A DNA stretch of 64,000 nucleotides from Gammaproteobacteria bacterium (GCA_965221695.1 OZ244905.1:736001-800000), one strand, 5' to 3'. Shown: positions 1 to 64,000, numbered from the stretch's first letter. Program-made: numbers and translations. The notes: generated from the sequence alone by a model not told the origin.

Positions 1-784
1 CTGTATGAGATGTCACCGTTTTTGCAGCCACATCCGACAGGCCTGTCTTGTACACAACGATAGGCTTTCCGGCCTTCGCGGCCTTTTTGCAAGCCTCAAC
101 AAAAGCGAATCCATCCCGAATACCTTCTATAAACAGCGCAAGTACACGCACCTCTTCCAGTTCAATTACGTAATTCATATATTCATGGAGCTGTATATCC
201 GTTTCGTTCCCGGTTGCTGCCCAATGGCTGAAACCCACACCCTCTTCAAGTCCCCGGCCCAACATTGACCCACCCAAAGCGCCGCTTTGAGTCAGGAAAG
301 CTATATCTCCTTTCTTGAAAGTCTCTATCTGACAAACCATCGATATACAGGCTACAAAGGAATGAAGGTTTCCTATAATTCCCGCAGAGTTGGGACCACA
401 AAAACGAATACCTGCATCAGTACAAATCGATTTCAATTGTGCTTCCAGTTTACTTTCACCTGCATCACTGAAACCTGAAGAAAATACTATCGCAGCTTTC
501 ACACCTTTGTTGGCACACTGACGCATAACGGGGATGGTGTGTTTGGCAGGGACAAGTACAAGCGCCAGGTCCACTTCCTCAGGAATATCCTCCACCGAAG
601 GATAGCACTTGTGCCCTGCGACGCTGTTGTGTCTGGGATTGACCGGATATATATCGCCGGCAAATCCATGCTTGATCAAATGAGCAATAGCCGCTGTGCC
701 CATTTTGGGAGACCCGGTGACTGAATCGCCCTCAGACGCGCCAACAATCGCTACAGATTTTGGTGAGAAAATTCGGTCAAGCAC
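1..784 (-). CDS. Acetate--CoA ligase (ADP-forming acyl-CoA synthetase) family protein, N-terminal part; runs off the window edge
   Basis: Not in the ORF track; translated by hand from GTG at 784: MLDRIFSPKSVAIVGAS...IYPVNP...GDIAFLTQSGALG...ATGNETD...GKPIVVYKTG...SHT, the typical CoA-binding/ACD alpha motifs. Confidence 0.85.
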   Translation of the reverse strand, partial: MLDRIFSPKSVAIVGASEGDSVTGSPKMGTAAIAHLIKHGFAGDIYPVNPRHNSVAGHKCYPSVEDIPEEVDLALVLVPAKHTIPVMRQCANKGVKAAIVFSSGFSDAGESKLEAQLKSICTDAGIRFCGPNSAGIIGNLHSFVACISMVCQIETFKKGDIAFLTQSGALGGSMLGRGLEEGVGFSHWAATGNETDIQLHEYMNYVIELEEVRVLALFIEGIRDGFAFVEACKKAAKAGKPIVVYKTGLSDVAAKTVTSHT

Positions 785-787
785 AAA

Positions 788-2578
788 TTACCTTCCCATC
801 AATGGCGAGAGATCACTCCAGTCATACGGGAAGGGAGTTGTTCCTTCCTTAACCACTGCCGGCACTGCATACCGGGTAACATCTGTGGCACTGTCAACAT
901 TAATCTGGCATAGCGCTCCGGATTCAAGCGCTTCTTTCAATGCCGGTTTAAATTCATCCGGTTTGCTTACTCGCCACACTCGAGCGCCCATAGCCTCACC
1001 CAGGCTATCAAGGTCAGGATTCCAAGGCTCACCGGTCTTCTCAATGCGGTAATGGTCTCCCACACCCCTCCCAAATCGCCTTTTTGCTCCTTCAACTTCT
1101 GCTTGTATCGTTTTGTTATCGAAAACTACAATGACACCGGAAAAGCCATACTCTGTACAGGTCGCCAGCGCGGTTGCGCAATGGAGATAAGCCTGGTCTC
1201 CACAAAATGAAACCATCGGATGCTCCGGGCGAGCTAAACCATTAGCGATCAGGGCTGGCGGCGTAAAACCCATTTGCCCAAACTGTTGTGTGTTATGCCC
1301 GATATAAGGATGGCGTAATTCATAAAATGCAGGAATGTAATTCATGATAAAGCCCGCATCGCTTGTAATGGAAGTCTGCGGGTCGAAATCATTGATGACA
1401 TCCGAAGCATCCTTGACTATGCGCGCATACTCCATAGGCGCAATATCAGAAGTGACAAGCGGCACTACTTCCCGGTTCCACTCCCGGCGCCAGGTTTCTA
1501 TTTGACCGATCCACGCTGAGAGGTCTTTGGATATCGCTCCTTCCGTATCCAGTGTTTCGAGCAGACCACGCAGCCCCAGTGCGGCATCCGACACAATTGC
1601 AACATCAGCGGAATAAATACGGCCTATTTCAGCAGGGTCAATATCGATATGAATCAACTTCTGGGTGTTTGGAATATCAAAAAAGTTCCAACCTGCGGTA
1701 TTCAAATCATTGAAACGCACACCGATACCAATTATCAGGTCCGCATGATTTATCGCGTTCACCGCCTGACCCGTGCCTGAGCGATTGCTTACACCTAAGG
1801 AAAGTGGATGATTTTCCGGAATTGAACCTTTACCACCAAATGTCGTTGCGACAGGGATACTGGTTTTTTCAGAGAATGCCAGGAGTTCTTCCCACGCCCT
1901 GGAGTTATGCACACCCGAACTGCAATATACAACAGGACGTTCAGCCTCGCCTATCAATGCCGCTGCTTCTCTTAACGCGCGAGGATCAGGAGCTGGTTTT
2001 GCTACCTGTACTTGCCTGACATGATATTCAGTGATGTTAACATCTACTTCCGTATTTTGGACATCCAGGGGCATGTACAGAACAACAGGACCAGGTCGTC
2101 CGCTAATTGCAGTTTTATACGCGCGGATCAATGTATCCAACACCGTATCCGGACGAATCGTCATAACCGCCATCTTTGTGATGGGCTTTAGCATCTGCAC
2201 AAACTCATCGTCGCCGTAGCGGTAAACTTCCTGAATTCCACCCCGGCCATGCCATTTTGTCGGGCCACCGCCCATCAGGCACAGCATGGGCGTGGAATCA
2301 AAGAATGCTTCAGCAATACCGGGAATGGTGTTGAAGTTTCCGGGCCCCACCGTGGTGCAGGTAACGGGAAGCGGCCCATGTCTGCGCAAGCGCCAGTCCA
2401 TATCAGCCGCATGTATCGCCTGCACTTCGTGCCTGGTGCGGATACCTTTTATCTCTGCATCATATTCCAGGGCATCAAGAAGTCCCCAATTGGAATGTCC
2501 GTTGTAAAAATAATACCGATCCGTTCCCATTTTTTTCAGGAAGGTTGCAACTACTTGCGCTGCCGTCATTTTTGTCAT
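788..2578 (-). CDS. Thiamine-diphosphate-dependent enzyme (acetolactate synthase-like superfamily)
   Basis: RHE catalytic Glu, TVGPGNFN, GRPGPV, IHIDIDPAEIGR, and a GDQ...DNK ThDP-binding motif; start placed at MTKMTAAQ. Confidence 0.85.
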   Translation of the reverse strand: MTKMTAAQVVATFLKKMGTDRYYFYNGHSNWGLLDALEYDAEIKGIRTRHEVQAIHAADMDWRLRRHGPLPVTCTTVGPGNFNTIPGIAEAFFDSTPMLCLMGGGPTKWHGRGGIQEVYRYGDDEFVQMLKPITKMAVMTIRPDTVLDTLIRAYKTAISGRPGPVVLYMPLDVQNTEVDVNITEYHVRQVQVAKPAPDPRALREAAALIGEAERPVVYCSSGVHNSRAWEELLAFSEKTSIPVATTFGGKGSIPENHPLSLGVSNRSGTGQAVNAINHADLIIGIGVRFNDLNTAGWNFFDIPNTQKLIHIDIDPAEIGRIYSADVAIVSDAALGLRGLLETLDTEGAISKDLSAWIGQIETWRREWNREVVPLVTSDIAPMEYARIVKDASDVINDFDPQTSITSDAGFIMNYIPAFYELRHPYIGHNTQQFGQMGFTPPALIANGLARPEHPMVSFCGDQAYLHCATALATCTEYGFSGVIVVFDNKTIQAEVEGAKRRFGRGVGDHYRIEKTGEPWNPDLDSLGEAMGARVWRVSKPDEFKPALKEALESGALCQINVDSATDVTRYAVPAVVKEGTTPFPYDWSDLSPLMGR

Positions 2579-2640
2579 AGTCAATTCCCAAGCGCTCTGG
2601 ATATTATAGAATCTCCGGGTAGTATATTTTGAAAACACAC

Positions 2641-2665
2641 AAATATTATTGTTCCATTAACATTT
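2641..2665. promoter_or_regulatory. Putative operator AAATATTATT-N5-ATTAACATTT (island motif, copy 1)
   Basis: Imperfect palindrome in the divergent ThDP/ALDH intergenic region; three more copies in island promoters. Confidence 0.6.
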
Positions 2666-2740
2666 ACATTAGTCTATAATCAAATGTATTGCAATACGTA
2701 AATATTCATTTCTCCGTAAGCCAGCCTGTAACAGTTCTCA

Positions 2741-4177
2741 ATGTATAACCGGATGTTAATTGATAACAAGTGGTGCGACAGCATCAGTGGTCGTGAATTT
2801 GTGTCAATAAACCCTGCCAGCGAAGAAGAAATAACAGCTATTCCGCTGGCGAGCAAAGAAGATGTTGATGCCGCCGTTACTTCCGGCAGGCGCGCTTTCA
2901 AGGAGTGGAAAAAAACCACGCCACAGGAACGGGCCGGCCTGCTAAACCAGTTGGCAAATCTATTGGAGGAAAACAAAGACGAGATTGCACGGCTCGAAAC
3001 TCTGGATATGGGGAAACCTTTAAGGGAATCATATACAAATATCGCTCGTTCTGTTACGACAGCCCGTTACTATGCCGGCGCCGCAGATAAATTTGAAGGC
3101 AACAGCTACCCTGTTGACTCAAATACATATAACTTTTCCGTCTACGAACCCCTTGGTGTTACTGCTCATATAACCCCATGGAATTATCCTCTTGCCAACG
3201 TGATGAGGTCGCTACCAACCGCAATTGCCGCCGGTTGTACTGTTATTGTAAAGCCGGCATTGGATACAACGTTATCGTCGCTTTTTTTGGCCAAGCTTTG
3301 TGTCGATGCAGGTTTTCCACCAGGAGTTATCAATGTTATCAGTGGTTCCGGTACGGAGACAGGCGCTGCCCTGGCCAAGCACCCGGGTGTAGCTGGAATT
3401 ACATTCACCGGGTCCGTTTCGACAGGAACAAAAATCATGAAGTCCGCCTCTCTGACAATAAAGCCGGTCGTGCTTGAATTAGGGGGTAAGAATCCTCAGG
3501 TGGTATTTTCAGATGCAGATATCGAACATGCCGTTAATGAGACCGTGCGCGGCGCATATACCAATGCCGGTCAGGTCTGTACATCTGTGAGTCGGCTGCT
3601 TATCGAAAAACCTGTTTACACTGACTATATCGAACGTTTGAAACACAGGCTCGAATCATTAACTATTGACGATGGTATGAATAACCCTGATATCGGTCCT
3701 CTGGTAAGTCAGAAACATTACAACGATGTAGCGAATTATGTCGCAATTGCCAAGTCAGAAGGGGCCAAACTTGTAACGGGCGGAAGTCGGGCTGATAAAT
3801 TTGATAGAGGATATTTTTATACGCCTACATTGTATGCAGACGTCACAAACAACATGCGGATTGCGCAGGAAGAAGTGTTTGGTTTAGTCCTGTCCGCGAT
3901 GTCATTTGAAAATGAGCAGCAAGCGCTGGCAATTGCCAATGATTCTCCATTTGGTCTGACCTCTGGTATTTTTACAAAAGATATTGACCGGGCTATGCGC
4001 TTTGCAAAAGATATGGAAGCCGGTATGGTCTGGGTGAATAAGTGGTTTCAAAGCCCTGTTCAAGTCCCTCACGGGGGTGTCAAGACAAGCGGGTTAGGTA
4101 GGGAACAGGGAATGATTGCCCTCAGAAACTACTCTCAGGTCAAAGACATATCAATCTTTATCAGCAATCAATCCTGA
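2741..4177 (+). CDS. NAD(P)-dependent aldehyde dehydrogenase
   Basis: ITPWNYP, FTGS, LELGGKNP, NAGQVCTS (catalytic Cys), EEVFG. Confidence 0.95.
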   Translation: MYNRMLIDNKWCDSISGREFVSINPASEEEITAIPLASKEDVDAAVTSGRRAFKEWKKTTPQERAGLLNQLANLLEENKDEIARLETLDMGKPLRESYTNIARSVTTARYYAGAADKFEGNSYPVDSNTYNFSVYEPLGVTAHITPWNYPLANVMRSLPTAIAAGCTVIVKPALDTTLSSLFLAKLCVDAGFPPGVINVISGSGTETGAALAKHPGVAGITFTGSVSTGTKIMKSASLTIKPVVLELGGKNPQVVFSDADIEHAVNETVRGAYTNAGQVCTSVSRLLIEKPVYTDYIERLKHRLESLTIDDGMNNPDIGPLVSQKHYNDVANYVAIAKSEGAKLVTGGSRADKFDRGYFYTPTLYADVTNNMRIAQEEVFGLVLSAMSFENEQQALAIANDSPFGLTSGIFTKDIDRAMRFAKDMEAGMVWVNKWFQSPVQVPHGGVKTSGLGREQGMIALRNYSQVKDISIFISNQS

Positions 4178-4193
4178 ATAGGAAGCCGTGTTA

Positions 4194-4223
4194 GGAAAGC
4201 TCTGACTTAATCACAGAGGTTCC
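4194..4223. mobile_element. ~30-bp solo derivative of an IS5-type MITE
   Basis: GGAAAGCTCTGACTTAATCACAGAGGTTCC, similar to the copies at 12.1, 12.2, 14.45 and 41.1 kb. Confidence 0.55.
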
Positions 4224-4271
4224 CTGAGAGATTCTTATACGCTCAGAATTTACTCGGCATTTTGCCGTATT

Positions 4272-5000
4272 TCAGGAAACGAGAAACCCCCCGTCAATGT
4301 CAAGCACAGTTCCGGTTACGTATGTTGCCTGCATGGAATAAATATAAGCAATAGCCGTCTCCTCGATCGTCGCAACTTTACCCACCGGATTTATGGCTGA
4401 AAATTTTTCATTTAAGTGACTCCACAAACCGTCTTCAATATCACTGTAGATCGGCGTTTCCACCAGGCCCGGTGAGACCACGTTTACTCTTGTTGGCGCC
4501 AACTCCCGCGCGCCATACATTGCCAATCCCTCTATAGCACAGTTATTAGGCCCAATGACCGAGTGTTTATCGACAAAACGTCTGGCAGCTACTCCGGATG
4601 TTAAAGTAATAGAGCCGTCTTTTTTTACCGAAGAGGCGCCGATTTGCATCGTCATGAATTGCGACCAATACTTGGATAGCATGAATACCTTCGCTTTTTC
4701 CAGATTAATCTCGTGAATTGGCGCCATGGCTGCTGGGAGCACATCCGGACTGGCAGAATGTTGCGTACAAACGAGGTGGTCAATCTGGCCTGTCTGGGAA
4801 AACATATTACGTATTGAATTTTCGTCGTTTGCATCCACCTTGATAAATTTTGCACCCTGAAGATCATCAGCAGACCTATCCGGGTTTCTGCTTGCTACTG
4901 TAACCTGCATACCTTCATTCAGGGCAGCCATGGCAACGCCAAGACCGATACCACGACTGCCGCCGACGATGAGCAGCCTGGAATTTTCCAGAGATTTCAT
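4272..5000 (-). CDS. Short-chain dehydrogenase/reductase (atypical)
   Basis: GGSRGIG, RVNVVSPG, TGTVLDIDGG; no YxxxK motif. Confidence 0.85.
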   Translation of the reverse strand: MKSLENSRLLIVGGSRGIGLGVAMAALNEGMQVTVASRNPDRSADDLQGAKFIKVDANDENSIRNMFSQTGQIDHLVCTQHSASPDVLPAAMAPIHEINLEKAKVFMLSKYWSQFMTMQIGASSVKKDGSITLTSGVAARRFVDKHSVIGPNNCAIEGLAMYGARELAPTRVNVVSPGLVETPIYSDIEDGLWSHLNEKFSAINPVGKVATIEETAIAYIYSMQATYVTGTVLDIDGGFLVS

Positions 5001-5041
5001 ATGGATATTACCTCGTCAATACAATTTAATCAGATGGCTTC

Positions 5042-6148
5042 TCAATTGAATTTAAGAATTGGTTTTATTGTTCTACCTTCCTCAAGATCCTTAGCGGCAT
5101 TATTTATGTCTTTGAATTCATAGTATTTTACTATTTCATCAAGCGGGAAGCGGCCTTGCTGATAAAGATCAATCAATTGGGGTATAAGTATGTCCGGAAT
5201 GGTATCCCCGGCAAGGATCCCTCTTATTGTCTTTCCCTTGAATAACTCGTATATGTCAATTTCCAGTTTCGACCCCATGGGAGCGACACCTACCACACCA
5301 CAAATTCCTGTCTGTGACAAACAACGAAATGCCTGAGAAAGCACCTCCGGCACTCCGTTGGCCCAAAGAGAATAAGCAGCACCCCGCCCCCCAGTGATCT
5401 CTTTGATAGCCTCTACAGGATCAGCTTCTTTCGCGTTGACTGTATGAGTGGCGCCCAATTCCAAAGCTTGTTTGAGCCGGTTTTGAATGATATCGACCGC
5501 GATAATTTCCGCCACACCTGAAACCTTCGCAGCCATGATAGCTGCCATTCCCACTGACCCTGACCCGAAAACGGCAAGGGAAGAACCCAAGGGTACGGAC
5601 AAAGAACGCAGAACGGCGCCTGCCCCTGTTTGGAAACCGCAGCCAAGCGGACCAAGCAGTTCAATCGGCACGTCCTTGTCTACCTTTACAACACCGTCTT
5701 CAGTTACGAGCGCGTAGTTGGAAAACGATGACTGTCCCATAAATGCAGACGATAAGTTTTCAAATTTATCCGAACTTAACAAACTTGTGTCTCTCTTACC
5801 TGTCCCGGAAAATATCCATTGCTGCGTTTTTGGGCAATAAGTGGGCTTTCCGGACTGACATTGGTCGCAAACACCACAATGTGGATATGTCAAAACAACA
5901 TGGTCGCCTGGCGCTACCTTTTGAACACCATCACCTACTGCTTCAACAACTCCTGAACCTTCATGTCCCAATACAGCAGGCATCGCGAAAGGTAAATAAC
6001 CATCTCTGACTGACAAATCGGTATGGCATAACCCTGTTGCTGCCAACTTAACACGTACCTCACCGAAACGAAGTTCATCACTCAAACTGACCTCCATCAG
6101 TTCGAATGGTTTGCCAACATCATGAGTAACAGCAACAGTTGTCTGCAC
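5042..6148 (-). CDS. Zn-dependent aryl/benzyl-alcohol dehydrogenase (XylB/AreB-like)
   Basis: CHTD, GHEGSG, structural Zn motif CGVCDQC...C, LGPLGCGFQTGAG, GRFPLD. Confidence 0.9.
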   Translation of the reverse strand: MQTTVAVTHDVGKPFELMEVSLSDELRFGEVRVKLAATGLCHTDLSVRDGYLPFAMPAVLGHEGSGVVEAVGDGVQKVAPGDHVVLTYPHCGVCDQCQSGKPTYCPKTQQWIFSGTGKRDTSLLSSDKFENLSSAFMGQSSFSNYALVTEDGVVKVDKDVPIELLGPLGCGFQTGAGAVLRSLSVPLGSSLAVFGSGSVGMAAIMAAKVSGVAEIIAVDIIQNRLKQALELGATHTVNAKEADPVEAIKEITGGRGAAYSLWANGVPEVLSQAFRCLSQTGICGVVGVAPMGSKLEIDIYELFKGKTIRGILAGDTIPDILIPQLIDLYQQGRFPLDEIVKYYEFKDINNAAKDLEEGRTIKPILKFN

Positions 6149-6236
6149 TTTTCACCTCTCAAACGATAATATGCCGATAAATTCCCATAGTCGGATGAAG
6201 CCCCAAGCTCTTCCATCCTAACATAACAGAAAGAAC

Positions 6237-6261
6237 AATTGTTAATGTTATGGTAACACTA
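6237..6261. promoter_or_regulatory. Putative operator AATTGTTAAT-N5-GGTAACACTA (island motif, copy 2)
   Basis: Lies between the divergent ADH and Rrf2 genes. Confidence 0.5.
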
Positions 6262-6453
6262 ATTTTATCTAATGATCCATCCATTAATCAGCATCATGTC
6301 CGATAATTTTCCCGGCGCCGGGCGCTTTCATGGAAAACGGGAAATTAAGGGCGATAATCAGCCGTTACTATTGTGATAAAATTCAGTTATCCTACTCATT
6401 CCAATAAATCAATCTATTTTATTATTTTCCCTTGTAGAGGCTCTGGATCTTCT

Positions 6454-6858
6454 GTGTCAAAGTCAGTCAGACTAGCAACTGCTATTGAAATTCTGGTGTA
6501 CATGGCCGAGCATTTGCCTGAGCCGGTAACCACTAAAGATATAGCAATGTCATTGCAGCAGCATCCGGCACGCGTGCGGCAGTTGGTGTCAGACCTTGTG
6601 AAGAAGGGAATACTTTCAACAACAAGGGGAACCGGAGGTGGTTCCTCCCTGGCAAGGATGCCTGCTGAGATAACATTAGAAGACATTTACCTGGCTGTAG
6701 AAGAACAGTCTGTCCTTTCAGTATTTACCCACGACGCAAAAAAGCAGGATGATTTACAGCAACAAGTCAATACACTGTTTGAAACATTTGAAAACAAACT
6801 CATGAATGATATGCGAAGCTATTCGTTAACATACTTCCTGAATAAGAACTCAAGGTAG
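6454..6858 (+). CDS. Rrf2-family transcriptional regulator (no cysteines)
   Basis: wHTH with RGTGGGSSLARMPAEITLEDIYLAVE signature; GTG start at 6454 chosen by family length. Confidence 0.85.
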   Translation: MSKSVRLATAIEILVYMAEHLPEPVTTKDIAMSLQQHPARVRQLVSDLVKKGILSTTRGTGGGSSLARMPAEITLEDIYLAVEEQSVLSVFTHDAKKQDDLQQQVNTLFETFENKLMNDMRSYSLTYFLNKNSR

Positions 6859-6932
6859 CCTTGAGGTTCCCTGAGTCTTTTCGAACAGGCAAGTGCCAAT
6901 AATGAGCCAAGTTTGTAGTGAGGGCTGAAATT

Positions 6933-7739
6933 ATGTCAATTTTACAAGGTAAAGTAATACTTATTACAGGCGCAGCAGGCGGCATCGGAAAAGCTGCAAG
7001 TGATCTGCTTGCCAGAAACCAAGCCACTGTTATCGCCACTGATATCAATGATGGAATCGGTATGGATTTCGTTTCCCGTTTGTCCGATAAAAACTATGCC
7101 ATTGATTACCAACACCTTGACGTAACCAATGAAGAACAATGGATAAACACAATTGAGGCCATAGTAAATAAACATAAAAAAATCGATGTGCTGGTAAATA
7201 ACGCAGGCGTAACTATGGGGGGGTTGTTGGAGAATATGGCCTTTGAGGATTGGAGATATATTCTAGGTGTCAACCTGGATGGCGCATTTCTGGGAACAAA
7301 ACATGCAATTAGAGCAATGAAACATACGGGTGGCGTGATTATCAACGTATCCTCGATAACGGCAATACAAGCCTTTCCATTTACCGGCGCCGCCGGTTCC
7401 AGTAAATCCGCCCTGAATCAGTTGACTAAAGTTGCGGCCCAGGAATGCGCCAGAGAGAATTACCCGATCAGAATAAATTGCGTCAATCCCGGCGCAGTGG
7501 ATACCTTGCTCTGGTCGGAGCAAGGATGGTCATCCAGTTCTGATTACATAGATCATGAGGAGCATGCCAGACAGGAAATCATGAATGAAATTCCCCTGAA
7601 ACGATTTGCAGACCCTGCGGAAATTGCTCAGGGGATATTATTCTTGGCCAGTGATGCTTCCTCCTACATGCACGGATCTGAAATTACCATAGACGGCGGC
7701 GTTACTTCAGGGCATTCAGGAAGAAGAGTGACCAAATGA
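6933..7739 (+). CDS. SDR, 3-alpha(20-beta)-hydroxysteroid dehydrogenase-like
   Basis: TGAAGGIG, LVNNAG, IRINCVNPG, IDGG; AGSSK sits where YxxxK is expected. Confidence 0.85.
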   Translation: MSILQGKVILITGAAGGIGKAASDLLARNQATVIATDINDGIGMDFVSRLSDKNYAIDYQHLDVTNEEQWINTIEAIVNKHKKIDVLVNNAGVTMGGLLENMAFEDWRYILGVNLDGAFLGTKHAIRAMKHTGGVIINVSSITAIQAFPFTGAAGSSKSALNQLTKVAAQECARENYPIRINCVNPGAVDTLLWSEQGWSSSSDYIDHEEHARQEIMNEIPLKRFADPAEIAQGILFLASDASSYMHGSEITIDGGVTSGHSGRRVTK

Positions 7740-7798
7740 GGAATGAAAAGTGTTCCGGTATACAGACGTTATCGTGAAGCAAAATTCCCTGGAACTCA

Positions 7799-8821
7799 TC
7801 ACAAGTAGGATGACGCTACGTTAACAACTATTTTTCCTATTTGCTGATTTGACTCCATATATTCATGCGCCCGTACAATTTCGTCAAGTGAAAACACACG
7901 GTCAATCAATGGTTTGAGTTTTCCTTCTACCAGCCAATTTTTGATATCGGCCACAGACTTTTGTTTCAAGCGCGGATCATTGACCAGTTCCCATAATGTA
8001 TAGCCCTGCAGAACAGCTCCCTTTTTCATCGCCTTCACTAACGGATAAACTATCGGCTGATTATCCAATTGGCCATAAAGAAATATGGAACCTTTGTGAG
8101 CCAGGCAATCAAAAAACTCATTGACAATGGCTCCCGATATCGGGTCAAAGACTAAATCAACCCCATTTCCTCCTGTAATCCTGTTAACCGCTTCTACAAG
8201 ATTTTCTTCCGATGTAACGACGGTGTAGTCTGCACCGATTTCAAGAAGGGCGTCAGCCTTTGATGATGAACGTGTTGTGGCAATCACTTTTGCGCCAAGC
8301 ATCTTTGCCATTTGTATTGCACCAACTCCAACACTCGAAGTTGCAGCGGAAATTAAAACAAAATTATCCGGCTGAAGATCAGAATAAAGCGATAATGGAC
8401 CGTAAGCTGTCAGGTACTGTTGCCAAATTGCAGCCGCATCAATATCCGATAAATTTTCAGGTGGTTTGGCAAGGCAGAAGGCAGGCACAACGGCGGTCTC
8501 ACCATAAACACCATATTTTGACATGTCAAAGCATGGAATTGTTGTCACCCTTTCTCCCGGATTGAACCCCTGCACACCCTCGCCCAACTCGTCAATCACG
8601 CCAACCGCCTCCTTGCCCAGTTTGGATGGGAATACAGCATTACTCATGGGGTATGAACCATCTCGCATTTGAATCTCCGATCTGTTGAGACCAAAGGCAA
8701 GAATCTTAAGTCGCACCTCGCCAGCTTGTGGGATCTCGGGAGGCAGCGCTTCGATTTTTAATACATCCGCTGAACCAAGCGCATGAAATCTGACAACCTT
8801 AACCATATCCGTTTTCATCAA
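7799..8821 (-). CDS. Zn-independent MDR / NADPH:quinone oxidoreductase family
   Basis: AATSSVG, GAKVIATTRS, AHEYMESNQQIGKIVV. Confidence 0.85.
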   Translation of the reverse strand: MMKTDMVKVVRFHALGSADVLKIEALPPEIPQAGEVRLKILAFGLNRSEIQMRDGSYPMSNAVFPSKLGKEAVGVIDELGEGVQGFNPGERVTTIPCFDMSKYGVYGETAVVPAFCLAKPPENLSDIDAAAIWQQYLTAYGPLSLYSDLQPDNFVLISAATSSVGVGAIQMAKMLGAKVIATTRSSSKADALLEIGADYTVVTSEENLVEAVNRITGGNGVDLVFDPISGAIVNEFFDCLAHKGSIFLYGQLDNQPIVYPLVKAMKKGAVLQGYTLWELVNDPRLKQKSVADIKNWLVEGKLKPLIDRVFSLDEIVRAHEYMESNQQIGKIVVNVASSYL

Positions 8822-8822
8822 T

Positions 8823-9632
8823 TTACATGGAATATCCGCCGTTTACGCGTATGCATTGCCCTGTGATGTATTCAGCGGCGTCTGAGGCAAGAAACACCAC
8901 TGCATTTGCAGCATCTTCCGGTCTTGTAAGACGCCCTAAACCCTTGCCCAAGGGATAAGAACGGAGCATTTTTGCCAAAGTTTCATTATTTTCGGCCGTG
9001 GCATCCTCAGCAAGGAAGTCAGCCATGGGGCTTTCGTGAGAAACAGCGGCCAACGACACAACATTAACATTAATGCAATTCCTTCCCAATTCCTGTGCCA
9101 AGGACTTGCTCATTGCCAATACTGCGGCCTTTGCGCCGCTATACATCACATAGCGTGATTGTCCCACAAGGCCGGCATCAGAGATTATGCATATGATTTT
9201 CCCCTCCCTGTTCTCTATCATATCCGGCGCTAAGGTATGGATGGTATTGGCTGTTCCATAAATATTGAGGTCCACAATCTTCTTCCAATCTTCAGCTTTT
9301 GAATCATGAAATAATGGTAATCCAACTTCACCGGATCGCCGTTCCGGGATGATGCCTGCGTTACTAACCAATATGGATGGAGCTCCCAACTGGTCTTTTA
9401 TGCAGTCTGCCATGTCACGCACCAGCTCCAGTTTTGTTACATCTGCAACCGCGCTGATTGCTTTTCCCCCCGCACAATTTATTTCATCTGCAACAGCATC
9501 TGCTCTTTCCTGGATCAAGTCGTTTACGGCAACATACGCGCCTTCTTCCGCAAGCCTCAGACTTATCCTGCGGCCCACACCTTGACCACCACCAGTAACC
9601 AAAGCCACTTTCCCGTTCAGACACAGTTCCAT
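8823..9632 (-). CDS. SDR (3-hydroxyacyl-CoA dehydrogenase / BadH-like)
   Basis: TGGGQGVG, SDAG, YSGAK, ITGQCIRVNGG; start MELCLNG has a GAGGA RBS. Confidence 0.85.
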   Translation of the reverse strand: MELCLNGKVALVTGGGQGVGRRISLRLAEEGAYVAVNDLIQERADAVADEINCAGGKAISAVADVTKLELVRDMADCIKDQLGAPSILVSNAGIIPERRSGEVGLPLFHDSKAEDWKKIVDLNIYGTANTIHTLAPDMIENREGKIICIISDAGLVGQSRYVMYSGAKAAVLAMSKSLAQELGRNCINVNVVSLAAVSHESPMADFLAEDATAENNETLAKMLRSYPLGKGLGRLTRPEDAANAVVFLASDAAEYITGQCIRVNGGYSM

Positions 9633-9681
9633 ATTCCTCACCTGATATTTATATAAATCACAACTATGAGCGTTGTATGAT

Positions 9682-10473
9682 TTATTTACGATTAAAATTT
9701 GGTTTCCTTTTTTCAATAAACGCTGCCATTCCCTCTTTTCTATCTTCCGTATCAAAAAGGACCGAAGCTGCCCCCAGTTCCAGTTCCAACCCGGAAGCGA
9801 TGTCTGTTTGCATGCCCATATCGACCACCCGTTTTAAAGATTGCACTGCCTGAGCGGGTTTAGACGCAATTTTTTCCGCAATATTTGTAACTTCTTCCAT
9901 CAATTGAGTTGCCGGAAATACGCTGTTTACCAAGCCAATTTCGTTTGCCCTGCCGGCATCTAATGTTGTTCCACTGAATAGCATTTCCTTTGCCGCCGCA
10001 ATACCAATCAATCGGGGTAATCGTTGAGTTCCCCCTCCTGCGGGAATGATACCCAAATTTACTTCGGTCAAACCTATTTTTGCCGTATCTGAAATATATC
10101 GCATATCACAACACAAACAGATCTCTGCCCCGCCTCCGTATGCCACACCATTAATGGCAGCTATAGTAGGTTTTGAACAGGTTTCAAGAGACCTGAACAA
10201 TTGCAGTGTCTGCTTCTGTGTTGCGTAGAATTCTGATGAAGATTGGCTGGTTGCCGTTGTTTCCTTCAAGTCCTTGCCTGCGCAAAACGCCTTGGCGCCG
10301 GCGCCGGTGATAATTATTACTCTTATACCCTGCTGCTGCTCAGCCTGCAATAACGCGCTGCTCAATTCCTCCTTAAGCTGAGTATTCAGAGCATTCATAC
10401 TTTCAGGCCGATTAAGCGTAATCGTCGCTACGCCTGCTTTTTCAGTCATTAAGATAGTATCAAATGACAACAT
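9682..10473 (-). CDS. Enoyl-CoA hydratase/isomerase
   Basis: AFCAGKDL, GGGAE, EVNLGIIPAGGGTQRLPRLIG. Confidence 0.93.
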   Translation of the reverse strand: MLSFDTILMTEKAGVATITLNRPESMNALNTQLKEELSSALLQAEQQQGIRVIIITGAGAKAFCAGKDLKETTATSQSSSEFYATQKQTLQLFRSLETCSKPTIAAINGVAYGGGAEICLCCDMRYISDTAKIGLTEVNLGIIPAGGGTQRLPRLIGIAAAKEMLFSGTTLDAGRANEIGLVNSVFPATQLMEEVTNIAEKIASKPAQAVQSLKRVVDMGMQTDIASGLELELGAASVLFDTEDRKEGMAAFIEKRKPNFNRK

Positions 10474-10480
10474 TTCCGCT

Positions 10481-11620
10481 TTATCCGTTCAGGATTGTGA
10501 CGCCACAGGCGCCACTTTCCAGTTTTGTTACACCTCCACCGACAACATGAGCCAATCCGACTTTCGCATCCTTGACCTGGCGCAAACCTGCTTCTCCGCG
10601 TAATTGCCAGAATATTTCAGCAATCTGCGCTACGCCTGTAGCGCCTAGCGGATGCCCCCTGCCCAGCAAACCGCCGGAGGAAGAAACCGCGACCTCACCG
10701 TCGAGATCAGTTCGACCTTCATCGATCATTTTGCCGGCTTCTCCCGGCCGGCAAAACCCCAGATCTTCGTAGTGGATAAGTTCCGCAATTGCAAAAGGGT
10801 CATGCAATTCACAAATATCCACATCCAATGGTTTAATTTGGGCGATTTCGTAAGCTTGTTTTGCTGCCCTGATAGACATTTCTGATTTCACGTCCACGAT
10901 ACCATACGGTGTCCTCGTTCCTGAATTCAGCACACATGCTCTAATCTCAACCGGATGATCGCATAATTTATCCACTACTGTTTCACCTGCTAATATCACC
11001 GCGGCAGCGCCATCAGATATCGGGCAACACATGTTGCGGGTAATCGGGTCAGCTATGGCTGGTGACTCAAGAACTTCATCTATGGTCGTTTCTGTATTCA
11101 CACGACAACGTGGATTGTGTATGGCATTTTTCCGGTTCTTCACAACTACCTTGGCAATTTGTTCAAGCGATGTGCCATATTCCTGCATGTGCATTTGTGT
11201 AATCATCGCAAATGCAGCCGGCATCACTCGCCCCATGCTGCTGTCCAGATCATCAGTGACAACAGGCAGGAAACCTCCGCCTTCCCTGGTTAATTTTTCT
11301 GCTCCCAGAACCAGTGAGACTTCGGCATCTCCTGCGATAATTGCATTACAAGCTGACTTCAGCGCGGTAACACCACTGGCGCATGCATTCTCCACATTGG
11401 TTATCGGGATCCCGTCGATTCCTATTCTCATCAGTACTTTTTGACCAAAACAGGGACCCTGGTATGCATGTGCCGCAAACGCTGAATCAAGACGTAATGG
11501 ATCAATGGCTGATGATTCAATTGCGTTCCATACCGCCCTGCGCGCCAATTCATGAACAGATACACCATTTTGAGGGGCGAAATCTGTCATTCCTGCTCCG
11601 ATCACAAAAACTTTTTTCAT
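10481..11620 (-). CDS. SCP2-type thiolase family protein
   Basis: NVENACASG, ELHDPF, GHPLGATG. Confidence 0.9.
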   Translation of the reverse strand: MKKVFVIGAGMTDFAPQNGVSVHELARRAVWNAIESSAIDPLRLDSAFAAHAYQGPCFGQKVLMRIGIDGIPITNVENACASGVTALKSACNAIIAGDAEVSLVLGAEKLTREGGGFLPVVTDDLDSSMGRVMPAAFAMITQMHMQEYGTSLEQIAKVVVKNRKNAIHNPRCRVNTETTIDEVLESPAIADPITRNMCCPISDGAAAVILAGETVVDKLCDHPVEIRACVLNSGTRTPYGIVDVKSEMSIRAAKQAYEIAQIKPLDVDICELHDPFAIAELIHYEDLGFCRPGEAGKMIDEGRTDLDGEVAVSSSGGLLGRGHPLGATGVAQIAEIFWQLRGEAGLRQVKDAKVGLAHVVGGGVTKLESGACGVTILNG

Positions 11621-12027
11621 GATTCCTTAGGTTTAAATTTAGGGCCGACGACTTTTTCGCCTTCTTTACCAATGCTTATTGTTCCGATAGTCAGCGTGAC
11701 CTCAGTTCCCACTTTGAGCCTGTCCTCAGTCCAGCCCTCAAGCTGCGCAAAAGTTGATACACCCTCTGATAGTTGGATAAGGGCAAGAGCATACGGTGAA
11801 TCAAATCCGGGTAATGCCCTGCGTACAATTGTGAAAGCTATAATTCTCCCATCACCATCCAATTCAATGTCTTCCAATGTGCCTGGCTTCCTGGCTGCCG
11901 GAGACATCGCTTCACGCGGGAAAAATACAGCGCCGGTTTCACGGCAACGACTCCCTAGTAATTTCGGTTTTCCGTCATTGGCACCGGACCGGATAAACAG
12001 GTTTTCTCTTATGTTTACTTCTTTCAT
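11617..12027 (-). CDS. DUF35 OB-fold thiolase partner
   Basis: GSRC..G.VFFP, PYALALIQL, LKVG..V; overlaps the thiolase start (ATGA). Confidence 0.85.
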   Translation of the reverse strand: MKEVNIRENLFIRSGANDGKPKLLGSRCRETGAVFFPREAMSPAARKPGTLEDIELDGDGRIIAFTIVRRALPGFDSPYALALIQLSEGVSTFAQLEGWTEDRLKVGTEVTLTIGTISIGKEGEKVVGPKFKPKES

Positions 12028-12069
12028 ACAATGTTCTTCGGTCTTGGGCCAAATCCACGATAGCTATGT

Positions 12070-12121
12070 TGACGACCTATCCCTGTGCCGTAAGGACCTC
12101 TGAGACTTAATCAGTGGTTCC
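12070..12121. mobile_element. Truncated right half of the IS5-type MITE
   Basis: GACGACCTATCCCTGTGCCGTAAGGACCTCTGAGACTTAATCAGTGGTTCC aligns with the last two hairpins of 40989-41141. Confidence 0.6.
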
Positions 12122-12160
12122 TAAGGTGATTGTCTCTTACCTGTCTAATCTATCTGATTA

Positions 12161-12185
12161 AATTGTTAATGTAAAGATATCATTT
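12161..12185. promoter_or_regulatory. Putative operator AATTGTTAAT-N5-GATATCATTT (island motif, copy 3)
   Basis: Upstream of the DUF35-thiolase-ECH operon. Confidence 0.6.
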
Positions 12186-12192
12186 ATATTAG

Positions 12193-12220
12193 TGAGACTC
12201 TGAATTAATCAGGCAGTTCC
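12193..12220. mobile_element. Degenerate solo MITE flanked by TTAG/TTAG
   Basis: TGAGACTCTGAATTAATCAGGCAGTTCC between TTAG (12189-12192) and TTAG (12221-12224). Confidence 0.5.
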
Positions 12221-13363
12221 TTAGATATTTTCAAATATATTCGCCGCAATTCTTGTGCGTAGAATTTCATTCGTGCCGCCACCAAGCTGAAATGCCCTTA
12301 CGTCCCGTAACATGCGTTCGAGCGGGAATTCCGTTGAATAACCATAACCGCCATGGATTTGCATCGCCTGGTCACAAATTTTAAACGCAGCTTCACCGGC
12401 GTATAATTTTGCAATGGCTGCAGTATGTGCCGCAGCAGGGTCGTTGTCCGCGAGCATCTCCGCTGCCCTGTATATCAATAATCTCATAGCCTCCAGACTT
12501 GTTGTCATATCAGCTATCATCCATTGAAGGCCCTGAAAGCTTTTTAGTACTTTTCCAAAGGCTTTTCGTTCTGTCATATAACGCGCAGCTAATCTATGAG
12601 CTTCTGTTGCGATACCCAGACATATTGCCGGATTAAGAACGCGTGCCTGGTTTAACCCTTTCATAATTCTGGAAAAAGAGCCCGCGTCCACAATCATTGA
12701 AGTTTTATGGACACGACACTCTTCAAGTATTACTTCTGCTGAGGCGCCACCTTTCAGGCCCATATGATGATCCAGAGAACCAATAGATAAACCGGGTGTG
12801 CCCTTATCAAGAATAAAAGCTCCTATTCCTTTTGAACCTGGTATATCCCCGATTCGTGCGAATACAATGAAAAAATCTGCTATCGCAGCGCGTGTAATGA
12901 AGATTTTATTGCCAGAAATTACGTAGTGATCCTGCTCCCGAACAGCTTTGGTCCGCATTTCTGATGCGGCAGATCCCGCATCCGGCTCGGTCATCGCCCA
13001 ACAACCCAGAACTTCACCTGCAACAATGCCCGGCAAGTATCTGTCTTGATGTTCTTCAGTTCCAAACCGTTGAAGAATTTCTGCAGATGTACAATTCGCC
13101 AGAATAAATGCTGCAGTTGGTGTGCATGCTCTTGCAATCTCTTCGATTGCGACGACAGCATGTAAGATCGTTGCCCCACTCCCACCATATTTTTGATTTA
13201 CCGTAATTCCGGCAAGACCGTTTTCCGCAAGAATTTCAAGATTTTCCCGTGGCGCTTTGCCAGTTTTGTCCCAATGCGCTGCTTTAACTCGAAAATGGTT
13301 ATCTGCCAATTGCCTTGCCAAGTGGCGCAGCATGTCGAGTTCGTTTCGTAGCTCTTTATCCAT
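12221..13363 (-). CDS. Acyl-CoA dehydrogenase
   Basis: AMTEPDAGS, GNKIFIT, FQGLQW, QIHGGYGY, GGTNEI. Confidence 0.95.
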   Translation of the reverse strand: MDKELRNELDMLRHLARQLADNHFRVKAAHWDKTGKAPRENLEILAENGLAGITVNQKYGGSGATILHAVVAIEEIARACTPTAAFILANCTSAEILQRFGTEEHQDRYLPGIVAGEVLGCWAMTEPDAGSAASEMRTKAVREQDHYVISGNKIFITRAAIADFFIVFARIGDIPGSKGIGAFILDKGTPGLSIGSLDHHMGLKGGASAEVILEECRVHKTSMIVDAGSFSRIMKGLNQARVLNPAICLGIATEAHRLAARYMTERKAFGKVLKSFQGLQWMIADMTTSLEAMRLLIYRAAEMLADNDPAAAHTAAIAKLYAGEAAFKICDQAMQIHGGYGYSTEFPLERMLRDVRAFQLGGGTNEILRTRIAANIFENI

Positions 13364-13406
13364 TGTGTTATTGATAAAAAAATTGAAAAAGAATAAAAGA
13401 TGTGCA

Positions 13407-13431
13407 AAATGTTAATGTATAATTATCATTT
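13407..13431. promoter_or_regulatory. Putative operator AAATGTTAAT-N5-ATTATCATTT (island motif, copy 4)
   Basis: One mismatch from a perfect palindrome; lies between the divergent ACAD and SnoaL genes. Confidence 0.65.
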
Positions 13432-13540
13432 GGTCAATTTCAACATAGGCGTTTCCAATATTATCCATTTATCTGTTTGGGTGCTGAAACAAATCCTGGT
13501 TGGAAGTAAACGGCACAGATAATACCGAAAGGAGGTTCCC

Positions 13541-14011
13541 GTGACGATTGACAACCTGAACGTAGTAAAGCGTTTTTATAATGAAGTAGAAAACAAAAAA
13601 AACGCAAATGCTGCCGCAAAGTTTTGGGTAGACAACCTCAAATGGCACGGCTCTGTTAATTCTCCAATTTTTCCCGGCTATTTTGAAGGAATTGATAATC
13701 TCAAACATGCTTTAGATATCTATTTTGAAGCAGTGGACCCGAATGCTCAGGTAGTTCAGTCCATCGTGTCCGGAGACGACAGGGTGGCTGTTCGCTTGCG
13801 CGTAACTGCGAAGCATACGGGTAATTTGCTTGGTTGTCCCGCGACCGGAAAGGAAGCTGTATTTACCGCTGCCGGAAGCTTTGTTCTCAATAATGGAAAA
13901 ATTATTGAAGAGTGGATTATTGCCGACTTCCTGGGCATGGCATTGCAATTTGGCTTCGAACTGCGGCTGCCAGGTGGTCAACCGGCAAAGTTCCATCAGG
14001 AGTTGATATGA
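13541..14011 (+). CDS. SnoaL-like ester cyclase / NTF2-fold protein
   Basis: VVKRFY, DRVAVR, HTGNLLGCPATGK, GKIIEEW; GGAGG RBS. Confidence 0.85.
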   Translation: MTIDNLNVVKRFYNEVENKKNANAAAKFWVDNLKWHGSVNSPIFPGYFEGIDNLKHALDIYFEAVDPNAQVVQSIVSGDDRVAVRLRVTAKHTGNLLGCPATGKEAVFTAAGSFVLNNGKIIEEWIIADFLGMALQFGFELRLPGGQPAKFHQELI

Positions 14012-14451
14012 ATCTGGACTCACACCCGGTGTATCGTTTTTATTGCGATGTCATTTCTGCAGGCGATACAACACGGATAGAAGAACTCTTTACTGAAGAT
14101 TTTACTTTACATGGGGATCCCGGCGCGGTACTGAGCCCGGAAAAAGTGGTGGGTCGAGATGCTTTCACGGAACAATTATCAAGCTTTCTTGACACGTTTG
14201 AAGTTGATGTCAATGTAGAGGAAGTCCTCCAGCAAGATAACACAGTATCGGCGTTATTGACTGTATATGCCACCTTGAAAAAAGAATTTCTCGGGTTGGC
14301 GCTAGGAAGCAAGGCTACTTATTCTGCATTGAATTTCTTCCGATTAGAAGGAGATAAAATTGCCGAAGAATGGCAGAGTGAAGACTTTGTTGGGATGCTA
14401 ATTCAACTAGGGTGTAAATTGTATGATCCAAACGGAAAATTGGTTGTTTAA
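14008..14451 (+). CDS. Second SnoaL-like / NTF2-fold protein
   Basis: VYRFY, FRLEGDKIAEEWQSEDF; ATGA overlap with the upstream paralogue. Confidence 0.8.
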   Translation: MNLDSHPVYRFYCDVISAGDTTRIEELFTEDFTLHGDPGAVLSPEKVVGRDAFTEQLSSFLDTFEVDVNVEEVLQQDNTVSALLTVYATLKKEFLGLALGSKATYSALNFFRLEGDKIAEEWQSEDFVGMLIQLGCKLYDPNGKLVV

Positions 14452-14478
14452 GGAAGCTCTGACTTAATCAGAGTTTCC
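14452..14478. mobile_element. 27-bp solo MITE with TTAA target-site duplication
   Basis: TTAA-GGAAGCTCTGACTTAATCAGAGTTTCC-TTAA. Confidence 0.7.
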
Positions 14479-14504
14479 TTAACAAACCGATTAGAGAGAA
14501 TCTA

Positions 14505-14816
14505 ATGAAATTATTTGCTATTTCCTATCGTCCCGAGGGAACCACGGATGAAAAAAAAGTACCTCAAAAAAATCCTGAAGCGCTACGCGCATGGGAGCTG
14601 TATAAAGAAGGCGTCTTCAGAGAGCTGTATTGGCGCACTGATGGTAAACCAGGTGTGGTAGTAGTATTAGAGTCTGACTCTATTGAGGAGGCAAACAAAG
14701 CGCTTAATTCGCTGCCAATGGTTGTTGGTGGTACTCTGGCATTTGATGTCATCCCCGTGGAGCCATATTCCCACTTCGAACGCTTGTTCAAAGAAGAGTT
14801 TGTCAATACAAGCTGA
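14505..14816 (+). CDS. Muconolactone-isomerase-like dimeric alpha/beta barrel protein
   Basis: EALRAWELYKEGVFRELYWR...VVLE..S.EEA...LNSLPM...F.VIP..PY pattern. Confidence 0.65.
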   Translation: MKLFAISYRPEGTTDEKKVPQKNPEALRAWELYKEGVFRELYWRTDGKPGVVVVLESDSIEEANKALNSLPMVVGGTLAFDVIPVEPYSHFERLFKEEFVNTS

Positions 14817-14889
14817 GATATGCTGATTTGCCCGGACTATGTGTTACCCATTACACCAAACCGTGTAATTCTATGGTGGCGCGGGTACC

Positions 14890-16164
14890 TCAGTACTGGT
14901 AATACAGGTAACAGATTGCGATGGTTGTCATAATCAGGATTCCCAGCCAGCTCCATAGTTTTAATACCAAGCCGGGTTGTTGTTCTGAGGGTACTTGCTG
15001 ACTGAAGATGGCGCGGTGGTTGAGGAAAGCGAGCGCCGGCGCTGTCAGGAAAGCAATACTGGTGGCAAAGTCGATGAAGTTTTTGAACGAGGTCAGGAAC
15101 ACCAGCAGGATCAACGAGCTGACGATGACCTGCAATACGATCAGGTAAGGGTAGTAGTCTCTCGCCGTTTTGCTATTGGACTGATCCGGGATTGCATCCG
15201 TTATTTTGTTGATGATATCACTGGCCGCTCTTGGCCCGGCATCGAGCAAGGTCATCACCGTGGAATACATCACAACCAGCGCGGCCAGGCTGACCACCGG
15301 GTACAGCCAGGCGCCGGTGGCCGCGGAAAACATCGATAACAATTGACCGGCAAAACCGACCGCGTCGGGCGCCAAGGCGATACCGGAAGAATAGAAAAAG
15401 GTGGCGCCCATCAGCATGAAGCAAAGAGCCAGGAAGATAGTGGTGAGATAGCCGATATTGAAATCAAACTTCGCGGATGCCAGGTCCAACTTTTGTTTTC
15501 CGCTTTGCTGCCTGGCGCAGACCCACAACGACTGAAATACGGATGCGGTAATCGAGGTAGGCATCCAACCGGCTACCGCGATCATGAACAAGATGGTGGA
15601 TTTATTCGGTTCCAGTACCGGGGTAAGGTCCACATCGAGATTTAACAGACGCGGCAACACGGACACTGTTGCCAGCACAGTTATCAGCGAAAACACCAGC
15701 ACCAGCGCCTTGATCAGGTTTTCAAACAAACGGTATTTCCCTGCGAGCAGAATCATCATGCAGACACACATTAAGATGAAGCACATGAGTACGATATTCA
15801 GGTTCAATCCCAATACATTCAGGGTGAGCCCGGCAGTGACCAGGCTGACTGCGGCGGTGGCGATGAACATGTCAACGGGCAGGATCAATGCAAACAGGAT
15901 CAACACGATACGTCCTTGCCTGCGATAGGCTTGCAACAGCGTCTCACCGGTAATGGCTGAATAATCGCTGGCAAATCGAAAGGCCGGATACTTGAGCACA
16001 CAGGCGGCAATAATCAACAAGCCCAGTGTCAAACCGAAATTGGCGCCGGCGCGGGTGGATTGTACAAGATGAGATACGCCGACGGCCGAAGCGGCAAACA
16101 ACATGCCCGGCCCCAATATCGCGGCGAGTGAAGACAATTTTCTTGTCTGGTTTGCTTTAGTCAT
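14890..16164 (-). CDS. NRAMP-like (APC superfamily) membrane transporter
   Basis: LGPGMLFAASAVGVSHLVQSTRAGA, GWMP, about 11 hydrophobic segments; lacks the DPGN motif. Confidence 0.75.
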   Translation of the reverse strand: MTKANQTRKLSSLAAILGPGMLFAASAVGVSHLVQSTRAGANFGLTLGLLIIAACVLKYPAFRFASDYSAITGETLLQAYRRQGRIVLILFALILPVDMFIATAAVSLVTAGLTLNVLGLNLNIVLMCFILMCVCMMILLAGKYRLFENLIKALVLVFSLITVLATVSVLPRLLNLDVDLTPVLEPNKSTILFMIAVAGWMPTSITASVFQSLWVCARQQSGKQKLDLASAKFDFNIGYLTTIFLALCFMLMGATFFYSSGIALAPDAVGFAGQLLSMFSAATGAWLYPVVSLAALVVMYSTVMTLLDAGPRAASDIINKITDAIPDQSNSKTARDYYPYLIVLQVIVSSLILLVFLTSFKNFIDFATSIAFLTAPALAFLNHRAIFSQQVPSEQQPGLVLKLWSWLGILIMTTIAICYLYYQY

Positions 16165-16365
16165 TATGTTGTTGGGCAGATACTGGAAAATTTTGTCGCC
16201 ACCGTGTTACTTAAACAGTTGGCGTTCCCAGATATACTGAGGCAAATTTATCATTTTTGCACCAGTGATGGCAAAGAAGTGGATTTTATTATCGAACAAA
16301 ATGATTGATAGCTGTTGAGACATGCTGGCGACGTGGCGTGTCTGTTCCATGATCCAATCATAGAA

Positions 16366-16395
16366 TTGACACAAATGCCAGTTGCAAGCTATGCT
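16366..16395 (+). promoter_or_regulatory. Sigma70-like promoter for a leaderless transcript
   Basis: TTGACA-18 nt-TATGCT, 6 nt before ATG 16402, no SD. Confidence 0.5.
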
Positions 16396-16401
16396 TATTC
16401 C

Positions 16402-17583
16402 ATGTTCCCCCGCCATATCTCTACAGCGCTACGTGTCGCAGCGGAACAAAATCCCGTAGTGACGCTGACAGGACCGCGGCAATCCGGGAAAACAACCCTG
16501 GTGCGAGACATATTCCCCAAGCATCATTATTTTTCGCTTGAGGCGCCGGATGTTCGTTCAAGGGCGATAGATGACCCGCGCGGTTTTCTCTCCGGTGATT
16601 CCAGGATCATATTGGATGAGGTCCAACGTGCGCCCGAATTGCTTTCATACATACAGGGAATCGTTGACGATGAGCCGGCCCCGGGCAGGTTTATCCTCAC
16701 AGGTTCGCAAAACCTGTTGCTGATGGAGTCTGTTTCGCAAACCCTGGCCGGCCGCACCGCTCTATTGCGTCTTTACCCCCTCTCTATGGCTGAATTGACC
16801 GGTCGGACACTATTCCACCCTGCGCAACTGCCCGCCACACAACCACCGCCGAACCTGGATCGTTGGCAAACCCTGTTCAATGGTTTTTATCCGCGAATCC
16901 ACGACACCGGCATTCCGGCTCGTGAATGGCTGGCGGATTACTTTCGCACCTATGTTGAACGCGATGTGCGCGCCGTTCTGGAAGTTTCCGACACGCGCGG
17001 GTTTGAGAACTTTATCAGACTCGCCGCCGCAAATACCGCCCAGGAACTTAATCTTACCCGGATGGCCAGTGATGTGGGAATCACACAGCAAACGGCCCGT
17101 CGTTGGCTGAACGCCCTGGAGACAGGTTATCTCGCGACAACACTGCCGCCACATTATGTCAACTACAGGAAACGGCTGCGCAAACGCCCGCGCCTGCATC
17201 TTCTCGACAGTGGGTTAATCTGTTACCTGTTGGATATTACGGATGCGAAAATGTTAGCCCGGCACCCACTCCGGGGCGCAATCTTCGAATCATACGTGGT
17301 AGCAGAGCTCATAAAAAGTTTTGCCAACCGCCGCCGTGACCCGCGCCTGTTTTTCTGGCGCGACGCAACCGGCCACGAGATAGACGCCCTGATTGACCTG
17401 GGCGAACGCATCCTCCCGGTGGAGGTAAAATCCGGCGAGACAGTGCCGGCAGATGCGATTCAAGGCTTGCACTGGTGGACTTCCCTTCCGACTAATCCCA
17501 ACAATGGCGGCTTGCTCATCCATGGCGGCAACGAGCGCTTTTCCTTAAAGGGTTTCGATGTTCTGCCGTGGTTTTTGGCTTGA
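16402..17583 (+). CDS. AAA+ ATPase with DUF4143 C-terminal domain
   Basis: GPRQSGKTT, LDEVQ, LTGS, DSGL, FESYV, EID...PVEVKSG. Confidence 0.9.
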   Translation: MFPRHISTALRVAAEQNPVVTLTGPRQSGKTTLVRDIFPKHHYFSLEAPDVRSRAIDDPRGFLSGDSRIILDEVQRAPELLSYIQGIVDDEPAPGRFILTGSQNLLLMESVSQTLAGRTALLRLYPLSMAELTGRTLFHPAQLPATQPPPNLDRWQTLFNGFYPRIHDTGIPAREWLADYFRTYVERDVRAVLEVSDTRGFENFIRLAAANTAQELNLTRMASDVGITQQTARRWLNALETGYLATTLPPHYVNYRKRLRKRPRLHLLDSGLICYLLDITDAKMLARHPLRGAIFESYVVAELIKSFANRRRDPRLFFWRDATGHEIDALIDLGERILPVEVKSGETVPADAIQGLHWWTSLPTNPNNGGLLIHGGNERFSLKGFDVLPWFLA

Positions 17584-17720
17584 GGGATCAAGTGAGAATA
17601 CCATGCTCAGAAATTGTTGCTTACCCTGAAACACACCTCTTTACACAAAAACGCCCGGTCATGCGCCGTACCTGTACCAGGGCTATCTTCAAGGGATGCC
17701 TGATACTGCTAGACGTCAAA

Positions 17721-19295
17721 TCATTCCCACTCAATCGTCGCAGGCGGCTTGCTGGAAATGTCGTAGACGACCCGAGAAACGCCTTCTACCTCATTCATGA
17801 TGCGTTCGGAGACTTCCTGCAGGAACTCGTCCGGCAGGCGCGCCCAGCGTGCGGTCATGAAATCTACGGTTTCCACGGCGCGCAGGGCTATCACGTAGTC
17901 ATAGTGGCGAGCATCGCCCTTCACGCCCACGGACTTGACCGGCAGGAACACCGCAAATGCCTGGCTGACGCTGTGGTACAGGTCATGCCGTCTCAGCGCG
18001 CGTAGAAATATGTCATCGGCCTGGCGCAGGATGTCCGCGTACTCCTTTTTTACTTCGCCGAGGATCCGCACTCCCAAGCCCGGTCCAGGAAACGGATGAC
18101 GGCCGATGAGTTCTTCCGGCAATCCGAGCTGTCTGCCCAGTTTGCGCACTTCATCCTTGAACAGTTCCCGCAGCGGCTCGATCAGTTTCAGGTTCATGCG
18201 CTCCGGCAGTCCGCCGACGTTGTGATGTGACTTGATGACATGGGCCTTACCGGTGCCGGCGCCGGCGGACTCGATCACGTCCGGGTAGATGGTGCCCTGG
18301 GCCAACCATTTCTCGTTCCGGAGTTTCCTGCCCTCTTCCTCAAAGATGGCAATGAACTCGCGGCCGATGATCTTGCGCTTATCTTCCGGGTCAATGACAC
18401 CTTTGAGTTTTTGCAGGTAGCGTTGCTCGGCATTGACCCGGATAACACGAATGCCCATATGCCGGGAGAAGGTCTCCATTACCTGGTCGCCCTCGTTCAG
18501 GCGCAGCAGGCCGGTGTCGACGAAGATACAGGTGAGCTGGTCCCCGATTGCCTGGCGCAGCAACGCCGCGGTGACCGCGGAATCGACGCCGCCGGACAGG
18601 GCCAGCAACACCTCGTCATCGCCTACCCTGGCGCGCGTGTCCACAACGGCGTGCGCAATGATATTATCAGGTGTCCAAAGCGTATCGCAACCCGCGATAT
18701 CGCAAACGAAACGGCGCAGGATAGCCAGACCCTGACGAGTGTGGGTGACCTCGGGATGGAACTGCAGGCCGTAAAACCCCCGCTTCTCGTCCGCCATGCC
18801 GGCAATCGGTGAGTTGTCCGTGGAGGCAATGCGCTTGAAGCCCGCAGGCAGTTCATCGACCTTGTCGCCATGGCTCATCCATACATCCAACAGGCCATGG
18901 CCTTCCGCGTTCGTCTCATCCTGGATATCGCGTAACAGGCGTGAATGCCCGCGCGCCCTGACCTTGGCATAACCGAACTCGCGCAGGCTGGAAGCGCCGA
19001 CCTGCCCTCCCAACTGCTGCGCCATGGTCTGCATGCCGTAGCAGATGCCGAGCGCCGGCACGCCCAGTTGGAATACGATATCCGGGGCGCGCCAACTGTT
19101 GGAACCGGTTACCGATTCCGGACCGCCGGACAGTATCACTGCCTTCGGGTTGAAACGCCTTATTACCGCTTCATCCAGGTCGAACGGGTAAATCTCGTTG
19201 TAAACACCCAACTCGCGCACGCGCCGGGCTATGAGCTGGGTATATTGCGAACCGAAGTCCAGGATCAGGACTTTGTCATTGTGGATATCGTACAT
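17721..19295 (-). CDS. guaA: GMP synthase (glutamine-hydrolysing)
   Basis: [37 protein letters not shown]. Confidence 0.99.
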
Positions 19296-19304
19296 TGGGA
19301 GTTA

Positions 19305-19470
19305 ACATGGATGAACAGGATATACAGGATATGATCTAGGATGATCATCCAGTTCTTTAACAAGAGTTCTACCAGTTCACTGGGAAAAACAAAAGAGATA
19401 TTCATGTTTCATCATCCTGAAATATCTTGAAAAACAAGATCATAATCCTGTATATCCTGTTCATCCATGT
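19305..19470. repeat. Inverted-repeat element with 26-bp perfect arms and 9-nt internal periodicity
   Basis: ACATGGATGAACAGGATATACAGGAT ... ATCCTGTATATCCTGTTCATCCATGT between guaB and guaA. Confidence 0.85.
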
Positions 19471-19473
19471 GAA

Positions 19474-20934
19474 TCACACGCGGTAATTTGGCGGTTCTTT
19501 GGTGATGGTCACATCATGGGCGTGGCTCTCTTTCATGCCTGCCCCGGTGAGTTTGACGAAGTTGGACCGGTTACGCATTTCCTCCAGGTTGTCACAGCCC
19601 GTGTAACCCATGGCCGCTCTCACACCCCCTGTCAACTGGTGTACGATCGCATTCAGTGGCCCCTTGTACGGCACCCGTCCCTCAATCCCTTCCGGCACCA
19701 GTTTTTCAATCTCATCGTTCTCCTGGAAATAGCGGTCGGATGAGCCGTGTTGCTGGGACATCGCACCCACGGAACCCATTCCCCGGTAAGTCTTGTAGGA
19801 ACGCCCCTGAAACAGTTCGACCTCGCCCGGGGCCTCTTCGGCGCCGGCAAACAAGCTGCCGATCATAACCGACCAGGCGCCCGCGGCCAGTGATTTGGCG
19901 ATGTCGCCGGAGTAACGGATGCCGCCGTCGGAGATGAGCGGGATATCGGTTCCCTTCAGGCTCTTGGCTACATTAGCGACGGCTGTGATCTGCGGCATGC
20001 CGACACCGGTCACGATACGGGTGGTACAAATCGAGCCAGGACCCACACCAACTTTCACTGCATCGGCGCCGGCATCGACCAGGGCTTGTGCGCCGTCTCC
20101 GGTCACCACATTGCCGGCAATCACCTCGCAGTCAGGATAGTCCGACTTGATAGCCCTGACGGCTTGCAGCACCCCCTCGGAGTGGCCGTGGGCGGTATCC
20201 ACTACCAGCACATCCACGCCTGCGGCGACCAGGGCGGCCACCCGCTCGCTGGTGCCGGGACCGACACCCACTGCGGCGCCCACCCGCAAGCGCTCATCCT
20301 CATCCTTGCAGGAGTTCGGAAATTCCCTGGCCTTGTGAATATCCTTCACCGTGACCATGCCCTTGAGTTCGAAGCTGTCGTTGACCACCAGGACTTTTTC
20401 GATCCTGTGCTTATGCAACAACGAGATGATCTCCTCGGCGCCGGCGTCTTCCTGGACCGTAACCAGGCGTTCCTTGGGCGTCATGATGTTGGCGACGGGA
20501 TCATCGTAGCGGGTTTCAAAGCGCAAGTCCCTGCTGGTCACAATCCCCACCAGGTCAGAACCATCGACCACGGGCACGCCGGATATGTTGTTTGCGTGGG
20601 TGACCTGCAGCACTTCGCCGATGCTGGTCTGCGGGCTGACGGTGACCGGGTCCCGGATCACTCCGGCCTCGTATTTCTTCACCTGCAACACCTCCCTGGC
20701 CTGCTGCTCGGGACTCATATTCTTGTGAATGATCCCCATCCCGCCCTGCGCCGCCAACGCAATGGCCAGGCGCGCCTCGGTGACCGTATCCATGGCCGCC
20801 GAGATAATCGGAATATTCAAGCTGATGCGTCGGGTAAGGCGGGTCTCCAGGCTGACCTGCCGGGGCAGAACCCGGGAATGAGCCGGGATTAGCAGGACAT
20901 CGTCAAAGGTGAGGGCTTCATCGATAATTTGCAT
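19474..20934 (-). CDS. guaB: IMP dehydrogenase
   Basis: [11 protein letters not shown] domains, [15 protein letters not shown]. Confidence 0.99.
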
Positions 20935-20996
20935 GACCTATTATACAATAAGCCAGTGTCGGGAACAAATTAAAACAGCCTATTCAGTGGAATAAT

Positions 20997-21208
20997 GTGT
21001 CGCCTGGAGGCGACTCGTTGTTTCACTGGATTCCCGCTTGCGCGGGAATGGGATAGGGGCGCTCACGTGAATGCTACCACAGTACCACTCTCGCCCCTGC
21101 TCAACGCCATACAGGGGTAGGCTGAAAAGCGGGAGTCCAGTCAAATTCTGTGTCGCCTGATAGGCGGCCCTTTGTTCCACTGGATTCCGGTTTGCACTGG
21201 AATGGTAC
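20997..21208. repeat. Composite REP-like cluster 1
   Basis: CTGGATTCCCGCTTGCGCGGGAATGG, GCGGGAGTCCAGT and GTCGCC-GGCGAC hairpins. Confidence 0.85.
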
Positions 21209-21282
21209 AAGGCGCAAGGTAGCCCATAAAACTTAGCCCATAAAACTTACACAGCAAATAAGCCTTAAGGCAGGAAACAAGA

Positions 21283-22626
21283 GTGGCAGAACCACAACGC
21301 GATATCTACAGTATCACCCGCCTTAACCGCGAGGTCAGGGCGGTGCTGGAAGACAGTTTTCCGCCTTCGTTATGGGTGCGCGGCGAGATTTCCAACCTGG
21401 CGCGCCCTGGGTCCGGCCACATTTACTTCTCCCTGAAAGACAAGCATTCCCAGGTTCGTTGCGCGCTGTTCCGAAGCGCCAGCCGCCACTTACGCGTCCC
21501 GCTGGAGAACGGCCAGGAAGTCCTGGTCAGGGCCGGCGTCAGCCTGTACGAAGGTCGGGGCGAATTCCAGTTGATCGTGGAACACCTGGAACCTGCCGGC
21601 GCCGGCGCCCTGCAACAGGCTTTTGAACAACTGAAACAACGCTTGCTGGAAGAGGGATTGTTCGCAGAGGAGCATAAACAACCGCTACCGGCATTTCCCG
21701 ACACGATCGGGGTCATCACTTCCCCCACGGGCGCCGCGCTCAGAGATATCATCCATGTCCTGGGAAGACGTTACCCGCGCGCCGGTGTTATCGTCTACCC
21801 TGTTCCCGTGCAGGGTGAAGATTCAGCCCGGCAGATTGCGCAAGCCATAGATGAAGCCAACCAGCGCCGGGAATGCGACGTGTTGATCCTCGCCCGGGGC
21901 GGCGGTTCCCTGGAGGACCTGTGGTCGTTCAACGAGGAGGTCGTTGCCAGGGCGATCTACAATTCGTTGCTTCCGTTGGTCAGCGGCATCGGTCACGAGA
22001 TAGACTTTACCATCGCAGATTTTGTCGCCGACCAGCGCGCGCCCACGCCTTCGGCTGCGGCTGAACTGGTCAGCCCTGACAGCGCCACATTGCTGTCCAA
22101 CCTGAGCATCCTGGATTCGCAACTGTGCCGGCGTGCCGATCAACTGCTGACTGCCCTACAACGCCATATTGAACAACTCGCCAAACGGCTGCCCCGCCCT
22201 GTTTACCTGTTACAGAACATGGCGCAGCGCATGGATGACCTGGCAATTCGACTGAGACTGGCGCTGGATAACCATATCGCGTTACGCCGGATTCGCCTGA
22301 ACCGGTTTGCCGATGTTCTCAGAAGCACGAGTCCAGTGCGGCAACTGGCAAGTTATCGCAACAAATGCGCAGAACTGGAAAATCAACTGCAAAACCATCT
22401 TATGCGCAGCCTGGAGACAAGAAAAAAACAACTGGACTACCTGTCCCACTCCCTGTTAACCATCAGCCCGCTTGCCACCCTGGAACGGGGCTACGCCATC
22501 GTCACTGATGAGAAGGACAACATCGTACGCCGGGCGGATCAATTAAAGGAAAATACAGAGATCAAAACCCGCTTCTCCAAGGGAAGCATTCGGTCAACAG
22601 TGCGTACAATCGATACGGAGAAATAA
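21283..22626 (+). CDS. xseA: Exodeoxyribonuclease VII large subunit
   Basis: GEISN..SGHIYFSLKD, RGGGSLEDLWSFN, GHEID, PTPSAAAE, LERGYA. Confidence 0.98.
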   Translation: MAEPQRDIYSITRLNREVRAVLEDSFPPSLWVRGEISNLARPGSGHIYFSLKDKHSQVRCALFRSASRHLRVPLENGQEVLVRAGVSLYEGRGEFQLIVEHLEPAGAGALQQAFEQLKQRLLEEGLFAEEHKQPLPAFPDTIGVITSPTGAALRDIIHVLGRRYPRAGVIVYPVPVQGEDSARQIAQAIDEANQRRECDVLILARGGGSLEDLWSFNEEVVARAIYNSLLPLVSGIGHEIDFTIADFVADQRAPTPSAAAELVSPDSATLLSNLSILDSQLCRRADQLLTALQRHIEQLAKRLPRPVYLLQNMAQRMDDLAIRLRLALDNHIALRRIRLNRFADVLRSTSPVRQLASYRNKCAELENQLQNHLMRSLETRKKQLDYLSHSLLTISPLATLERGYAIVTDEKDNIVRRADQLKENTEIKTRFSKGSIRSTVRTIDTEK

Positions 22627-22841
22627 AAGATATGAGGAAACGGATGGCAGGATTACTCTGGCCGATGGTTATCATCGCCTGAGCAGCGGATGTGATTCTG
22701 CGCCGAGTTCCCGAGTTTTGACCCTGTTGGTCTCAACCACGGCGTTACCCTAGCGTAGATATTAATTCTTGGGCGATATCGTATTTCTCTATTTTGCAGA
22801 TTGGAACCGGGTCTACAATTTCGTTACAAACGCTACAATCA

Positions 22842-23576
22842 TTATTCGGATTTTCTGTATGTGCTTAAAAATTTTGTCGCGTCCTTGGTAAATGTGGTTA
22901 CTACCCCGGTAGCAGCACATTTAATGTCAATTGGTTTGGTAGTGGATATGTTCTTGTTCTCGCCTGTAATGCCATGCCATGATTCGCCCCGTAATCCCTG
23001 CCATTGGGCCAAATAGAACAATGAGCCAAATTGTCGCGGTGGAGAAGTCTCAGCATCACAGCCCCCAGGCCAGTCCAATACCGGTAATTCACCTCTTTCT
23101 ACGCGACTGGTAAGCTCAGGATCAGACTTCCGGATCACCTTTCCGGTTCCATGGCATATTTTCAACGCATTATCCATGCCCAAGTGTTTATCGAATTTCT
23201 TACTATCTCCTGTAAACACTACAAGCCAGCCAGTTCGACTGCACATTAAAGGGATTTCTACTGAGGGAGTGATATCCAAGTCTAAACCCATCAGTCCCTG
23301 CAATTTAGCGAGGTAGTACAGGGTGCCGTATCTTGCTTTGAATATATGAGTACATTTGATGTCATCACCGATGCCGCCTTGCCAGACTAAAGTAGGCAAC
23401 TCGCCTTTCATAACCTTCTTAGTCAGCCAAGGCTTATCCTGACGCCACCTGCGGCCGTTCTCCCAACAGGTGATCAGTCCGCCATCATCCCCTTTCCAAC
23501 GCTTATCGTAGCTCATTTCAAAGCGGTCCGGCTCGGTAAATTTTCGAGTGATGCGCTGTATAGTATTAAATCTCAT
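22842..23576 (-). CDS. Hypothetical protein with an internal tandem duplication
   Basis: 244-aa ORF with a GGAG-free AT-rich context; two similar halves (GELP.L.W.GG / G.L.YLA..QGL.G / C..TG....FT). Confidence 0.7.
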   Translation of the reverse strand: MRFNTIQRITRKFTEPDRFEMSYDKRWKGDDGGLITCWENGRRWRQDKPWLTKKVMKGELPTLVWQGGIGDDIKCTHIFKARYGTLYYLAKLQGLMGLDLDITPSVEIPLMCSRTGWLVVFTGDSKKFDKHLGMDNALKICHGTGKVIRKSDPELTSRVERGELPVLDWPGGCDAETSPPRQFGSLFYLAQWQGLRGESWHGITGENKNISTTKPIDIKCAATGVVTTFTKDATKFLSTYRKSE

Positions 23577-23623
23577 GTCTTATATGGGGAGGTAAACCAA
23601 GTTGGTAATTTTTACTCCGTACT

Positions 23624-24673
23624 TTAAGGACGTTCTCTCTCTTCTTTCTCTGCAGATAATGTTTGTAATGGAACAGGTGGTTGATGGTTGGCAATCAGTG
23701 AAAGGAAATCCGTTTCGCTGATGATTTTTATTTCTTGTCCTTGCAAGATTCTCTCTTCCGCTTTGACATGTTTGTTACTTTTACCGGAGGAAGACGTGAT
23801 AAGTGGTGATACTTGTGAGCCGCTGACTAATATTGTTGTTTTACGAGTTACAGCGCTCTTAATCTCACACCCCATAAATGCGGCATAAGATTTAGCAATG
23901 TTTCTAGGAATTTGAAGTTCGCCTGTAAAAACAATCACTTCCCCATATAATTCCCCTTCAGTATTACACTCAATCGGTATTGATGCAGCGCTGTATGATC
24001 GGTGTTTTTGTCGTTTCTTTTGGGCTATTTCGCCTTCAAACAAATGAAGCCAATACTCCACATCAACATTGTGTTCGCGACAGGCTGCCAATGTAATCTC
24101 CGCAGCGGCAATAGCATCCTCCAGTGCGTCATGATGTTTAAATTCATGCCCAATGTAATATGATACATTTTTTAGCCCATATCCTCGCTGGCCAAACTTT
24201 TCCGGCCAGGCCCGTCGTGCTATTTTGGCACTGTCAAGCCAATATACCTGTAATTGCTCCAGGTCGTATTTATCCATAGCCATCTCGAAAGCGCCACGGT
24301 CATACGGTGTATGTGAGACAAGGATCTGACCTCGAAGACGCTGTCGTAATTCCTCTCGGACTTCCGGCATTGTAGGAGCGCCTTGGACATCCGCTTGCGT
24401 GATACCATGTATCTTGATATTCCAATCATCAAATTCATCTTCGGGGTCGATCAATGTGCACCAACGATCAACTACCTGCCCATCAACAATATGGGCAATC
24501 CCGATTTGGCAGATGGTTGACCTGTCTCTGTTTGCAGTTTCTACGTCGACAACATTGAAATTTTGGCCGCATCCTGCCACATCTTCAGGACTCAATTGTT
24601 GTTCATTTCTATTATTTCGCATTCTGATGACGAAACTATCAGGATCGGATAATAAAGCATGAATGTTAATCAT
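23624..24673 (-). CDS. DEDDh 3'-5' exonuclease (DnaQ-like) with C-terminal BRCT domain
   Basis: VVDVETAN, ICQIG, IHGIT, HHDALEDA; IVFTGEL...AVTRKTTILVSG...KAE...IISETDF. Confidence 0.88.
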   Translation of the reverse strand: MINIHALLSDPDSFVIRMRNNRNEQQLSPEDVAGCGQNFNVVDVETANRDRSTICQIGIAHIVDGQVVDRWCTLIDPEDEFDDWNIKIHGITQADVQGAPTMPEVREELRQRLRGQILVSHTPYDRGAFEMAMDKYDLEQLQVYWLDSAKIARRAWPEKFGQRGYGLKNVSYYIGHEFKHHDALEDAIAAAEITLAACREHNVDVEYWLHLFEGEIAQKKRQKHRSYSAASIPIECNTEGELYGEVIVFTGELQIPRNIAKSYAAFMGCEIKSAVTRKTTILVSGSQVSPLITSSSGKSNKHVKAEERILQGQEIKIISETDFLSLIANHQPPVPLQTLSAEKEERERP

Positions 24674-24903
24674 TTGCTTTGCTTTCCTATTACCGTTTCA
24701 ATTTAATTCTGACAGATGGGCGGCTGAAGATCAATCAAGTGCCGGGAGTTGACTGAGGGGGGATTGCCAGTGCCAGACTGCGCACCACGCTGGGCTGATT
24801 CGTACCGGAGATAATGGACCAGACGATTACGGCGGCTTTGCCAGAAGGAGTTCCTCCAACACCTATAACAATAGGTTTCCGGATCGCTGAGTGTCAGGCC
24901 ACC

Positions 24904-25023
24904 CGGAGTCAATATCTTGTCAATGAAGCCATGTTGACTGGCTTCATCCGGGGTCAGGTCTTTTATCTTTTCAGCAGTGTCGATCAGTTGATCGATACTT
25001 TTGCCGCCGACAATACGTATCAA
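24904..25023 (-). pseudogene. Possible remnant of a ClpP-like protease C-terminus
   Basis: GKSIDQL...LTPDEASQHGFIDKIL resembles the ClpP C-terminal motif; no N-terminal part present. Confidence 0.3.
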
Positions 25024-25047
25024 TTCAATATAACAAAATCGGGGACG

Positions 25048-25079
25048 GTTTAAATTTCAGTCTGTTTAAATTTCAGTCT
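25048..25079 (+). repeat. 16-bp tandem duplication GTTTAAATTTCAGTCT x2
   Basis: Exact direct repeat at the islet/TA junction. Confidence 0.8.
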
Positions 25080-25107
25080 TGCAATATACCAATGAATGGT
25101 ATATAGT
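25079..25107 (+). promoter_or_regulatory. TA promoter with operator
   Basis: TTGCAA-17-TATAGT overlapping the perfect IR ATATACCA-N5-TGGTATAT (25084-25104). Confidence 0.7.
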
Positions 25108-25115
25108 CATACATT

Positions 25116-25382
25116 ATGACATGGACCGTTCGCCTGACCAGAAAAGCATTTAAGCAACTAAGGAAACTGCCACTTGTATTGCAAGATCTGGCTGACCTTG
25201 CCATCACTGACCTTGAGGAACAGGGTACCAGTCCTCAAGGATGGGATACTTTGAAAACGGGCGAAGGTGAATATCGTCTGCGTATCAATTACCGTTACCG
25301 AATGCGTTATCGCATTTTGGCTGAACAGACTTTGGAAATCGAAATATTTTATATAGGCCATCGTCGAGAAGCATACAGATGA
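25116..25382 (+). CDS. RelE/ParE-superfamily toxin (HigB-like gene order)
   Basis: 88 aa; WTVRLTRKAFKQLRKLP, YRLRI..RYRM.Y, IGHRREAY. Confidence 0.85.
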   Translation: MTWTVRLTRKAFKQLRKLPLVLQDLADLAITDLEEQGTSPQGWDTLKTGEGEYRLRINYRYRMRYRILAEQTLEIEIFYIGHRREAYR

Positions 25383-25750
25383 CTCATACATTGGAAATTG
25401 ATCACGATCTGGGTAATGTGACAGTGCTGCCCGTTGTTGAAGTGGACCGGACACGGCTGAAACGCATGATACGTTCGACACTCGACAGTTATATGCACGC
25501 GGAGCATGTGCCCGCCCAAGCAGTTCACGATGAAGCCAGGCAGCGTCATGGTGATAGTTATATGACTCCGGGATATCACCTGAGGTTATACCGGCTGCGG
25601 GCTGGGTTCACGCAAACAGAGCTGGCTGGCCGTACCGGGATGCACCAGCGACATCTTTCTGAAATGGAAAATAACAAACGACCGTTGGGCAAAACGACGG
25701 CCAGGAAATTGGCGCGAATATTGGGTTGTGATTACCGAAGACTGTTGTGA
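25379..25750 (+). CDS. XRE-family HTH antitoxin (HigA-like)
   Basis: LRLYRLRAGFTQTELA...HLSEMENNKRPLG; overlaps the toxin stop. Confidence 0.85.
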   Translation: MTHTLEIDHDLGNVTVLPVVEVDRTRLKRMIRSTLDSYMHAEHVPAQAVHDEARQRHGDSYMTPGYHLRLYRLRAGFTQTELAGRTGMHQRHLSEMENNKRPLGKTTARKLARILGCDYRRLL

Positions 25751-25774
25751 GGCAGTCCGTTCCGGGTAGTACTA

Positions 25775-26725
25775 CTAGTGCCCGGCTGCCTGCAGGTCAG
25801 CATGGTACGAGGAGCGCACCATCGGCGCGCTGGCCACGCTGGTAAACCCCAGTTGCCTGGCGTACTCACCCAGTTCGGCAAACTCTGACGGCTGCACGAA
25901 TCGCTCGACCTGGAGGTGGTAGCGGCTTGGTTGCAGGTACTGGCCCAGGGTCAGCATGTCGCAGTCGTGTTCCCTGAGATCGCGCAGCACCTGCTTCACG
26001 TCGTCAATCTCTTCGCCCAATCCCAGCATGAGGCCGGATTTTGTCGGTATCTCCGGACTTTGCGCCTTGAACCTGCGGATCAGTTCCAGCGACCACTCGT
26101 AATCGGCGCCGGGCCTGGCCTTGCGATACAGCGCAGGGGTGGTCTCCAGGTTGTGGTTGAATACATCGGGAGGCGCCTCGCCCAGCCGTTCCAGTGCAAT
26201 CTCCATACGCCGGCGGAAGTCCGGAGTCAGAATTTCGATACGGGTGGCAGGGGTCTTGCGGCGCACAGCCCTGATACAATCCCTGAAATGCCCGGCCCCG
26301 CCGTCGCGCAGGTCGTCCCGGTCGACGGAAGTAATCACAACGTATTTTAGCCCCATGATCTTAACGGCGTCGGCCAAATGTTCCGGTTCGTTTTCATCCA
26401 GGGGTTGCGGGCGGCCATGGGCCACGTCACAGAACGGGCAACGCCGGGTGCAGGTATCGCCCATGATCATGAAGGTGGCGGTACCGCGCGCAAAGCACTC
26501 ACCCAGGTTGGGACAGGAGGCCTCCTCACAGACCGTATGCAGAGAGCGTTCCCGCAACAGCCGCTTCAATTCGATTACCTTGGGATCCGTAGGCGCTTTT
26601 GCCCTGATCCAGTCGGGCTTTCTCGGCGCTTTACCTTCCATGGGGATCACCTTTACGGGGATGCGCGCGGTTTTGAATTTGCCGCGCCGCTCTTCTTTTG
26701 TCAGGTTTTCCAGTGCTGTTGCCAT
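25775..26725 (-). CDS. lipA: Lipoyl synthase
   Basis: [26 protein letters not shown]. Confidence 0.99.
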
Positions 26726-26735
26726 AGTAATATCG

Positions 26736-27383
26736 CTATTCCGGTACAATTTTATCAAACAATTCGAACTCTTCGTATGCAAAAAGGTTCAGCAGGCAGG
26801 GCAAAAATTGCTTAACCGCGTCACCGACCGTCAAATCCACGCCCTGGTCCGCCAGTTGGGTGACCTCCAGGCCGGGATAACCGCAGGGATTGATGCGCCG
26901 GAACGGGGACAAGTCCATGTTTATGTTCAGGGCCAGTCCGTGGTAGCAACATCCTTTCCTCACCCGCACACCCAGGGCCGCGATCTTGCTGTCGGTCAGG
27001 TACACACCCGGCATACGCGGACGGCGGCGCCCGTCCAGGTCGAACATTGCCAGGAAATCAATGACCGCCTGCTCCAGCAGGAAAACGTACTCTTTAATGG
27101 ACATTTCCAGTCGTTTCAGGTCGAGCAACGGGTAAATGACCAATTGGCCTTGGCCGTGGTAGGTCACCTGCCCGCCCCGGTCGGTTTTGTATACTGGAAT
27201 GACCCCTGGGTCCAACAGGTGCTCAACCTTGCCGGCCAGGCCGAGGGTAAATACCGGCTCGTGTTCCAGGCACCAGATTTCATCCTCGCTGTCCGGGCCG
27301 CGCCGGTCAGTCAATGCAACCATATCGTCATAAATGGCCTGGTATTTCTGCAGGCCGAATTGTCGGATTAAGACCTTGCTCAC
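26736..27383 (-). CDS. lipB: Octanoyltransferase
   Basis: [30 protein letters not shown]. Confidence 0.98.
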
Positions 27384-27389
27384 TGATGT

Positions 27390-27413
27390 TTCACATGGAT
27401 GGACAGGATATAT
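27390..27413. repeat. Single arm of the 9-nt-periodic IR element
   Basis: TTCACATGGATGGACAGGATATAT just upstream of lipB. Confidence 0.65.
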
Positions 27414-27508
27414 TCAAAAAATGCTGTATGATAGCCATGGTGTCGGACATACCGTAATTTCAGTATAATCCAAGGCAGTCAGAAAACCTTATGTTATAGG
27501 AGACGCTC

Positions 27509-27889
27509 ATGAAGTTCTCAACTTTGTGGTTACCATTTATCCTGGTTATCGGCATTGCATTCATGCAGACCACGCTGGTCCGGGCCGATTCCGCATCCAC
27601 TGAGGTCATTGAAACCTGTCCCATGCCGGAAAAGCCTTCCATCCCGAACGGACTGAAGTCCAGCGAGGAAGAAATGCTGACCGCGCAACGGAGCATCAAG
27701 GACTATATTACCAGCGGCGAGGCCGTATTAACCTGCCTTGATGGACTCAAACAAAGCTGGGGAGAGACCGCCACTGAGGAACAATTGCAGATTAACAACC
27801 TGTTCCACAATAAAATGGTGGATGAAATGCAGTCAATTGGCGAACTTTTCAATTCGGCTGTCAGGGCGTACAAGGGCAGAAACCAGTAA
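27509..27889 (+). CDS. Hypothetical secreted helical protein
   Basis: Signal peptide, two Cys (CPMP...LTCLD), AGGAG RBS. Confidence 0.75.
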   Translation: MKFSTLWLPFILVIGIAFMQTTLVRADSASTEVIETCPMPEKPSIPNGLKSSEEEMLTAQRSIKDYITSGEAVLTCLDGLKQSWGETATEEQLQINNLFHNKMVDEMQSIGELFNSAVRAYKGRNQ

Positions 27890-27960
27890 ATTGTTGTCAA
27901 CCCGCGGCGCTCCCTAAACCCTCATAACCGGGCAAGCCGTGAGGTATTGTTTTATTTCGC

Positions 27961-28890
27961 ATGAAAGCGCTGGAAATTAATCGCCTGGAAAAAACCTACG
28001 GGAATGGTTTCCAAGCGCTGAAGGGAATCGACCTGGACGTGGATGAAGGTGATTTCTTCGCGTTGCTCGGTCCTAATGGCGCCGGTAAATCCACGACCAT
28101 CGGTATTATCACCTCGCTGGTTACCAAAACCGCGGGCAGCGTCAGAATCCTCGGGCTGGATATTGATACCCATGCCACCGAGAGCAAATCCCGGCTCGGC
28201 ATCGTCCCCCAGGAGGTCAACTTCTCGCTGTTCGAGACTTGCCTCAATATCCTGCTGAACCAGGCCGGGTATTATGGAATCGGCCGCAAACAAGCATACA
28301 AAAGGGCGGAGAAATACCTCAAACAACTGGGAATGTGGGAGCGGCGCAACCAAATCTCCCGTACCCTGTCCGGCGGGCTCAAACGCCGCCTGATGATAGC
28401 CAGGGCGCTGATCCATGAGCCGGAACTGTTATTGCTGGATGAACCGACTGCCGGAGTGGATGTGGAACTACGCCGTTCCACCTGGGATTTTCTGAAAGAG
28501 ATCAATCGCAACGGCACGACCATTGTCCTGACCACCCATTACCTGGAAGAGGCAGAGAGCCTGTGCCGGAACATTGCCATTATCGACAAGGGAGCGATCA
28601 TCGAATACGGCGATAAAAAAGACCTGCTGGCCCAATTGCATTCGGAGACGTTTATCCTGGACCTGGTCAGCCCCATCGAGAAATTGCCGGAAATGCCGTT
28701 CCTGGATATACGCCAGATCGACCCGATGACCCTGGAAGTAGTCATCAACAAGGAGCAGAACGCGAACGCCGTGTTCGAAATGCTGTCTGAACACTGGATT
28801 ATCGTGAGCAGCATGCGCAACAAGACCAATCGCCTGGAAGAGTTGTTTATCCGCTTACTCGACGACAACGGGCAGGAAAATGCCTCCTGA
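27961..28890 (+). CDS. ABC transporter ATP-binding protein (YadG-like)
   Basis: GPNGAGKST, LSGG, LLDEPT, TTHYLEEAE. Confidence 0.95.
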   Translation: MKALEINRLEKTYGNGFQALKGIDLDVDEGDFFALLGPNGAGKSTTIGIITSLVTKTAGSVRILGLDIDTHATESKSRLGIVPQEVNFSLFETCLNILLNQAGYYGIGRKQAYKRAEKYLKQLGMWERRNQISRTLSGGLKRRLMIARALIHEPELLLLDEPTAGVDVELRRSTWDFLKEINRNGTTIVLTTHYLEEAESLCRNIAIIDKGAIIEYGDKKDLLAQLHSETFILDLVSPIEKLPEMPFLDIRQIDPMTLEVVINKEQNANAVFEMLSEHWIIVSSMRNKTNRLEELFIRLLDDNGQENAS

Positions 28891-29656
28891 TCGCCTTTTC
28901 ATTGCCTACAGGACGATCGTTTCCAAGGAGATCACCCGGTTCATGCGCATCTGGTCGCAAACCATCCTGCCCGCGGCGATCAGCATGGCGCTCTACTTCA
29001 TCATTTTCGGCAACCTGATCGGCCCTCGCATCGGCGTGATGGGCGGTTTTTCCTACATGGAGTTCATTGCCCCCGGGATCATTATGATGTCGATCATCAA
29101 CAACGCTTATTCCAATGTCTCCTCGTCTTTCTTCGGGGCGCGCTTTCAGCGCCACATTGAAGAGATGCTGGTCGCACCCATACCGTACTGGATAATCCTC
29201 GCGGGTTACATCTCCGGCGGGGTGCTCAGGGGCCTGATGGTAGGCATGATCGTAACGGTCATAGCGCTGTTTTTCATCGGTTTGCCTTCGGTTTACAGTC
29301 CTGTCATCGTCATCAGCACCGTGGTCCTGACCTCCGTCCTGTTCTCCCTGGGCGGTTTTCTCAACGGCATGTTTGCGAACAACTTCGATGACATCTCCAT
29401 CATTCCGACGTTCGTTCTGACCCCGCTGATATACCTGGGCGGCGTGTTCTATTCCATAGACCTGTTGCCGGACATCTGGCAATCAATCTCCCGGGCCAAC
29501 CCGATACTGTACATGGTAAACGCGTTCCGCTACGGCTTCCTGGGCGTCTCCGACATCAGCATCGAGGTCGCATTCATCATCATCCTGCTGTTTATCCTGA
29601 TCCTGTCGTCCCTGTCCCTTTACCTGTTACATCGGGGAGCGGGGATAAAGACCTAA
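28880..29656 (+). CDS. ABC-2 permease (YadH-like)
   Basis: RFMRIWSQTILP, YSNVSSSFF, YLGGVFYS, NAFRYGFLG. Confidence 0.95.
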   Translation: MPPDRLFIAYRTIVSKEITRFMRIWSQTILPAAISMALYFIIFGNLIGPRIGVMGGFSYMEFIAPGIIMMSIINNAYSNVSSSFFGARFQRHIEEMLVAPIPYWIILAGYISGGVLRGLMVGMIVTVIALFFIGLPSVYSPVIVISTVVLTSVLFSLGGFLNGMFANNFDDISIIPTFVLTPLIYLGGVFYSIDLLPDIWQSISRANPILYMVNAFRYGFLGVSDISIEVAFIIILLFILILSSLSLYLLHRGAGIKT

Positions 29657-29920
29657 TTACAAATCCAGCACTAGCAAATCGCTTTTGGAACGGGAGCAGC
29701 ACAGGGTCATCTGGTTGTTGGCTGCCTTTTCCTCATCGGTTTGAAACATGTCATTGTGCTCCGGTTCCCCTTCCAGCACGCCCGTCAGGCAGGTGCCGCA
29801 GATGCCTTGTTCGCAGGATACTGGGATGATAATCCCATGTTCGCCCAGTGCATCGACGATCCTGACGCCGTCTTCAACGGTAATTACCTCACCACTGCTT
29901 GCGATTTTTACTTTAAACAT
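29657..29920 (-). CDS. Stand-alone plant-type [2Fe-2S] ferredoxin (VanB C-terminal-like)
   Basis: SCEQGICGTC...CCSRSKS.LLVLDL; GGAG RBS 8 nt before ATG. Confidence 0.9.
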   Translation of the reverse strand: MFKVKIASSGEVITVEDGVRIVDALGEHGIIIPVSCEQGICGTCLTGVLEGEPEHNDMFQTDEEKAANNQMTLCCSRSKSDLLVLDL

Positions 29921-29959
29921 TTCCTTATCTCCCAAGGCTTCGAATCAGTCACCGATTAA

Positions 29960-30307
29960 CTAACCACCCAAGTCAGCTTGGCTGCGTAGAACTCTTACAC
30001 AATAGTTGTTCAGACTCTCGTTTGCTTTCAAGGACTCAATCACGAGGCGTTGATGGAGTTCTGGTCCGACTCGCAGATTAAATTTGCCGGAATATTTTTT
30101 GCCTGCTACTGCCGGTGGCAATGGCGTATTGTCCAAATGGTGGATTTCAATCCATTCTTCGATTAGTTTGCTCAGTTCCTGATATACCTCAGTCTCATTT
30201 TGGCCATGGATTCCCCCGAGCGTCAGGCCAGGCGCCCTGCCAATATAGCACTGATCTTCTTCAGACCATTCTACAATTCTGAGATACCGATCAGCTTTTT
30301 TCATCAC
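29960..30307 (-). CDS. hicB: HicB antitoxin
   Basis: VEWSEEDQCYIG, YSGKFNLRV..ELH..L. Confidence 0.88.
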   Translation of the reverse strand: MMKKADRYLRIVEWSEEDQCYIGRAPGLTLGGIHGQNETEVYQELSKLIEEWIEIHHLDNTPLPPAVAGKKYSGKFNLRVGPELHQRLVIESLKANESLNNYCVRVLRSQADLGG

Positions 30308-30494
30308 TAATCAATTGAAGTGCTTGTTTCACGTCTTTAACCTGATAATGCTTCGCATCATCACCTGTCTTGCCACTAATTGTAATATTCAATCCGACCG
30401 GGTGCCTGAAATTACGGTGGCTACCCTTCCCTCCTCGGTCAACAAAACCGTATCGTTTTAGTTCGTTGATCAAATCCCTAACTTTAGGAGGCAT
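30291..30494 (-). CDS. hicA: HicA mRNA interferase toxin
   Basis: 67 aa; GF...GGKGSHRNFRHP. Confidence 0.9.
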   Translation of the reverse strand: MPPKVRDLINELKRYGFVDRGGKGSHRNFRHPVGLNITISGKTGDDAKHYQVKDVKQALQLISDEKS

Positions 30495-30500
30495 TGTGAC

Positions 30501-30528
30501 ATAGTACTATAACGGTACTATAAATCAA
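30501..30528 (-). promoter_or_regulatory. Leaderless hicAB promoter with operator IR
   Basis: TTGATT-16-TACTAT 6 nt before ATG; IR ATAGTAC-N7-GTACTAT at 30501-30521. Confidence 0.6.
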
Positions 30529-30611
30529 GTATATAATCCCGGACCAAATACCATTTCGGGAATAACCACCTCCCACGCGTCGCACTTTGCGCGATCCTGG
30601 TATTGTGGTTC

Positions 30612-30724
30612 TGACTGTTCGTGACACAACAACCAATGCCATGTTTCTCCAGGCCTGTTACCTGGTCGGACATCAGCGCCACCAGCGGAGAAATGGCCAC
30701 GGTAAGCGCGCCGGTTTTGTAACC
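30612..30724 (-). pseudogene. Remnant of a RecQ-family helicase
   Basis: YKTGALTVAISPLVALMSDQVTGLEKHGIG matches RecQ motif Ia (SPL.ALM.DQV); in-frame stop immediately upstream. Confidence 0.7.
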
Positions 30725-30956
30725 TCAAGGTCCAGAGACAGGAAACAAGGCATAGCGCCTGGAGTTTTACCGGCTTGCTGTGGCATTTGCTGTGGCATAG
30801 CTTGTACAGCAAAGGAAATATCGATATTATTTATAATTGTTGTCAATATATCATCGCATAAGAATATAGCTTATTGATTTCATGGAATAAAGTAAACAGC
30901 ATGGTAGTTATACTGAAGAACCATAGGGTGGCCTGATTAAGTAAGAGGGGATTACA

Positions 30957-32081
30957 GTGTCAAAACCGTTTCTGAAAAATGCCTGGTATGCGGCGGCCTG
31001 GAGCTACGAGGTGAAAAAGGAATTGTTCGAACGTACCATCATCGGCGAATCGATCCTGTTCTATCGCAAAGAGAACAACGAGGCGGTGGCCATCAACAAC
31101 GCGTGCCCGCACCGCTATTCGCCGTTGCACCTCGGAACGCTGATCGGCGATGTGGTGGAATGCGCTTACCACGGATTGCGTTACGACAGCGGCGGGCGTT
31201 GCGTGCATAACCCCCACGGGGACGGCAAGATCCCGGAAAAGATGTGCACCCGGGCCTACCCGCTGGAAGAAACCCATAACATGTTATGGATCTGGATGGG
31301 CGACCCGTCGCTGGCCGATCCCGCAACGATTCCCGATTTCAGTTGCCATACCGACGCTGACTACCCGTCCGTCCAGGGTGTAATTGAAATGCACGGCAAC
31401 TACGAGCTGATCACCGATAACCTGATGGACCTGTCCCATGTCGAGTTCCTGCATAAAGGCATACTCGGCAGCGATGCGATTAAACGCGGGCAACACGAAC
31501 TGTTGCAGGACGGCACTACGGTGTGGTCCAACCGCTGGTGCCCGGACGGATTGGCGCCGCCGGCCTGGGACCACATGTTCAAGGACTACGGCAAGCCGGT
31601 TGACCACTGGTTATACATGCGCTGGGACGCGCCCAGCCACATGCTGCTGGACGTGGGCATCACCCCTACGGGCAGACCGCGCAGCGAAGGGATATGGATG
31701 TACGGCACGGACATTCTTACGCCTAAGAACCAGACCTCCACGTATTATTTCTGGGGCGTCGCCAGGGACCACGACAAGAACAGCGCGGAGATGGACAAAA
31801 TCTGGACCACGGCCGTCGAGACAGCCTTCGGCACTCAGGACAAACCCATGATCGAAGCCCAGCAAGGCATGCTGGAAAATCTGGACGTCATCGATCTCGA
31901 CGAAGTTGACCCGGTGTTGCTGCCCATGGACAGCGCCACGGTGCGCTGCCGGCGCGTGCTGGACCAACTGCGCCGTCAGGATGGCATCAAGCTTCCCGAC
32001 CCCCGCAACCCGGCCCTGACGGACCTGGTCTGGAAAACGAATGCGGAGCAATACCAAGGCATCGTAGAACCAGTGGTGTGA
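30957..32081 (+). CDS. Rieske non-heme iron oxygenase, VanA/DdmC-like O- or N-dealkylase
   Basis: CPHR...CAYHG Rieske motif, DNLMDLSHVEFLH Fe site, CVHNPHG, WIWMGDP.LADP..IPDF, QDKPMIEAQQ. Confidence 0.92.
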   Translation: MSKPFLKNAWYAAAWSYEVKKELFERTIIGESILFYRKENNEAVAINNACPHRYSPLHLGTLIGDVVECAYHGLRYDSGGRCVHNPHGDGKIPEKMCTRAYPLEETHNMLWIWMGDPSLADPATIPDFSCHTDADYPSVQGVIEMHGNYELITDNLMDLSHVEFLHKGILGSDAIKRGQHELLQDGTTVWSNRWCPDGLAPPAWDHMFKDYGKPVDHWLYMRWDAPSHMLLDVGITPTGRPRSEGIWMYGTDILTPKNQTSTYYFWGVARDHDKNSAEMDKIWTTAVETAFGTQDKPMIEAQQGMLENLDVIDLDEVDPVLLPMDSATVRCRRVLDQLRRQDGIKLPDPRNPALTDLVWKTNAEQYQGIVEPVV

Positions 32082-32193
32082 AGGCCACCTACTCTGCCTG
32101 CGCGCGTACTTCGCGATTGATGCGTATCGCAGCCTACAGGCGGACGCGGAAAGACATCGCGCAAGCCCTTGATCCGTAGGACTGGCGTCTCAA

Positions 32194-33789
32194 CTACTCC
32201 TCGAACGCCGGCTTTATTTCGGTTTTCGGGGTCCAGTCCGGACCATAAAGCCGTTTGTATCTTTCCGGCCGGTCCACCGACCCCTTGGCGCCGCCGCCCC
32301 GCCACAGGTCGTATTTTGCATCGGCATACTCGGCAAAGAACGCGGTGAGCCTGGCGTCCAGTTCCGCAACGACTTCCCGATAAGACGGATCATCTATGAT
32401 GTTCCGGTTCTGATCCGGGTCTGCCTGCATATCATACAATGCCGGCTCGCCTGTTGCGCGCAGGCGTTTCCAGTAAGCATACTTCTCAGTCCTGATTACC
32501 CTGGTCTCTTCCTGTTCAAAGAAAACCGCATCAGGGCGGCGGCCGGTGGCGCCTGCCAGCGCATGTCTGAAACTCTTGCCGGGGCTGTTATCGAAACGTA
32601 CAGCGCCCATGCCGAGATAATCCAGGATGGTCACGGGTATATCATATTGGCCTACCAGCAGGTCGCTGGTTTGCCCCGCGCTGATCTTGCCCATATGCCT
32701 GATGATCAGCGGGACATTCATCGCCGTCTCATACATGCTGGACGGTGTCGTGACCACGGTATGCTGCCAGAGGCCATGCTGTCCGTAAAAGTTGCCCTGG
32801 TAGGAAGAAAAAATGACCAGGGTATTGTTCTCCAGACCCTTTTCCTTCAACGCCGCCAATACCTTGCCCACACCGTCATCCACCAGCGTATTCTGGGAAG
32901 CGACATTGGCCATGGTAGCCGGATCGTTATGCATGGCCAGTCCTTCTCGCAGTTTGCCCCGTAAAAACGGGTTGGTATCATCACTCAGCAACTGCTCCAC
33001 CAGGTTATCGTTATACGCCGTGCGCGGAAATGACTTGAATTCCTTGCCCGCGTAGTCCTGGTAAAACCGATTCCTCGCAGGCCCGTAATTCGTCGGCGGG
33101 TTGGTATAAGGCCCGTCGTAATTCAATTGCAGGTAGAACGGCTCCTCGCCGGTGTAAGCCCGCAGGTATTCAACTGCCTTGTCCGTGAAGAAATCGACGA
33201 TGTGCCGGTCGTTTATCCGGTATGTTTCGTCATTGTCGATGATGGTGTTGTCCCAGAAATCAATGGTATGCCCGTCTGGAAATGTGACCCAGTACTGGTA
33301 ACCGATGGAGGCTTTCCAGGGTTGGCCCAGGTGCCACTTGCCTATCATCGCGGTCCGGTAACCGCGGTTTCTTAACGTGAGCGGCAAGGTGCGGAACTCC
33401 GCCACCGCGGACCAGTTTTCCGGCCACTGATCCAGCAGTTCATCATCCAGCCAACTGTGTATCCCGTGTTGCGATGGCATCAGTCCGGTCATCAGGGTTG
33501 CCCGGGTGGGAGAGCACATGCCGTTCACCGCATAGGCGCGGGTAAAGCGGATGCCATCTGCGGCCAGCCGGTCTATATTGGGTGTGCTGATATCGGGATT
33601 GCCGTACGCGCCCAGTAATGAGGCAGCCTGGTTATCAGTCAGGATGAATACTATATTCGGTCTTTGTTCACCTGACTGCGCGACGCTCGCCCATAATGCC
33701 ATTACGACCAGTTGGGACAGAATTAACGAAGTTCTGATCAATCCGAAGCCTCCTGCGGCCGGTTTAGCTGCAAAATAGGTTTTAATCAT
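32194..33789 (-). CDS. Secreted formylglycine-type sulfatase
   Basis: RPNIVFILTDN, CSPTRATLMTG, GKWHLG; SSYQG stands where S-D-x-G is expected. Confidence 0.9.
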   Translation of the reverse strand: MIKTYFAAKPAAGGFGLIRTSLILSQLVVMALWASVAQSGEQRPNIVFILTDNQAASLLGAYGNPDISTPNIDRLAADGIRFTRAYAVNGMCSPTRATLMTGLMPSQHGIHSWLDDELLDQWPENWSAVAEFRTLPLTLRNRGYRTAMIGKWHLGQPWKASIGYQYWVTFPDGHTIDFWDNTIIDNDETYRINDRHIVDFFTDKAVEYLRAYTGEEPFYLQLNYDGPYTNPPTNYGPARNRFYQDYAGKEFKSFPRTAYNDNLVEQLLSDDTNPFLRGKLREGLAMHNDPATMANVASQNTLVDDGVGKVLAALKEKGLENNTLVIFSSYQGNFYGQHGLWQHTVVTTPSSMYETAMNVPLIIRHMGKISAGQTSDLLVGQYDIPVTILDYLGMGAVRFDNSPGKSFRHALAGATGRRPDAVFFEQEETRVIRTEKYAYWKRLRATGEPALYDMQADPDQNRNIIDDPSYREVVAELDARLTAFFAEYADAKYDLWRGGGAKGSVDRPERYKRLYGPDWTPKTEIKPAFEE

Positions 33790-33840
33790 AGCATGTTGCC
33801 TGTTTCAGGACAGTAGCAAATCCGTTACACTGCGCTTGAA

Positions 33841-34332
33841 ATGGACATAACACGCAGAGATTTTATCCGGCTTACTCTCAGCCTCGCGCTGCTCCCCCCG
33901 GGCACGCGCGCCGTCTCCCGGGATACGACAGATCTGTGGTTAAACGATGATGGTAAGTTCCTGTCGGATATTGTCTACCAATTGTTCCCCCATGCGCAGT
34001 TAAGCAAGGATGTGTATGAACAGGTCGCGCAACAACTGGACGACAAGATCATGCAATCCGCGGAACTGACGGCAATGCTGGACGACGCCATCGGGGTTAT
34101 GGCCGCACAATCCCAGGAACAATGGCTTGCCTTGCCGGCGCATCAGAAAGTGGCGGCGCTTGAGAAAATACAGCGCACGCCATTCTTTCAATTCGTCCGC
34201 AACGAATCCCTGAACGGGGTCTACCGCAGTCCGCTGACCTGGGAATTACTCGGCTACGAGGGGTCTTCCCTCGAGTTCGGCGGCTATATCAACCGGGGCC
34301 TCAACGACATTGACTGGTTGCCTGAACCCTGA
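33841..34332 (+). CDS. Tat-exported gluconate-2-dehydrogenase subunit 3-like protein
   Basis: TRRDFI Tat motif, W.LLGYEG.S...GGYINRG..DIDWLP. Confidence 0.8.
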   Translation: MDITRRDFIRLTLSLALLPPGTRAVSRDTTDLWLNDDGKFLSDIVYQLFPHAQLSKDVYEQVAQQLDDKIMQSAELTAMLDDAIGVMAAQSQEQWLALPAHQKVAALEKIQRTPFFQFVRNESLNGVYRSPLTWELLGYEGSSLEFGGYINRGLNDIDWLPEP

Positions 34333-34389
34333 TGATCAGGGCACTGCGCAACGGTATGTGCCAGATGGAACAGGCCAGGGTATTCTCCA

Positions 34390-34486
34390 GTACCACTCCC
34401 GCGAAAGCGGGAGTCCAGTCAAATACTGTATCGCCCGAAGGGCGACCTCTTGACCCACTGGATTCCCGTTTGCACGGGAATGGTAC
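34390..34486. repeat. Composite REP-like cluster 2
   Basis: ACCACTCCCGCGAAAGCGGGAGTCCAG - TCGCCCGAAGGGCGA - CTGGATTCCCGTTTGCACGGGAATGGT. Confidence 0.9.
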
Positions 34487-34516
34487 CGGGCATAGGTTAC
34501 ACAGCATATAGCTTGT

Positions 34517-36070
34517 ATGACAACATTCTCACTCAATGATCCTTCGGTGGTCGTGGTCATCGGTTCCGGCGCCGGCGGTGGAACAGTGTCGGAAATATTG
34601 GCGCGTAACGGCATTGATGTGGTCTGTCTTGAAGCCGGCAAGCGGCTCGACCTCACGGAGATCGTTACCAATGAAGCCGAGATGTTCGGCAAAATCACCT
34701 GGCTGGATGAACGCCAGGGCAGCGGGGTCGCGCTGCCGCCATTCCCGGTATGGAACTGCAAGACGGTGGGCGGCACGACCGTGCACTGGACTGCGACCGG
34801 CATCCGGCTGCAGGAACATGAGTTCAACGCGCTCAGCCGCTACGGTGCGGTCTCCGATACGTCCCTGGTGGACTGGCCGCTCAGCCTGGCGGAACTGGAA
34901 CCGTATTACACCGCCGCTGAAGACCGCCTGGGCGTGACCGGCACGCACGGGATTGAACGACTGCCGGAAAGCAACAATTACAGGGTATTCAAAGCCGGCG
35001 CAAAAAAATGCGGCTACCAGGAGATCAACACCGGCAACCTGGCGATTAATTCCCGCCCGCGCGACGGCAGGGGCAGTTGCCTGCAACTGGGGTTCTGCGC
35101 CAGCGGCTGCGCAACCGGCGCCAAGTGGTCAACCCTGTATACAGATATTCCTGCGGCGGAACAGAGCGGTCATTTTGAATTACGAACGGAATCCATGGCG
35201 ATAACGGTAAACCACGACCGGAACAAGGCGACCGGGGTCGACTACCTGGACAAACACGGGCAAAAACACACCCAGTCGGCAAGGGCAGTCTGCATTGCCG
35301 GCAACACCGTGGAAACCACCAGGTTGTTGCTCAACTCCCGCTCTGATCTGTTCCCGCAGGGGCTGGCCAACGGCAGCGGTCAGGTCGGCAAAAACTACAT
35401 GCGCCACGTGATGGCCAGTATCGTCGGCATCATGCCCGGGAAGGTAAACCAGCATCGCGGCGCGCACCAGGCCGGTATTGTTTACGACGAGCGTTACCAC
35501 GACAACAAACGCGGCTTTTTCGGCGGCCTGTTATTCGAAACCGTGAGTTTCACGCCGGAATCCATGGCCAGGTTCCTGCGGCCCGGAGGCTGGGGTAGCG
35601 CTTATACGGAACTGCTGGAACAATACAACCGCATGGCCGCGCTGCTGATCGTGGGTGAGGACCCTCCGATTGAAACCAATACCATCACGTTGCATCCCAC
35701 GCGCAAAGACCATTATGGCCTGCCGGTGCCTGTCGTCCATTATGCGCATCACGCCAACTCCAACAGGATGCTGCGCTACGGCTTGGAACGGGGACGCAAG
35801 ATCTATGAAGTCCTGGGCGCGGAGCAAACACTCGAATTGGTGAATGTGTTCCCGGCCACCCACAACATGGGCACGGCGCGCATGGGTAATGACCCGGCCA
35901 CCAGCGTCTGTAACCGGTGGGGACAGACCCATGAGCTGGACAACCTGTTCATCAGCGATGGGAGCCTCTTCCCCACCTCAGGCTGCGCCAACCCAACGCT
36001 GACGATTATCGCGCTGGCGCTGCGCCAGGCCGAGTATCTGACCGCACAGCTCCGGTCAAATTCGATATAA
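34517..36070 (+). CDS. GMC family flavoprotein oxidoreductase
   Basis: IGSGAGGG, VGGTTVHW, CLQLGFC..GC, HNMGTARMG, NPTLTI.ALA. Confidence 0.93.
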   Translation: MTTFSLNDPSVVVVIGSGAGGGTVSEILARNGIDVVCLEAGKRLDLTEIVTNEAEMFGKITWLDERQGSGVALPPFPVWNCKTVGGTTVHWTATGIRLQEHEFNALSRYGAVSDTSLVDWPLSLAELEPYYTAAEDRLGVTGTHGIERLPESNNYRVFKAGAKKCGYQEINTGNLAINSRPRDGRGSCLQLGFCASGCATGAKWSTLYTDIPAAEQSGHFELRTESMAITVNHDRNKATGVDYLDKHGQKHTQSARAVCIAGNTVETTRLLLNSRSDLFPQGLANGSGQVGKNYMRHVMASIVGIMPGKVNQHRGAHQAGIVYDERYHDNKRGFFGGLLFETVSFTPESMARFLRPGGWGSAYTELLEQYNRMAALLIVGEDPPIETNTITLHPTRKDHYGLPVPVVHYAHHANSNRMLRYGLERGRKIYEVLGAEQTLELVNVFPATHNMGTARMGNDPATSVCNRWGQTHELDNLFISDGSLFPTSGCANPTLTIIALALRQAEYLTAQLRSNSI

Positions 36071-36174
36071 AGCTGCTTGGATACTGATGAAGAAGTATGT
36101 ATTGACCATTTGGAATATACTGCCTATACTCTGGACTACATTAAGTGCTATCCAATAACAACATGGAGGTAATC

Positions 36175-36339
36175 ATGAATTACGAATTAGTCACCATTAT
36201 GGTAACTATCATTGCGACTGGCTGCGCTGTTATCGGCTTAATCCGTCCCAGCATAACAAATTTACAAGAACGCATGTCCGGCCTGGAGCAACGCATGGCG
36301 CGCCTGGAAGGTTTGTTTGAGGGTTTTACCGGAAAGTAG
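36175..36339 (+). CDS. Small membrane-anchored coiled-coil hypothetical protein
   Basis: GGAGG RBS, TTGACC-17-TATACT promoter at 36102-36130, hydrophobic N-terminus then LEQRMARLEG. Confidence 0.6.
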   Translation: MNYELVTIMVTIIATGCAVIGLIRPSITNLQERMSGLEQRMARLEGLFEGFTGK

Positions 36340-36365
36340 CACATCGCCACAATCGGAGAGGCTTC

Positions 36366-36839
36366 TTATTCCTCCGCTTGCTGACCCCGGCGCCGTTTTT
36401 CAATATCCTCCAGCAACCGGTCACGCTCGCTGCCGACGGTGTTTCCGCCGCGGTACTCCGTGCCGTCCTCTGTTACAATCAGTTTCCAGTCCATCTTGTA
36501 GCCGCCGTCCCGAGCCGGGTTCCCGGTTATCTCGATGATATCGCCGGGTTGCAGTGTATCCCTACTCCAACCTCGCCGGCGCAGAATTGCCGAGGCATTC
36601 CCCTCTGCAAACCAGTTCTGGACTTCCCCATCAGCGGTGGTGACATCGAAATAGATGCGGGCATGGGGATTGATCAAGCGGAACTTCGTCACCACGCCGG
36701 TTACGGTTATCAGCCGGTCCACCAGGTAGTGTGATTCGGGACTGTGGTGCGAGTACGCAGTTGCGCAGCAGAACATCCCGGCTAGCAACGCCGCAGTCAG
36801 TCGACTATACATGGTTCGGTTCCTCTGGTTAATAGCCAT
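36366..36839 (-). CDS. DUF6152-like secreted protein
   Basis: Signal peptide then HHS, TGVVTKF..INPH, W..E, L.PGD.I...G.PARDG. Confidence 0.75.
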   Translation of the reverse strand: MAINQRNRTMYSRLTAALLAGMFCCATAYSHHSPESHYLVDRLITVTGVVTKFRLINPHARIYFDVTTADGEVQNWFAEGNASAILRRRGWSRDTLQPGDIIEITGNPARDGGYKMDWKLIVTEDGTEYRGGNTVGSERDRLLEDIEKRRRGQQAEE

Positions 36840-37651
36840 CAGTATTCGCCCGTGATTGCCTCGCAGACGAATTCCTCCAGTTCCCAGTCGGGCGCAGGCA
36901 AAAAGCTCCTCTGGTTTTCATACGGTCTGCGGAAATTCACCGGATCGATGATCGCCAGTTCCAGGTCGAGCCTGCCGTTATCGGGATGATACGTATAGCG
37001 TTCAACAAAACGCGTGTCCCGGTCCGGTTTCAGCGCGCCGCCGCCCGGGACGCCGATTACGTTGGGAATAACATGGGTCGTCTCCACAACCAGGGTGTTG
37101 CCTTCATAATAGCCGGTCGAATGGCCGAGCCGGGTAGCAGGGGCGTCAGGTGGTAGCGCGGGTCCATCAAGGTAAACCGTCCTGACGGCATTCCAGTATT
37201 CGTAACGGAAGACGACCTTGTCAGCATATTGCTCGATCTGCATCGGCACCGGCGCCAGGATCTGGTGGCGCAGGCTATCGCCTTTCGGGGTGCAATCCAG
37301 CGCCGCGCCCTGCGCCGGGTCGTATTGCGCCTGTTTTACCAGGCCATCGGGGGTCAGCAGGTTGCTGTTCTGCGCCTGCTCATACTCCCGCATCTGGTAG
37401 AACAGTTCCTTAACTGTCTGATCGTCATTCTCAGGGTCACGCAACAGGGATTGCAGGTATTTGAAGCCCACCAGGGAGCAGCCCGAGCGGGCGCAGGCAA
37501 GGTCTTCGATACGCCAGCGTTCATCATCAGGCGTCAGCAGCGCATTGCTCCAGACACCGGAAATAGCCGGGCGCTCGCCGGCGCCGGCATACACCGCGCC
37601 GCAACCGGCAATGAGCAGCGCTATACCGACAAAACGATAAAGAGTGTTCAT
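36839..37651 (-). CDS. Secreted hypothetical protein, partner of DUF6152
   Basis: Signal peptide, GHSTGYYEGNTLVVET, IIDP..F..P, C-terminal EFVCE; start placed at MNTLY. Confidence 0.75.
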   Translation of the reverse strand: MNTLYRFVGIALLIAGCGAVYAGAGERPAISGVWSNALLTPDDERWRIEDLACARSGCSLVGFKYLQSLLRDPENDDQTVKELFYQMREYEQAQNSNLLTPDGLVKQAQYDPAQGAALDCTPKGDSLRHQILAPVPMQIEQYADKVVFRYEYWNAVRTVYLDGPALPPDAPATRLGHSTGYYEGNTLVVETTHVIPNVIGVPGGGALKPDRDTRFVERYTYHPDNGRLDLELAIIDPVNFRRPYENQRSFLPAPDWELEEFVCEAITGEY

Positions 37652-37813
37652 GCCACCGCAGTATAAATGAAAACAGGGTGTAAATCTGCCGGACTCCCAA
37701 AGGAGGATGTTGTCTGACGCGGGCGTGACGTCTGCAATACCTGGCTGGCGCCCAGGTTTTCCAACGCAATGCTGACTAAAACCAAAGGCCGAGAGGGTAT
37801 AATTCAACCAGCC

Positions 37814-39016
37814 ATGAACAGACACCTCCTTCTTGCGCTGATCGTCTCAGCCAGCGTTATTACCATGATGTCGACAGACTTGTATGCGCCGAGCCTCGCA
37901 AGTTTGCCGGTATTGCTGAACACCAGCCCGGAACTGGTCAAGCTGACGGTCAGTCTTAATCTTCTGGCTTATGGCCTCGCCACCCTTATCCACGGTCCAC
38001 TGTCAGAACGCTTCGGCAGAAAGCCGGTGCTGCTATGGGGTCTGGTCGGATTTACCCTGGCCAGTTTCCTCTGCGCAACGGCCGCCGACATCGACCAATT
38101 GCTGGCTGCGCGCGTGCTTCAGGGCATTGCCGCCGCAGTAGAAGGTGTTGTTGTGCTGGCCATCATCCGCGATGTATTTACCGAAAAGGAACAGGTCAGG
38201 GCAATTGCCGTGTACGGCATTGCCACCTCTTTTGCGCCCGCGTTTGCCCCCATGATAGGTGGTTATATCCACGTATTATTCGGCTGGAGGATGAATTTCT
38301 ACCTGCTCACAGGCCTGGCGCTGATCGTGACTGCGCTGATCACGTTGTTCCTGAAAGAATCCGCCGAAAAAGACCCCGACGCGCTGAACCTGAAAGAAAT
38401 CTACGCGGATTATATTGGCCTGCTCTGCAACAGGTCATTCCTGACTTATGTCGTCATCGGCGGTTGCAGCCTGGGCTGTATCTTCGTGTTTATTACCGCA
38501 GGCCCTTTTATCCTGATTAACAACCATGGCGTGGCAACCGAGCATTTCGGTTATTACCAGGCAGTCCTTGTGATTGCCTATATTATCGGCAGCCTATTGG
38601 CAGCCCGCATGACCCGGCGCCACAGCGCCAGGGAAATACTGCGCGTCGGGGTTTGCTTCGCAGTGTGCGGCGCCCTGTTATTGCTGGGAATCCTGGCATC
38701 TGGTTGGGAGACACCGGAAACCCTGACCCTGGCTGTTGCGGTACTGCTGTTCGCGGAAGGACCGATATTTGCCGTGGTGCCCACCCTGGCAATGGATACA
38801 TCCGACCGCAGAACCGGCGCCGCAGCCGCTTTCATCGTGGCGGCAGAAATGGCTATCGGCTCAGTTGCGGCGCTGGCGGTAAGCTGGGCCCATGACGGCA
38901 CGGCATTACCGATGCTAATCACGATGCCGGCGCTGGTCGTGGTTATCGTTCTGGCATACCTGTACAGTGGGAAACTGCCTACTTATACCATTCCCGTGAA
39001 AACGGGAATCCAGTGA
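37814..39016 (+). CDS. Bcr/CflA-family MFS transporter
   Basis: TDLYAPSL, GPLSERFGRKPVL, ARVLQG, APMIGG. Confidence 0.92.
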   Translation: MNRHLLLALIVSASVITMMSTDLYAPSLASLPVLLNTSPELVKLTVSLNLLAYGLATLIHGPLSERFGRKPVLLWGLVGFTLASFLCATAADIDQLLAARVLQGIAAAVEGVVVLAIIRDVFTEKEQVRAIAVYGIATSFAPAFAPMIGGYIHVLFGWRMNFYLLTGLALIVTALITLFLKESAEKDPDALNLKEIYADYIGLLCNRSFLTYVVIGGCSLGCIFVFITAGPFILINNHGVATEHFGYYQAVLVIAYIIGSLLAARMTRRHSAREILRVGVCFAVCGALLLLGILASGWETPETLTLAVAVLLFAEGPIFAVVPTLAMDTSDRRTGAAAAFIVAAEMAIGSVAALAVSWAHDGTALPMLITMPALVVVIVLAYLYSGKLPTYTIPVKTGIQ

Positions 39017-39163
39017 AACTAAGAGTCGCCCTGCGGGCGACACAGTATTTGACTGGACTCCCGCTTCCGCGGGAGTGGTTCTGTGGTAGCATTCACAGGA
39101 GTGCCCCGTCCCATTCCCTTGCAAGTGCCCCCCGTCCCATTCCCGCGCAAGCGGGAATCCAGT
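38986..39163. repeat. Composite REP-like cluster 3 (overlaps the MFS stop)
   Basis: ACCATTCCCGTGAAAACGGGAATCCAG, GTCGCCCTGCGGGCGAC, CTGGACTCCCGCTTCCGCGGGAGTGGT, CCATTCCCGCGCAAGCGGGAATCCAG. Confidence 0.9.
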
Positions 39164-39229
39164 AAGCAATTCTTCCTTACAAGAAGTCTCGTTGTCTGAA
39201 ATATTGACGGACAATCCCAGGTTGAGCAA

Positions 39230-40945
39230 CTACTCCTGTGCGTCCCGCTGGTAAACAACTTCTCCATTGATGATGGTGTACATCACCCTGACCCGATGCA
39301 GTTCATTGACCGGGATAGTGTACGGATCACGGTCCACGACCACCAGGTCCGCCAGTTTGCCCGGTTCTATGCTGCCCAGCCGGTCCTCTGTACCCATGTG
39401 CCGGGCTGAATTGACCGTGAACAGTTCAATGGCCTGGTCCAGGGTGATGGCCTGTTCCTTGCCGAAGCTGTCCTCGCTTCCACCGGGTCTTTCCCTGGTC
39501 ACCAGCGTCTCGATAGCAATCCACGGGTTGACCGAGGGCACCACGGACCAATCCGAACCCGGAACTGCCAGGGCGCCGGATGCGATGACCTCGCGTACCG
39601 GCCACACGCGTTTGATGCGCTGCGTTCCGACCGCCGCAATAATGCTGTCATTAATCGGACTGGGACTCCACAGGTAAGGCGACATCTCAAAACTTGCGCC
39701 GATTTCCCGCGCCAGGGGCATGTCCTCGGCAGCGACGAAAGTGGAATGCCCGATGTTATGCCGCAGGTCGCTGTCGCCATTGGCCTGGCGCGCGCTGGCT
39801 ATTGCCTGCAACCCGGCGCGCGCAGACGCATCGCCGGCGGCATGGAACTTCACCGTCAGGCCCATGGCATCGTAGCGGGTGACTACGTCATTCAATACGC
39901 GCTGCTCTTCCAGCAACATGCCGTAGCGGCTGGCTTCATCGTCGCGCCCCTCGACCGTGCCTGCATAAGGCTCCAGCATCGCTGCCGTGTGGCTGTCGGT
40001 CGGAACGCCGTCGAGAAATATCTTGACGCAATCGGGTGATACACGTTCTCTTGCATACGTTGCGCGGGTCTCGATAAACGCCCCTGTGTCTGCATTGGCG
40101 CTGAACCATGGCATACACAACCTCACGCGTTGTTTCAGGATGCCTGAGTCAGCCAGCGCGGCATAGGCGCCGGCTTCTTTTTCGGGATTAGAGGAATACC
40201 CGGTCGCCGCCTCCGAAAAAGACGTGATACCGTGGACCAGCATTTCATCCAGCGCCCATTCCAGCGCGGCGCTGATCTGTTCACCCGTTGCTTCGGGAAT
40301 ATGCATCCGCACCAGCATCACCGCCTCTTCCCTGAGTATGCCGGTCGGCGCACCGGAACTGTCGCGTTCGATGATTCCATCTTCAGGATTGGGCGTGCCG
40401 GCGCTCAAGCCGGCAATCTCTAGCGCCCGGGTATTGGCCCAGGCGCTGTGTTCGCTGGTATCACTGAGCAAAACCGGATTGTCCGGTGTGACTCCATCAA
40501 GCATGGCTGCGTTCGGCGCCTGGCCGATTGCGGACACATCCCATTGGCCGCCGGTAATCCACTCGCCCGGTTCGGCCTGTTCGGCGCAGTCCTTGACGCG
40601 CTGTTGGACCTGCGCCAGCGTAAAGCCCTGGGGAATGACACAGCGTTGTGCCTGCATGCCGGCATAGATGGGATGTACGTGCAGATCGTGAAACCCCGGG
40701 AATACCACCTGACCATCCAGGTCAATCACCTTGGCGCCGGTACCGACCAGGGCGCTGATCGTCTCCGTTGCGCCGACCGACTCGATCCTCCCTTGCCGGA
40801 CAATCACCGCTTCGGCCACGGGTTGCTCCGGGTTCAGGGTATAAATTTTCCCGTTTATCAGCGCCACCTCCTCGGGAGCCCGGGTGCAGGCAGCGAGCAG
40901 GAGCAGCGCGATAAATACAGACAGGCTGAGAGGTTTTGTCGGCAT
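39230..40945 (-). CDS. Amidohydrolase-3 family lipoprotein
   Basis: LAAC lipobox, PGFHDLHVH, KIFLDG, HAAGD, GSDW, GSIEPGKLADLVV. Confidence 0.9.
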   Translation of the reverse strand: MPTKPLSLSVFIALLLLAACTRAPEEVALINGKIYTLNPEQPVAEAVIVRQGRIESVGATETISALVGTGAKVIDLDGQVVFPGFHDLHVHPIYAGMQAQRCVIPQGFTLAQVQQRVKDCAEQAEPGEWITGGQWDVSAIGQAPNAAMLDGVTPDNPVLLSDTSEHSAWANTRALEIAGLSAGTPNPEDGIIERDSSGAPTGILREEAVMLVRMHIPEATGEQISAALEWALDEMLVHGITSFSEAATGYSSNPEKEAGAYAALADSGILKQRVRLCMPWFSANADTGAFIETRATYARERVSPDCVKIFLDGVPTDSHTAAMLEPYAGTVEGRDDEASRYGMLLEEQRVLNDVVTRYDAMGLTVKFHAAGDASARAGLQAIASARQANGDSDLRHNIGHSTFVAAEDMPLAREIGASFEMSPYLWSPSPINDSIIAAVGTQRIKRVWPVREVIASGALAVPGSDWSVVPSVNPWIAIETLVTRERPGGSEDSFGKEQAITLDQAIELFTVNSARHMGTEDRLGSIEPGKLADLVVVDRDPYTIPVNELHRVRVMYTIINGEVVYQRDAQE

Positions 40946-40988
40946 TGTTCAGTCTCTCCGGGCAAACAACGGCTATGACTCGATTTAA

Positions 40989-41141
40989 GGAAACTCTGGA
41001 CAAGTCCATCCTGGACTTGTCAGAGTACGGAAAACAAAAATGCGATTTTTGTTTTCCTCACAATATCAATGCCTTACAGTCATTGATATTGACGATACAT
41101 CCTTGTATCGTAGGAACCTCTGAGACTTAATCAGAGGTTCT
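40989..41141. mobile_element. 153-bp non-autonomous IS5-type MITE with five hairpins
   Basis: Ends GGAAACTCTG.../...CAGAGGTTCT, flanked by TTAA and ATAA; five consecutive stems. Confidence 0.75.
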
Positions 41142-41235
41142 ATAAATTGCCCTCCTGACATCCTGACATTGCAAGATTTTAATATCAATGATAGCCTGTC
41201 GTTGGAAAATAAGATAGTTAAAGAACCTCTGTTGA

Positions 41236-41266
41236 GGAACCTCCAAGATTTAGTCTCAGGGGTTCC
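41236..41266. mobile_element. Degenerate solo MITE
   Basis: GGAACCTCCAAGATTTAGTCTCAGGGGTTCC. Confidence 0.5.
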
Positions 41267-41347
41267 AACAGTACAGGGATGTGCCGTTTGACAATGGATG
41301 GACTTGTTCAGCGGTTCCTTGAAAAATCATCTTGAGGGGGAATTAAT

Positions 41348-43690
41348 ATGTCGGCGATAAAACTTCCGTTCTTGAACGCGCCAATGGTTTGCCTGTTGTA
41401 CATGCTGAGCGCTAGTCCCGGCCCGGCCCTGGGCCAGCAGACCATGCTTGAAGAAATCATCGTAACCGCGCAGAAGCGCGAGCAGGGCATCAACGATGTC
41501 GGCATTACCGTTAATGCATTCACCGGGGCCCAGCTTGAAAACTACGGTGTGAGATCGGCGGAACACCTGGAAAGCATTACCCCGGGACTGACTATTACCA
41601 ATGCGCAGCCCCATGGCGTTCCCGTGTATACCATTCGAGGCGTCGGTTTTGCGGACTATACCACCTCGGCTTCAAGCACCGTCGGGCTTTACTTCGACGA
41701 AGTAAACCTTCCGTACAGTGTGATGACCCGCGGTGTGCTGTTTGACATGGAGCGCGTGGAAGTCCTGAAAGGGCCGCAGGGAGACCTTTACGGGCGCAAC
41801 TCCACCGCCGGGCAGATCAATTTTGTCGGTCGCAAACCCACCGAAGAATTTACGGCCGGGCTAAAACTGGGATACAGCCGTTTTGATGTGATCGACGCCG
41901 AAGCCTATGTAAGCGGCTCGCTGGCCGCTAATGCGCGCGCACGCGTGGCGGTTAAAACCACCCAATCAGCCGGTGACGGCTGGCAGAAAAGCCTGAGCCG
42001 TCCCGGTGACAGGCTGGGCGAATATGACGATATCGCGGTACGCGGCCTGCTGGATCTGGATATCAACGACAACGCATCCTTATTCATCAACCTGCACTGG
42101 TATGAGGACAATTCCGACAACATGGCGCCAACCCCGGTAGATGGAATGTCAATAGGCCTCCCGACCTCACTGGCGTTACCCACCCCCGGTAATATCATAT
42201 TTTCCGAAGGAAAGACCCGTGTTGCCGACTGGTCGCCCGACCTTCCCCCTGAACGGGACAATACTCTCAAGGGCGTTTCCGCGAAACTGGACTGGGATTT
42301 TGGTGGGGTAAACCTGACGGCAATCAGTTCCTACGACAAGTTTGATCGGGATGAAACGTTTGATCCGTCCGGTGTCGGGTTTGAAGATGCCGATGTCCTG
42401 AATACGACCGACCTTAAAGTTTTCTCACAGGAAATTCGCCTGTCGTCAAACAACGACTCCAACCTGTACTGGCTGGTCGGCGCCCACTACTCCTGGGATG
42501 AGATCAGTGAGAGCTATATCTTGTTTATGGATGAGTCGTTTTTTGCCTTTTTCGGCAACCCGCCCGGACTGGATATTGATACCAGCTACGACCAAACAAC
42601 GGAAGCCGTAGCCGCGTTCGGCCATATTGAATACGAATTCGCCCCGGATTTCCGCTTAACCCTGGGCGCGCGCTACACGGATGAGAAACGGAAATGGAGC
42701 GGCTGCACCTACGACACCGGTGACGGTTCGCTGGGCGCGCTGTGGAACTTTATTCTCACGCCTGCTGTAATGATACCGCAGGGCTTCCCGGACCCCGGCC
42801 CGCTGGAGCCGGGTGGTTGCGGCATTTATGATGAAAGGCCCGGTTCGCCGACATTCGGCCAACTGGCCGTGTTTTCGGACAGCATCACAACTGAAAAGTG
42901 GATGTGGAAAGCAACGTTTGATTACAGCCCGATAGAAGATATGCTGCTGTACGGCACGGTGTCGAAAGGGTTCAAATCCGGTGGTTTCAACGGCGCCGCC
43001 GCCCAGACTCACACCCAGCTACTGCCGTACAAAGCGGAAACATTGTTGTCTTTTGAGGCAGGCTTGAAATCGACGCTGTTTGACGGCAGGCTGCAATTGA
43101 ACCTTGCCGGCTTCTATTATGACTATGAAGACAAGCAGGAACCCACTGTGGCCGTCACGCCTGTCGGCAATATATCGGGACTCACCAACGTACCTGAATC
43201 GGAAGCCGTAGGCGTGGAGATGGAGTCACACTGGTTGATAACCTCCGGGTTGACCCTGGACCTGGGTGTTGCCTGGCTCAATACGGAAATCAAGGAATAT
43301 GAGGCTGTCGATGAATTGGCCAGCGCCTGGCCAGTTGAGATCAGGTTCGATGCTTCCGGTTCCGACCTGGCAAACTCGCCTAACTGGCAGGCTAACGGAA
43401 CGCTGACCTACGAATGGCCTCTCACCGGTACAATGAACATGATGCTGGCAGGAGATTTCTCCTACAAGGCCGACAACGACGGCGCCGTACAGCCGCCGAT
43501 CAGCGATTATTTTCTTGTGAATGCCCGTGCCAGGTTGAGCGCTGCCGACGACCGCTGGGGTGTGACAATTTGGGGGCGCAATATCTTCAATGAAGAGTAC
43601 TGGCACTCAACCTCCACCAGCAACTGCTGTTATGTGAGGATGAACGGCATGCCGGCCACTTACGGAGTTTCTCTGGATTATAATTATTAG
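41348..43690 (+). CDS. TonB-dependent receptor
   Basis: LEEIIVTAQKR TonB box, ERVEVLKGPQG.LYGRN plug, GFKSGGFN, C-terminal DYNY. Confidence 0.96.
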   Translation: MSAIKLPFLNAPMVCLLYMLSASPGPALGQQTMLEEIIVTAQKREQGINDVGITVNAFTGAQLENYGVRSAEHLESITPGLTITNAQPHGVPVYTIRGVGFADYTTSASSTVGLYFDEVNLPYSVMTRGVLFDMERVEVLKGPQGDLYGRNSTAGQINFVGRKPTEEFTAGLKLGYSRFDVIDAEAYVSGSLAANARARVAVKTTQSAGDGWQKSLSRPGDRLGEYDDIAVRGLLDLDINDNASLFINLHWYEDNSDNMAPTPVDGMSIGLPTSLALPTPGNIIFSEGKTRVADWSPDLPPERDNTLKGVSAKLDWDFGGVNLTAISSYDKFDRDETFDPSGVGFEDADVLNTTDLKVFSQEIRLSSNNDSNLYWLVGAHYSWDEISESYILFMDESFFAFFGNPPGLDIDTSYDQTTEAVAAFGHIEYEFAPDFRLTLGARYTDEKRKWSGCTYDTGDGSLGALWNFILTPAVMIPQGFPDPGPLEPGGCGIYDERPGSPTFGQLAVFSDSITTEKWMWKATFDYSPIEDMLLYGTVSKGFKSGGFNGAAAQTHTQLLPYKAETLLSFEAGLKSTLFDGRLQLNLAGFYYDYEDKQEPTVAVTPVGNISGLTNVPESEAVGVEMESHWLITSGLTLDLGVAWLNTEIKEYEAVDELASAWPVEIRFDASGSDLANSPNWQANGTLTYEWPLTGTMNMMLAGDFSYKADNDGAVQPPISDYFLVNARARLSAADDRWGVTIWGRNIFNEEYWHSTSTSNCCYVRMNGMPATYGVSLDYNY

Positions 43691-43717
43691 TACTCTTTCA
43701 ACTTAATTTTGACATGT

Positions 43718-44587
43718 TCAGCGGGTCGGCATCAGGCCCATGTCGAATTGCAGGTGGCTGAACGGCACCGGGATGTTGTAGCGGGCAGCCAGGCCGGCAT
43801 CGTCGGATTGTTCATAATGGCCTATCAGCGAACTCTTGGTGGCGAACACCGCGTCTGAGTCCAGATACTCGTCGCCTTCCGAAAATACGTGCGTTGTCAG
43901 CGGCTCGTAACCGTCCGCAGAGACGATGAAATGGATATGGGCCGGGCGCATGCCGTGACGGCTGCTGGTTCGCAACAAATCACCAACCGGTCCGTCAGTG
44001 GGTATGGAATAGGATAGCGGTTTTTCCGTGACAAAAGCGTAATTGCCTTGCTCATCCGTGGTGAAGATGCCGCGCATATTGTTCTCCGGCATGGTTTGAT
44101 CCTGCACATCATACGTACCGTTCGCTGCGGTTTGCCAGATGTCCAGCTTTGCTCCCGCTATGGGATTACCGTCCGGGTCAGTCACCCTGCCCTGTACCAG
44201 CGCAATATCTCCACCATAATGCCGCTTGATGATGCTGGCGCCGTTTTCGTATTCCGGCGCGCCGGGCACGTAAAACGGCCCTAACACTGTGGACTCGGTG
44301 CCCTGGCCGGACTTGGGGTGGTTGATCGCATCAACCAGCATGGATACGCCCAGCACGTCTGACAACAGGATAAATTCCTGGCGCTTATCGTCGCAGATCT
44401 GGCCTGTAGCGGTTAGGAACATGATGGCCTTGAACCATTCCTCTTCCGTCAACTCCACATCCTTGACAAACGCATGGAGGTGTTTGAGCAACGAGGTAAT
44501 GATCTGCCTGAACCTTGGATCTTCTGTCTTGGAACCGTATTCTTCCAACACGATTTCCGTCAGATTATCGATTGTAAAATCACGCAT
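43718..44587 (-). CDS. Intradiol ring-cleavage dioxygenase (hydroxyquinol 1,2-dioxygenase-like)
   Basis: RQEFILLSDVLG.SMLVD, STVLGPF, YDVQ, YSIP.DGPVG, RPAHIHF. Confidence 0.9.
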   Translation of the reverse strand: MRDFTIDNLTEIVLEEYGSKTEDPRFRQIITSLLKHLHAFVKDVELTEEEWFKAIMFLTATGQICDDKRQEFILLSDVLGVSMLVDAINHPKSGQGTESTVLGPFYVPGAPEYENGASIIKRHYGGDIALVQGRVTDPDGNPIAGAKLDIWQTAANGTYDVQDQTMPENNMRGIFTTDEQGNYAFVTEKPLSYSIPTDGPVGDLLRTSSRHGMRPAHIHFIVSADGYEPLTTHVFSEGDEYLDSDAVFATKSSLIGHYEQSDDAGLAARYNIPVPFSHLQFDMGLMPTR

Positions 44588-44607
44588 GATTTCCTCCCCG
44601 TGTAGTA

Positions 44608-44671
44608 TTCACATGGATGGACAGGATATACAGGATGCTGTCATGTCTTGCATCCTGTATATCCATGTTAA
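44608..44671. repeat. 9-nt-periodic IR element, short copy
   Basis: TTCACATGGATGGACAGGATATACAGGATGC...GCATCCTGTATATCCATGTTAA. Confidence 0.8.
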
Positions 44672-44673
44672 TC

Positions 44674-45972
44674 TTAACGCCCTTTTGCGCGCAATGCCTG
44701 CACGGTGAAATCTGTTTCTTTAAATGGTTTTTCCGGCAATATCGCCTTGAACTGCAGGGTCGTGCAGTGCAGCGCCTGGATATCGATCATGGAGACCGCA
44801 TCGATGATCGGCACGCCCATGCCCCGGTTGGAGGGATGATGCCGGTCCGGGTGGGAGTAGGCGGCGATGGCGACTTTCCACAGGTTGCCAGGCCTGTCGA
44901 AGATGTGGCCATAGACCGGTAACATGGTCTGGGCGTCCAGGTAATAGCGACGCTTGGACAACGGATGTTGTTTCCAGTAAGGCTCGGCCTCCAGGATATA
45001 CGCCTTGCGCACGTGCCAGGTGACATTCGGAAAGCAGTTACCCTTGCCGTGGAAGCCGATGAACCTGAAACCATCGAGCTGTTGCCCCACCTCCTCCAGT
45101 TGCTGCTCGTCATGATGGAAGAACGGCAGCAGTACCCAGGTGATGCCTTTATAGGTCCACTTCTGATCCATGATGCGGCCGTTATAACCTAAAAAGTCCT
45201 CGATCATAATGTCACTGCCGAGGAATGCGTCCGTGGTCTGTCCAGACGCCAGGCGGCGCACACGCCGGTGGCCGGACAGGTACAGCCAGACCTGCTCCGG
45301 CTTGGTATCGTCTTCCAGTCGTTGTACCAGCAGTTGCGTCCCGCGCAGGTCGGGCGGCGCCAGTACTCTCAGGTACAGGCCGTGGTAGATTTCGGACGGA
45401 TTTTTCGGCATCGACGGAATCGGCTCCTGCACATGCCTGTGCATAAACTTCAGCGAACTGGCATAGAAGGACAACTCTCTCTCGATTTTGTCATGCCGTA
45501 TATTCCTGTATTGCCAGTAAAATCCATCCACCTCACCGCTGTCGTAAGAATAGGTATAGCGCAGGTTCCAGGCCAGCTTGTCCCCTGCCCTGGGATCGTC
45601 AAGTTGCGGCTCTCTGGGGAACGGCCGTCCCGCGATGTAATTGTGAATAATCCCCGGCGCATCGCCGAGTTCGGTTTGATCCAGGTAACGCCTCGTTGCG
45701 TCGATATACGCAGCATGCGTGGACATGGATATGACCTCGCCCGTGGTGATGGTCAAAAACTCATCACTGATCAGGTCCACCAGCTTAGGCGCCAGAATAG
45801 GGCGGAATGACTCCACATTTTCTTTTGTGATCACCGTGCCCGGCGCGGGGTTAAGCGAGGCAACATGTGCCAGGTCAAAGGTGAACGACTCCTCGACCAC
45901 ATCTGCCCTGAGCGCGGCGGTACCGGCCAGAAGACCAAGCAACGATACGCAGATAAATCGTCGAGAAGTCAT
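44674..45972 (-). CDS. DUF1329 family periplasmic protein (paralogue 2)
   Basis: Signal peptide, GRPFP, WLYL...RRVRRLASGQ.TDAFLGSD...EDF.GYNG, DRPGNLWK. Confidence 0.88.
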   Translation of the reverse strand: MTSRRFICVSLLGLLAGTAALRADVVEESFTFDLAHVASLNPAPGTVITKENVESFRPILAPKLVDLISDEFLTITTGEVISMSTHAAYIDATRRYLDQTELGDAPGIIHNYIAGRPFPREPQLDDPRAGDKLAWNLRYTYSYDSGEVDGFYWQYRNIRHDKIERELSFYASSLKFMHRHVQEPIPSMPKNPSEIYHGLYLRVLAPPDLRGTQLLVQRLEDDTKPEQVWLYLSGHRRVRRLASGQTTDAFLGSDIMIEDFLGYNGRIMDQKWTYKGITWVLLPFFHHDEQQLEEVGQQLDGFRFIGFHGKGNCFPNVTWHVRKAYILEAEPYWKQHPLSKRRYYLDAQTMLPVYGHIFDRPGNLWKVAIAAYSHPDRHHPSNRGMGVPIIDAVSMIDIQALHCTTLQFKAILPEKPFKETDFTVQALRAKGR

Positions 45973-46042
45973 GTTTGTCCGCTAATCATTCTTCCGCAGA
46001 TGATACAGGCTGGCGTAAATGAGTTTTACGGTCTTACACCCG

Positions 46043-47593
46043 CTAATCTGTGGCATCTTCGGGCTTTTTCATAAACAGGTTGACATCATGGGGATTGACC
46101 AGGTCTCCAACCGTCCAGCCGTTGATGTCGTATTCATCCATACACTGCTGGGCAAAGTCCTTGAGTTCCTGCTCCAGGCCCGAGGCCTGCGCCGATATCA
46201 ACGCATCAATGCGGATGTTTTCGTTATTGCCCGAGTAATTGCGTTCATACAGTTCATGGCGGCCACCGAACTCCGTGCCGATGGCATCCCACAACAGGCG
46301 CATGGTCTTGACCCGGTCCTCCGCATCGTGGCCGTAAGAGCCCCGCAGGTATTTATCCAGGTAGACTTTCAGCTCCGGCACGTTGAAATCCGTCGCATGG
46401 GAGTTCAGGTAGATCAGGCCGCTGGCAACCATGTTCTCGATTAATTCCTTGGCGCGGGGATAGGCCATCGTCATCAGCACCCGATATACCTGCCCGGCAT
46501 GGCCGTTCGGCACTTTTGCGCCCTTGAAATCGTCAGGCATGCCGCACATCGCATCCGACAAGGCCCAGAACAGGTGGCGCAACACGATCATTTCACCTAT
46601 CGCCACTTGCACGCCGCGATACCCCTTGGAACCGGTGATCTCCAGGGCCTTCATGAACAGACCGGTAATGAAATCAAATTTTACCGCAAGCCGGGTGCAG
46701 CCGTGAAAGGCAAAGGTATAACCCCAACCGGAAGTACCCAGGAACGTACTGGCCGCCTCCATGTCCTGGTAGATAAAGACGTCTTCCCAGCGCATCAGCG
46801 CATTGTCCAGAACCAGTATCGCATCATTCTCATCCAGGCGGCTGGACAGCGGGTTGTCGAACGGGCTGCCCATCACCTCCGCCGCGTACGCGTAGGACGG
46901 CCGGCAAATCAGCTTCACCCCCGGCGTGTCCATGCTCAACATGCCGGAAATCGCAAAACGCTTGTCCTTGACGGGGATGGGTCCGTACTGTCCAAGGAAA
47001 TTGTAGTGTGTCAGGGCCGACCCGGTCGCCACCACCTTGGCCCCGGAAATGATGATGCCCTCATCCGTTTCCCCGGTACAGTGCATGTAGACATCCTCGA
47101 TCTCTTCATGGGGTTTATGCCGGTCCACCGGGGGATTCACCAGGGCATGGTTCAGGAACGGCACACTTTCCTGGGCGCGCCGGTACCAGTTCAGGGCATT
47201 GCCGGCATAGTCACCGAAATACTCCTGGTTGAATCCCAGGGTCAGCATCAGGCTGGCCTTGTAATCGGGGGTACGGCCCATCCAGCCGTAAGTCATGCGC
47301 GCCCACTGGGCGATGGCCTCGCGCTGGGCGATCACATCTTCGCGGCTCCTGGCGACCTTGAAGTAAGGATGGGTAAAACCGCCGTTGCCGGTATCGGTAT
47401 CGGTACGCAGGTGCGGAAATTGCTCTTCATTATGCAGCGCATCGTAGAGGCGCGCCATCATCCTTGCGGGGTTGCGGAAGGCCGGGTGTTCGGTCACGTC
47501 GCGGACCCGCTCCCCGTAAATCCAGATCTCCCGGTCGTCTTTCAGGTTCTCAAGAAATTCAGCGCCGGTATAGGGGCGAATATCGTTATCCAC
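46043..47593 (-). CDS. FADH2-dependent phenol hydroxylase oxygenase component (HpaB/PheA1/NphA1-like)
   Basis: RPYTGAEFLE.L.D.RE..IYGERV, GWMGRTPDYKA, NHALVNPPVDR, SSRLDENDA, GGRHELYERNY. Confidence 0.93.
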   Translation of the reverse strand: MDNDIRPYTGAEFLENLKDDREIWIYGERVRDVTEHPAFRNPARMMARLYDALHNEEQFPHLRTDTDTGNGGFTHPYFKVARSREDVIAQREAIAQWARMTYGWMGRTPDYKASLMLTLGFNQEYFGDYAGNALNWYRRAQESVPFLNHALVNPPVDRHKPHEEIEDVYMHCTGETDEGIIISGAKVVATGSALTHYNFLGQYGPIPVKDKRFAISGMLSMDTPGVKLICRPSYAYAAEVMGSPFDNPLSSRLDENDAILVLDNALMRWEDVFIYQDMEAASTFLGTSGWGYTFAFHGCTRLAVKFDFITGLFMKALEITGSKGYRGVQVAIGEMIVLRHLFWALSDAMCGMPDDFKGAKVPNGHAGQVYRVLMTMAYPRAKELIENMVASGLIYLNSHATDFNVPELKVYLDKYLRGSYGHDAEDRVKTMRLLWDAIGTEFGGRHELYERNYSGNNENIRIDALISAQASGLEQELKDFAQQCMDEYDINGWTVGDLVNPHDVNLFMKKPEDATD

Positions 47594-47603
47594 TAAATAT
47601 GAC

Positions 47604-47630
47604 CTCTGTGATCTTTGTGTCCTCTGTGGC
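47604..47630. repeat. 9-nt-periodic repeat arm (CTCTGTG family)
   Basis: CTCTGTGATCTTTGTGTCCTCTGTGGC, related to 50589-50615. Confidence 0.6.
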
Positions 47631-49867
47631 TAGCTCACCTTCCGCGCCTTGTACTCCTCCGGACTTTCCGCGGTTTTGTATTTTTCCACTGCGATCTTCC
47701 GATGCAGGATGACCGGTTGTTCCGCGACCGGCGGTGATGCTATCTCCGCAGGGTAACAACCCATGGTTTGCTTAGCCGGGTCCATGTTGGTGCGTTTCGA
47801 GAACTGGCGCCGGTTGGTACGCTCGGCGGGGATAATATTGCCTTCACTGTCGCTGTCGAGGTCCCACCACCACTTCTTCACCGGGTTGATCAAACCGTTG
47901 CCCACCACGTCATCCAGTTTTGCGATCCAGCTTCGGGTAAACGGCAGGTTCATCGCCGCCCACAGGAACGGCCTCTCAGCCAACACCCCCTCAATGTTCC
48001 AGGGGCAGGTCTTCATACAGCGGCCGCACAGCGCGCCGGCGGCGTTGGTAATCCGATAACGCGCGCATTTTTCCACGTCCGGCTTCCACATTTCATAGCC
48101 GTTGAACATGATTTTGTCGCCGTAGGGGATCGCCTGGCACGGGCACTCCCGCGCGCACTTGGTGCATTTCTCACAAAAATCCTGCAAGCCGAAATCGATC
48201 GGTTTATCCGGCAATAACGGCAAATCAGTCGTGATAATACCGGACTTGAAGCGCGGACCCACGTAGGGATTCAACACCAGTTCACCGATGCGGCTCAGTT
48301 CGCCCAGCCCCGCTTCCAGGATGATAGGAATATGCAGAACATCCTGGTCCATCACGCTGTGGCCCCGGGCGGAATACCCCAGGGAGCGGATATGGGCGCC
48401 GACAACACCGCCGATGAGCTGGGCGCGCAAGTAGGCGCGCATGCTTTGTGCGCCACTGATCCAGTCATCCCCGCTGGCGCCTTCCATGGTCTCGTAGCCC
48501 TGGTCCACCAGGATGGCGATTCCGTACTTGTGGTACGGCTTTATCTCCGAACCGTCGGTATCGTGGGAATACCAGGCATAGTCGGGCAGCTCGCAGATGC
48601 CCACCATGTCCGCTCCCATGTAATACAGGGCGGCCTTCACCGCCTCGGCGTTTTTTTTCGGATCATCGGTACCGGGGGCAATAGCATCCGCTTCCTTGCC
48701 ATACTGCAGCGGCACCATTGCACCCAGCGGCGGTATCATCGCATGGCCGTATGGCGACTTGGTGATCATGCGAAAATTGTGCAATTCCTGCTGCGGTTTA
48801 TCACCGAGATCGCCCAGGGCAGCGCGGATAAACATATCGTGACGTTTGGGAACCCGCGGCACGTTCGGCCGGTCAATAAACGTAGTGGTGGTGTCCTGCG
48901 TTTTCAGTTTTTCCATCGGATAAGGACCCAGGCGGAACGGCCTGTTTTTGAACAGCTTGCCCTTGTAGCCCGGTCGCGCCCCGCCCATTCCCAGCCACCA
49001 GCCCGGGCCATGAGACTTCAGCGATTGCATCATCCCGCGTTGCGCCAGCGGTTTATCGGCCGCCAGCTCCATGGTTGTCGAGACCACGGCCATACCGAAT
49101 TGATCCCCAAGGTAGGGGTTGGTGACCTTGCCACCGCCGTTGGCGCCGGTTACCTCTCCCAGGCCGCTGCAAAGCAACAGGTAATCGAGATCGAGGTCGC
49201 TTGCCGATGCGGTGTGCAATGTCGCCTCATATCCCAGAAAACGGATGTAATTCACCATCACCGCCGCCGCTTCGGCCACTCTTAGCGCTGCCCGCTGTGG
49301 CTGGGTACCGACCAGCCAGGTTTCGCTCTCAGCATGAGATTCCGGTTCCCTGGTGTACTCGAACAGTAGGACCAGCGCATAGCCATGACTGAAATCCTTG
49401 TTCGCGTCCTCCATGGAACGCTGCCAGGCTTCCTGGCCTTCCCGGACGGTAAACTCTGCCATCGCATTGGCCGCCGACCCGGCCTGGTATTCTTTTTCCT
49501 GCGCTTGCGCCAGCGACTCATTGATGATGGGTTGTGCCAGTATCGCTTGTTCGGGTATCGCGCAGGTCGCCGCCATACTGACATCGAGGTTGTAACAACC
49601 GGCTTTCAGGTGATTGGCGCGTTCTTGCGGGTCTGACGGAATGGGCGCCTGCTTGGGCGCCGGGTCGCCCAGGCGCATGCGGTCGAACAGGTCGAGGTAT
49701 TCACGGAACGCGCCGGCCATGGATTCCGGATTGCCGGGCGTAACCGCTTCCCGCGTTCGTTGCCCTGCAGCCGGTGAATAGTCGGGTATGGAATTACCGC
49801 GTGCCAGCCGTTCCAGCGGGAATGGACCCATGTGCATGGCACGATGTTTATGGGAAAAGAGTCGCAT
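47630..49867 (-). CDS. rdhA: Catabolic cobalamin-dependent reductive dehalogenase (NpRdhA/BhbA-type, no fused reductase)
   Basis: Duplicated B12 domain, SMRAY, AGLGELSRIG, NPYVGPRFKSG, FCEKCTKCARECP and CGRCMKTCPW 4Fe-4S motifs; no Tat signal. Confidence 0.92.
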   Translation of the reverse strand: MRLFSHKHRAMHMGPFPLERLARGNSIPDYSPAAGQRTREAVTPGNPESMAGAFREYLDLFDRMRLGDPAPKQAPIPSDPQERANHLKAGCYNLDVSMAATCAIPEQAILAQPIINESLAQAQEKEYQAGSAANAMAEFTVREGQEAWQRSMEDANKDFSHGYALVLLFEYTREPESHAESETWLVGTQPQRAALRVAEAAAVMVNYIRFLGYEATLHTASASDLDLDYLLLCSGLGEVTGANGGGKVTNPYLGDQFGMAVVSTTMELAADKPLAQRGMMQSLKSHGPGWWLGMGGARPGYKGKLFKNRPFRLGPYPMEKLKTQDTTTTFIDRPNVPRVPKRHDMFIRAALGDLGDKPQQELHNFRMITKSPYGHAMIPPLGAMVPLQYGKEADAIAPGTDDPKKNAEAVKAALYYMGADMVGICELPDYAWYSHDTDGSEIKPYHKYGIAILVDQGYETMEGASGDDWISGAQSMRAYLRAQLIGGVVGAHIRSLGYSARGHSVMDQDVLHIPIILEAGLGELSRIGELVLNPYVGPRFKSGIITTDLPLLPDKPIDFGLQDFCEKCTKCARECPCQAIPYGDKIMFNGYEMWKPDVEKCARYRITNAAGALCGRCMKTCPWNIEGVLAERPFLWAAMNLPFTRSWIAKLDDVVGNGLINPVKKWWWDLDSDSEGNIIPAERTNRRQFSKRTNMDPAKQTMGCYPAEIASPPVAEQPVILHRKIAVEKYKTAESPEEYKARKVS

Positions 49868-49934
49868 TTCAATCAATCGCCAATGTTATGATTCGATGTT
49901 CGATAACGGGTTTGGATGCTGCCCCTGTTGATCT

Positions 49935-50528
49935 TTATGTTTTTTGCAGTCCGAGTTCGCGCAAGTAGTCATGCACGAAATCAATCCGGTCATTGCCCCA
50001 GAATATCTGGTCGCCTTGCACAAATGTCGGCACGCCGATCACACCGGCTTCCTGCGCCTCCTGCCAGTTGTCCTCCAGGACCTTCTGCCTGGCCGGATCA
50101 TCCAGTGACGCACTGAACTCATCGGGGTCTAGGCCACACTCACGGGCGATGTCCACCAGGGTATCAAGCTGTCCAATATCCTTACCCAGCGCCCATTCGG
50201 TATCCATCACCCGGTTGATATAGTCTCGCAGGCAGCCTTTTTCTTCGGCCAATAGAGAACCAACACCCGCCGGAGTCGGATCAGTGGTAATGGGTGGAGG
50301 GTTGCAAGGGATATTCATCCGTTTTGCCCAGCGGGCAACATCCTGGCGGGTAAGCGGGATTTTGACCTTTGCCCGGTCCGGCGCCGAGCGGCCGTTCCAT
50401 CCTGCCAGCGGCCGCCAAACCAGGTTGACATGGTAGTCATCCACCAGGCTGAACATGGTCTTGCTGGCGAGATAACAATAAGGACTTCGAAAATTGAAGA
50501 AAAACTTTAAATCAACAGACTCCCTCAC
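49935..50528 (-). CDS. 2-hydroxychromene-2-carboxylate isomerase / kappa-GST (NahD-like)
   Basis: FNFRSPYCYL, D.ARWA, GVIGVPTF, FWGNDRI. Confidence 0.85.
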   Translation of the reverse strand: MRESVDLKFFFNFRSPYCYLASKTMFSLVDDYHVNLVWRPLAGWNGRSAPDRAKVKIPLTRQDVARWAKRMNIPCNPPPITTDPTPAGVGSLLAEEKGCLRDYINRVMDTEWALGKDIGQLDTLVDIARECGLDPDEFSASLDDPARQKVLEDNWQEAQEAGVIGVPTFVQGDQIFWGNDRIDFVHDYLRELGLQKT

Positions 50529-50548
50529 CTGTGCTGCTCCTTACGTCT

Positions 50549-50615
50549 GCCAAAGAGGGCACGAATGTCGCAGAGCAATCAAGTCAAACTCTGTGAATTC
50601 TGTACCCTCTGTGGC
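50549..50615. repeat. Degenerate IR element (GCCACAGAG/CTCTGTGGC family)
   Basis: GCCAAAGAGGGCAC...CAGAG / CTCTGTGAATTCTGTACCCTCTGTGGC. Confidence 0.6.
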
Positions 50616-50631
50616 AATAAAATAAGTGATG

Positions 50632-51939
50632 TTACCTGCCGCTCTTGCGCAGGTTTTGCACCGTGAACATCTGCGGCGGGTTCAACGTGGGATCCAACTG
50701 GCCCTTGAACTGGCCGGTGGTGCAGTGTTTTGCCTGCACGTCATACATCATGAAGCAATTATCGATGGCGACGCCGGAACCCTTGTTACCGGGCAAGTGC
50801 CGGTCCGGATAGGCCTGGCAGATGGAAAACGACTTCCACAGGTCGCCCTTGCGGTCGAACTCGGCCTGGCGCGGAATGGTGTATGTCTGCGCATCGATAT
50901 ACATTACGCGCCGGCTCAACGGGTGATTCGGATCCTTCGGCGTCCCGTGCAGCTCATAGACCTTGCGCAGTTCCCAGGTGGTCTTAGGATAACAACCATC
51001 CACGTCAACGAACTGGTAACCATCGGGTTCGGGCGGCATATCGGTGGCCAGTTCCAGCTCGTCATGGTTATGGAACGGCAGAAAACCGTTCTTTGTGCCG
51101 ATATACTCCCAGTTGTAGTCGGATACGCGGTTGTTGTAGCCTTCAAAGTCCTCGATCATGATATCCGTGCCCAGGAATGCATCCGTCGTCTGCCCCGTGG
51201 CCAGACGCCGTACTCGCCGCTGGAAACCCAGGTACAGCCAGGCGTCATCCCGCTTCAGGTCGTTCTTGTAACGATGAATGAGAAGCTGGGTATTGGCGAT
51301 ATCAAACGGCTCCAGCGCGCGCACATAAATTGAGCGGAACAATTGCGCGGGATTGTCTTCAAACTCCGGAACCGGTTCCTGGTTCACCCGATGTTTCCAA
51401 TTCAGGAAATGGAAGCTCCACTTGATAGTGCGTTCGAGCTTTCCTGATTTGGCGTTCCTGAACTTCCAGTAGAACGGCGAGATTGCGGCGTTATCGCCCC
51501 AGTTATAACCGTACTGGTAATTCCAGGCGACTTTCAGTCCAGCCTGGGGGTCATTCACATCCGGTTCAGCAGGAAATGCCCGCCCGGCAACAAAATTATC
51601 CACCAGCCCATCCGCATTCAAGGATGGTTGATTGTTGACCGCTTCCATGGTTGCCTTGATATAGTTCGGGTGTAACTCCAATGATTCCGTTACCTTAGTC
51701 TGCAATGCCGTCTCACCGTTTTTGATATGGTCGTACAACGCCGGATCGAGAATCTCCTTGAACTGCTCCACGTTACCCTGGTCGATGACCATCCCGGGCG
51801 TGTATCCTGGAAACTCCGGTGTCCAGTTTTCATAAGGATAAAACGATTTCCTTACATCTTCTTCGGTAAAATCGGCTGAGACCGCCAGGCTCAGGGCAAC
51901 CAGCGGCATAACAGCGAGATACTTGACATACTTGAACAT
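50632..51939 (-). CDS. DUF1329 family periplasmic protein (paralogue 1)
   Basis: Signal peptide, AWLYLGFQRRVRRLATGQTTDAFLGTD, DRKGDLWK; AGGAAGGAGG RBS. Confidence 0.9.
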   Translation of the reverse strand: MFKYVKYLAVMPLVALSLAVSADFTEEDVRKSFYPYENWTPEFPGYTPGMVIDQGNVEQFKEILDPALYDHIKNGETALQTKVTESLELHPNYIKATMEAVNNQPSLNADGLVDNFVAGRAFPAEPDVNDPQAGLKVAWNYQYGYNWGDNAAISPFYWKFRNAKSGKLERTIKWSFHFLNWKHRVNQEPVPEFEDNPAQLFRSIYVRALEPFDIANTQLLIHRYKNDLKRDDAWLYLGFQRRVRRLATGQTTDAFLGTDIMIEDFEGYNNRVSDYNWEYIGTKNGFLPFHNHDELELATDMPPEPDGYQFVDVDGCYPKTTWELRKVYELHGTPKDPNHPLSRRVMYIDAQTYTIPRQAEFDRKGDLWKSFSICQAYPDRHLPGNKGSGVAIDNCFMMYDVQAKHCTTGQFKGQLDPTLNPPQMFTVQNLRKSGR

Positions 51940-51969
51940 AATAATTAAGCCTCCTTCCTGAAAATAGTG

Positions 51970-54123
51970 TTAGAAGCGATAGCGAATCAGAACTTGAAAC
52001 TCGTCCTCGTGCTGCGCCATGCCGATGGGACCGGAACGGAATCGGCCCAGTGGTTCAAAACCCCTGCGGTCTCCGCAACTGGAACCCACAACATAGGGTT
52101 CGGTACAACCGGGGCCATTAGTAAACGGCGGAAATGCATTGGAAGTACGACCGTCATCCGCGACTCGGGCGCCGGTGCCCAACTTGATATTGGCGCCGAA
52201 GATCAAACGCAGGTTATCGTTGATCAGGTAGTCCACACCCGGGGCCACGACGGCCGCCTTGGCGCGAAAATCATACGCGGTGATAATTCGCGGCAGTACC
52301 CGGTCGTTCCTGAAGAAACCCTGGAACAGGAAAGTGCCGATATAACCATTCTTCCAGTCCTGGAAACCGATCTGCTGCCCGCTGATGGGATGACTGATTG
52401 ATTTGTGATCAAGCAGGTGCTGGCCGAAAATCTGGGCCGACAGCAGGAAGGTCCTGTTCGGGTTCAACCAGCGGATATAGGTGGGGCGGTCCCAACCGAT
52501 GACCCAGCGAATCACGTCTGATTCGGAATTCAGGTCAGATGCCGAGGTATCGGCAAACTCCTCGCCACTGGTATGGGCCAGTTCCACCCGGAACGCCGAC
52601 TTCAGTGGATCAATGTAAAAGTCCGCCGAGCCGCCTATCAGGGTAACCCTTGGGAAGTGGATATCAAATGCCGGCACATATTGCCTGACCCGTTCAAGAC
52701 CGGGCGTATCGGTAGGATCAAGCGGGCTGAAGCCCAACGGGCATCCGGCAAACGCCGGGCTCCACAGTCCCGGCGCAGGTGTAGTCGGTGGGCAACCCTG
52801 GGGTGGAATCAAGGTTCCCAGGAACGGGTTGACGCCTTCGATCTCGGCGCGTAAAGCCGGGAGTTGCGAATAAAATGTCATCGCGTTAAGCGAGAAACCC
52901 ACGCCCCTGAACACACCTTCCAAACGCACCCCGCCCTGGTCGAAGTCCCAGCCGGGCAAGTGGATATCACGGATACCGATAACATGACGGGGGAAATCCG
53001 TTGCCAGGTTCCCATCCGGGGCAAGATGACCGGCAAAGTTATTGACGGTACACCCATTGTCCCAACAATTCTTCAGCGCCCGGAACAGGTCACCGGCAAG
53101 CAGGATATTGTAAGGCTGCCCGCCTTGACCCAGGTTGTTCGGACGGAATTTCTCGAAGTTCCAGATCACCTGGAAGTTCAGGTCATCAAAGGCGCCTACA
53201 GCGCCGGCACGGTACTCCGCAGAAAAGATCCCCAGCGGGATACGGCTGTCCTCGAACTCCTCGTAAATACTCTGGATAGAAAAATCGATCGGGTTGACCT
53301 GGTCCAGTACCCGAAACAGGTCGGTGCGGCCCCAGACCACCTGCTGGCGGCCGATGCGGAAGTTGATCTCATCGCCGTTGTTGACCGGCATGGTCGCGTC
53401 AACGTAGATCTCCCGCAACCAACCATGGTCATCAGTGAATTCTGGAAAGCGCAGGTCGTCCAGGGTCGCATCCATATAACCGGGGATACAACCGCGGGGA
53501 TCGACATCACAGGGCCGGGTCGGGGTAAACAGTTCCAACCCGCCGCCGTACTCACCGTTATTGTTGCTGGCTGCAAGTTCGCCACCCACCCTTTTCAGTC
53601 CTTCATTGGGATTGACTGTGGTATCGAAACCAAAGCCTCCGCCCCCGGGCAGGGCCGGCACACCCGCAGAGACCGGTGAGAAGCCCCAGGGCGCATCCAC
53701 GGTGGGATGATTTGTGAGTTCAGAAACATTGACCATTTGCAACTCGGCATCAGGACCGAATCCGACCGGAAGATAGACCCCTGAACCGGAACTGGTGGTC
53801 GTGACCGGTCCTCCCGAACGCTTGCCAAAGGTATCGTCGTTCAGGTCGTAGACGCCATCATAGGTGGCTCGCAGGGTTCCATGAAAGGACAACTCGGAGA
53901 ACAATCCCGTGGGCTTGAATATTTTCGACCACTCAATCTGACCGCGTATGCGTTCCTTGGTAATGCCGTAACTGTCACGGTGGTGGTAGGTGTTGTCGAC
54001 AAAGCCGTGGATTGTCAGGGTGCCGTCACTCGAGTTCCACGCAGATACCGACAGTGGCGCGATGGCAACAGCGCCTGCGATCGCACTCGATAACAGGGTG
54101 AGAGAAAACCTGCGGATATTCAT
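51970..54123 (-). CDS. DUF1302 family outer-membrane beta-barrel protein
   Basis: Signal peptide, LREIYVD...RIGRQQVVWGRTDLFRVLDQVNP.D, C-terminal IRYRF beta-signal. Confidence 0.88.
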   Translation of the reverse strand: MNIRRFSLTLLSSAIAGAVAIAPLSVSAWNSSDGTLTIHGFVDNTYHHRDSYGITKERIRGQIEWSKIFKPTGLFSELSFHGTLRATYDGVYDLNDDTFGKRSGGPVTTTSSGSGVYLPVGFGPDAELQMVNVSELTNHPTVDAPWGFSPVSAGVPALPGGGGFGFDTTVNPNEGLKRVGGELAASNNNGEYGGGLELFTPTRPCDVDPRGCIPGYMDATLDDLRFPEFTDDHGWLREIYVDATMPVNNGDEINFRIGRQQVVWGRTDLFRVLDQVNPIDFSIQSIYEEFEDSRIPLGIFSAEYRAGAVGAFDDLNFQVIWNFEKFRPNNLGQGGQPYNILLAGDLFRALKNCWDNGCTVNNFAGHLAPDGNLATDFPRHVIGIRDIHLPGWDFDQGGVRLEGVFRGVGFSLNAMTFYSQLPALRAEIEGVNPFLGTLIPPQGCPPTTPAPGLWSPAFAGCPLGFSPLDPTDTPGLERVRQYVPAFDIHFPRVTLIGGSADFYIDPLKSAFRVELAHTSGEEFADTSASDLNSESDVIRWVIGWDRPTYIRWLNPNRTFLLSAQIFGQHLLDHKSISHPISGQQIGFQDWKNGYIGTFLFQGFFRNDRVLPRIITAYDFRAKAAVVAPGVDYLINDNLRLIFGANIKLGTGARVADDGRTSNAFPPFTNGPGCTEPYVVGSSCGDRRGFEPLGRFRSGPIGMAQHEDEFQVLIRYRF

Positions 54124-54167
54124 CGTTTATCCCCCTTCGCTAAGTGAACTTGATTAGTGTAGTTATG

Positions 54168-54183
54168 AAAATATCGATATTTT
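54168..54183. promoter_or_regulatory. Perfect palindrome AAAATATCGATATTTT, putative operator
   Basis: Upstream of DUF1302; the 12-bp core also occurs at 30817-30828. Confidence 0.45.
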
Positions 54184-54287
54184 TTCATTATAGCCTCTTT
54201 ATTCGCCATTACCATGAATATTTTTTGGGCGGGGACAGGACGTGCCTGTCTCCACCTATTGCATAATGATTCCCCAATTCCTCGCTG

Positions 54288-56687
54288 TCAGTCCATGTCA
54301 ATCTCATCGATCATCGAACCAGTGCCTTTTTCCCAGCGCTCCTCTCCAGCCTTCATGATGAATTTCGGCTTGAAAATGTTCACCCAGGCTGGCACCAGGA
54401 ACATCGCAGACGCCATGTTCATGATCAGCATGATGATAAGCAGGCGGGCCGCGTCCGCCTGGAAACGCAATTCGGAAATGAACACCCACATGATAATTCC
54501 GCCCACCAGGGTCGTAGCAGTCAGCGCAATGGCAACGCCGGTGGTGCTGACCGCGCGCCGGATCGCGTCCTGCACATTGTCGGCTACATGCATCTCCTCC
54601 TTGATGCGGTCCATCATGTAAATCGCGTAATCCACCCCAAGACCGATACCCACGGCTATCATCGGCACGGTATTGACGTTCAGCCCCATGTTCAGCAATC
54701 CCATGCAGGCATAGGTGAGCGTGGTGGCGAAGGTCATGGATACCAGCATCATGAAGCCGGAGTGGAACGAACCGTAAAACCAGAGAGTAAACGCCAGGAT
54801 CAGCACCAATACCGCGGGCACGACGATGACATTGGTCTCAAAAGCCTCTTCGTTGATGGCCGCGGTCACCCCGACCGGGCCGCCTGCCAGGTCGATGTGC
54901 AGCCCCTCAATCCGGCTGCCGGTTGTATCTATCCATTCCTTGGCCATGTGGATCGCGCGCCGTATGGTCTCGCCTGTATGGTCCTTGTAATAGAACACCA
55001 TGTTGGCCAGCCGGTCATCGGTATCGATATATTCCAGCAATGCGCCCTGGGTCGGCGCCGACATCATAAACATGAACAGCAGCCCGCCGATATTCTGGTC
55101 GATGGACGGGATCACCGCCCAACGCGGGTCATTGTTGCGAGTCATCTGGTTCACCTGGGTCAGCAGGTTGTTGACCCCCTTCACACCGCCCAGTTTCGGG
55201 TCCAACAGCATGTGGTTCTGGAAATCCGCCAACGCTTTCATGATCTCCGGTTTTTTCAAACCACCTATTTCATCGGCGCGGGCAATGATGAACAGTTCCT
55301 CCGCTCCCGGAAAACGTTCATTGATCGCAGTGGATGAAACATTGAAATCATGGTCGTGATAGAGCAACGGTGAGCCCGGTTCCGGTTCCCCGATCTGCAC
55401 CCAGGAACTGAAATACGTCGCGCAAAGAGCAATGATGAGACAGGTAATGAGCACCGCTTTCGAACGTCCCCTGGTACCGACAACCTGGGCAAACTTGGGA
55501 AAGATCGCCCGCGCCAGGGTATGCTTGACGGCCACATCTTTGGGCCTTGGCAGTTCCGCCAGCAGCATCGGGATCACGATCAGCACGGTGACCACCATGC
55601 AGACCGCCCAGAACGACGCGTAAATGGCCATCTTGTCATTAATCGGCACCGAACCCAAGCCGATGAGGTACAGCGCGGAGGCATCCGCAACGATGGCCAG
55701 CGCGCCGGGCCTGAACAACGCGTTGAAGGTGTTTCGGGCCGCTGGCACCTTCTCGCCGGTGCGCGACAACTCAAGGAAATAGCGTTCCATTTTCTGGATG
55801 CCGTGGGACATGGCGCGCGCAGAGATCAGAAACGGCACCACCAGCATCAGCGGATCCAGGTTATAACCGAACACCCCCATGAAACCCACACCCCAGATAC
55901 TGGTCAGGATCATGCCCAGCAACGGCAGCAGGATACCGTAAAGCCGGCGCGAGTAGAAAACCAGGATGCCCAGTACGATCAATATGGTATAGAAGAAGAT
56001 GAGTAGGATATCGCCACTGTAGGAATCCACCCAACCCACCAGCACCGGGTGGCCGGTGGCGTGGATTTTCACTCCCGGCGCGGCCTCTTCCGCCCGGATC
56101 GCCTGGATTTCCTCAAACACCTTGCCGTAATCGAGCTGGCCTTCATTTAAGGTGCCCTTGATCAAGGCCGCTTTCATGTCCGGCGAAACCAGCAATCCGT
56201 AGACATTGGTACTGGCCAGCACGTCCCGTTGAATCTGCGCCAGTTGTTCTTCCGTGTATTCTTCGTGGTGCGGGTCGTAATAGTTCTGCGAACGGATGGT
56301 GCCATCCGGAGTCAGGAAGATCTTCCTGGTGTTGCGGTGGGTCAGGCTGGTCACCAGGTTGTGGTTGATATTGGACACGCTGTCCAGCTTTTGGGTAATG
56401 CGGTGAATCCGGTCGAGGGCATCATTCGTGAAGATCGTCCCCTCCTCCACTTCCATCGCCATGACGATGATATTGGCCCCGCCGAACGTATCGCGGATAC
56501 TGTTATGCAGTTGTATGTACGGGTGTTCCTGGGGCAACAGGTCGGCAAAGTCCGAGAGCATGCGCACGGTGGGAATATTCCAGGCAAACATCGCGGTAAT
56601 CAGGAATATCAGCGCCAGCACGAATTTCCGGTTGTTGAACAGGAAATTACCGAATACCGGAAAAATCTGGCTGGTATCTAGTTTCAT
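54288..56687 (-). CDS. RND-superfamily (MMPL-like) inner-membrane transporter
   Basis: Two repeats of TM + periplasmic loop + 5 TM; F.DLLPQ.HPY, GIGLGVDYAIY. Confidence 0.9.
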   Translation of the reverse strand: MKLDTSQIFPVFGNFLFNNRKFVLALIFLITAMFAWNIPTVRMLSDFADLLPQEHPYIQLHNSIRDTFGGANIIVMAMEVEEGTIFTNDALDRIHRITQKLDSVSNINHNLVTSLTHRNTRKIFLTPDGTIRSQNYYDPHHEEYTEEQLAQIQRDVLASTNVYGLLVSPDMKAALIKGTLNEGQLDYGKVFEEIQAIRAEEAAPGVKIHATGHPVLVGWVDSYSGDILLIFFYTILIVLGILVFYSRRLYGILLPLLGMILTSIWGVGFMGVFGYNLDPLMLVVPFLISARAMSHGIQKMERYFLELSRTGEKVPAARNTFNALFRPGALAIVADASALYLIGLGSVPINDKMAIYASFWAVCMVVTVLIVIPMLLAELPRPKDVAVKHTLARAIFPKFAQVVGTRGRSKAVLITCLIIALCATYFSSWVQIGEPEPGSPLLYHDHDFNVSSTAINERFPGAEELFIIARADEIGGLKKPEIMKALADFQNHMLLDPKLGGVKGVNNLLTQVNQMTRNNDPRWAVIPSIDQNIGGLLFMFMMSAPTQGALLEYIDTDDRLANMVFYYKDHTGETIRRAIHMAKEWIDTTGSRIEGLHIDLAGGPVGVTAAINEEAFETNVIVVPAVLVLILAFTLWFYGSFHSGFMMLVSMTFATTLTYACMGLLNMGLNVNTVPMIAVGIGLGVDYAIYMMDRIKEEMHVADNVQDAIRRAVSTTGVAIALTATTLVGGIIMWVFISELRFQADAARLLIIMLIMNMASAMFLVPAWVNIFKPKFIMKAGEERWEKGTGSMIDEIDMD

Positions 56688-57673
56688 GATTTATCTCCCA
56701 CCAGTTCCTGAGCTGAAAAAATTTCCAATACGCCTGCGGGTCCGCTCACGATCAAGCGCTGATCGGGTAACGGCATGATCCCGCGCAGGTACTGGCGGAA
56801 CGGCCGGCCATGATCGAACGGCAACCACCTGTCTCCATCCAAACGGAAAATGCTGCCTTCACCACCGGTGACAAACAACTGGCCGTTGGCTTTTGCCAGC
56901 GTATACAATGTCACCAGGCTGCCGGTAGCTTGTGTCTCCCAGGTCTCTCCGCCATCGTCCGTAGCCAGGACCACGCCGCCCAGGCCGGCGATCCAGCCCC
57001 GGTTCGGATCCTCAAAATACATGCTTTGCGGATAAAACTCGTCCGGCATCGGCGGCATGAATTCCCAGTTGGAGCCGGCATCGGCGGTTTTCAGCAAAGT
57101 GCCGAACTCGCCGGCGATATAGATGTTCTGATCATCGAAAAACTGGATGTCCGTAAAAATAATATCCTCATCCAGGGAGGTTACGTCCCAACTCACGCCG
57201 CCATCCCGGCTGACCGAGATGGTGGAAAAGCTGCCTACCACCCACAGGTTGCCGGCAGGGTCACACTGTATGGCCTGGGGCGCCTCCTCGGTCGCGAGTT
57301 GGCTCCTGTTCCAGCTCTCACCCTGGTCGTTCGACAGCCATACTTCACCTTCAAAGGCCAGCGCGGCAAACAGGCCACCGGCGCAACTGGTAATGTCCAG
57401 GAACGCCGGCCAGGAAGGGATTTGATAGCGTTGCCAGCTCGCGCCATCGTCTTGTGACGACAGGATGACACCACCGGAGCCGACTGCGACGATATTTTGC
57501 TGAAATGCACTGACGGCCTGGAAATTGTCGGTCCTGCGAATCGGGTTTTGCAGGGCTTTCTCGACCTCATCCAGCACCAACGGCGACTCGCAAGCGGATG
57601 CCAACACGCAGGCCACAGCCAACAGCCAGCGGCTTGCAAACCGGGCGCTCTCTTTGATGTAATTATTATTCAT
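56684..57673 (-). CDS. YCF48-like BNR-repeat beta-propeller lipoprotein
   Basis: LASAC lipobox; repeated S.D.G.SW / T.DGG.TW motifs. Confidence 0.88.
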   Translation of the reverse strand: MNNNYIKESARFASRWLLAVACVLASACESPLVLDEVEKALQNPIRRTDNFQAVSAFQQNIVAVGSGGVILSSQDDGASWQRYQIPSWPAFLDITSCAGGLFAALAFEGEVWLSNDQGESWNRSQLATEEAPQAIQCDPAGNLWVVGSFSTISVSRDGGVSWDVTSLDEDIIFTDIQFFDDQNIYIAGEFGTLLKTADAGSNWEFMPPMPDEFYPQSMYFEDPNRGWIAGLGGVVLATDDGGETWETQATGSLVTLYTLAKANGQLFVTGGEGSIFRLDGDRWLPFDHGRPFRQYLRGIMPLPDQRLIVSGPAGVLEIFSAQELVGDKS

Positions 57674-57757
57674 GTTTCCCCTAAATTAACCCTCATAAAC
57701 AGCGCGCTGCGCATCCTGGCCGCATGTAATTGTTGACATAATCCAAATCACGCCCCC

Positions 57758-57862
57758 GTACCACTCGTGCGAAACACCACCTTACCACTCCCGCAAAACA
57801 CCAACTTACCACTCCCGCGAAAGCGGGAGTCCAGTCAATTACTGTGTCGCCCGCAGGGCGAC
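57758..57862. repeat. Composite REP-like cluster 4, with 24-bp-period tandem half-REPs
   Basis: TACCACTC... three times, then GCGAAAGCGGGAGTCCAG and GTCGCCCGCAGGGCGAC. Confidence 0.85.
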
Positions 57863-57877
57863 CCGTTATTATAGTTT

Positions 57878-58666
57878 TCAAACCATCCGAAAACTGACCT
57901 TCCCCAAGTCCTGGAAGCGCACATTGATCGTATCGCCTTTGTCCAGAGCAACCGCCGCCGTGATTCCCCCGGTCATTATGAACGTCCCTGCGGGTATGGT
58001 CTCACCGCGCGCAGCCAGCATGTTCGCCAGCATCGCCACGCTCAGGGCAGGATGCCCCAACACTGCGGCGCCGGCGCCGGTCTCAACCACTTCTCCGTTT
58101 TTCTCCATCACCACCCCAAGGGCCGGCAAGTCCAGGGAGTCCGCGCCACGCAAGACACTGCCGACGACAAAGCCTGCGGCGGAAGTATTATCGGCAATGA
58201 CGCTCTTCAGGTCAAAACGAAAATTTTCATAGCGGGAATCGATGATCTCCAACGCCGCCGTAACAAAATCAACGGCTTGCAATACCTGGCCGATATGGCA
58301 TCCGGGACCGGCCAGTTCCGCTTTTGTCACGACAGCCACCTCCGCTTCCACGCGCGGGTGGATAAACGCTGAGCAGTCAATCTCAGCGCCATCGGCGTAA
58401 CCGCCGGTAGCAGGCAGGAAACCGTATACCGGATCGGACACCCCCATCTGCCGCATCTTGGCCTGGGAGGTCAGGCCCATTTTCAGGCCGGCGATGCGGA
58501 TGCCGCGTTCTTCTTTGCGCCGGCGGATCTCGTACTGGATGGCGTAGGCGTCCTCCCAGTCCAGTTCCGGGTAGTCATCGGTAATCTTCGTTACCGCTTG
58601 CCGGTTGAGTTCGGCATTCTCCAGCCGCTCGGCCAGTTGCCTGATGGTTTTTTGATCCAGCGTCAT
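57878..58666 (-). CDS. dmpH: 4-oxalocrotonate decarboxylase
   Basis: [39 protein letters not shown]. Confidence 0.9.
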
Positions 58667-59703
58667 TGCACTGCCTTTATTTCACGCCGCGCCCGCGCCA
58701 TGTTCAGCGCAACGTCTTCGATCATGTCTTCCTGGCCGCCGATGGTCTTCATCTTCCCCAGCTCGACCAGGATGTCGCCCGAAGGCAGCTTGTATTTTTC
58801 ACCGACGCGCTTCGCGTGCAGCAGGAACGAAGAGTAGACACCGGCATAACCCATGATCAACGAGTCACGGTCGACCCGGATCAACTGGTCCATTATCGGC
58901 ACCACCACATCTTCCGCAACGTTCATCAATTTGAATACATCCACGCCGGTTTTGACGCCCATGCGGTCCAGCACCGCGTTGAACACCTCAAGCGGCGTGT
59001 TGCCGGCGCCGGCGCCCAGCCCCGCGGCGGAACCGTCAATCCGGTCGGCGCCCGCTTCGACTGCGGCCAGTGAATTGGCAATGCCCATTGCCAGGTTATG
59101 GTGCCCGTGAAAGCCAATCTCGGTATCGGCTTGCAGGCCGGCGCGCAATGCCCCGATGCGGGCCGTGACATCATCCGGCAGCATATAGCCGGCAGAATCG
59201 GTGCAGTAAATGCAGTTGGCGCCATAGGATTCCATCAATTTGCCCTGTTCAAGCAACTGTTCCGGTTCCACCATATGCGCCATCATCAGGAAACCGACGG
59301 TATCCAGGCCCAGTTTTCGAGCTGAACTGATATGTTGTTCCGAGACATCCGCCTCGGTGCAATGGGTCGCGACGCGGATGGTATGGACTCCACAATCCCG
59401 CGCCATGTTCAAATGATCCACGGTGCCGATACCCGGCAACAGCAAGGCCGACACATTTGCCTGCTTCATACGCGGCGTGACCGCTTGCAGGTACTCTTCA
59501 TCGGAGCTGGCAGGAAAGCCGTAATTGATGGAGGCGCCACCCAGGCCATCGCCATGGGTCACTTCGATAAGGTGGACGCCTGCGTCATCCAGCGCGGAAG
59601 CGACATCGATCATCTGCTCAGTCGTGATCTGGTGGCGCTTGGCATGCATCCCGTCGCGCAGGCACATATCATGCAGTTTTACTGTTTTTCCGTTTAGATT
59701 CAT
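58663..59703 (-). CDS. dmpG: 4-hydroxy-2-oxovalerate aldolase
   Basis: [43 protein letters not shown]. Confidence 0.97.
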
Positions 59704-59746
59704 GGTGTTGTTGTATCAGTTTCGACTTGATCGCTGTTTTGTGGGG

Positions 59747-60655
59747 CTAAGCGTTGGCCGCATCCAGGCGCAATGCGCCGTTGATGATTTCTTCCGCGAA
59801 CATCTCACCGGTTCGCAGCGCCGCGGCGGTCATGATGTCCAGGTTGCCCGCGTAATCCGGCAGGTAATCTCCCAGACCCTTCACCTCCATGAAGATGGAG
59901 ACGCGCCGGCCGTCGAATACCGGGCCGTTTTTCAATTGGTAGCCGGGCACGTACTTCTGCACTTCCCGGATCATGTCGTGGACGGATTTGCGGATAGCAT
60001 CCTGGTCGGGATCGTCCTGCGTCAGGCAATGGATGGTGTCGCGCATGATCAGCGGGGGTTCAGCAGGGTTGAGGATGATGATGGCCTTGCCGCGTCCGGC
60101 GCCGCCTACCCGTTCCAGCCCGTTGGCCGTGGTGCGGGTGAACTCATCGATATTCTTGCGGGTGCCCGGGCCGGCGGATTTCGACGCGACAGTCGCCACG
60201 ATCTCTGCGTATTCCACCGGTTGTACCCTGCTTACCGCGGCTACCATCGGGATTGTCGCCTGGCCACCGCAACTGACCATGTTCACGTTGGTCTCCTGTT
60301 TGCCGACATGTTCCTGCAGGTTTACGGGCGGCACACAATACGGGCCGATGGCAGCCGGCGTCAGGTCGATGACCAGCACACCCCGTTGTTCCAGCTTCCG
60401 GGAGTTCTCCGGGTGGACCGAGGCAGAGGTCGCATCGAAGGCGATCCTGATACCGTCTTTTTCAATATGTTCGAGCAACGCATCCACGCCTTCGTGGGTG
60501 GTCTTCAGGCCGCTCGCGCCGGCCTTTGCCAGGCCGTCCGAGTTCGGGTCGATTCCCACCATCCACACCGGGTTGATGCGATCACTGCGCAGCGCCTTTA
60601 TCATCAGGTCCGTGCCGATATTGCCGGAACCGACCAAAGCAGCATTAACTTTCAT
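59747..60655 (-). CDS. dmpF: Acylating acetaldehyde dehydrogenase
   Basis: [41 protein letters not shown]. Confidence 0.97.
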
Positions 60656-60681
60656 ATTCAGTTTACCCCTGTCCTCTATCC

Positions 60682-61473
60682 TCAGTTGAACCGCACCGAT
60701 GCGTTGCCGATTCCGCCGACAGCCAGGGTCATTACATCTCCGGGCACGACGGGGTGCAGCGGCACCAGGGAACCGGACAGGATCACTTCACCCGCTTCCA
60801 GCTTGATACCGAACTCGCCCAGGGTGTTCGCCAACCAGGCCACACAGTTTACTGGTGAACCCAGCGCCGCGGCGCCGGCGCCGGTGGCGATAACTTCACC
60901 ATTTTTGGTATGTACCATGCCGCAGGTCACCAGGTCCACGGCGCGCGGGCTCACGGCCCGATCTCCGAGCAGGAACGCCCCGCAGGACGCGTTATCGGCA
61001 ATGGTGTCTTGTATCTTTATCTTCCAATCCTGAATACGGGAATCCACGATTTCAAAACAGGGCATCACACATTCCGTGGCGCGCAGCACCTCGGCATTGG
61101 TGATACCCGGACCATCCAGGTCGTGTTTCAGGATGAACGCGATCTCACCCTCTGCCCTGGGCTGGATCATTTCCGCGCTGATGGGTACTTCGTCGCCGTC
61201 GTTGTAGACCATGCGGTCGGTCAGGTAACCGAAGTCCGGCTGGTTGACCTGCAGCATATTCATAACCGCCTTGCTAGTAACACCAATCTTCTTGCCGATG
61301 ATTTTCTCGCCGTCATCCAGGCGCCGTTGCAGTAATTGCAGCGAAATGCGGTAGGAGTCCTCAATGGTGATATCCGGTTCCTGGTCTGTCAGTGGCTCGA
61401 TGGTCTTGCGCGCGCGCAGGCAATCGTACAAGGTATTGCCATAAGACAGTATTTTTTCTTCAGTCAGGCTCAT
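60682..61473 (-). CDS. dmpE: 2-oxopent-4-enoate hydratase
   Basis: [38 protein letters not shown]. Confidence 0.93.
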
Positions 61474-61502
61474 TATTTCTGTCACAGTGTCGGATTGAAT
61501 TC

Positions 61503-62993
61503 CTACAGTTTCACACACACGTTGCGCATCTCGGTGTAGAACTCAAGTGAGTGTACACCACCTTCGCGGCCTATGCCCGATTGTTTGGAGCCGCCGAACG
61601 GAGTCCTGAGATCGCGCAGGAACCAGCAGTTGACCCAGGTGATGCCGACATCAATGGCGGCGGCGACCCGGTGCGCGCGGGATGCATTCCCGGTCCAGAT
61701 CGCCGTTGCCAGGCCGTAGCGCGTGTCATTGGCCATCGCAATCACTTCGGCCTCATCGTCAAAAGGCTGTACATGGCAGCAAGGACCAAAGATCTCCTCC
61801 CGGATGACCGGCGATGATTCAGGCAGGCCCGTCCAGATGGTCGGTTCCACCCAGAAGCCGCCGGCCAGATCGTCGTGCACTTGCGGAATACCGCCGCCGG
61901 TTACGACCTGCGCGCCCTCTTCCCTGGCCTTTTCATAGTAGGACAGCACTTTTTCCCGCTGCTGCCGGCTAATCATCGGCCCCAGAGTGGTGGTTGCCAG
62001 TTCCGGCTTGCCGGTTGCCAGGTTTTCGGCGCCCAGTCTGAGCCGGTCCACGAATTCATCGAATACCGGGCGCTCCACGTAAACCCGTTCCGTTCCCAGG
62101 CAGACCTGGCCGCAGTTGGCGAATACCGAACGCATGGCCCCTTCCAGGGCCTTGTCCATATCGCAGTCGGCAAACACCACGCCCGCGTTTTTGCCGCCCA
62201 TTTCAAAGGAGACATCGCGCAGCCCTACGGCTGCGGCTTTCATGATTTGCGAACCGGTGGTTGTCTCACCGGTAAACGTGATCGCGTCCACGCCCTGGTG
62301 CGTGGTCAGGTACTCGCCGGCAGATTCCGGCCCGAAACCATGCACGACATTGTATACGCCAGCGGGAATACCCACCGCATTCATCACCTCACCCAACAGG
62401 GTCGCGGTCGCCGGAGTCTCTTCGGACGGCTTGACCACGACCGCATTACCACAGGCCAGCGCCGGACCGACCTTCCAGGTCATCAGTAACAGCGGCAGGT
62501 TCCAGGGACAGATCACGCCGATGACCCCCTTGGGCACGCGCAGCGCATAATTCAATGCGCCGGCGCCGTCCGGCGTGTCCATCATGAAGGATTCCGCCGG
62601 CACATTCTTGATCACATCGGCAAATATCTTGAAATTGGCCGCGCCCCGGGGTATATCCACATGCCGCGCGAGCGACCAGGGCTTGCCGGTATCAAGACAC
62701 TCCGCTTCGACAAAATCATCGAACCTGGCGTTGATGCCATCGGCCAGCTCATACAGTAAAGCCACGCGTTGCTCTACGGTCAGTGAACCCCAAGGGCCTT
62801 CGAGAGCGGCCCGCGCCGCTTCGACTGCCGCATCGACTTCATCACGACCCGCTTCATGGACCTGCGCATAGGCCTCCCCCGTCACCGGGTTCAGCGTGTC
62901 AAACATTCTGCCGCCGGCAGATCCGACAAACTCGCCGCCGATAAAATGGCAGAACGGCGACCCGGATACAACCTGTTTTACTTGAGCATGCAT
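61503..62993 (-). CDS. dmpC: 2-hydroxymuconic semialdehyde dehydrogenase
   Basis: DIPRGAANF, CPWNLPLLLMTWK, GQVCLG.ER, WFLRDLRTPFGG. Confidence 0.95.
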   Translation of the reverse strand: MHAQVKQVVSGSPFCHFIGGEFVGSAGGRMFDTLNPVTGEAYAQVHEAGRDEVDAAVEAARAALEGPWGSLTVEQRVALLYELADGINARFDDFVEAECLDTGKPWSLARHVDIPRGAANFKIFADVIKNVPAESFMMDTPDGAGALNYALRVPKGVIGVICPWNLPLLLMTWKVGPALACGNAVVVKPSEETPATATLLGEVMNAVGIPAGVYNVVHGFGPESAGEYLTTHQGVDAITFTGETTTGSQIMKAAAVGLRDVSFEMGGKNAGVVFADCDMDKALEGAMRSVFANCGQVCLGTERVYVERPVFDEFVDRLRLGAENLATGKPELATTTLGPMISRQQREKVLSYYEKAREEGAQVVTGGGIPQVHDDLAGGFWVEPTIWTGLPESSPVIREEIFGPCCHVQPFDDEAEVIAMANDTRYGLATAIWTGNASRAHRVAAAIDVGITWVNCWFLRDLRTPFGGSKQSGIGREGGVHSLEFYTEMRNVCVKL

Positions 62994-63056
62994 TTTTTTC
63001 TGACTCCTATTACACCCCAATATTATTCCCGCTTAAGCGGAAAGCCAGCTAACAAA

Positions 63057-63188
63057 GTATCGCCTGTCAGGCGATACGCTATCATACTGGACTCCCGCTT
63101 ACGTGGGAGTAGTACGAGCATCGCTCCTACTCCAGTACCATTCCCGCGAAAGCGGGAATCCAGTGAAACAAACCGTCGCTTCAGCGAC
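63057..63188. repeat. Composite REP-like cluster 5
   Basis: GTATCGCC-GGCGATAC, CTGGACTCCCGCTTACGTGGGAGT, ACCATTCCCGCGAAAGCGGGAATCCAG. Confidence 0.85.
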
Positions 63189-63194
63189 ACTATA

Positions 63195-63623
63195 TTATTC
63201 CGGGGCCAAATACCCCAGCGCATATTCGGCTATTTCCCCATCCTGTTGTTCCGAAGCGCCGGAAACGCCTATCGCGCCGATACGGCGCCCGCCAATCTCA
63301 ATCGGCGCCCCACCACCACAAACCATCAACCGGTCAGCATTGGGGAGACCGATTCTGCACGCCGGCGACAGGGAATCCAATACTTCTCCCCATTTCGATG
63401 TCGGCATGCCGAAACTCATAGCCGTGTAAGCCTTGTTGATCGCCAGGTCAACGGAATGAAACGCCGAACCCGGCATGCGCAAAAACGCGGCAAGATGCCC
63501 GCCGCTGTCCACTACTGCGACATTGACTTTCACGCCTAACTCCTCCGCCCGCGTTACCGCAGCCTGAACCAGTGCGTGAGCCGCTTCCCAGTGGATGCTG
63601 CCCTGATCTACCACCACTTTCAT
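63195..63623 (-). CDS. GlcG/HbpS heme-binding family protein (NahX/CmpX-like)
   Basis: VAVVDSGG, A.NKAYTA, GGG.PI, IGAIGVSG..EQQD. Confidence 0.9.
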   Translation of the reverse strand: MKVVVDQGSIHWEAAHALVQAAVTRAEELGVKVNVAVVDSGGHLAAFLRMPGSAFHSVDLAINKAYTAMSFGMPTSKWGEVLDSLSPACRIGLPNADRLMVCGGGAPIEIGGRRIGAIGVSGASEQQDGEIAEYALGYLAPE

Positions 63624-64000
63624 CTGTTCAGATGCGCTTGTATCTTGCGCCAGGGGGCCTGCCCCTTGTGCTTGAGTTCAGCCATTTTTTCCGCAGAAAA
63701 ATCAGCCGCGACCCCAACCTGGTAAGACGGCCGGTCAACGCAACGCGCATACCAGTCAGCGACCCGTTTGCGCGACTGGTACCAGTCTGCCCAGCCGAAT
63801 TGGAACAGGGTTTGAAAATACGGGGACATGGCCGCGTCCGCCAGCGAGAACCGATCGCCCGCAAGCCAATCCTGGGTTTCCAGCGTGCGTTCCATGTCGG
63901 CAATGGTCTTCTCGTAGGTCGCCACTGCGTCGACGATATCGGGCGCATCATAGCCCATCTTCAGCAGCCGCCTCTGCCGCTCTCGCCGGGGTTTCTCGAC
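63620..64000 (-). CDS. Glutathione S-transferase, C-terminal part (runs off the window edge)
   Basis: WLAGDRFSLAD, V.DWY.R...RPS. Confidence 0.82.
   Translation of the reverse strand, partial: VEKPRRERQRRLLKMGYDAPDIVDAVATYEKTIADMERTLETQDWLAGDRFSLADAAMSPYFQTLFQFGWADWYQSRKRVADWYARCVDRPSYQVGVAADFSAEKMAELKHKGQAPWRKIQAHLNR

Follow-up and report, generated by a model that had tools for sequence, protein, structure and literature searches.

A predicted NpRdhA-type reductive dehalogenase encoded within a conserved run of aromatic-catabolism and envelope genes in a gammaproteobacterium

What role does a cobalamin-dependent reductive dehalogenase play when its gene lies among genes for aerobic ring cleavage? 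The question is raised by a 64,000-nucleotide stretch of DNA, here called the window, from Gammaproteobacteria bacterium (GCA_965221695.1 OZ244905.1:736001-800000). It carries a run of 16 genes, all on the minus strand, in which neighbours overlap or are separated by gaps of 204 bp or less (ORF listing and Pfam). A sequence-only reading had described this co-directional run as a pathway for the import, dehalogenation, ortho-hydroxylation and ring cleavage of halogenated phenols, and every gene that it named was recovered. It also knew of no described system with this combination, and no paper was found describing an arrangement of rdhA with dmp and DUF1302/1329 genes. The host is an uncultured, marine-type bacterium.

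A predicted unfused dehalogenase of the NpRdhA type

The rdhA gene (47630..49867) encodes a predicted cytoplasmic cobalamin/2x[4Fe-4S] reductive dehalogenase of 745 aa, whose likely start is the ATG at 49867 (MRLFSH..., as at the start of NpRdhA) instead of the TTG at 49876. Its assignment to the NpRdhA type, as first read from the sequence, is supported by a score of 209.4 bits against the NCBIfam RDH model TIGR02486 (cutoff 160.35) and by matches to the NpRdhA PDB entries 6zxu and 4ras (E about 1e-176, 592 bits). Homology extends over the full length of NpRdhA, the unfused 'truncated' catabolic enzyme of Nitratireductor pacificus pht-3B, with roughly half of the aligned residues identical as judged by eye. 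Both proteins have a duplicated N-terminal domain and two 4Fe-4S motifs and lack a Tat leader, an RdhB anchor and a fused reductase, the set of features expected from the initial reading. The two motifs in the translation, CEKCTKCARECP and C...CGRCMKTCP, align with those of NpRdhA, while the corresponding Pfam Fer4 scores lie below cutoff (26.6 vs 30, 23.9 vs 27). The SMRAY (Tyr) and PRFKS (Lys) motifs align with Y426 and K488, the lysine column being fixed by the K488Q mutant entry 6zy0. In an alignment with 6zxu numbering (+27), all six residues taken from the list in the available text of PMC10463259 (F291, S422, M423, Y426, K488 and R552) are kept. The internal duplication pairs residues 81-278 with 404-560 (E 9e-18, 25% identity). 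Of the two copies, the N-terminal one is inactive and has neither the catalytic Tyr nor the Lys.

Other classes of the family were considered and rejected. The N-terminus, MRLFSHKHRAMHMGPFPLERL, contains neither a twin-arginine (Tat) motif nor a signal peptide, and no rdhB adjoins rdhA: with 36 bp on one side and about 60 bp on the other, there is no room for one. A respiratory PceA-type enzyme (about 460-500 aa, single-domain) is thus dismissed for want of the Tat leader and rdhB; likeness to PceA is confined to residues 515-670 (97 bits). Neither a Fer2 nor an NAD-binding Pfam match was found in the protein, and it ends together with NpRdhA, so there is no fused reductase. This sets it apart from the self-sufficient BhbA/JtRdhA subtype, which carries a C-terminal NAD(P)H reductase (Fer2/FMN) domain. 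Reductase-fused relatives nevertheless exist at 61-63% identity (P0047, P0075, P0095). Two other Nitratireductor pacificus homologs share 45% and 48% identity with the protein. In a tree whose sample did not include NpRdhA itself, the protein falls in a separate gammaproteobacterial clade.

A QueG-like grouping, named at the outset as an outcome that would speak against a dehalogenase, was not seen: the protein reaches 27.1 bits against TIGR00276 (cutoff 200) and 16 bits against PDB QueG entries. Few of the 4266 homologs (E 1e-50 or better) have been assayed, which leaves some room for a cobalamin-dependent reduction other than dehalogenation. Such an activity is highly improbable here, given the complete set of substrate-binding and catalytic residues shared with NpRdhA and the negligible similarity to QueG. 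The enzyme probably strips bromine from phenolic compounds.

Linkage to a meta-cleavage lower pathway

The run begins with a GST gene, of which the window holds the 3' part (63620..64000; Pfam GST_N/GST_C on the full ORF, L009:620-1408). The gene extends 408 bp past the window end, and the full protein of 262 aa has LigF as its best PDB match (88 bits). Farther out, past the window end, come a divergent regulator of the GntR/FCD kind and a gene for a TonB receptor. A GlcG/HbpS-like (DUF336) protein follows (63195..63623; PF03928, 134.7 bits), and then five genes of the dmp lower pathway. These are dmpC, 2-hydroxymuconic semialdehyde dehydrogenase (61503..63020; TIGR03216, 861.8 bits, cutoff 693); dmpE, 2-oxopent-4-enoate hydratase (60682..61518; TIGR03220, 428.6 bits, cutoff 408.8); dmpF, acetylating acetaldehyde dehydrogenase (59747..60655; TIGR03215, 468 bits, cutoff 282); dmpG, 4-hydroxy-2-oxovalerate aldolase (58663..59703; TIGR03217, 551 bits, cutoff 286); and dmpH, 2-oxo-3-hexenedioate (4-oxalocrotonate) decarboxylase (57878..58666; TIGR03218, 420 bits, cutoff 350.55). 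Pfam places one of them in Aldedh and two among FAA_hydrolase-type proteins, and all five exceed the NCBIfam cutoffs as true equivalogs.

The known phenol meta-cleavage operon has the order dmpKLMNOPQBCDEFGHI. The present locus shares dmpC, E, F, G and H with it and differs in being split: genes like dmpKLMNOP for phenol hydroxylase, together with a catechol 2,3-dioxygenase (C23O), lie about 590 kb from the block. Two C23O genes score above cutoff (C1:197156 and C1:419954), and none of the genes within the block encodes an extradiol dioxygenase (dmpB). A 4-OT tautomerase of the dmpI type (PF01361) had no match in the 96.85%-complete genome, nor is there a tautomerase ORF in the 204-bp gap downstream of dmpH; the dehydrogenative meta branch is therefore formally incomplete. 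The dmp genes named in the earlier reading are thus upheld.

The distance to the extradiol dioxygenase and phenol hydroxylase invites a reading in which separate units merely lie side by side and form no single pathway. The rdhA gene, either by itself or together with hpaB and the dioxygenase gene, would be a small halophenol module. The distant phenol hydroxylase and C23O would be served by dmpCEFGH, as the one general meta-cleavage lower pathway that the genome has. A quartet of envelope genes lying in between would act in envelope export or solvent tolerance and have no part in supplying the substrate. Consistent with this, terminator-like hairpins and spacings of 164-204 bp set the sub-blocks apart, and hairpins followed by T runs occur within the GlcG-dmpC gap. 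We regard the reading as unlikely, though it is the strongest of the alternatives, as the three units stay with rdhA throughout the genus and, where other genera have rearranged them (G125, G035, L038, L067, L022), are still adjacent, which one would not expect of unrelated neighbours.

The comparison with relatives bears this out in detail. Of the 22 other genomes in the genus, 18 have an RdhA of the window type (at least 75% identity), and one further copy is cut by a contig end. The same 11 genes stand in the same order at 14 of 80 rdhA loci. The entire block from GST to the DSBA-like gene lies upstream of rdhA in five of the six relatives compared; in the sixth (G035) it is rearranged but still adjacent. 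GST heads the block in G053, G039, G046, G047 and G125. The core, GST-GlcG-dmpCEFGH-quartet-DSBA-RdhA, is kept across the genus, while in other genera its parts are linked to rdhA in rearranged form. Far from being unlinked in relatives, which had been put forward as grounds for abandoning the idea, rdhA has thus kept its linkage through rearrangement. In other lineages rdhA has DmpR and phenol hydroxylase as its neighbours (L029, L030), adjoins the quartet (L022, L067), or is part of a phenol hydroxylase/C23O operon that also carries the quartet (L035, L038).

The gene next to rdhA on its upstream side encodes a DSBA-fold protein of the 2-hydroxychromene-2-carboxylate isomerase (kappa-GST-like) kind (49935..50528; PF01323, 115 bits), in which no signal peptide is present. 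It adjoins rdhA at many loci, distant ones included (L027, L031, L033, L034, L084). Its score against the PDB NahD entry 2imd is 63.8 bits, and the bicyclic substrate once suggested hangs on this weak likeness of 64 bits.

Envelope proteins, oxygenases and cofactor supply

The quartet occupies 50632-57673 as four families side by side: a YCF48/BNR beta-propeller protein with a lipoprotein-like leader (56684..57673; PF14870), an HAE3-like RND/MMPL inner-membrane transporter (54288..56687; Pfam MMPL, with 127.8 bits against TIGR00921, under its cutoff), a DUF1302 protein (51970..54123; PF06980, 109 bits) and a DUF1329 (LolA-like) protein (50632..51939; PF07044, 227 bits). The three non-RND members carry signal peptides on reading of their N-termini. 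A second DUF1329 paralog with a signal peptide (44674..45972; PF07044, 195 bits) lies beyond rdhA, and at L039 and L122/G125, loci without HpaB, it follows rdhA immediately. The same four-family adjacency is known from Shewanella, Kangiella and Pseudomonas in the available text of bioRxiv 10.1101/072470, and DUF1329/DUF1302 genes occur in phenanthrene, p-cresol, steroid and monoterpene clusters as far as the accessible parts of the sources show (bioRxiv 10.1101/072470; PMC6394551). What differs here is the position between a meta-cleavage lower pathway and rdhA, and the extra DUF1329 paralog.

A role of the quartet in import, as the sequence-only reading had it, is at most putative. In the portions of the literature available, the published proposals are export of envelope components or esterase activity, not uptake, and pleiotropic phenotypes are reported beside the export role (bioRxiv 10.1101/072470), which agrees better with unconnected neighbours than with a supply of substrate. 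In another reading, the block mainly detoxifies environmental halogenated phenols and quinols and does not support growth, with RdhA, the GST and the DSBA-like protein disarming reactive halogenated compounds and the RND quartet pumping these or their products out. In its favour, the block has a glutathione-type protein on either flank, efflux is what RND proteins are best known for, and two long RdhA homologs as well as six short RDH-like ORFs are encoded in the genome. Cofactor supply fits this as well, a BtuB-like receptor behind the genome's single cobalamin riboswitch being the sole route detected. Neither CbiC nor CobS was found in the genome, so that cobalamin must be scavenged. Detoxification as the main role is nonetheless improbable, since the tight, conserved linkage to a lower catabolic pathway and ring-cleavage enzymes favours carbon use.

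Downstream of rdhA lies a gene (46043..47593) for a predicted HpaB-family FADH2-dependent phenol ortho-hydroxylase, oxygenase component (HpaB_N, PF11794, 274 bits; HpaB, PF03241, 199 bits). The original call of an ortho-hydroxylase type can be refined to the E. coli HpaB type, with 629 bits against PDB 4oo2 and about 590 against E. coli HpaB, compared with about 87-98 for TcpA, HadA and TftD; the score against TIGR02310, the same-substrate equivalog, is 671 bits, below its cutoff of 885. There is no flavin reductase (HpaC) gene next to hpaB in the block, and the sole Flavin_Reduct match in the genome is about 850 kb away (G000:C1:1633449). The last gene of the run (43718..44587) encodes a predicted intradiol ring-cleavage dioxygenase of the hydroxyquinol 1,2-dioxygenase type (Dioxygenase_N and Dioxygenase_C). 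It scores 288 bits against PnpC (3n9t), 261 against the 6-chlorohydroxyquinol dioxygenase 8r2x and 239 against 1tmx, compared with 155 bits or less for catechol 1,2-dioxygenases, and falls under the cutoffs of the catechol and chlorocatechol equivalogs. The presence of these oxygenases within the rdhA run indicates aerobic use.

The intradiol dioxygenase recognised at first sight is therefore upheld, but not as a feeder of the dmp route, which its product, maleylacetate, would not enter; this too is as expected if the units were independent. A maleylacetate reductase gene lies 1.6 Mb from the block, and genes for a PcpA-like dioxygenase and a CoA-transferase are found elsewhere in the genome. 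HpaB and the dioxygenase are a swappable accessory module and not part of the core, since their genes are missing from G039, G047/L026, G125/L122 and L039. Of the arrangement of rdhA, hpaB and DUF1329 genes picked out from the sequence, the core linkage accordingly stands, without the two oxygenase genes. In their place G039 has genes for an FAD monooxygenase, for a maleylacetate reductase (about 300 bits) and for a halohydroquinone dioxygenase of PcpA-like kind (280 bits against 4huz), a swap that points to quinol-type intermediates.

Two further genes border the run as uncertain members of the system. A convergent TonB-dependent receptor gene lies on the plus strand (41348..43690; Plug and TonB_dep_Rec_b-barrel). 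Among the 80 loci, L042 has a close copy of it (84%) and L010 a match at 48%, and it is not at the corresponding position in G053 or G046. An Amidohydrolase_3 protein whose N-terminus reads as a lipoprotein-like leader (39230..40945, minus strand; PF07969, 306 bits) recurs among these loci in L010 only.

A proposed route for halogenated phenols

Known systems offer partial parallels. Pathways of the tcp, pcp and pnp kind combine a phenol monooxygenase with a (chloro)hydroxyquinol 1,2-dioxygenase or PcpA-type dioxygenase and a maleylacetate reductase, and remove halogen oxidatively, hydrolytically or with glutathione. The block resembles them in its dioxygenase, whose closest solved relatives are PnpC and 6-chlorohydroxyquinol 1,2-dioxygenase, and in the PcpA-like and maleylacetate reductase genes of the G039 variant; it differs in its cobalamin RdhA and in an HpaB that is not of the TcpA/HadA/TftD type. 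In the bhb cluster of Comamonas sp. 7D-2 (BhbA) and with JtRdhA, an oxygen-tolerant RdhA leads a brominated phenolic to ring cleavage and use as a carbon source, according to the available text of PMC10463259. The logic of an oxygen-tolerant RdhA within an aerobic pathway matches that of the present block, although BhbA and JtRdhA have the fused NAD(P)H reductase domain that is lacking here. The bhb route passes through 4-hydroxybenzoate and protocatechuate, whereas RdhA is here accompanied by HpaB, a dioxygenase of the hydroxyquinol type, dmpCEFGH and the quartet with DUF1302 and DUF1329. The NpRdhA gene clusters with a ferredoxin reductase and two ferredoxins in the same source (PMC10463259, available text). 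These have no counterpart in the block, which contains no electron-donor gene for RdhA.

The substrate, order of steps, direction of transport and electron donor in the following scheme are inferred. First, the exported DUF1302, DUF1329 and BNR proteins would, together with the RND pump, help a hydrophobic halophenol across the envelope. Cytoplasmic RdhA would take off the halogen ortho to the phenolic hydroxyl, as NpRdhA does, using electrons from a reductase or ferredoxin encoded elsewhere. HpaB, supplied by the single unlinked flavin reductase, could then ortho-hydroxylate the phenol or hydroquinone left after dehalogenation, and the intradiol dioxygenase would open the hydroxyquinol-type product to maleylacetate, a branch that the unlinked maleylacetate reductase and CoA-transferase may complete. 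Plain phenol would instead be converted by the phenol hydroxylase and catechol 2,3-dioxygenase encoded far from the block, then by the block's dmpCEFGH, and yield pyruvate and acetyl-CoA. Quinol or ring-fission intermediates are the probable targets of the GST and the DSBA-like protein, as isomerases or dehalogenases that depend on glutathione.

Gene family membership, the conservation of catalytic residues and the conserved linkage are direct observations, and the catabolic reading is drawn entirely from homology and synteny. On that footing it is the favoured account, held with somewhat more confidence than doubt: the block would serve an aerobic gammaproteobacterium in the catabolism of halogenated, most likely ortho-brominated, phenolics.

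Identity of the dehalogenase and composition of its gene block

The RdhA candidate (745 aa, window 47630-49867, minus strand) scores 209.4 on the NCBIfam reductive dehalogenase profile TIGR02486 (cutoff 160.35), and Pfam records only sub-threshold Fer4 matches. Among all PDB sequences, it matches NpRdhA, the solved catabolic dehalogenase of Nitratireductor pacificus, over nearly its full length (6zxu, 6zy0, and 4ras; E ~1e-176), while PceA reaches 97 bits in the C-terminal core only. A QueG identity, which the sequence-only reading had raised as a counter-possibility, is ruled out by both the profile score (27.1 against a cutoff of 200) and the PDB search (16 bits). The substrate-binding and catalytic residues listed for NpRdhA in the available text of PMC10463259 (F291, S422, M423, Y426, K488, and R552) are all six kept when counted along the PDB alignment, in which 6zxu numbering is offset by +27; the lysine column is confirmed by the K488Q mutant entry 6zy0. 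Both Fe-S motifs are found in the translation. The catalytic half recurs in diverged form in the N-terminal half (25% identity, E 9e-18), where the tyrosine and the lysine are missing. The protein has neither a twin-arginine leader nor a fused reductase, and there is no space alongside for an rdhB gene. Translation most likely begins with the ATG at 49867.

The source genome is a single 3.54-Mb contig, 96.85% complete. Between position 43718 and the end of the window it has a run of 16 minus-strand ORFs, neighbours overlapping or standing no more than 204 bp apart. Pfam bears out the initial gene assignments for the entire run. It begins with a glutathione S-transferase (GST) of 262 aa, whose 3' part lies in the window and whose best solved match is LigF (88 bits); a divergent GntR/FCD regulator and a TonB receptor lie just past the window end. 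A GlcG/HbpS-like protein follows, then dmpC (aldehyde dehydrogenase), dmpE (FAA-hydrolase fold), dmpF, dmpG, and dmpH (FAA-hydrolase fold), all five above their NCBIfam equivalog cutoffs. Next comes a quartet (window 50632-57673) comprising a YCF48/BNR protein, an MMPL/RND transporter, and DUF1302 and DUF1329 proteins, and the run closes with a DSBA-fold protein, RdhA, HpaB, a second DUF1329 protein, and an intradiol dioxygenase. Signal or lipoprotein-type leaders are carried by the DUF1302 protein, both DUF1329 proteins, and the BNR protein; none was found at the N-termini of RdhA, HpaB, the dioxygenase, the GST, or the DSBA-like protein.

Promoter-like sites are about as frequent as chance would give (12 against 12.6 expected). 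Terminator-like hairpins exceed chance (31 against 18.6 expected), but only two lie in a minus-strand intergenic gap, that between GlcG and dmpC (window 63025-63196), where the matches arise because a dispersed repeat with short G+C-rich hairpins occupies the gap. This repeat has 71 genome matches at 68-97% identity, with further copies near window 20989-21208, 34385-34489, and 38986-39163, and looks like a REP-type element. No Rfam family reaches its gathering score in the window, and the block therefore has no riboswitch within it or next to it. Three sequencing data sets from three studies, of DNA or unknown type, contained at least half of the sampled words; none was RNA.

Linkage of rdhA among relatives

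Linkage of rdhA to these genes recurs in relatives. Among 80 loci with relatives of RdhA in species-representative genomes, 14 keep the order dmpG-dmpH-YCF48-RND-DUF1302-DUF1329-DSBA-RdhA-HpaB-DUF1329-dioxygenase, and a short contig (L020) holds the last five of these 11 genes. A long RdhA (E 1e-100 or better) occurs in 42 of 126 genomes of the family and in 21 of the 22 other genomes of the genus; 18 of those 21 carry a window-type copy at least 75% identical, and one additional copy is cut by a contig end. The sole window-type trace in G057, another genome of the genus, is a 181-aa ORF (G057:C1:2841276-2841767) that matches the C-terminal 164 residues of RdhA at 85% identity and is probably the remnant of a lost gene.

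Extended neighbourhoods in six relatives show that the block is kept, sometimes in reshuffled form. The full GST-to-DSBA block lies ahead of rdhA in G053, G039, G046, G047, and G125, the last of another genus. In the sixth, G035, the block genes are adjacent but reshuffled, with phenol hydroxylase, ferredoxin, and catechol 2,3-dioxygenase (C23O) genes alongside and a DmpR-type activator after rdhA. HpaB and the dioxygenase follow rdhA in only two of the six. In G039, a member of the same genus (L108, G039:C1:2352001-2366000), the HpaB and hydroxyquinol dioxygenase genes after rdhA are swapped for a set encoding a TetR regulator, an FAD monooxygenase, a PcpA-like dioxygenase, a maleylacetate reductase (~300 bits), a TonB receptor, a GCV_T protein, a CoA-transferase, and the DUF1329 paralog, the PcpA-like protein being a homolog of 2,6-dichlorohydroquinone dioxygenase (4huz, 280 bits). 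Orthologs of three of these replacement genes (82-88% identity) lie in the source genome, 1.6 Mb away from the block.

Downstream of the block, window 30957-36070 and 37769-39016 encode a VanA-like Rieske oxygenase, a sulfatase, a GMC oxidoreductase, and an MFS transporter. In G053 and G046, the dioxygenase gene is followed directly by the MFS and GMC genes. The TonB receptor and lipoprotein amidohydrolase genes that intervene in the source genome (39230-43690) therefore have the look of an insertion there.

More distant loci associate rdhA with similar genes. In the gammaproteobacterial loci L029 and L030, it adjoins DmpR and phenol hydroxylase genes, and in L022 and L067 it adjoins the quartet, with GSTs. 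L035 and L038 place it within a phenol hydroxylase/LigB-type dioxygenase/RidA/C23O/aldehyde dehydrogenase operon, to which L038 adds YCF48 and RND genes and L035 a weak YCF48 match. In these two loci, rdhA sits between the multicomponent phenol hydroxylase genes and a LigB-type dioxygenase subunit pair with a RidA-family gene, a layout that we take to resemble 2-aminophenol 1,6-dioxygenase with its deaminase. The 80 loci do not include that of P0072 (62% identity), the homolog from the cultured relative Pseudomaricurvus alkylphenolicus.

In one locus (L022:6959-9936), rdhA is immediately preceded, on its own strand, by genes for 2-oxoacid:ferredoxin oxidoreductase subunits, and a TPP-enzyme gene takes the corresponding place in another (L027:8287-9966). 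Three homologs are fused RdhA-reductase proteins (P0047, P0075, and P0095; 61-63% identity). These neighbours and fused forms are leads to the electron donor of unfused catabolic RdhAs, and PDR-type reductases of the DmpP/PaaE-like kind, encoded near rdhA in relatives, are further candidate partners.

A FastTree phylogeny was built from 144 RdhA rows, with rows shorter than 600 aa, seven duplicate loci, and L172 excluded; L176 forms an untrustworthy long branch. The window RdhA belongs to a clade of 18 rows (support 100), nested within a gammaproteobacterial clade of 34 rows (support 97) that covers nearly all the rdhA contexts described. The N. pacificus rows, L141 and L161, are paralogs other than NpRdhA: L141 scores 575 bits to 4ras, and L161 has an N-terminus unlike the 4ras sequence. 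Both lie outside these clades, as does the second RdhA paralog of the source genome.

Proposed pathway steps and probable cobalamin supply

HpaB is closest to the group of PDB 4oo2, titled 'Chlorophenol-4-monooxygenase' (629 bits), and E. coli HpaB (~590 bits), enzymes that hydroxylate ortho to the phenol hydroxyl. It reaches only ~87-98 bits with TcpA, HadA, and TftD, the para-hydroxylating and dehalogenating group, and stays below the 4-HPA equivalog cutoff (671 against 885). The intradiol enzyme is nearest to hydroxyquinol 1,2-dioxygenases (PnpC, 288 bits; 6-chlorohydroxyquinol dioxygenase, 261; 1tmx, 239), compared with at most 155 bits for catechol 1,2-dioxygenases.

The block contains no extradiol dioxygenase. 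Two C23O genes above cutoff lie elsewhere in the genome, one directly after a dmpKLMNOP-type multicomponent phenol hydroxylase (C1:189-198 kb), and a single Flavin_Reduct gene occurs, at C1:1.633 Mb (G000:C1:1633449). Genes for maleylacetate reductase, a PcpA-like dioxygenase, and a CoA-transferase are grouped near C1:2.385 Mb. No PF01361 tautomerase (4-oxalocrotonate tautomerase) was found anywhere in the 96.85%-complete genome, and a 62-aa ORF in the gap after dmpH, considered as dmpI, is repeat-like and no tautomerase. The steps flanking the missing one are represented by the equivalogs dmpC and dmpH. The tautomerase may be replaced by an isomerase that escaped recognition, the GST, the DSBA-like protein, and GlcG being candidates by position only.

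Cobalamin is probably scavenged, since CbiC (PF02570) and CobS (PF02654) were not found in this near-complete single-contig genome and its sole cobalamin riboswitch (G000:C1:2702046-2702266) precedes a BtuB-like receptor (TIGR01779, 525 bits; cutoff 600). The TonB receptors flanking the block score far under the BtuB cutoff and were rejected as B12 importers.

A second long RdhA (G000:C1:870114-872315, L102:9114-11315, minus strand), ~70 kb past the window end, is 50% identical to the first, scores 191 bits on TIGR02486, and belongs to the commoner of the two paralog types in the family. Directly downstream of it come paaA-B-C-D-E, paaX, and an AMP-dependent ligase, and genes for a nitrilase-family protein, a flavin amine oxidase, and a sodium:solute symporter are close by. 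Six short RDH-like ORFs (317-363 aa; G000:C1 loci L096, L097, L099/L101, L100, and L120) score 106-127 bits on TIGR02486 (cutoff 160) and 47-68 bits on QueG (cutoff 200); one is near the only Flavin_Reduct gene and an HsaA-like oxygenase.

Proposed substrate class and significance

The recurrence of the linkage and its survival through rearrangement argue for a single substrate class shared by RdhA, the quartet, and the enzymes of phenol meta-cleavage. Conservation of the active site favours phenols halogenated in the ortho position, like the substrates of NpRdhA and JtRdhA. JtRdhA is active on 3,5-dibromo-4-hydroxybenzoate and 3-bromo-4-hydroxyphenylacetate (PMC10463259). HpaB with the hydroxyquinol dioxygenase would lead to maleylacetate, as would the FAD monooxygenase, PcpA-like dioxygenase, and maleylacetate reductase of G039, and because both interchangeable modules lead there, quinol-type intermediates are suggested to matter besides plain phenol. 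The observation of a B12 RdhA inside a run of aerobic ring-cleavage and putative uptake genes is confirmed; its interpretation as a pathway for halogenated (perhaps brominated or bicyclic) phenols is supported in part. Nothing favours a bicyclic, naphthalene-type substrate beyond the weak likeness of the DSBA-fold protein to NahD (64 bits). Exactly which substrate is used, whether hydroxylation precedes dehalogenation, which way the quartet transports, and what donates the electrons are matters of inference.

The quartet has been published as a co-fit four-gene unit of unsettled function, for which the available text proposes an export role and places DUF1329 or DUF1302 members in phenanthrene, p-cresol, and steroid clusters (bioRxiv 10.1101/072470); an esterase idea appears in another source (10.1101/2020.07.04.188060). 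The bhb cluster is a known case of a catabolic RdhA within an aerobic pathway, and reconstitution of NpRdhA with its cognate ferredoxins failed (both from the available text of PMC10463259). Subscription-only papers and supplements aside, neither full-text search listings nor passages of PMC7313196 and PMC10947273 showed the present arrangement. Judged from sequence, the block combines known enzyme families in a new way, as a variant of the familiar 'aerobic catabolic RdhA cluster' that an uncultured lineage has kept.

A wider reading, which we offer as tentative and rather unlikely as a whole, is that an aerobic gammaproteobacterial genus without cobalamin synthesis lives partly on natural organobromine phenolics through a cytoplasmic battery of B12 dehalogenases (in this 3.5-Mb genome, two long RdhAs together with six short RDH-like proteins), that the quartet is an envelope uptake machine for hydrophobic halophenols, and that the rdhA neighbours in relatives (2-oxoacid:ferredoxin oxidoreductase, PDR-type reductases, and fused forms) point to the physiological electron donor of unfused catabolic RdhAs. 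If true, this would give the quartet, widespread proteins of 'unknown function', a first concrete physiological role, and the neighbours would point to a long-sought donor.

Oxygen-tolerant reductive dehalogenases attract interest for the cleanup of aromatics that carry bromine or iodine. Assays cover few of them, and for the unfused enzymes it is poorly settled which substrates and pathways they serve in nature and what supplies their electrons. The block would set RdhA in a conserved and evolutionarily mobile context of transport, hydroxylation, and two ring-cleavage routes, which yields concrete substrate panels for the enzyme and ties the uncharacterised quartet to a defined hydrophobic substrate class. 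A lineage in which many dehalogenase genes would depend on B12 taken up from outside also bears on marine halogen cycling and cofactor cross-feeding.
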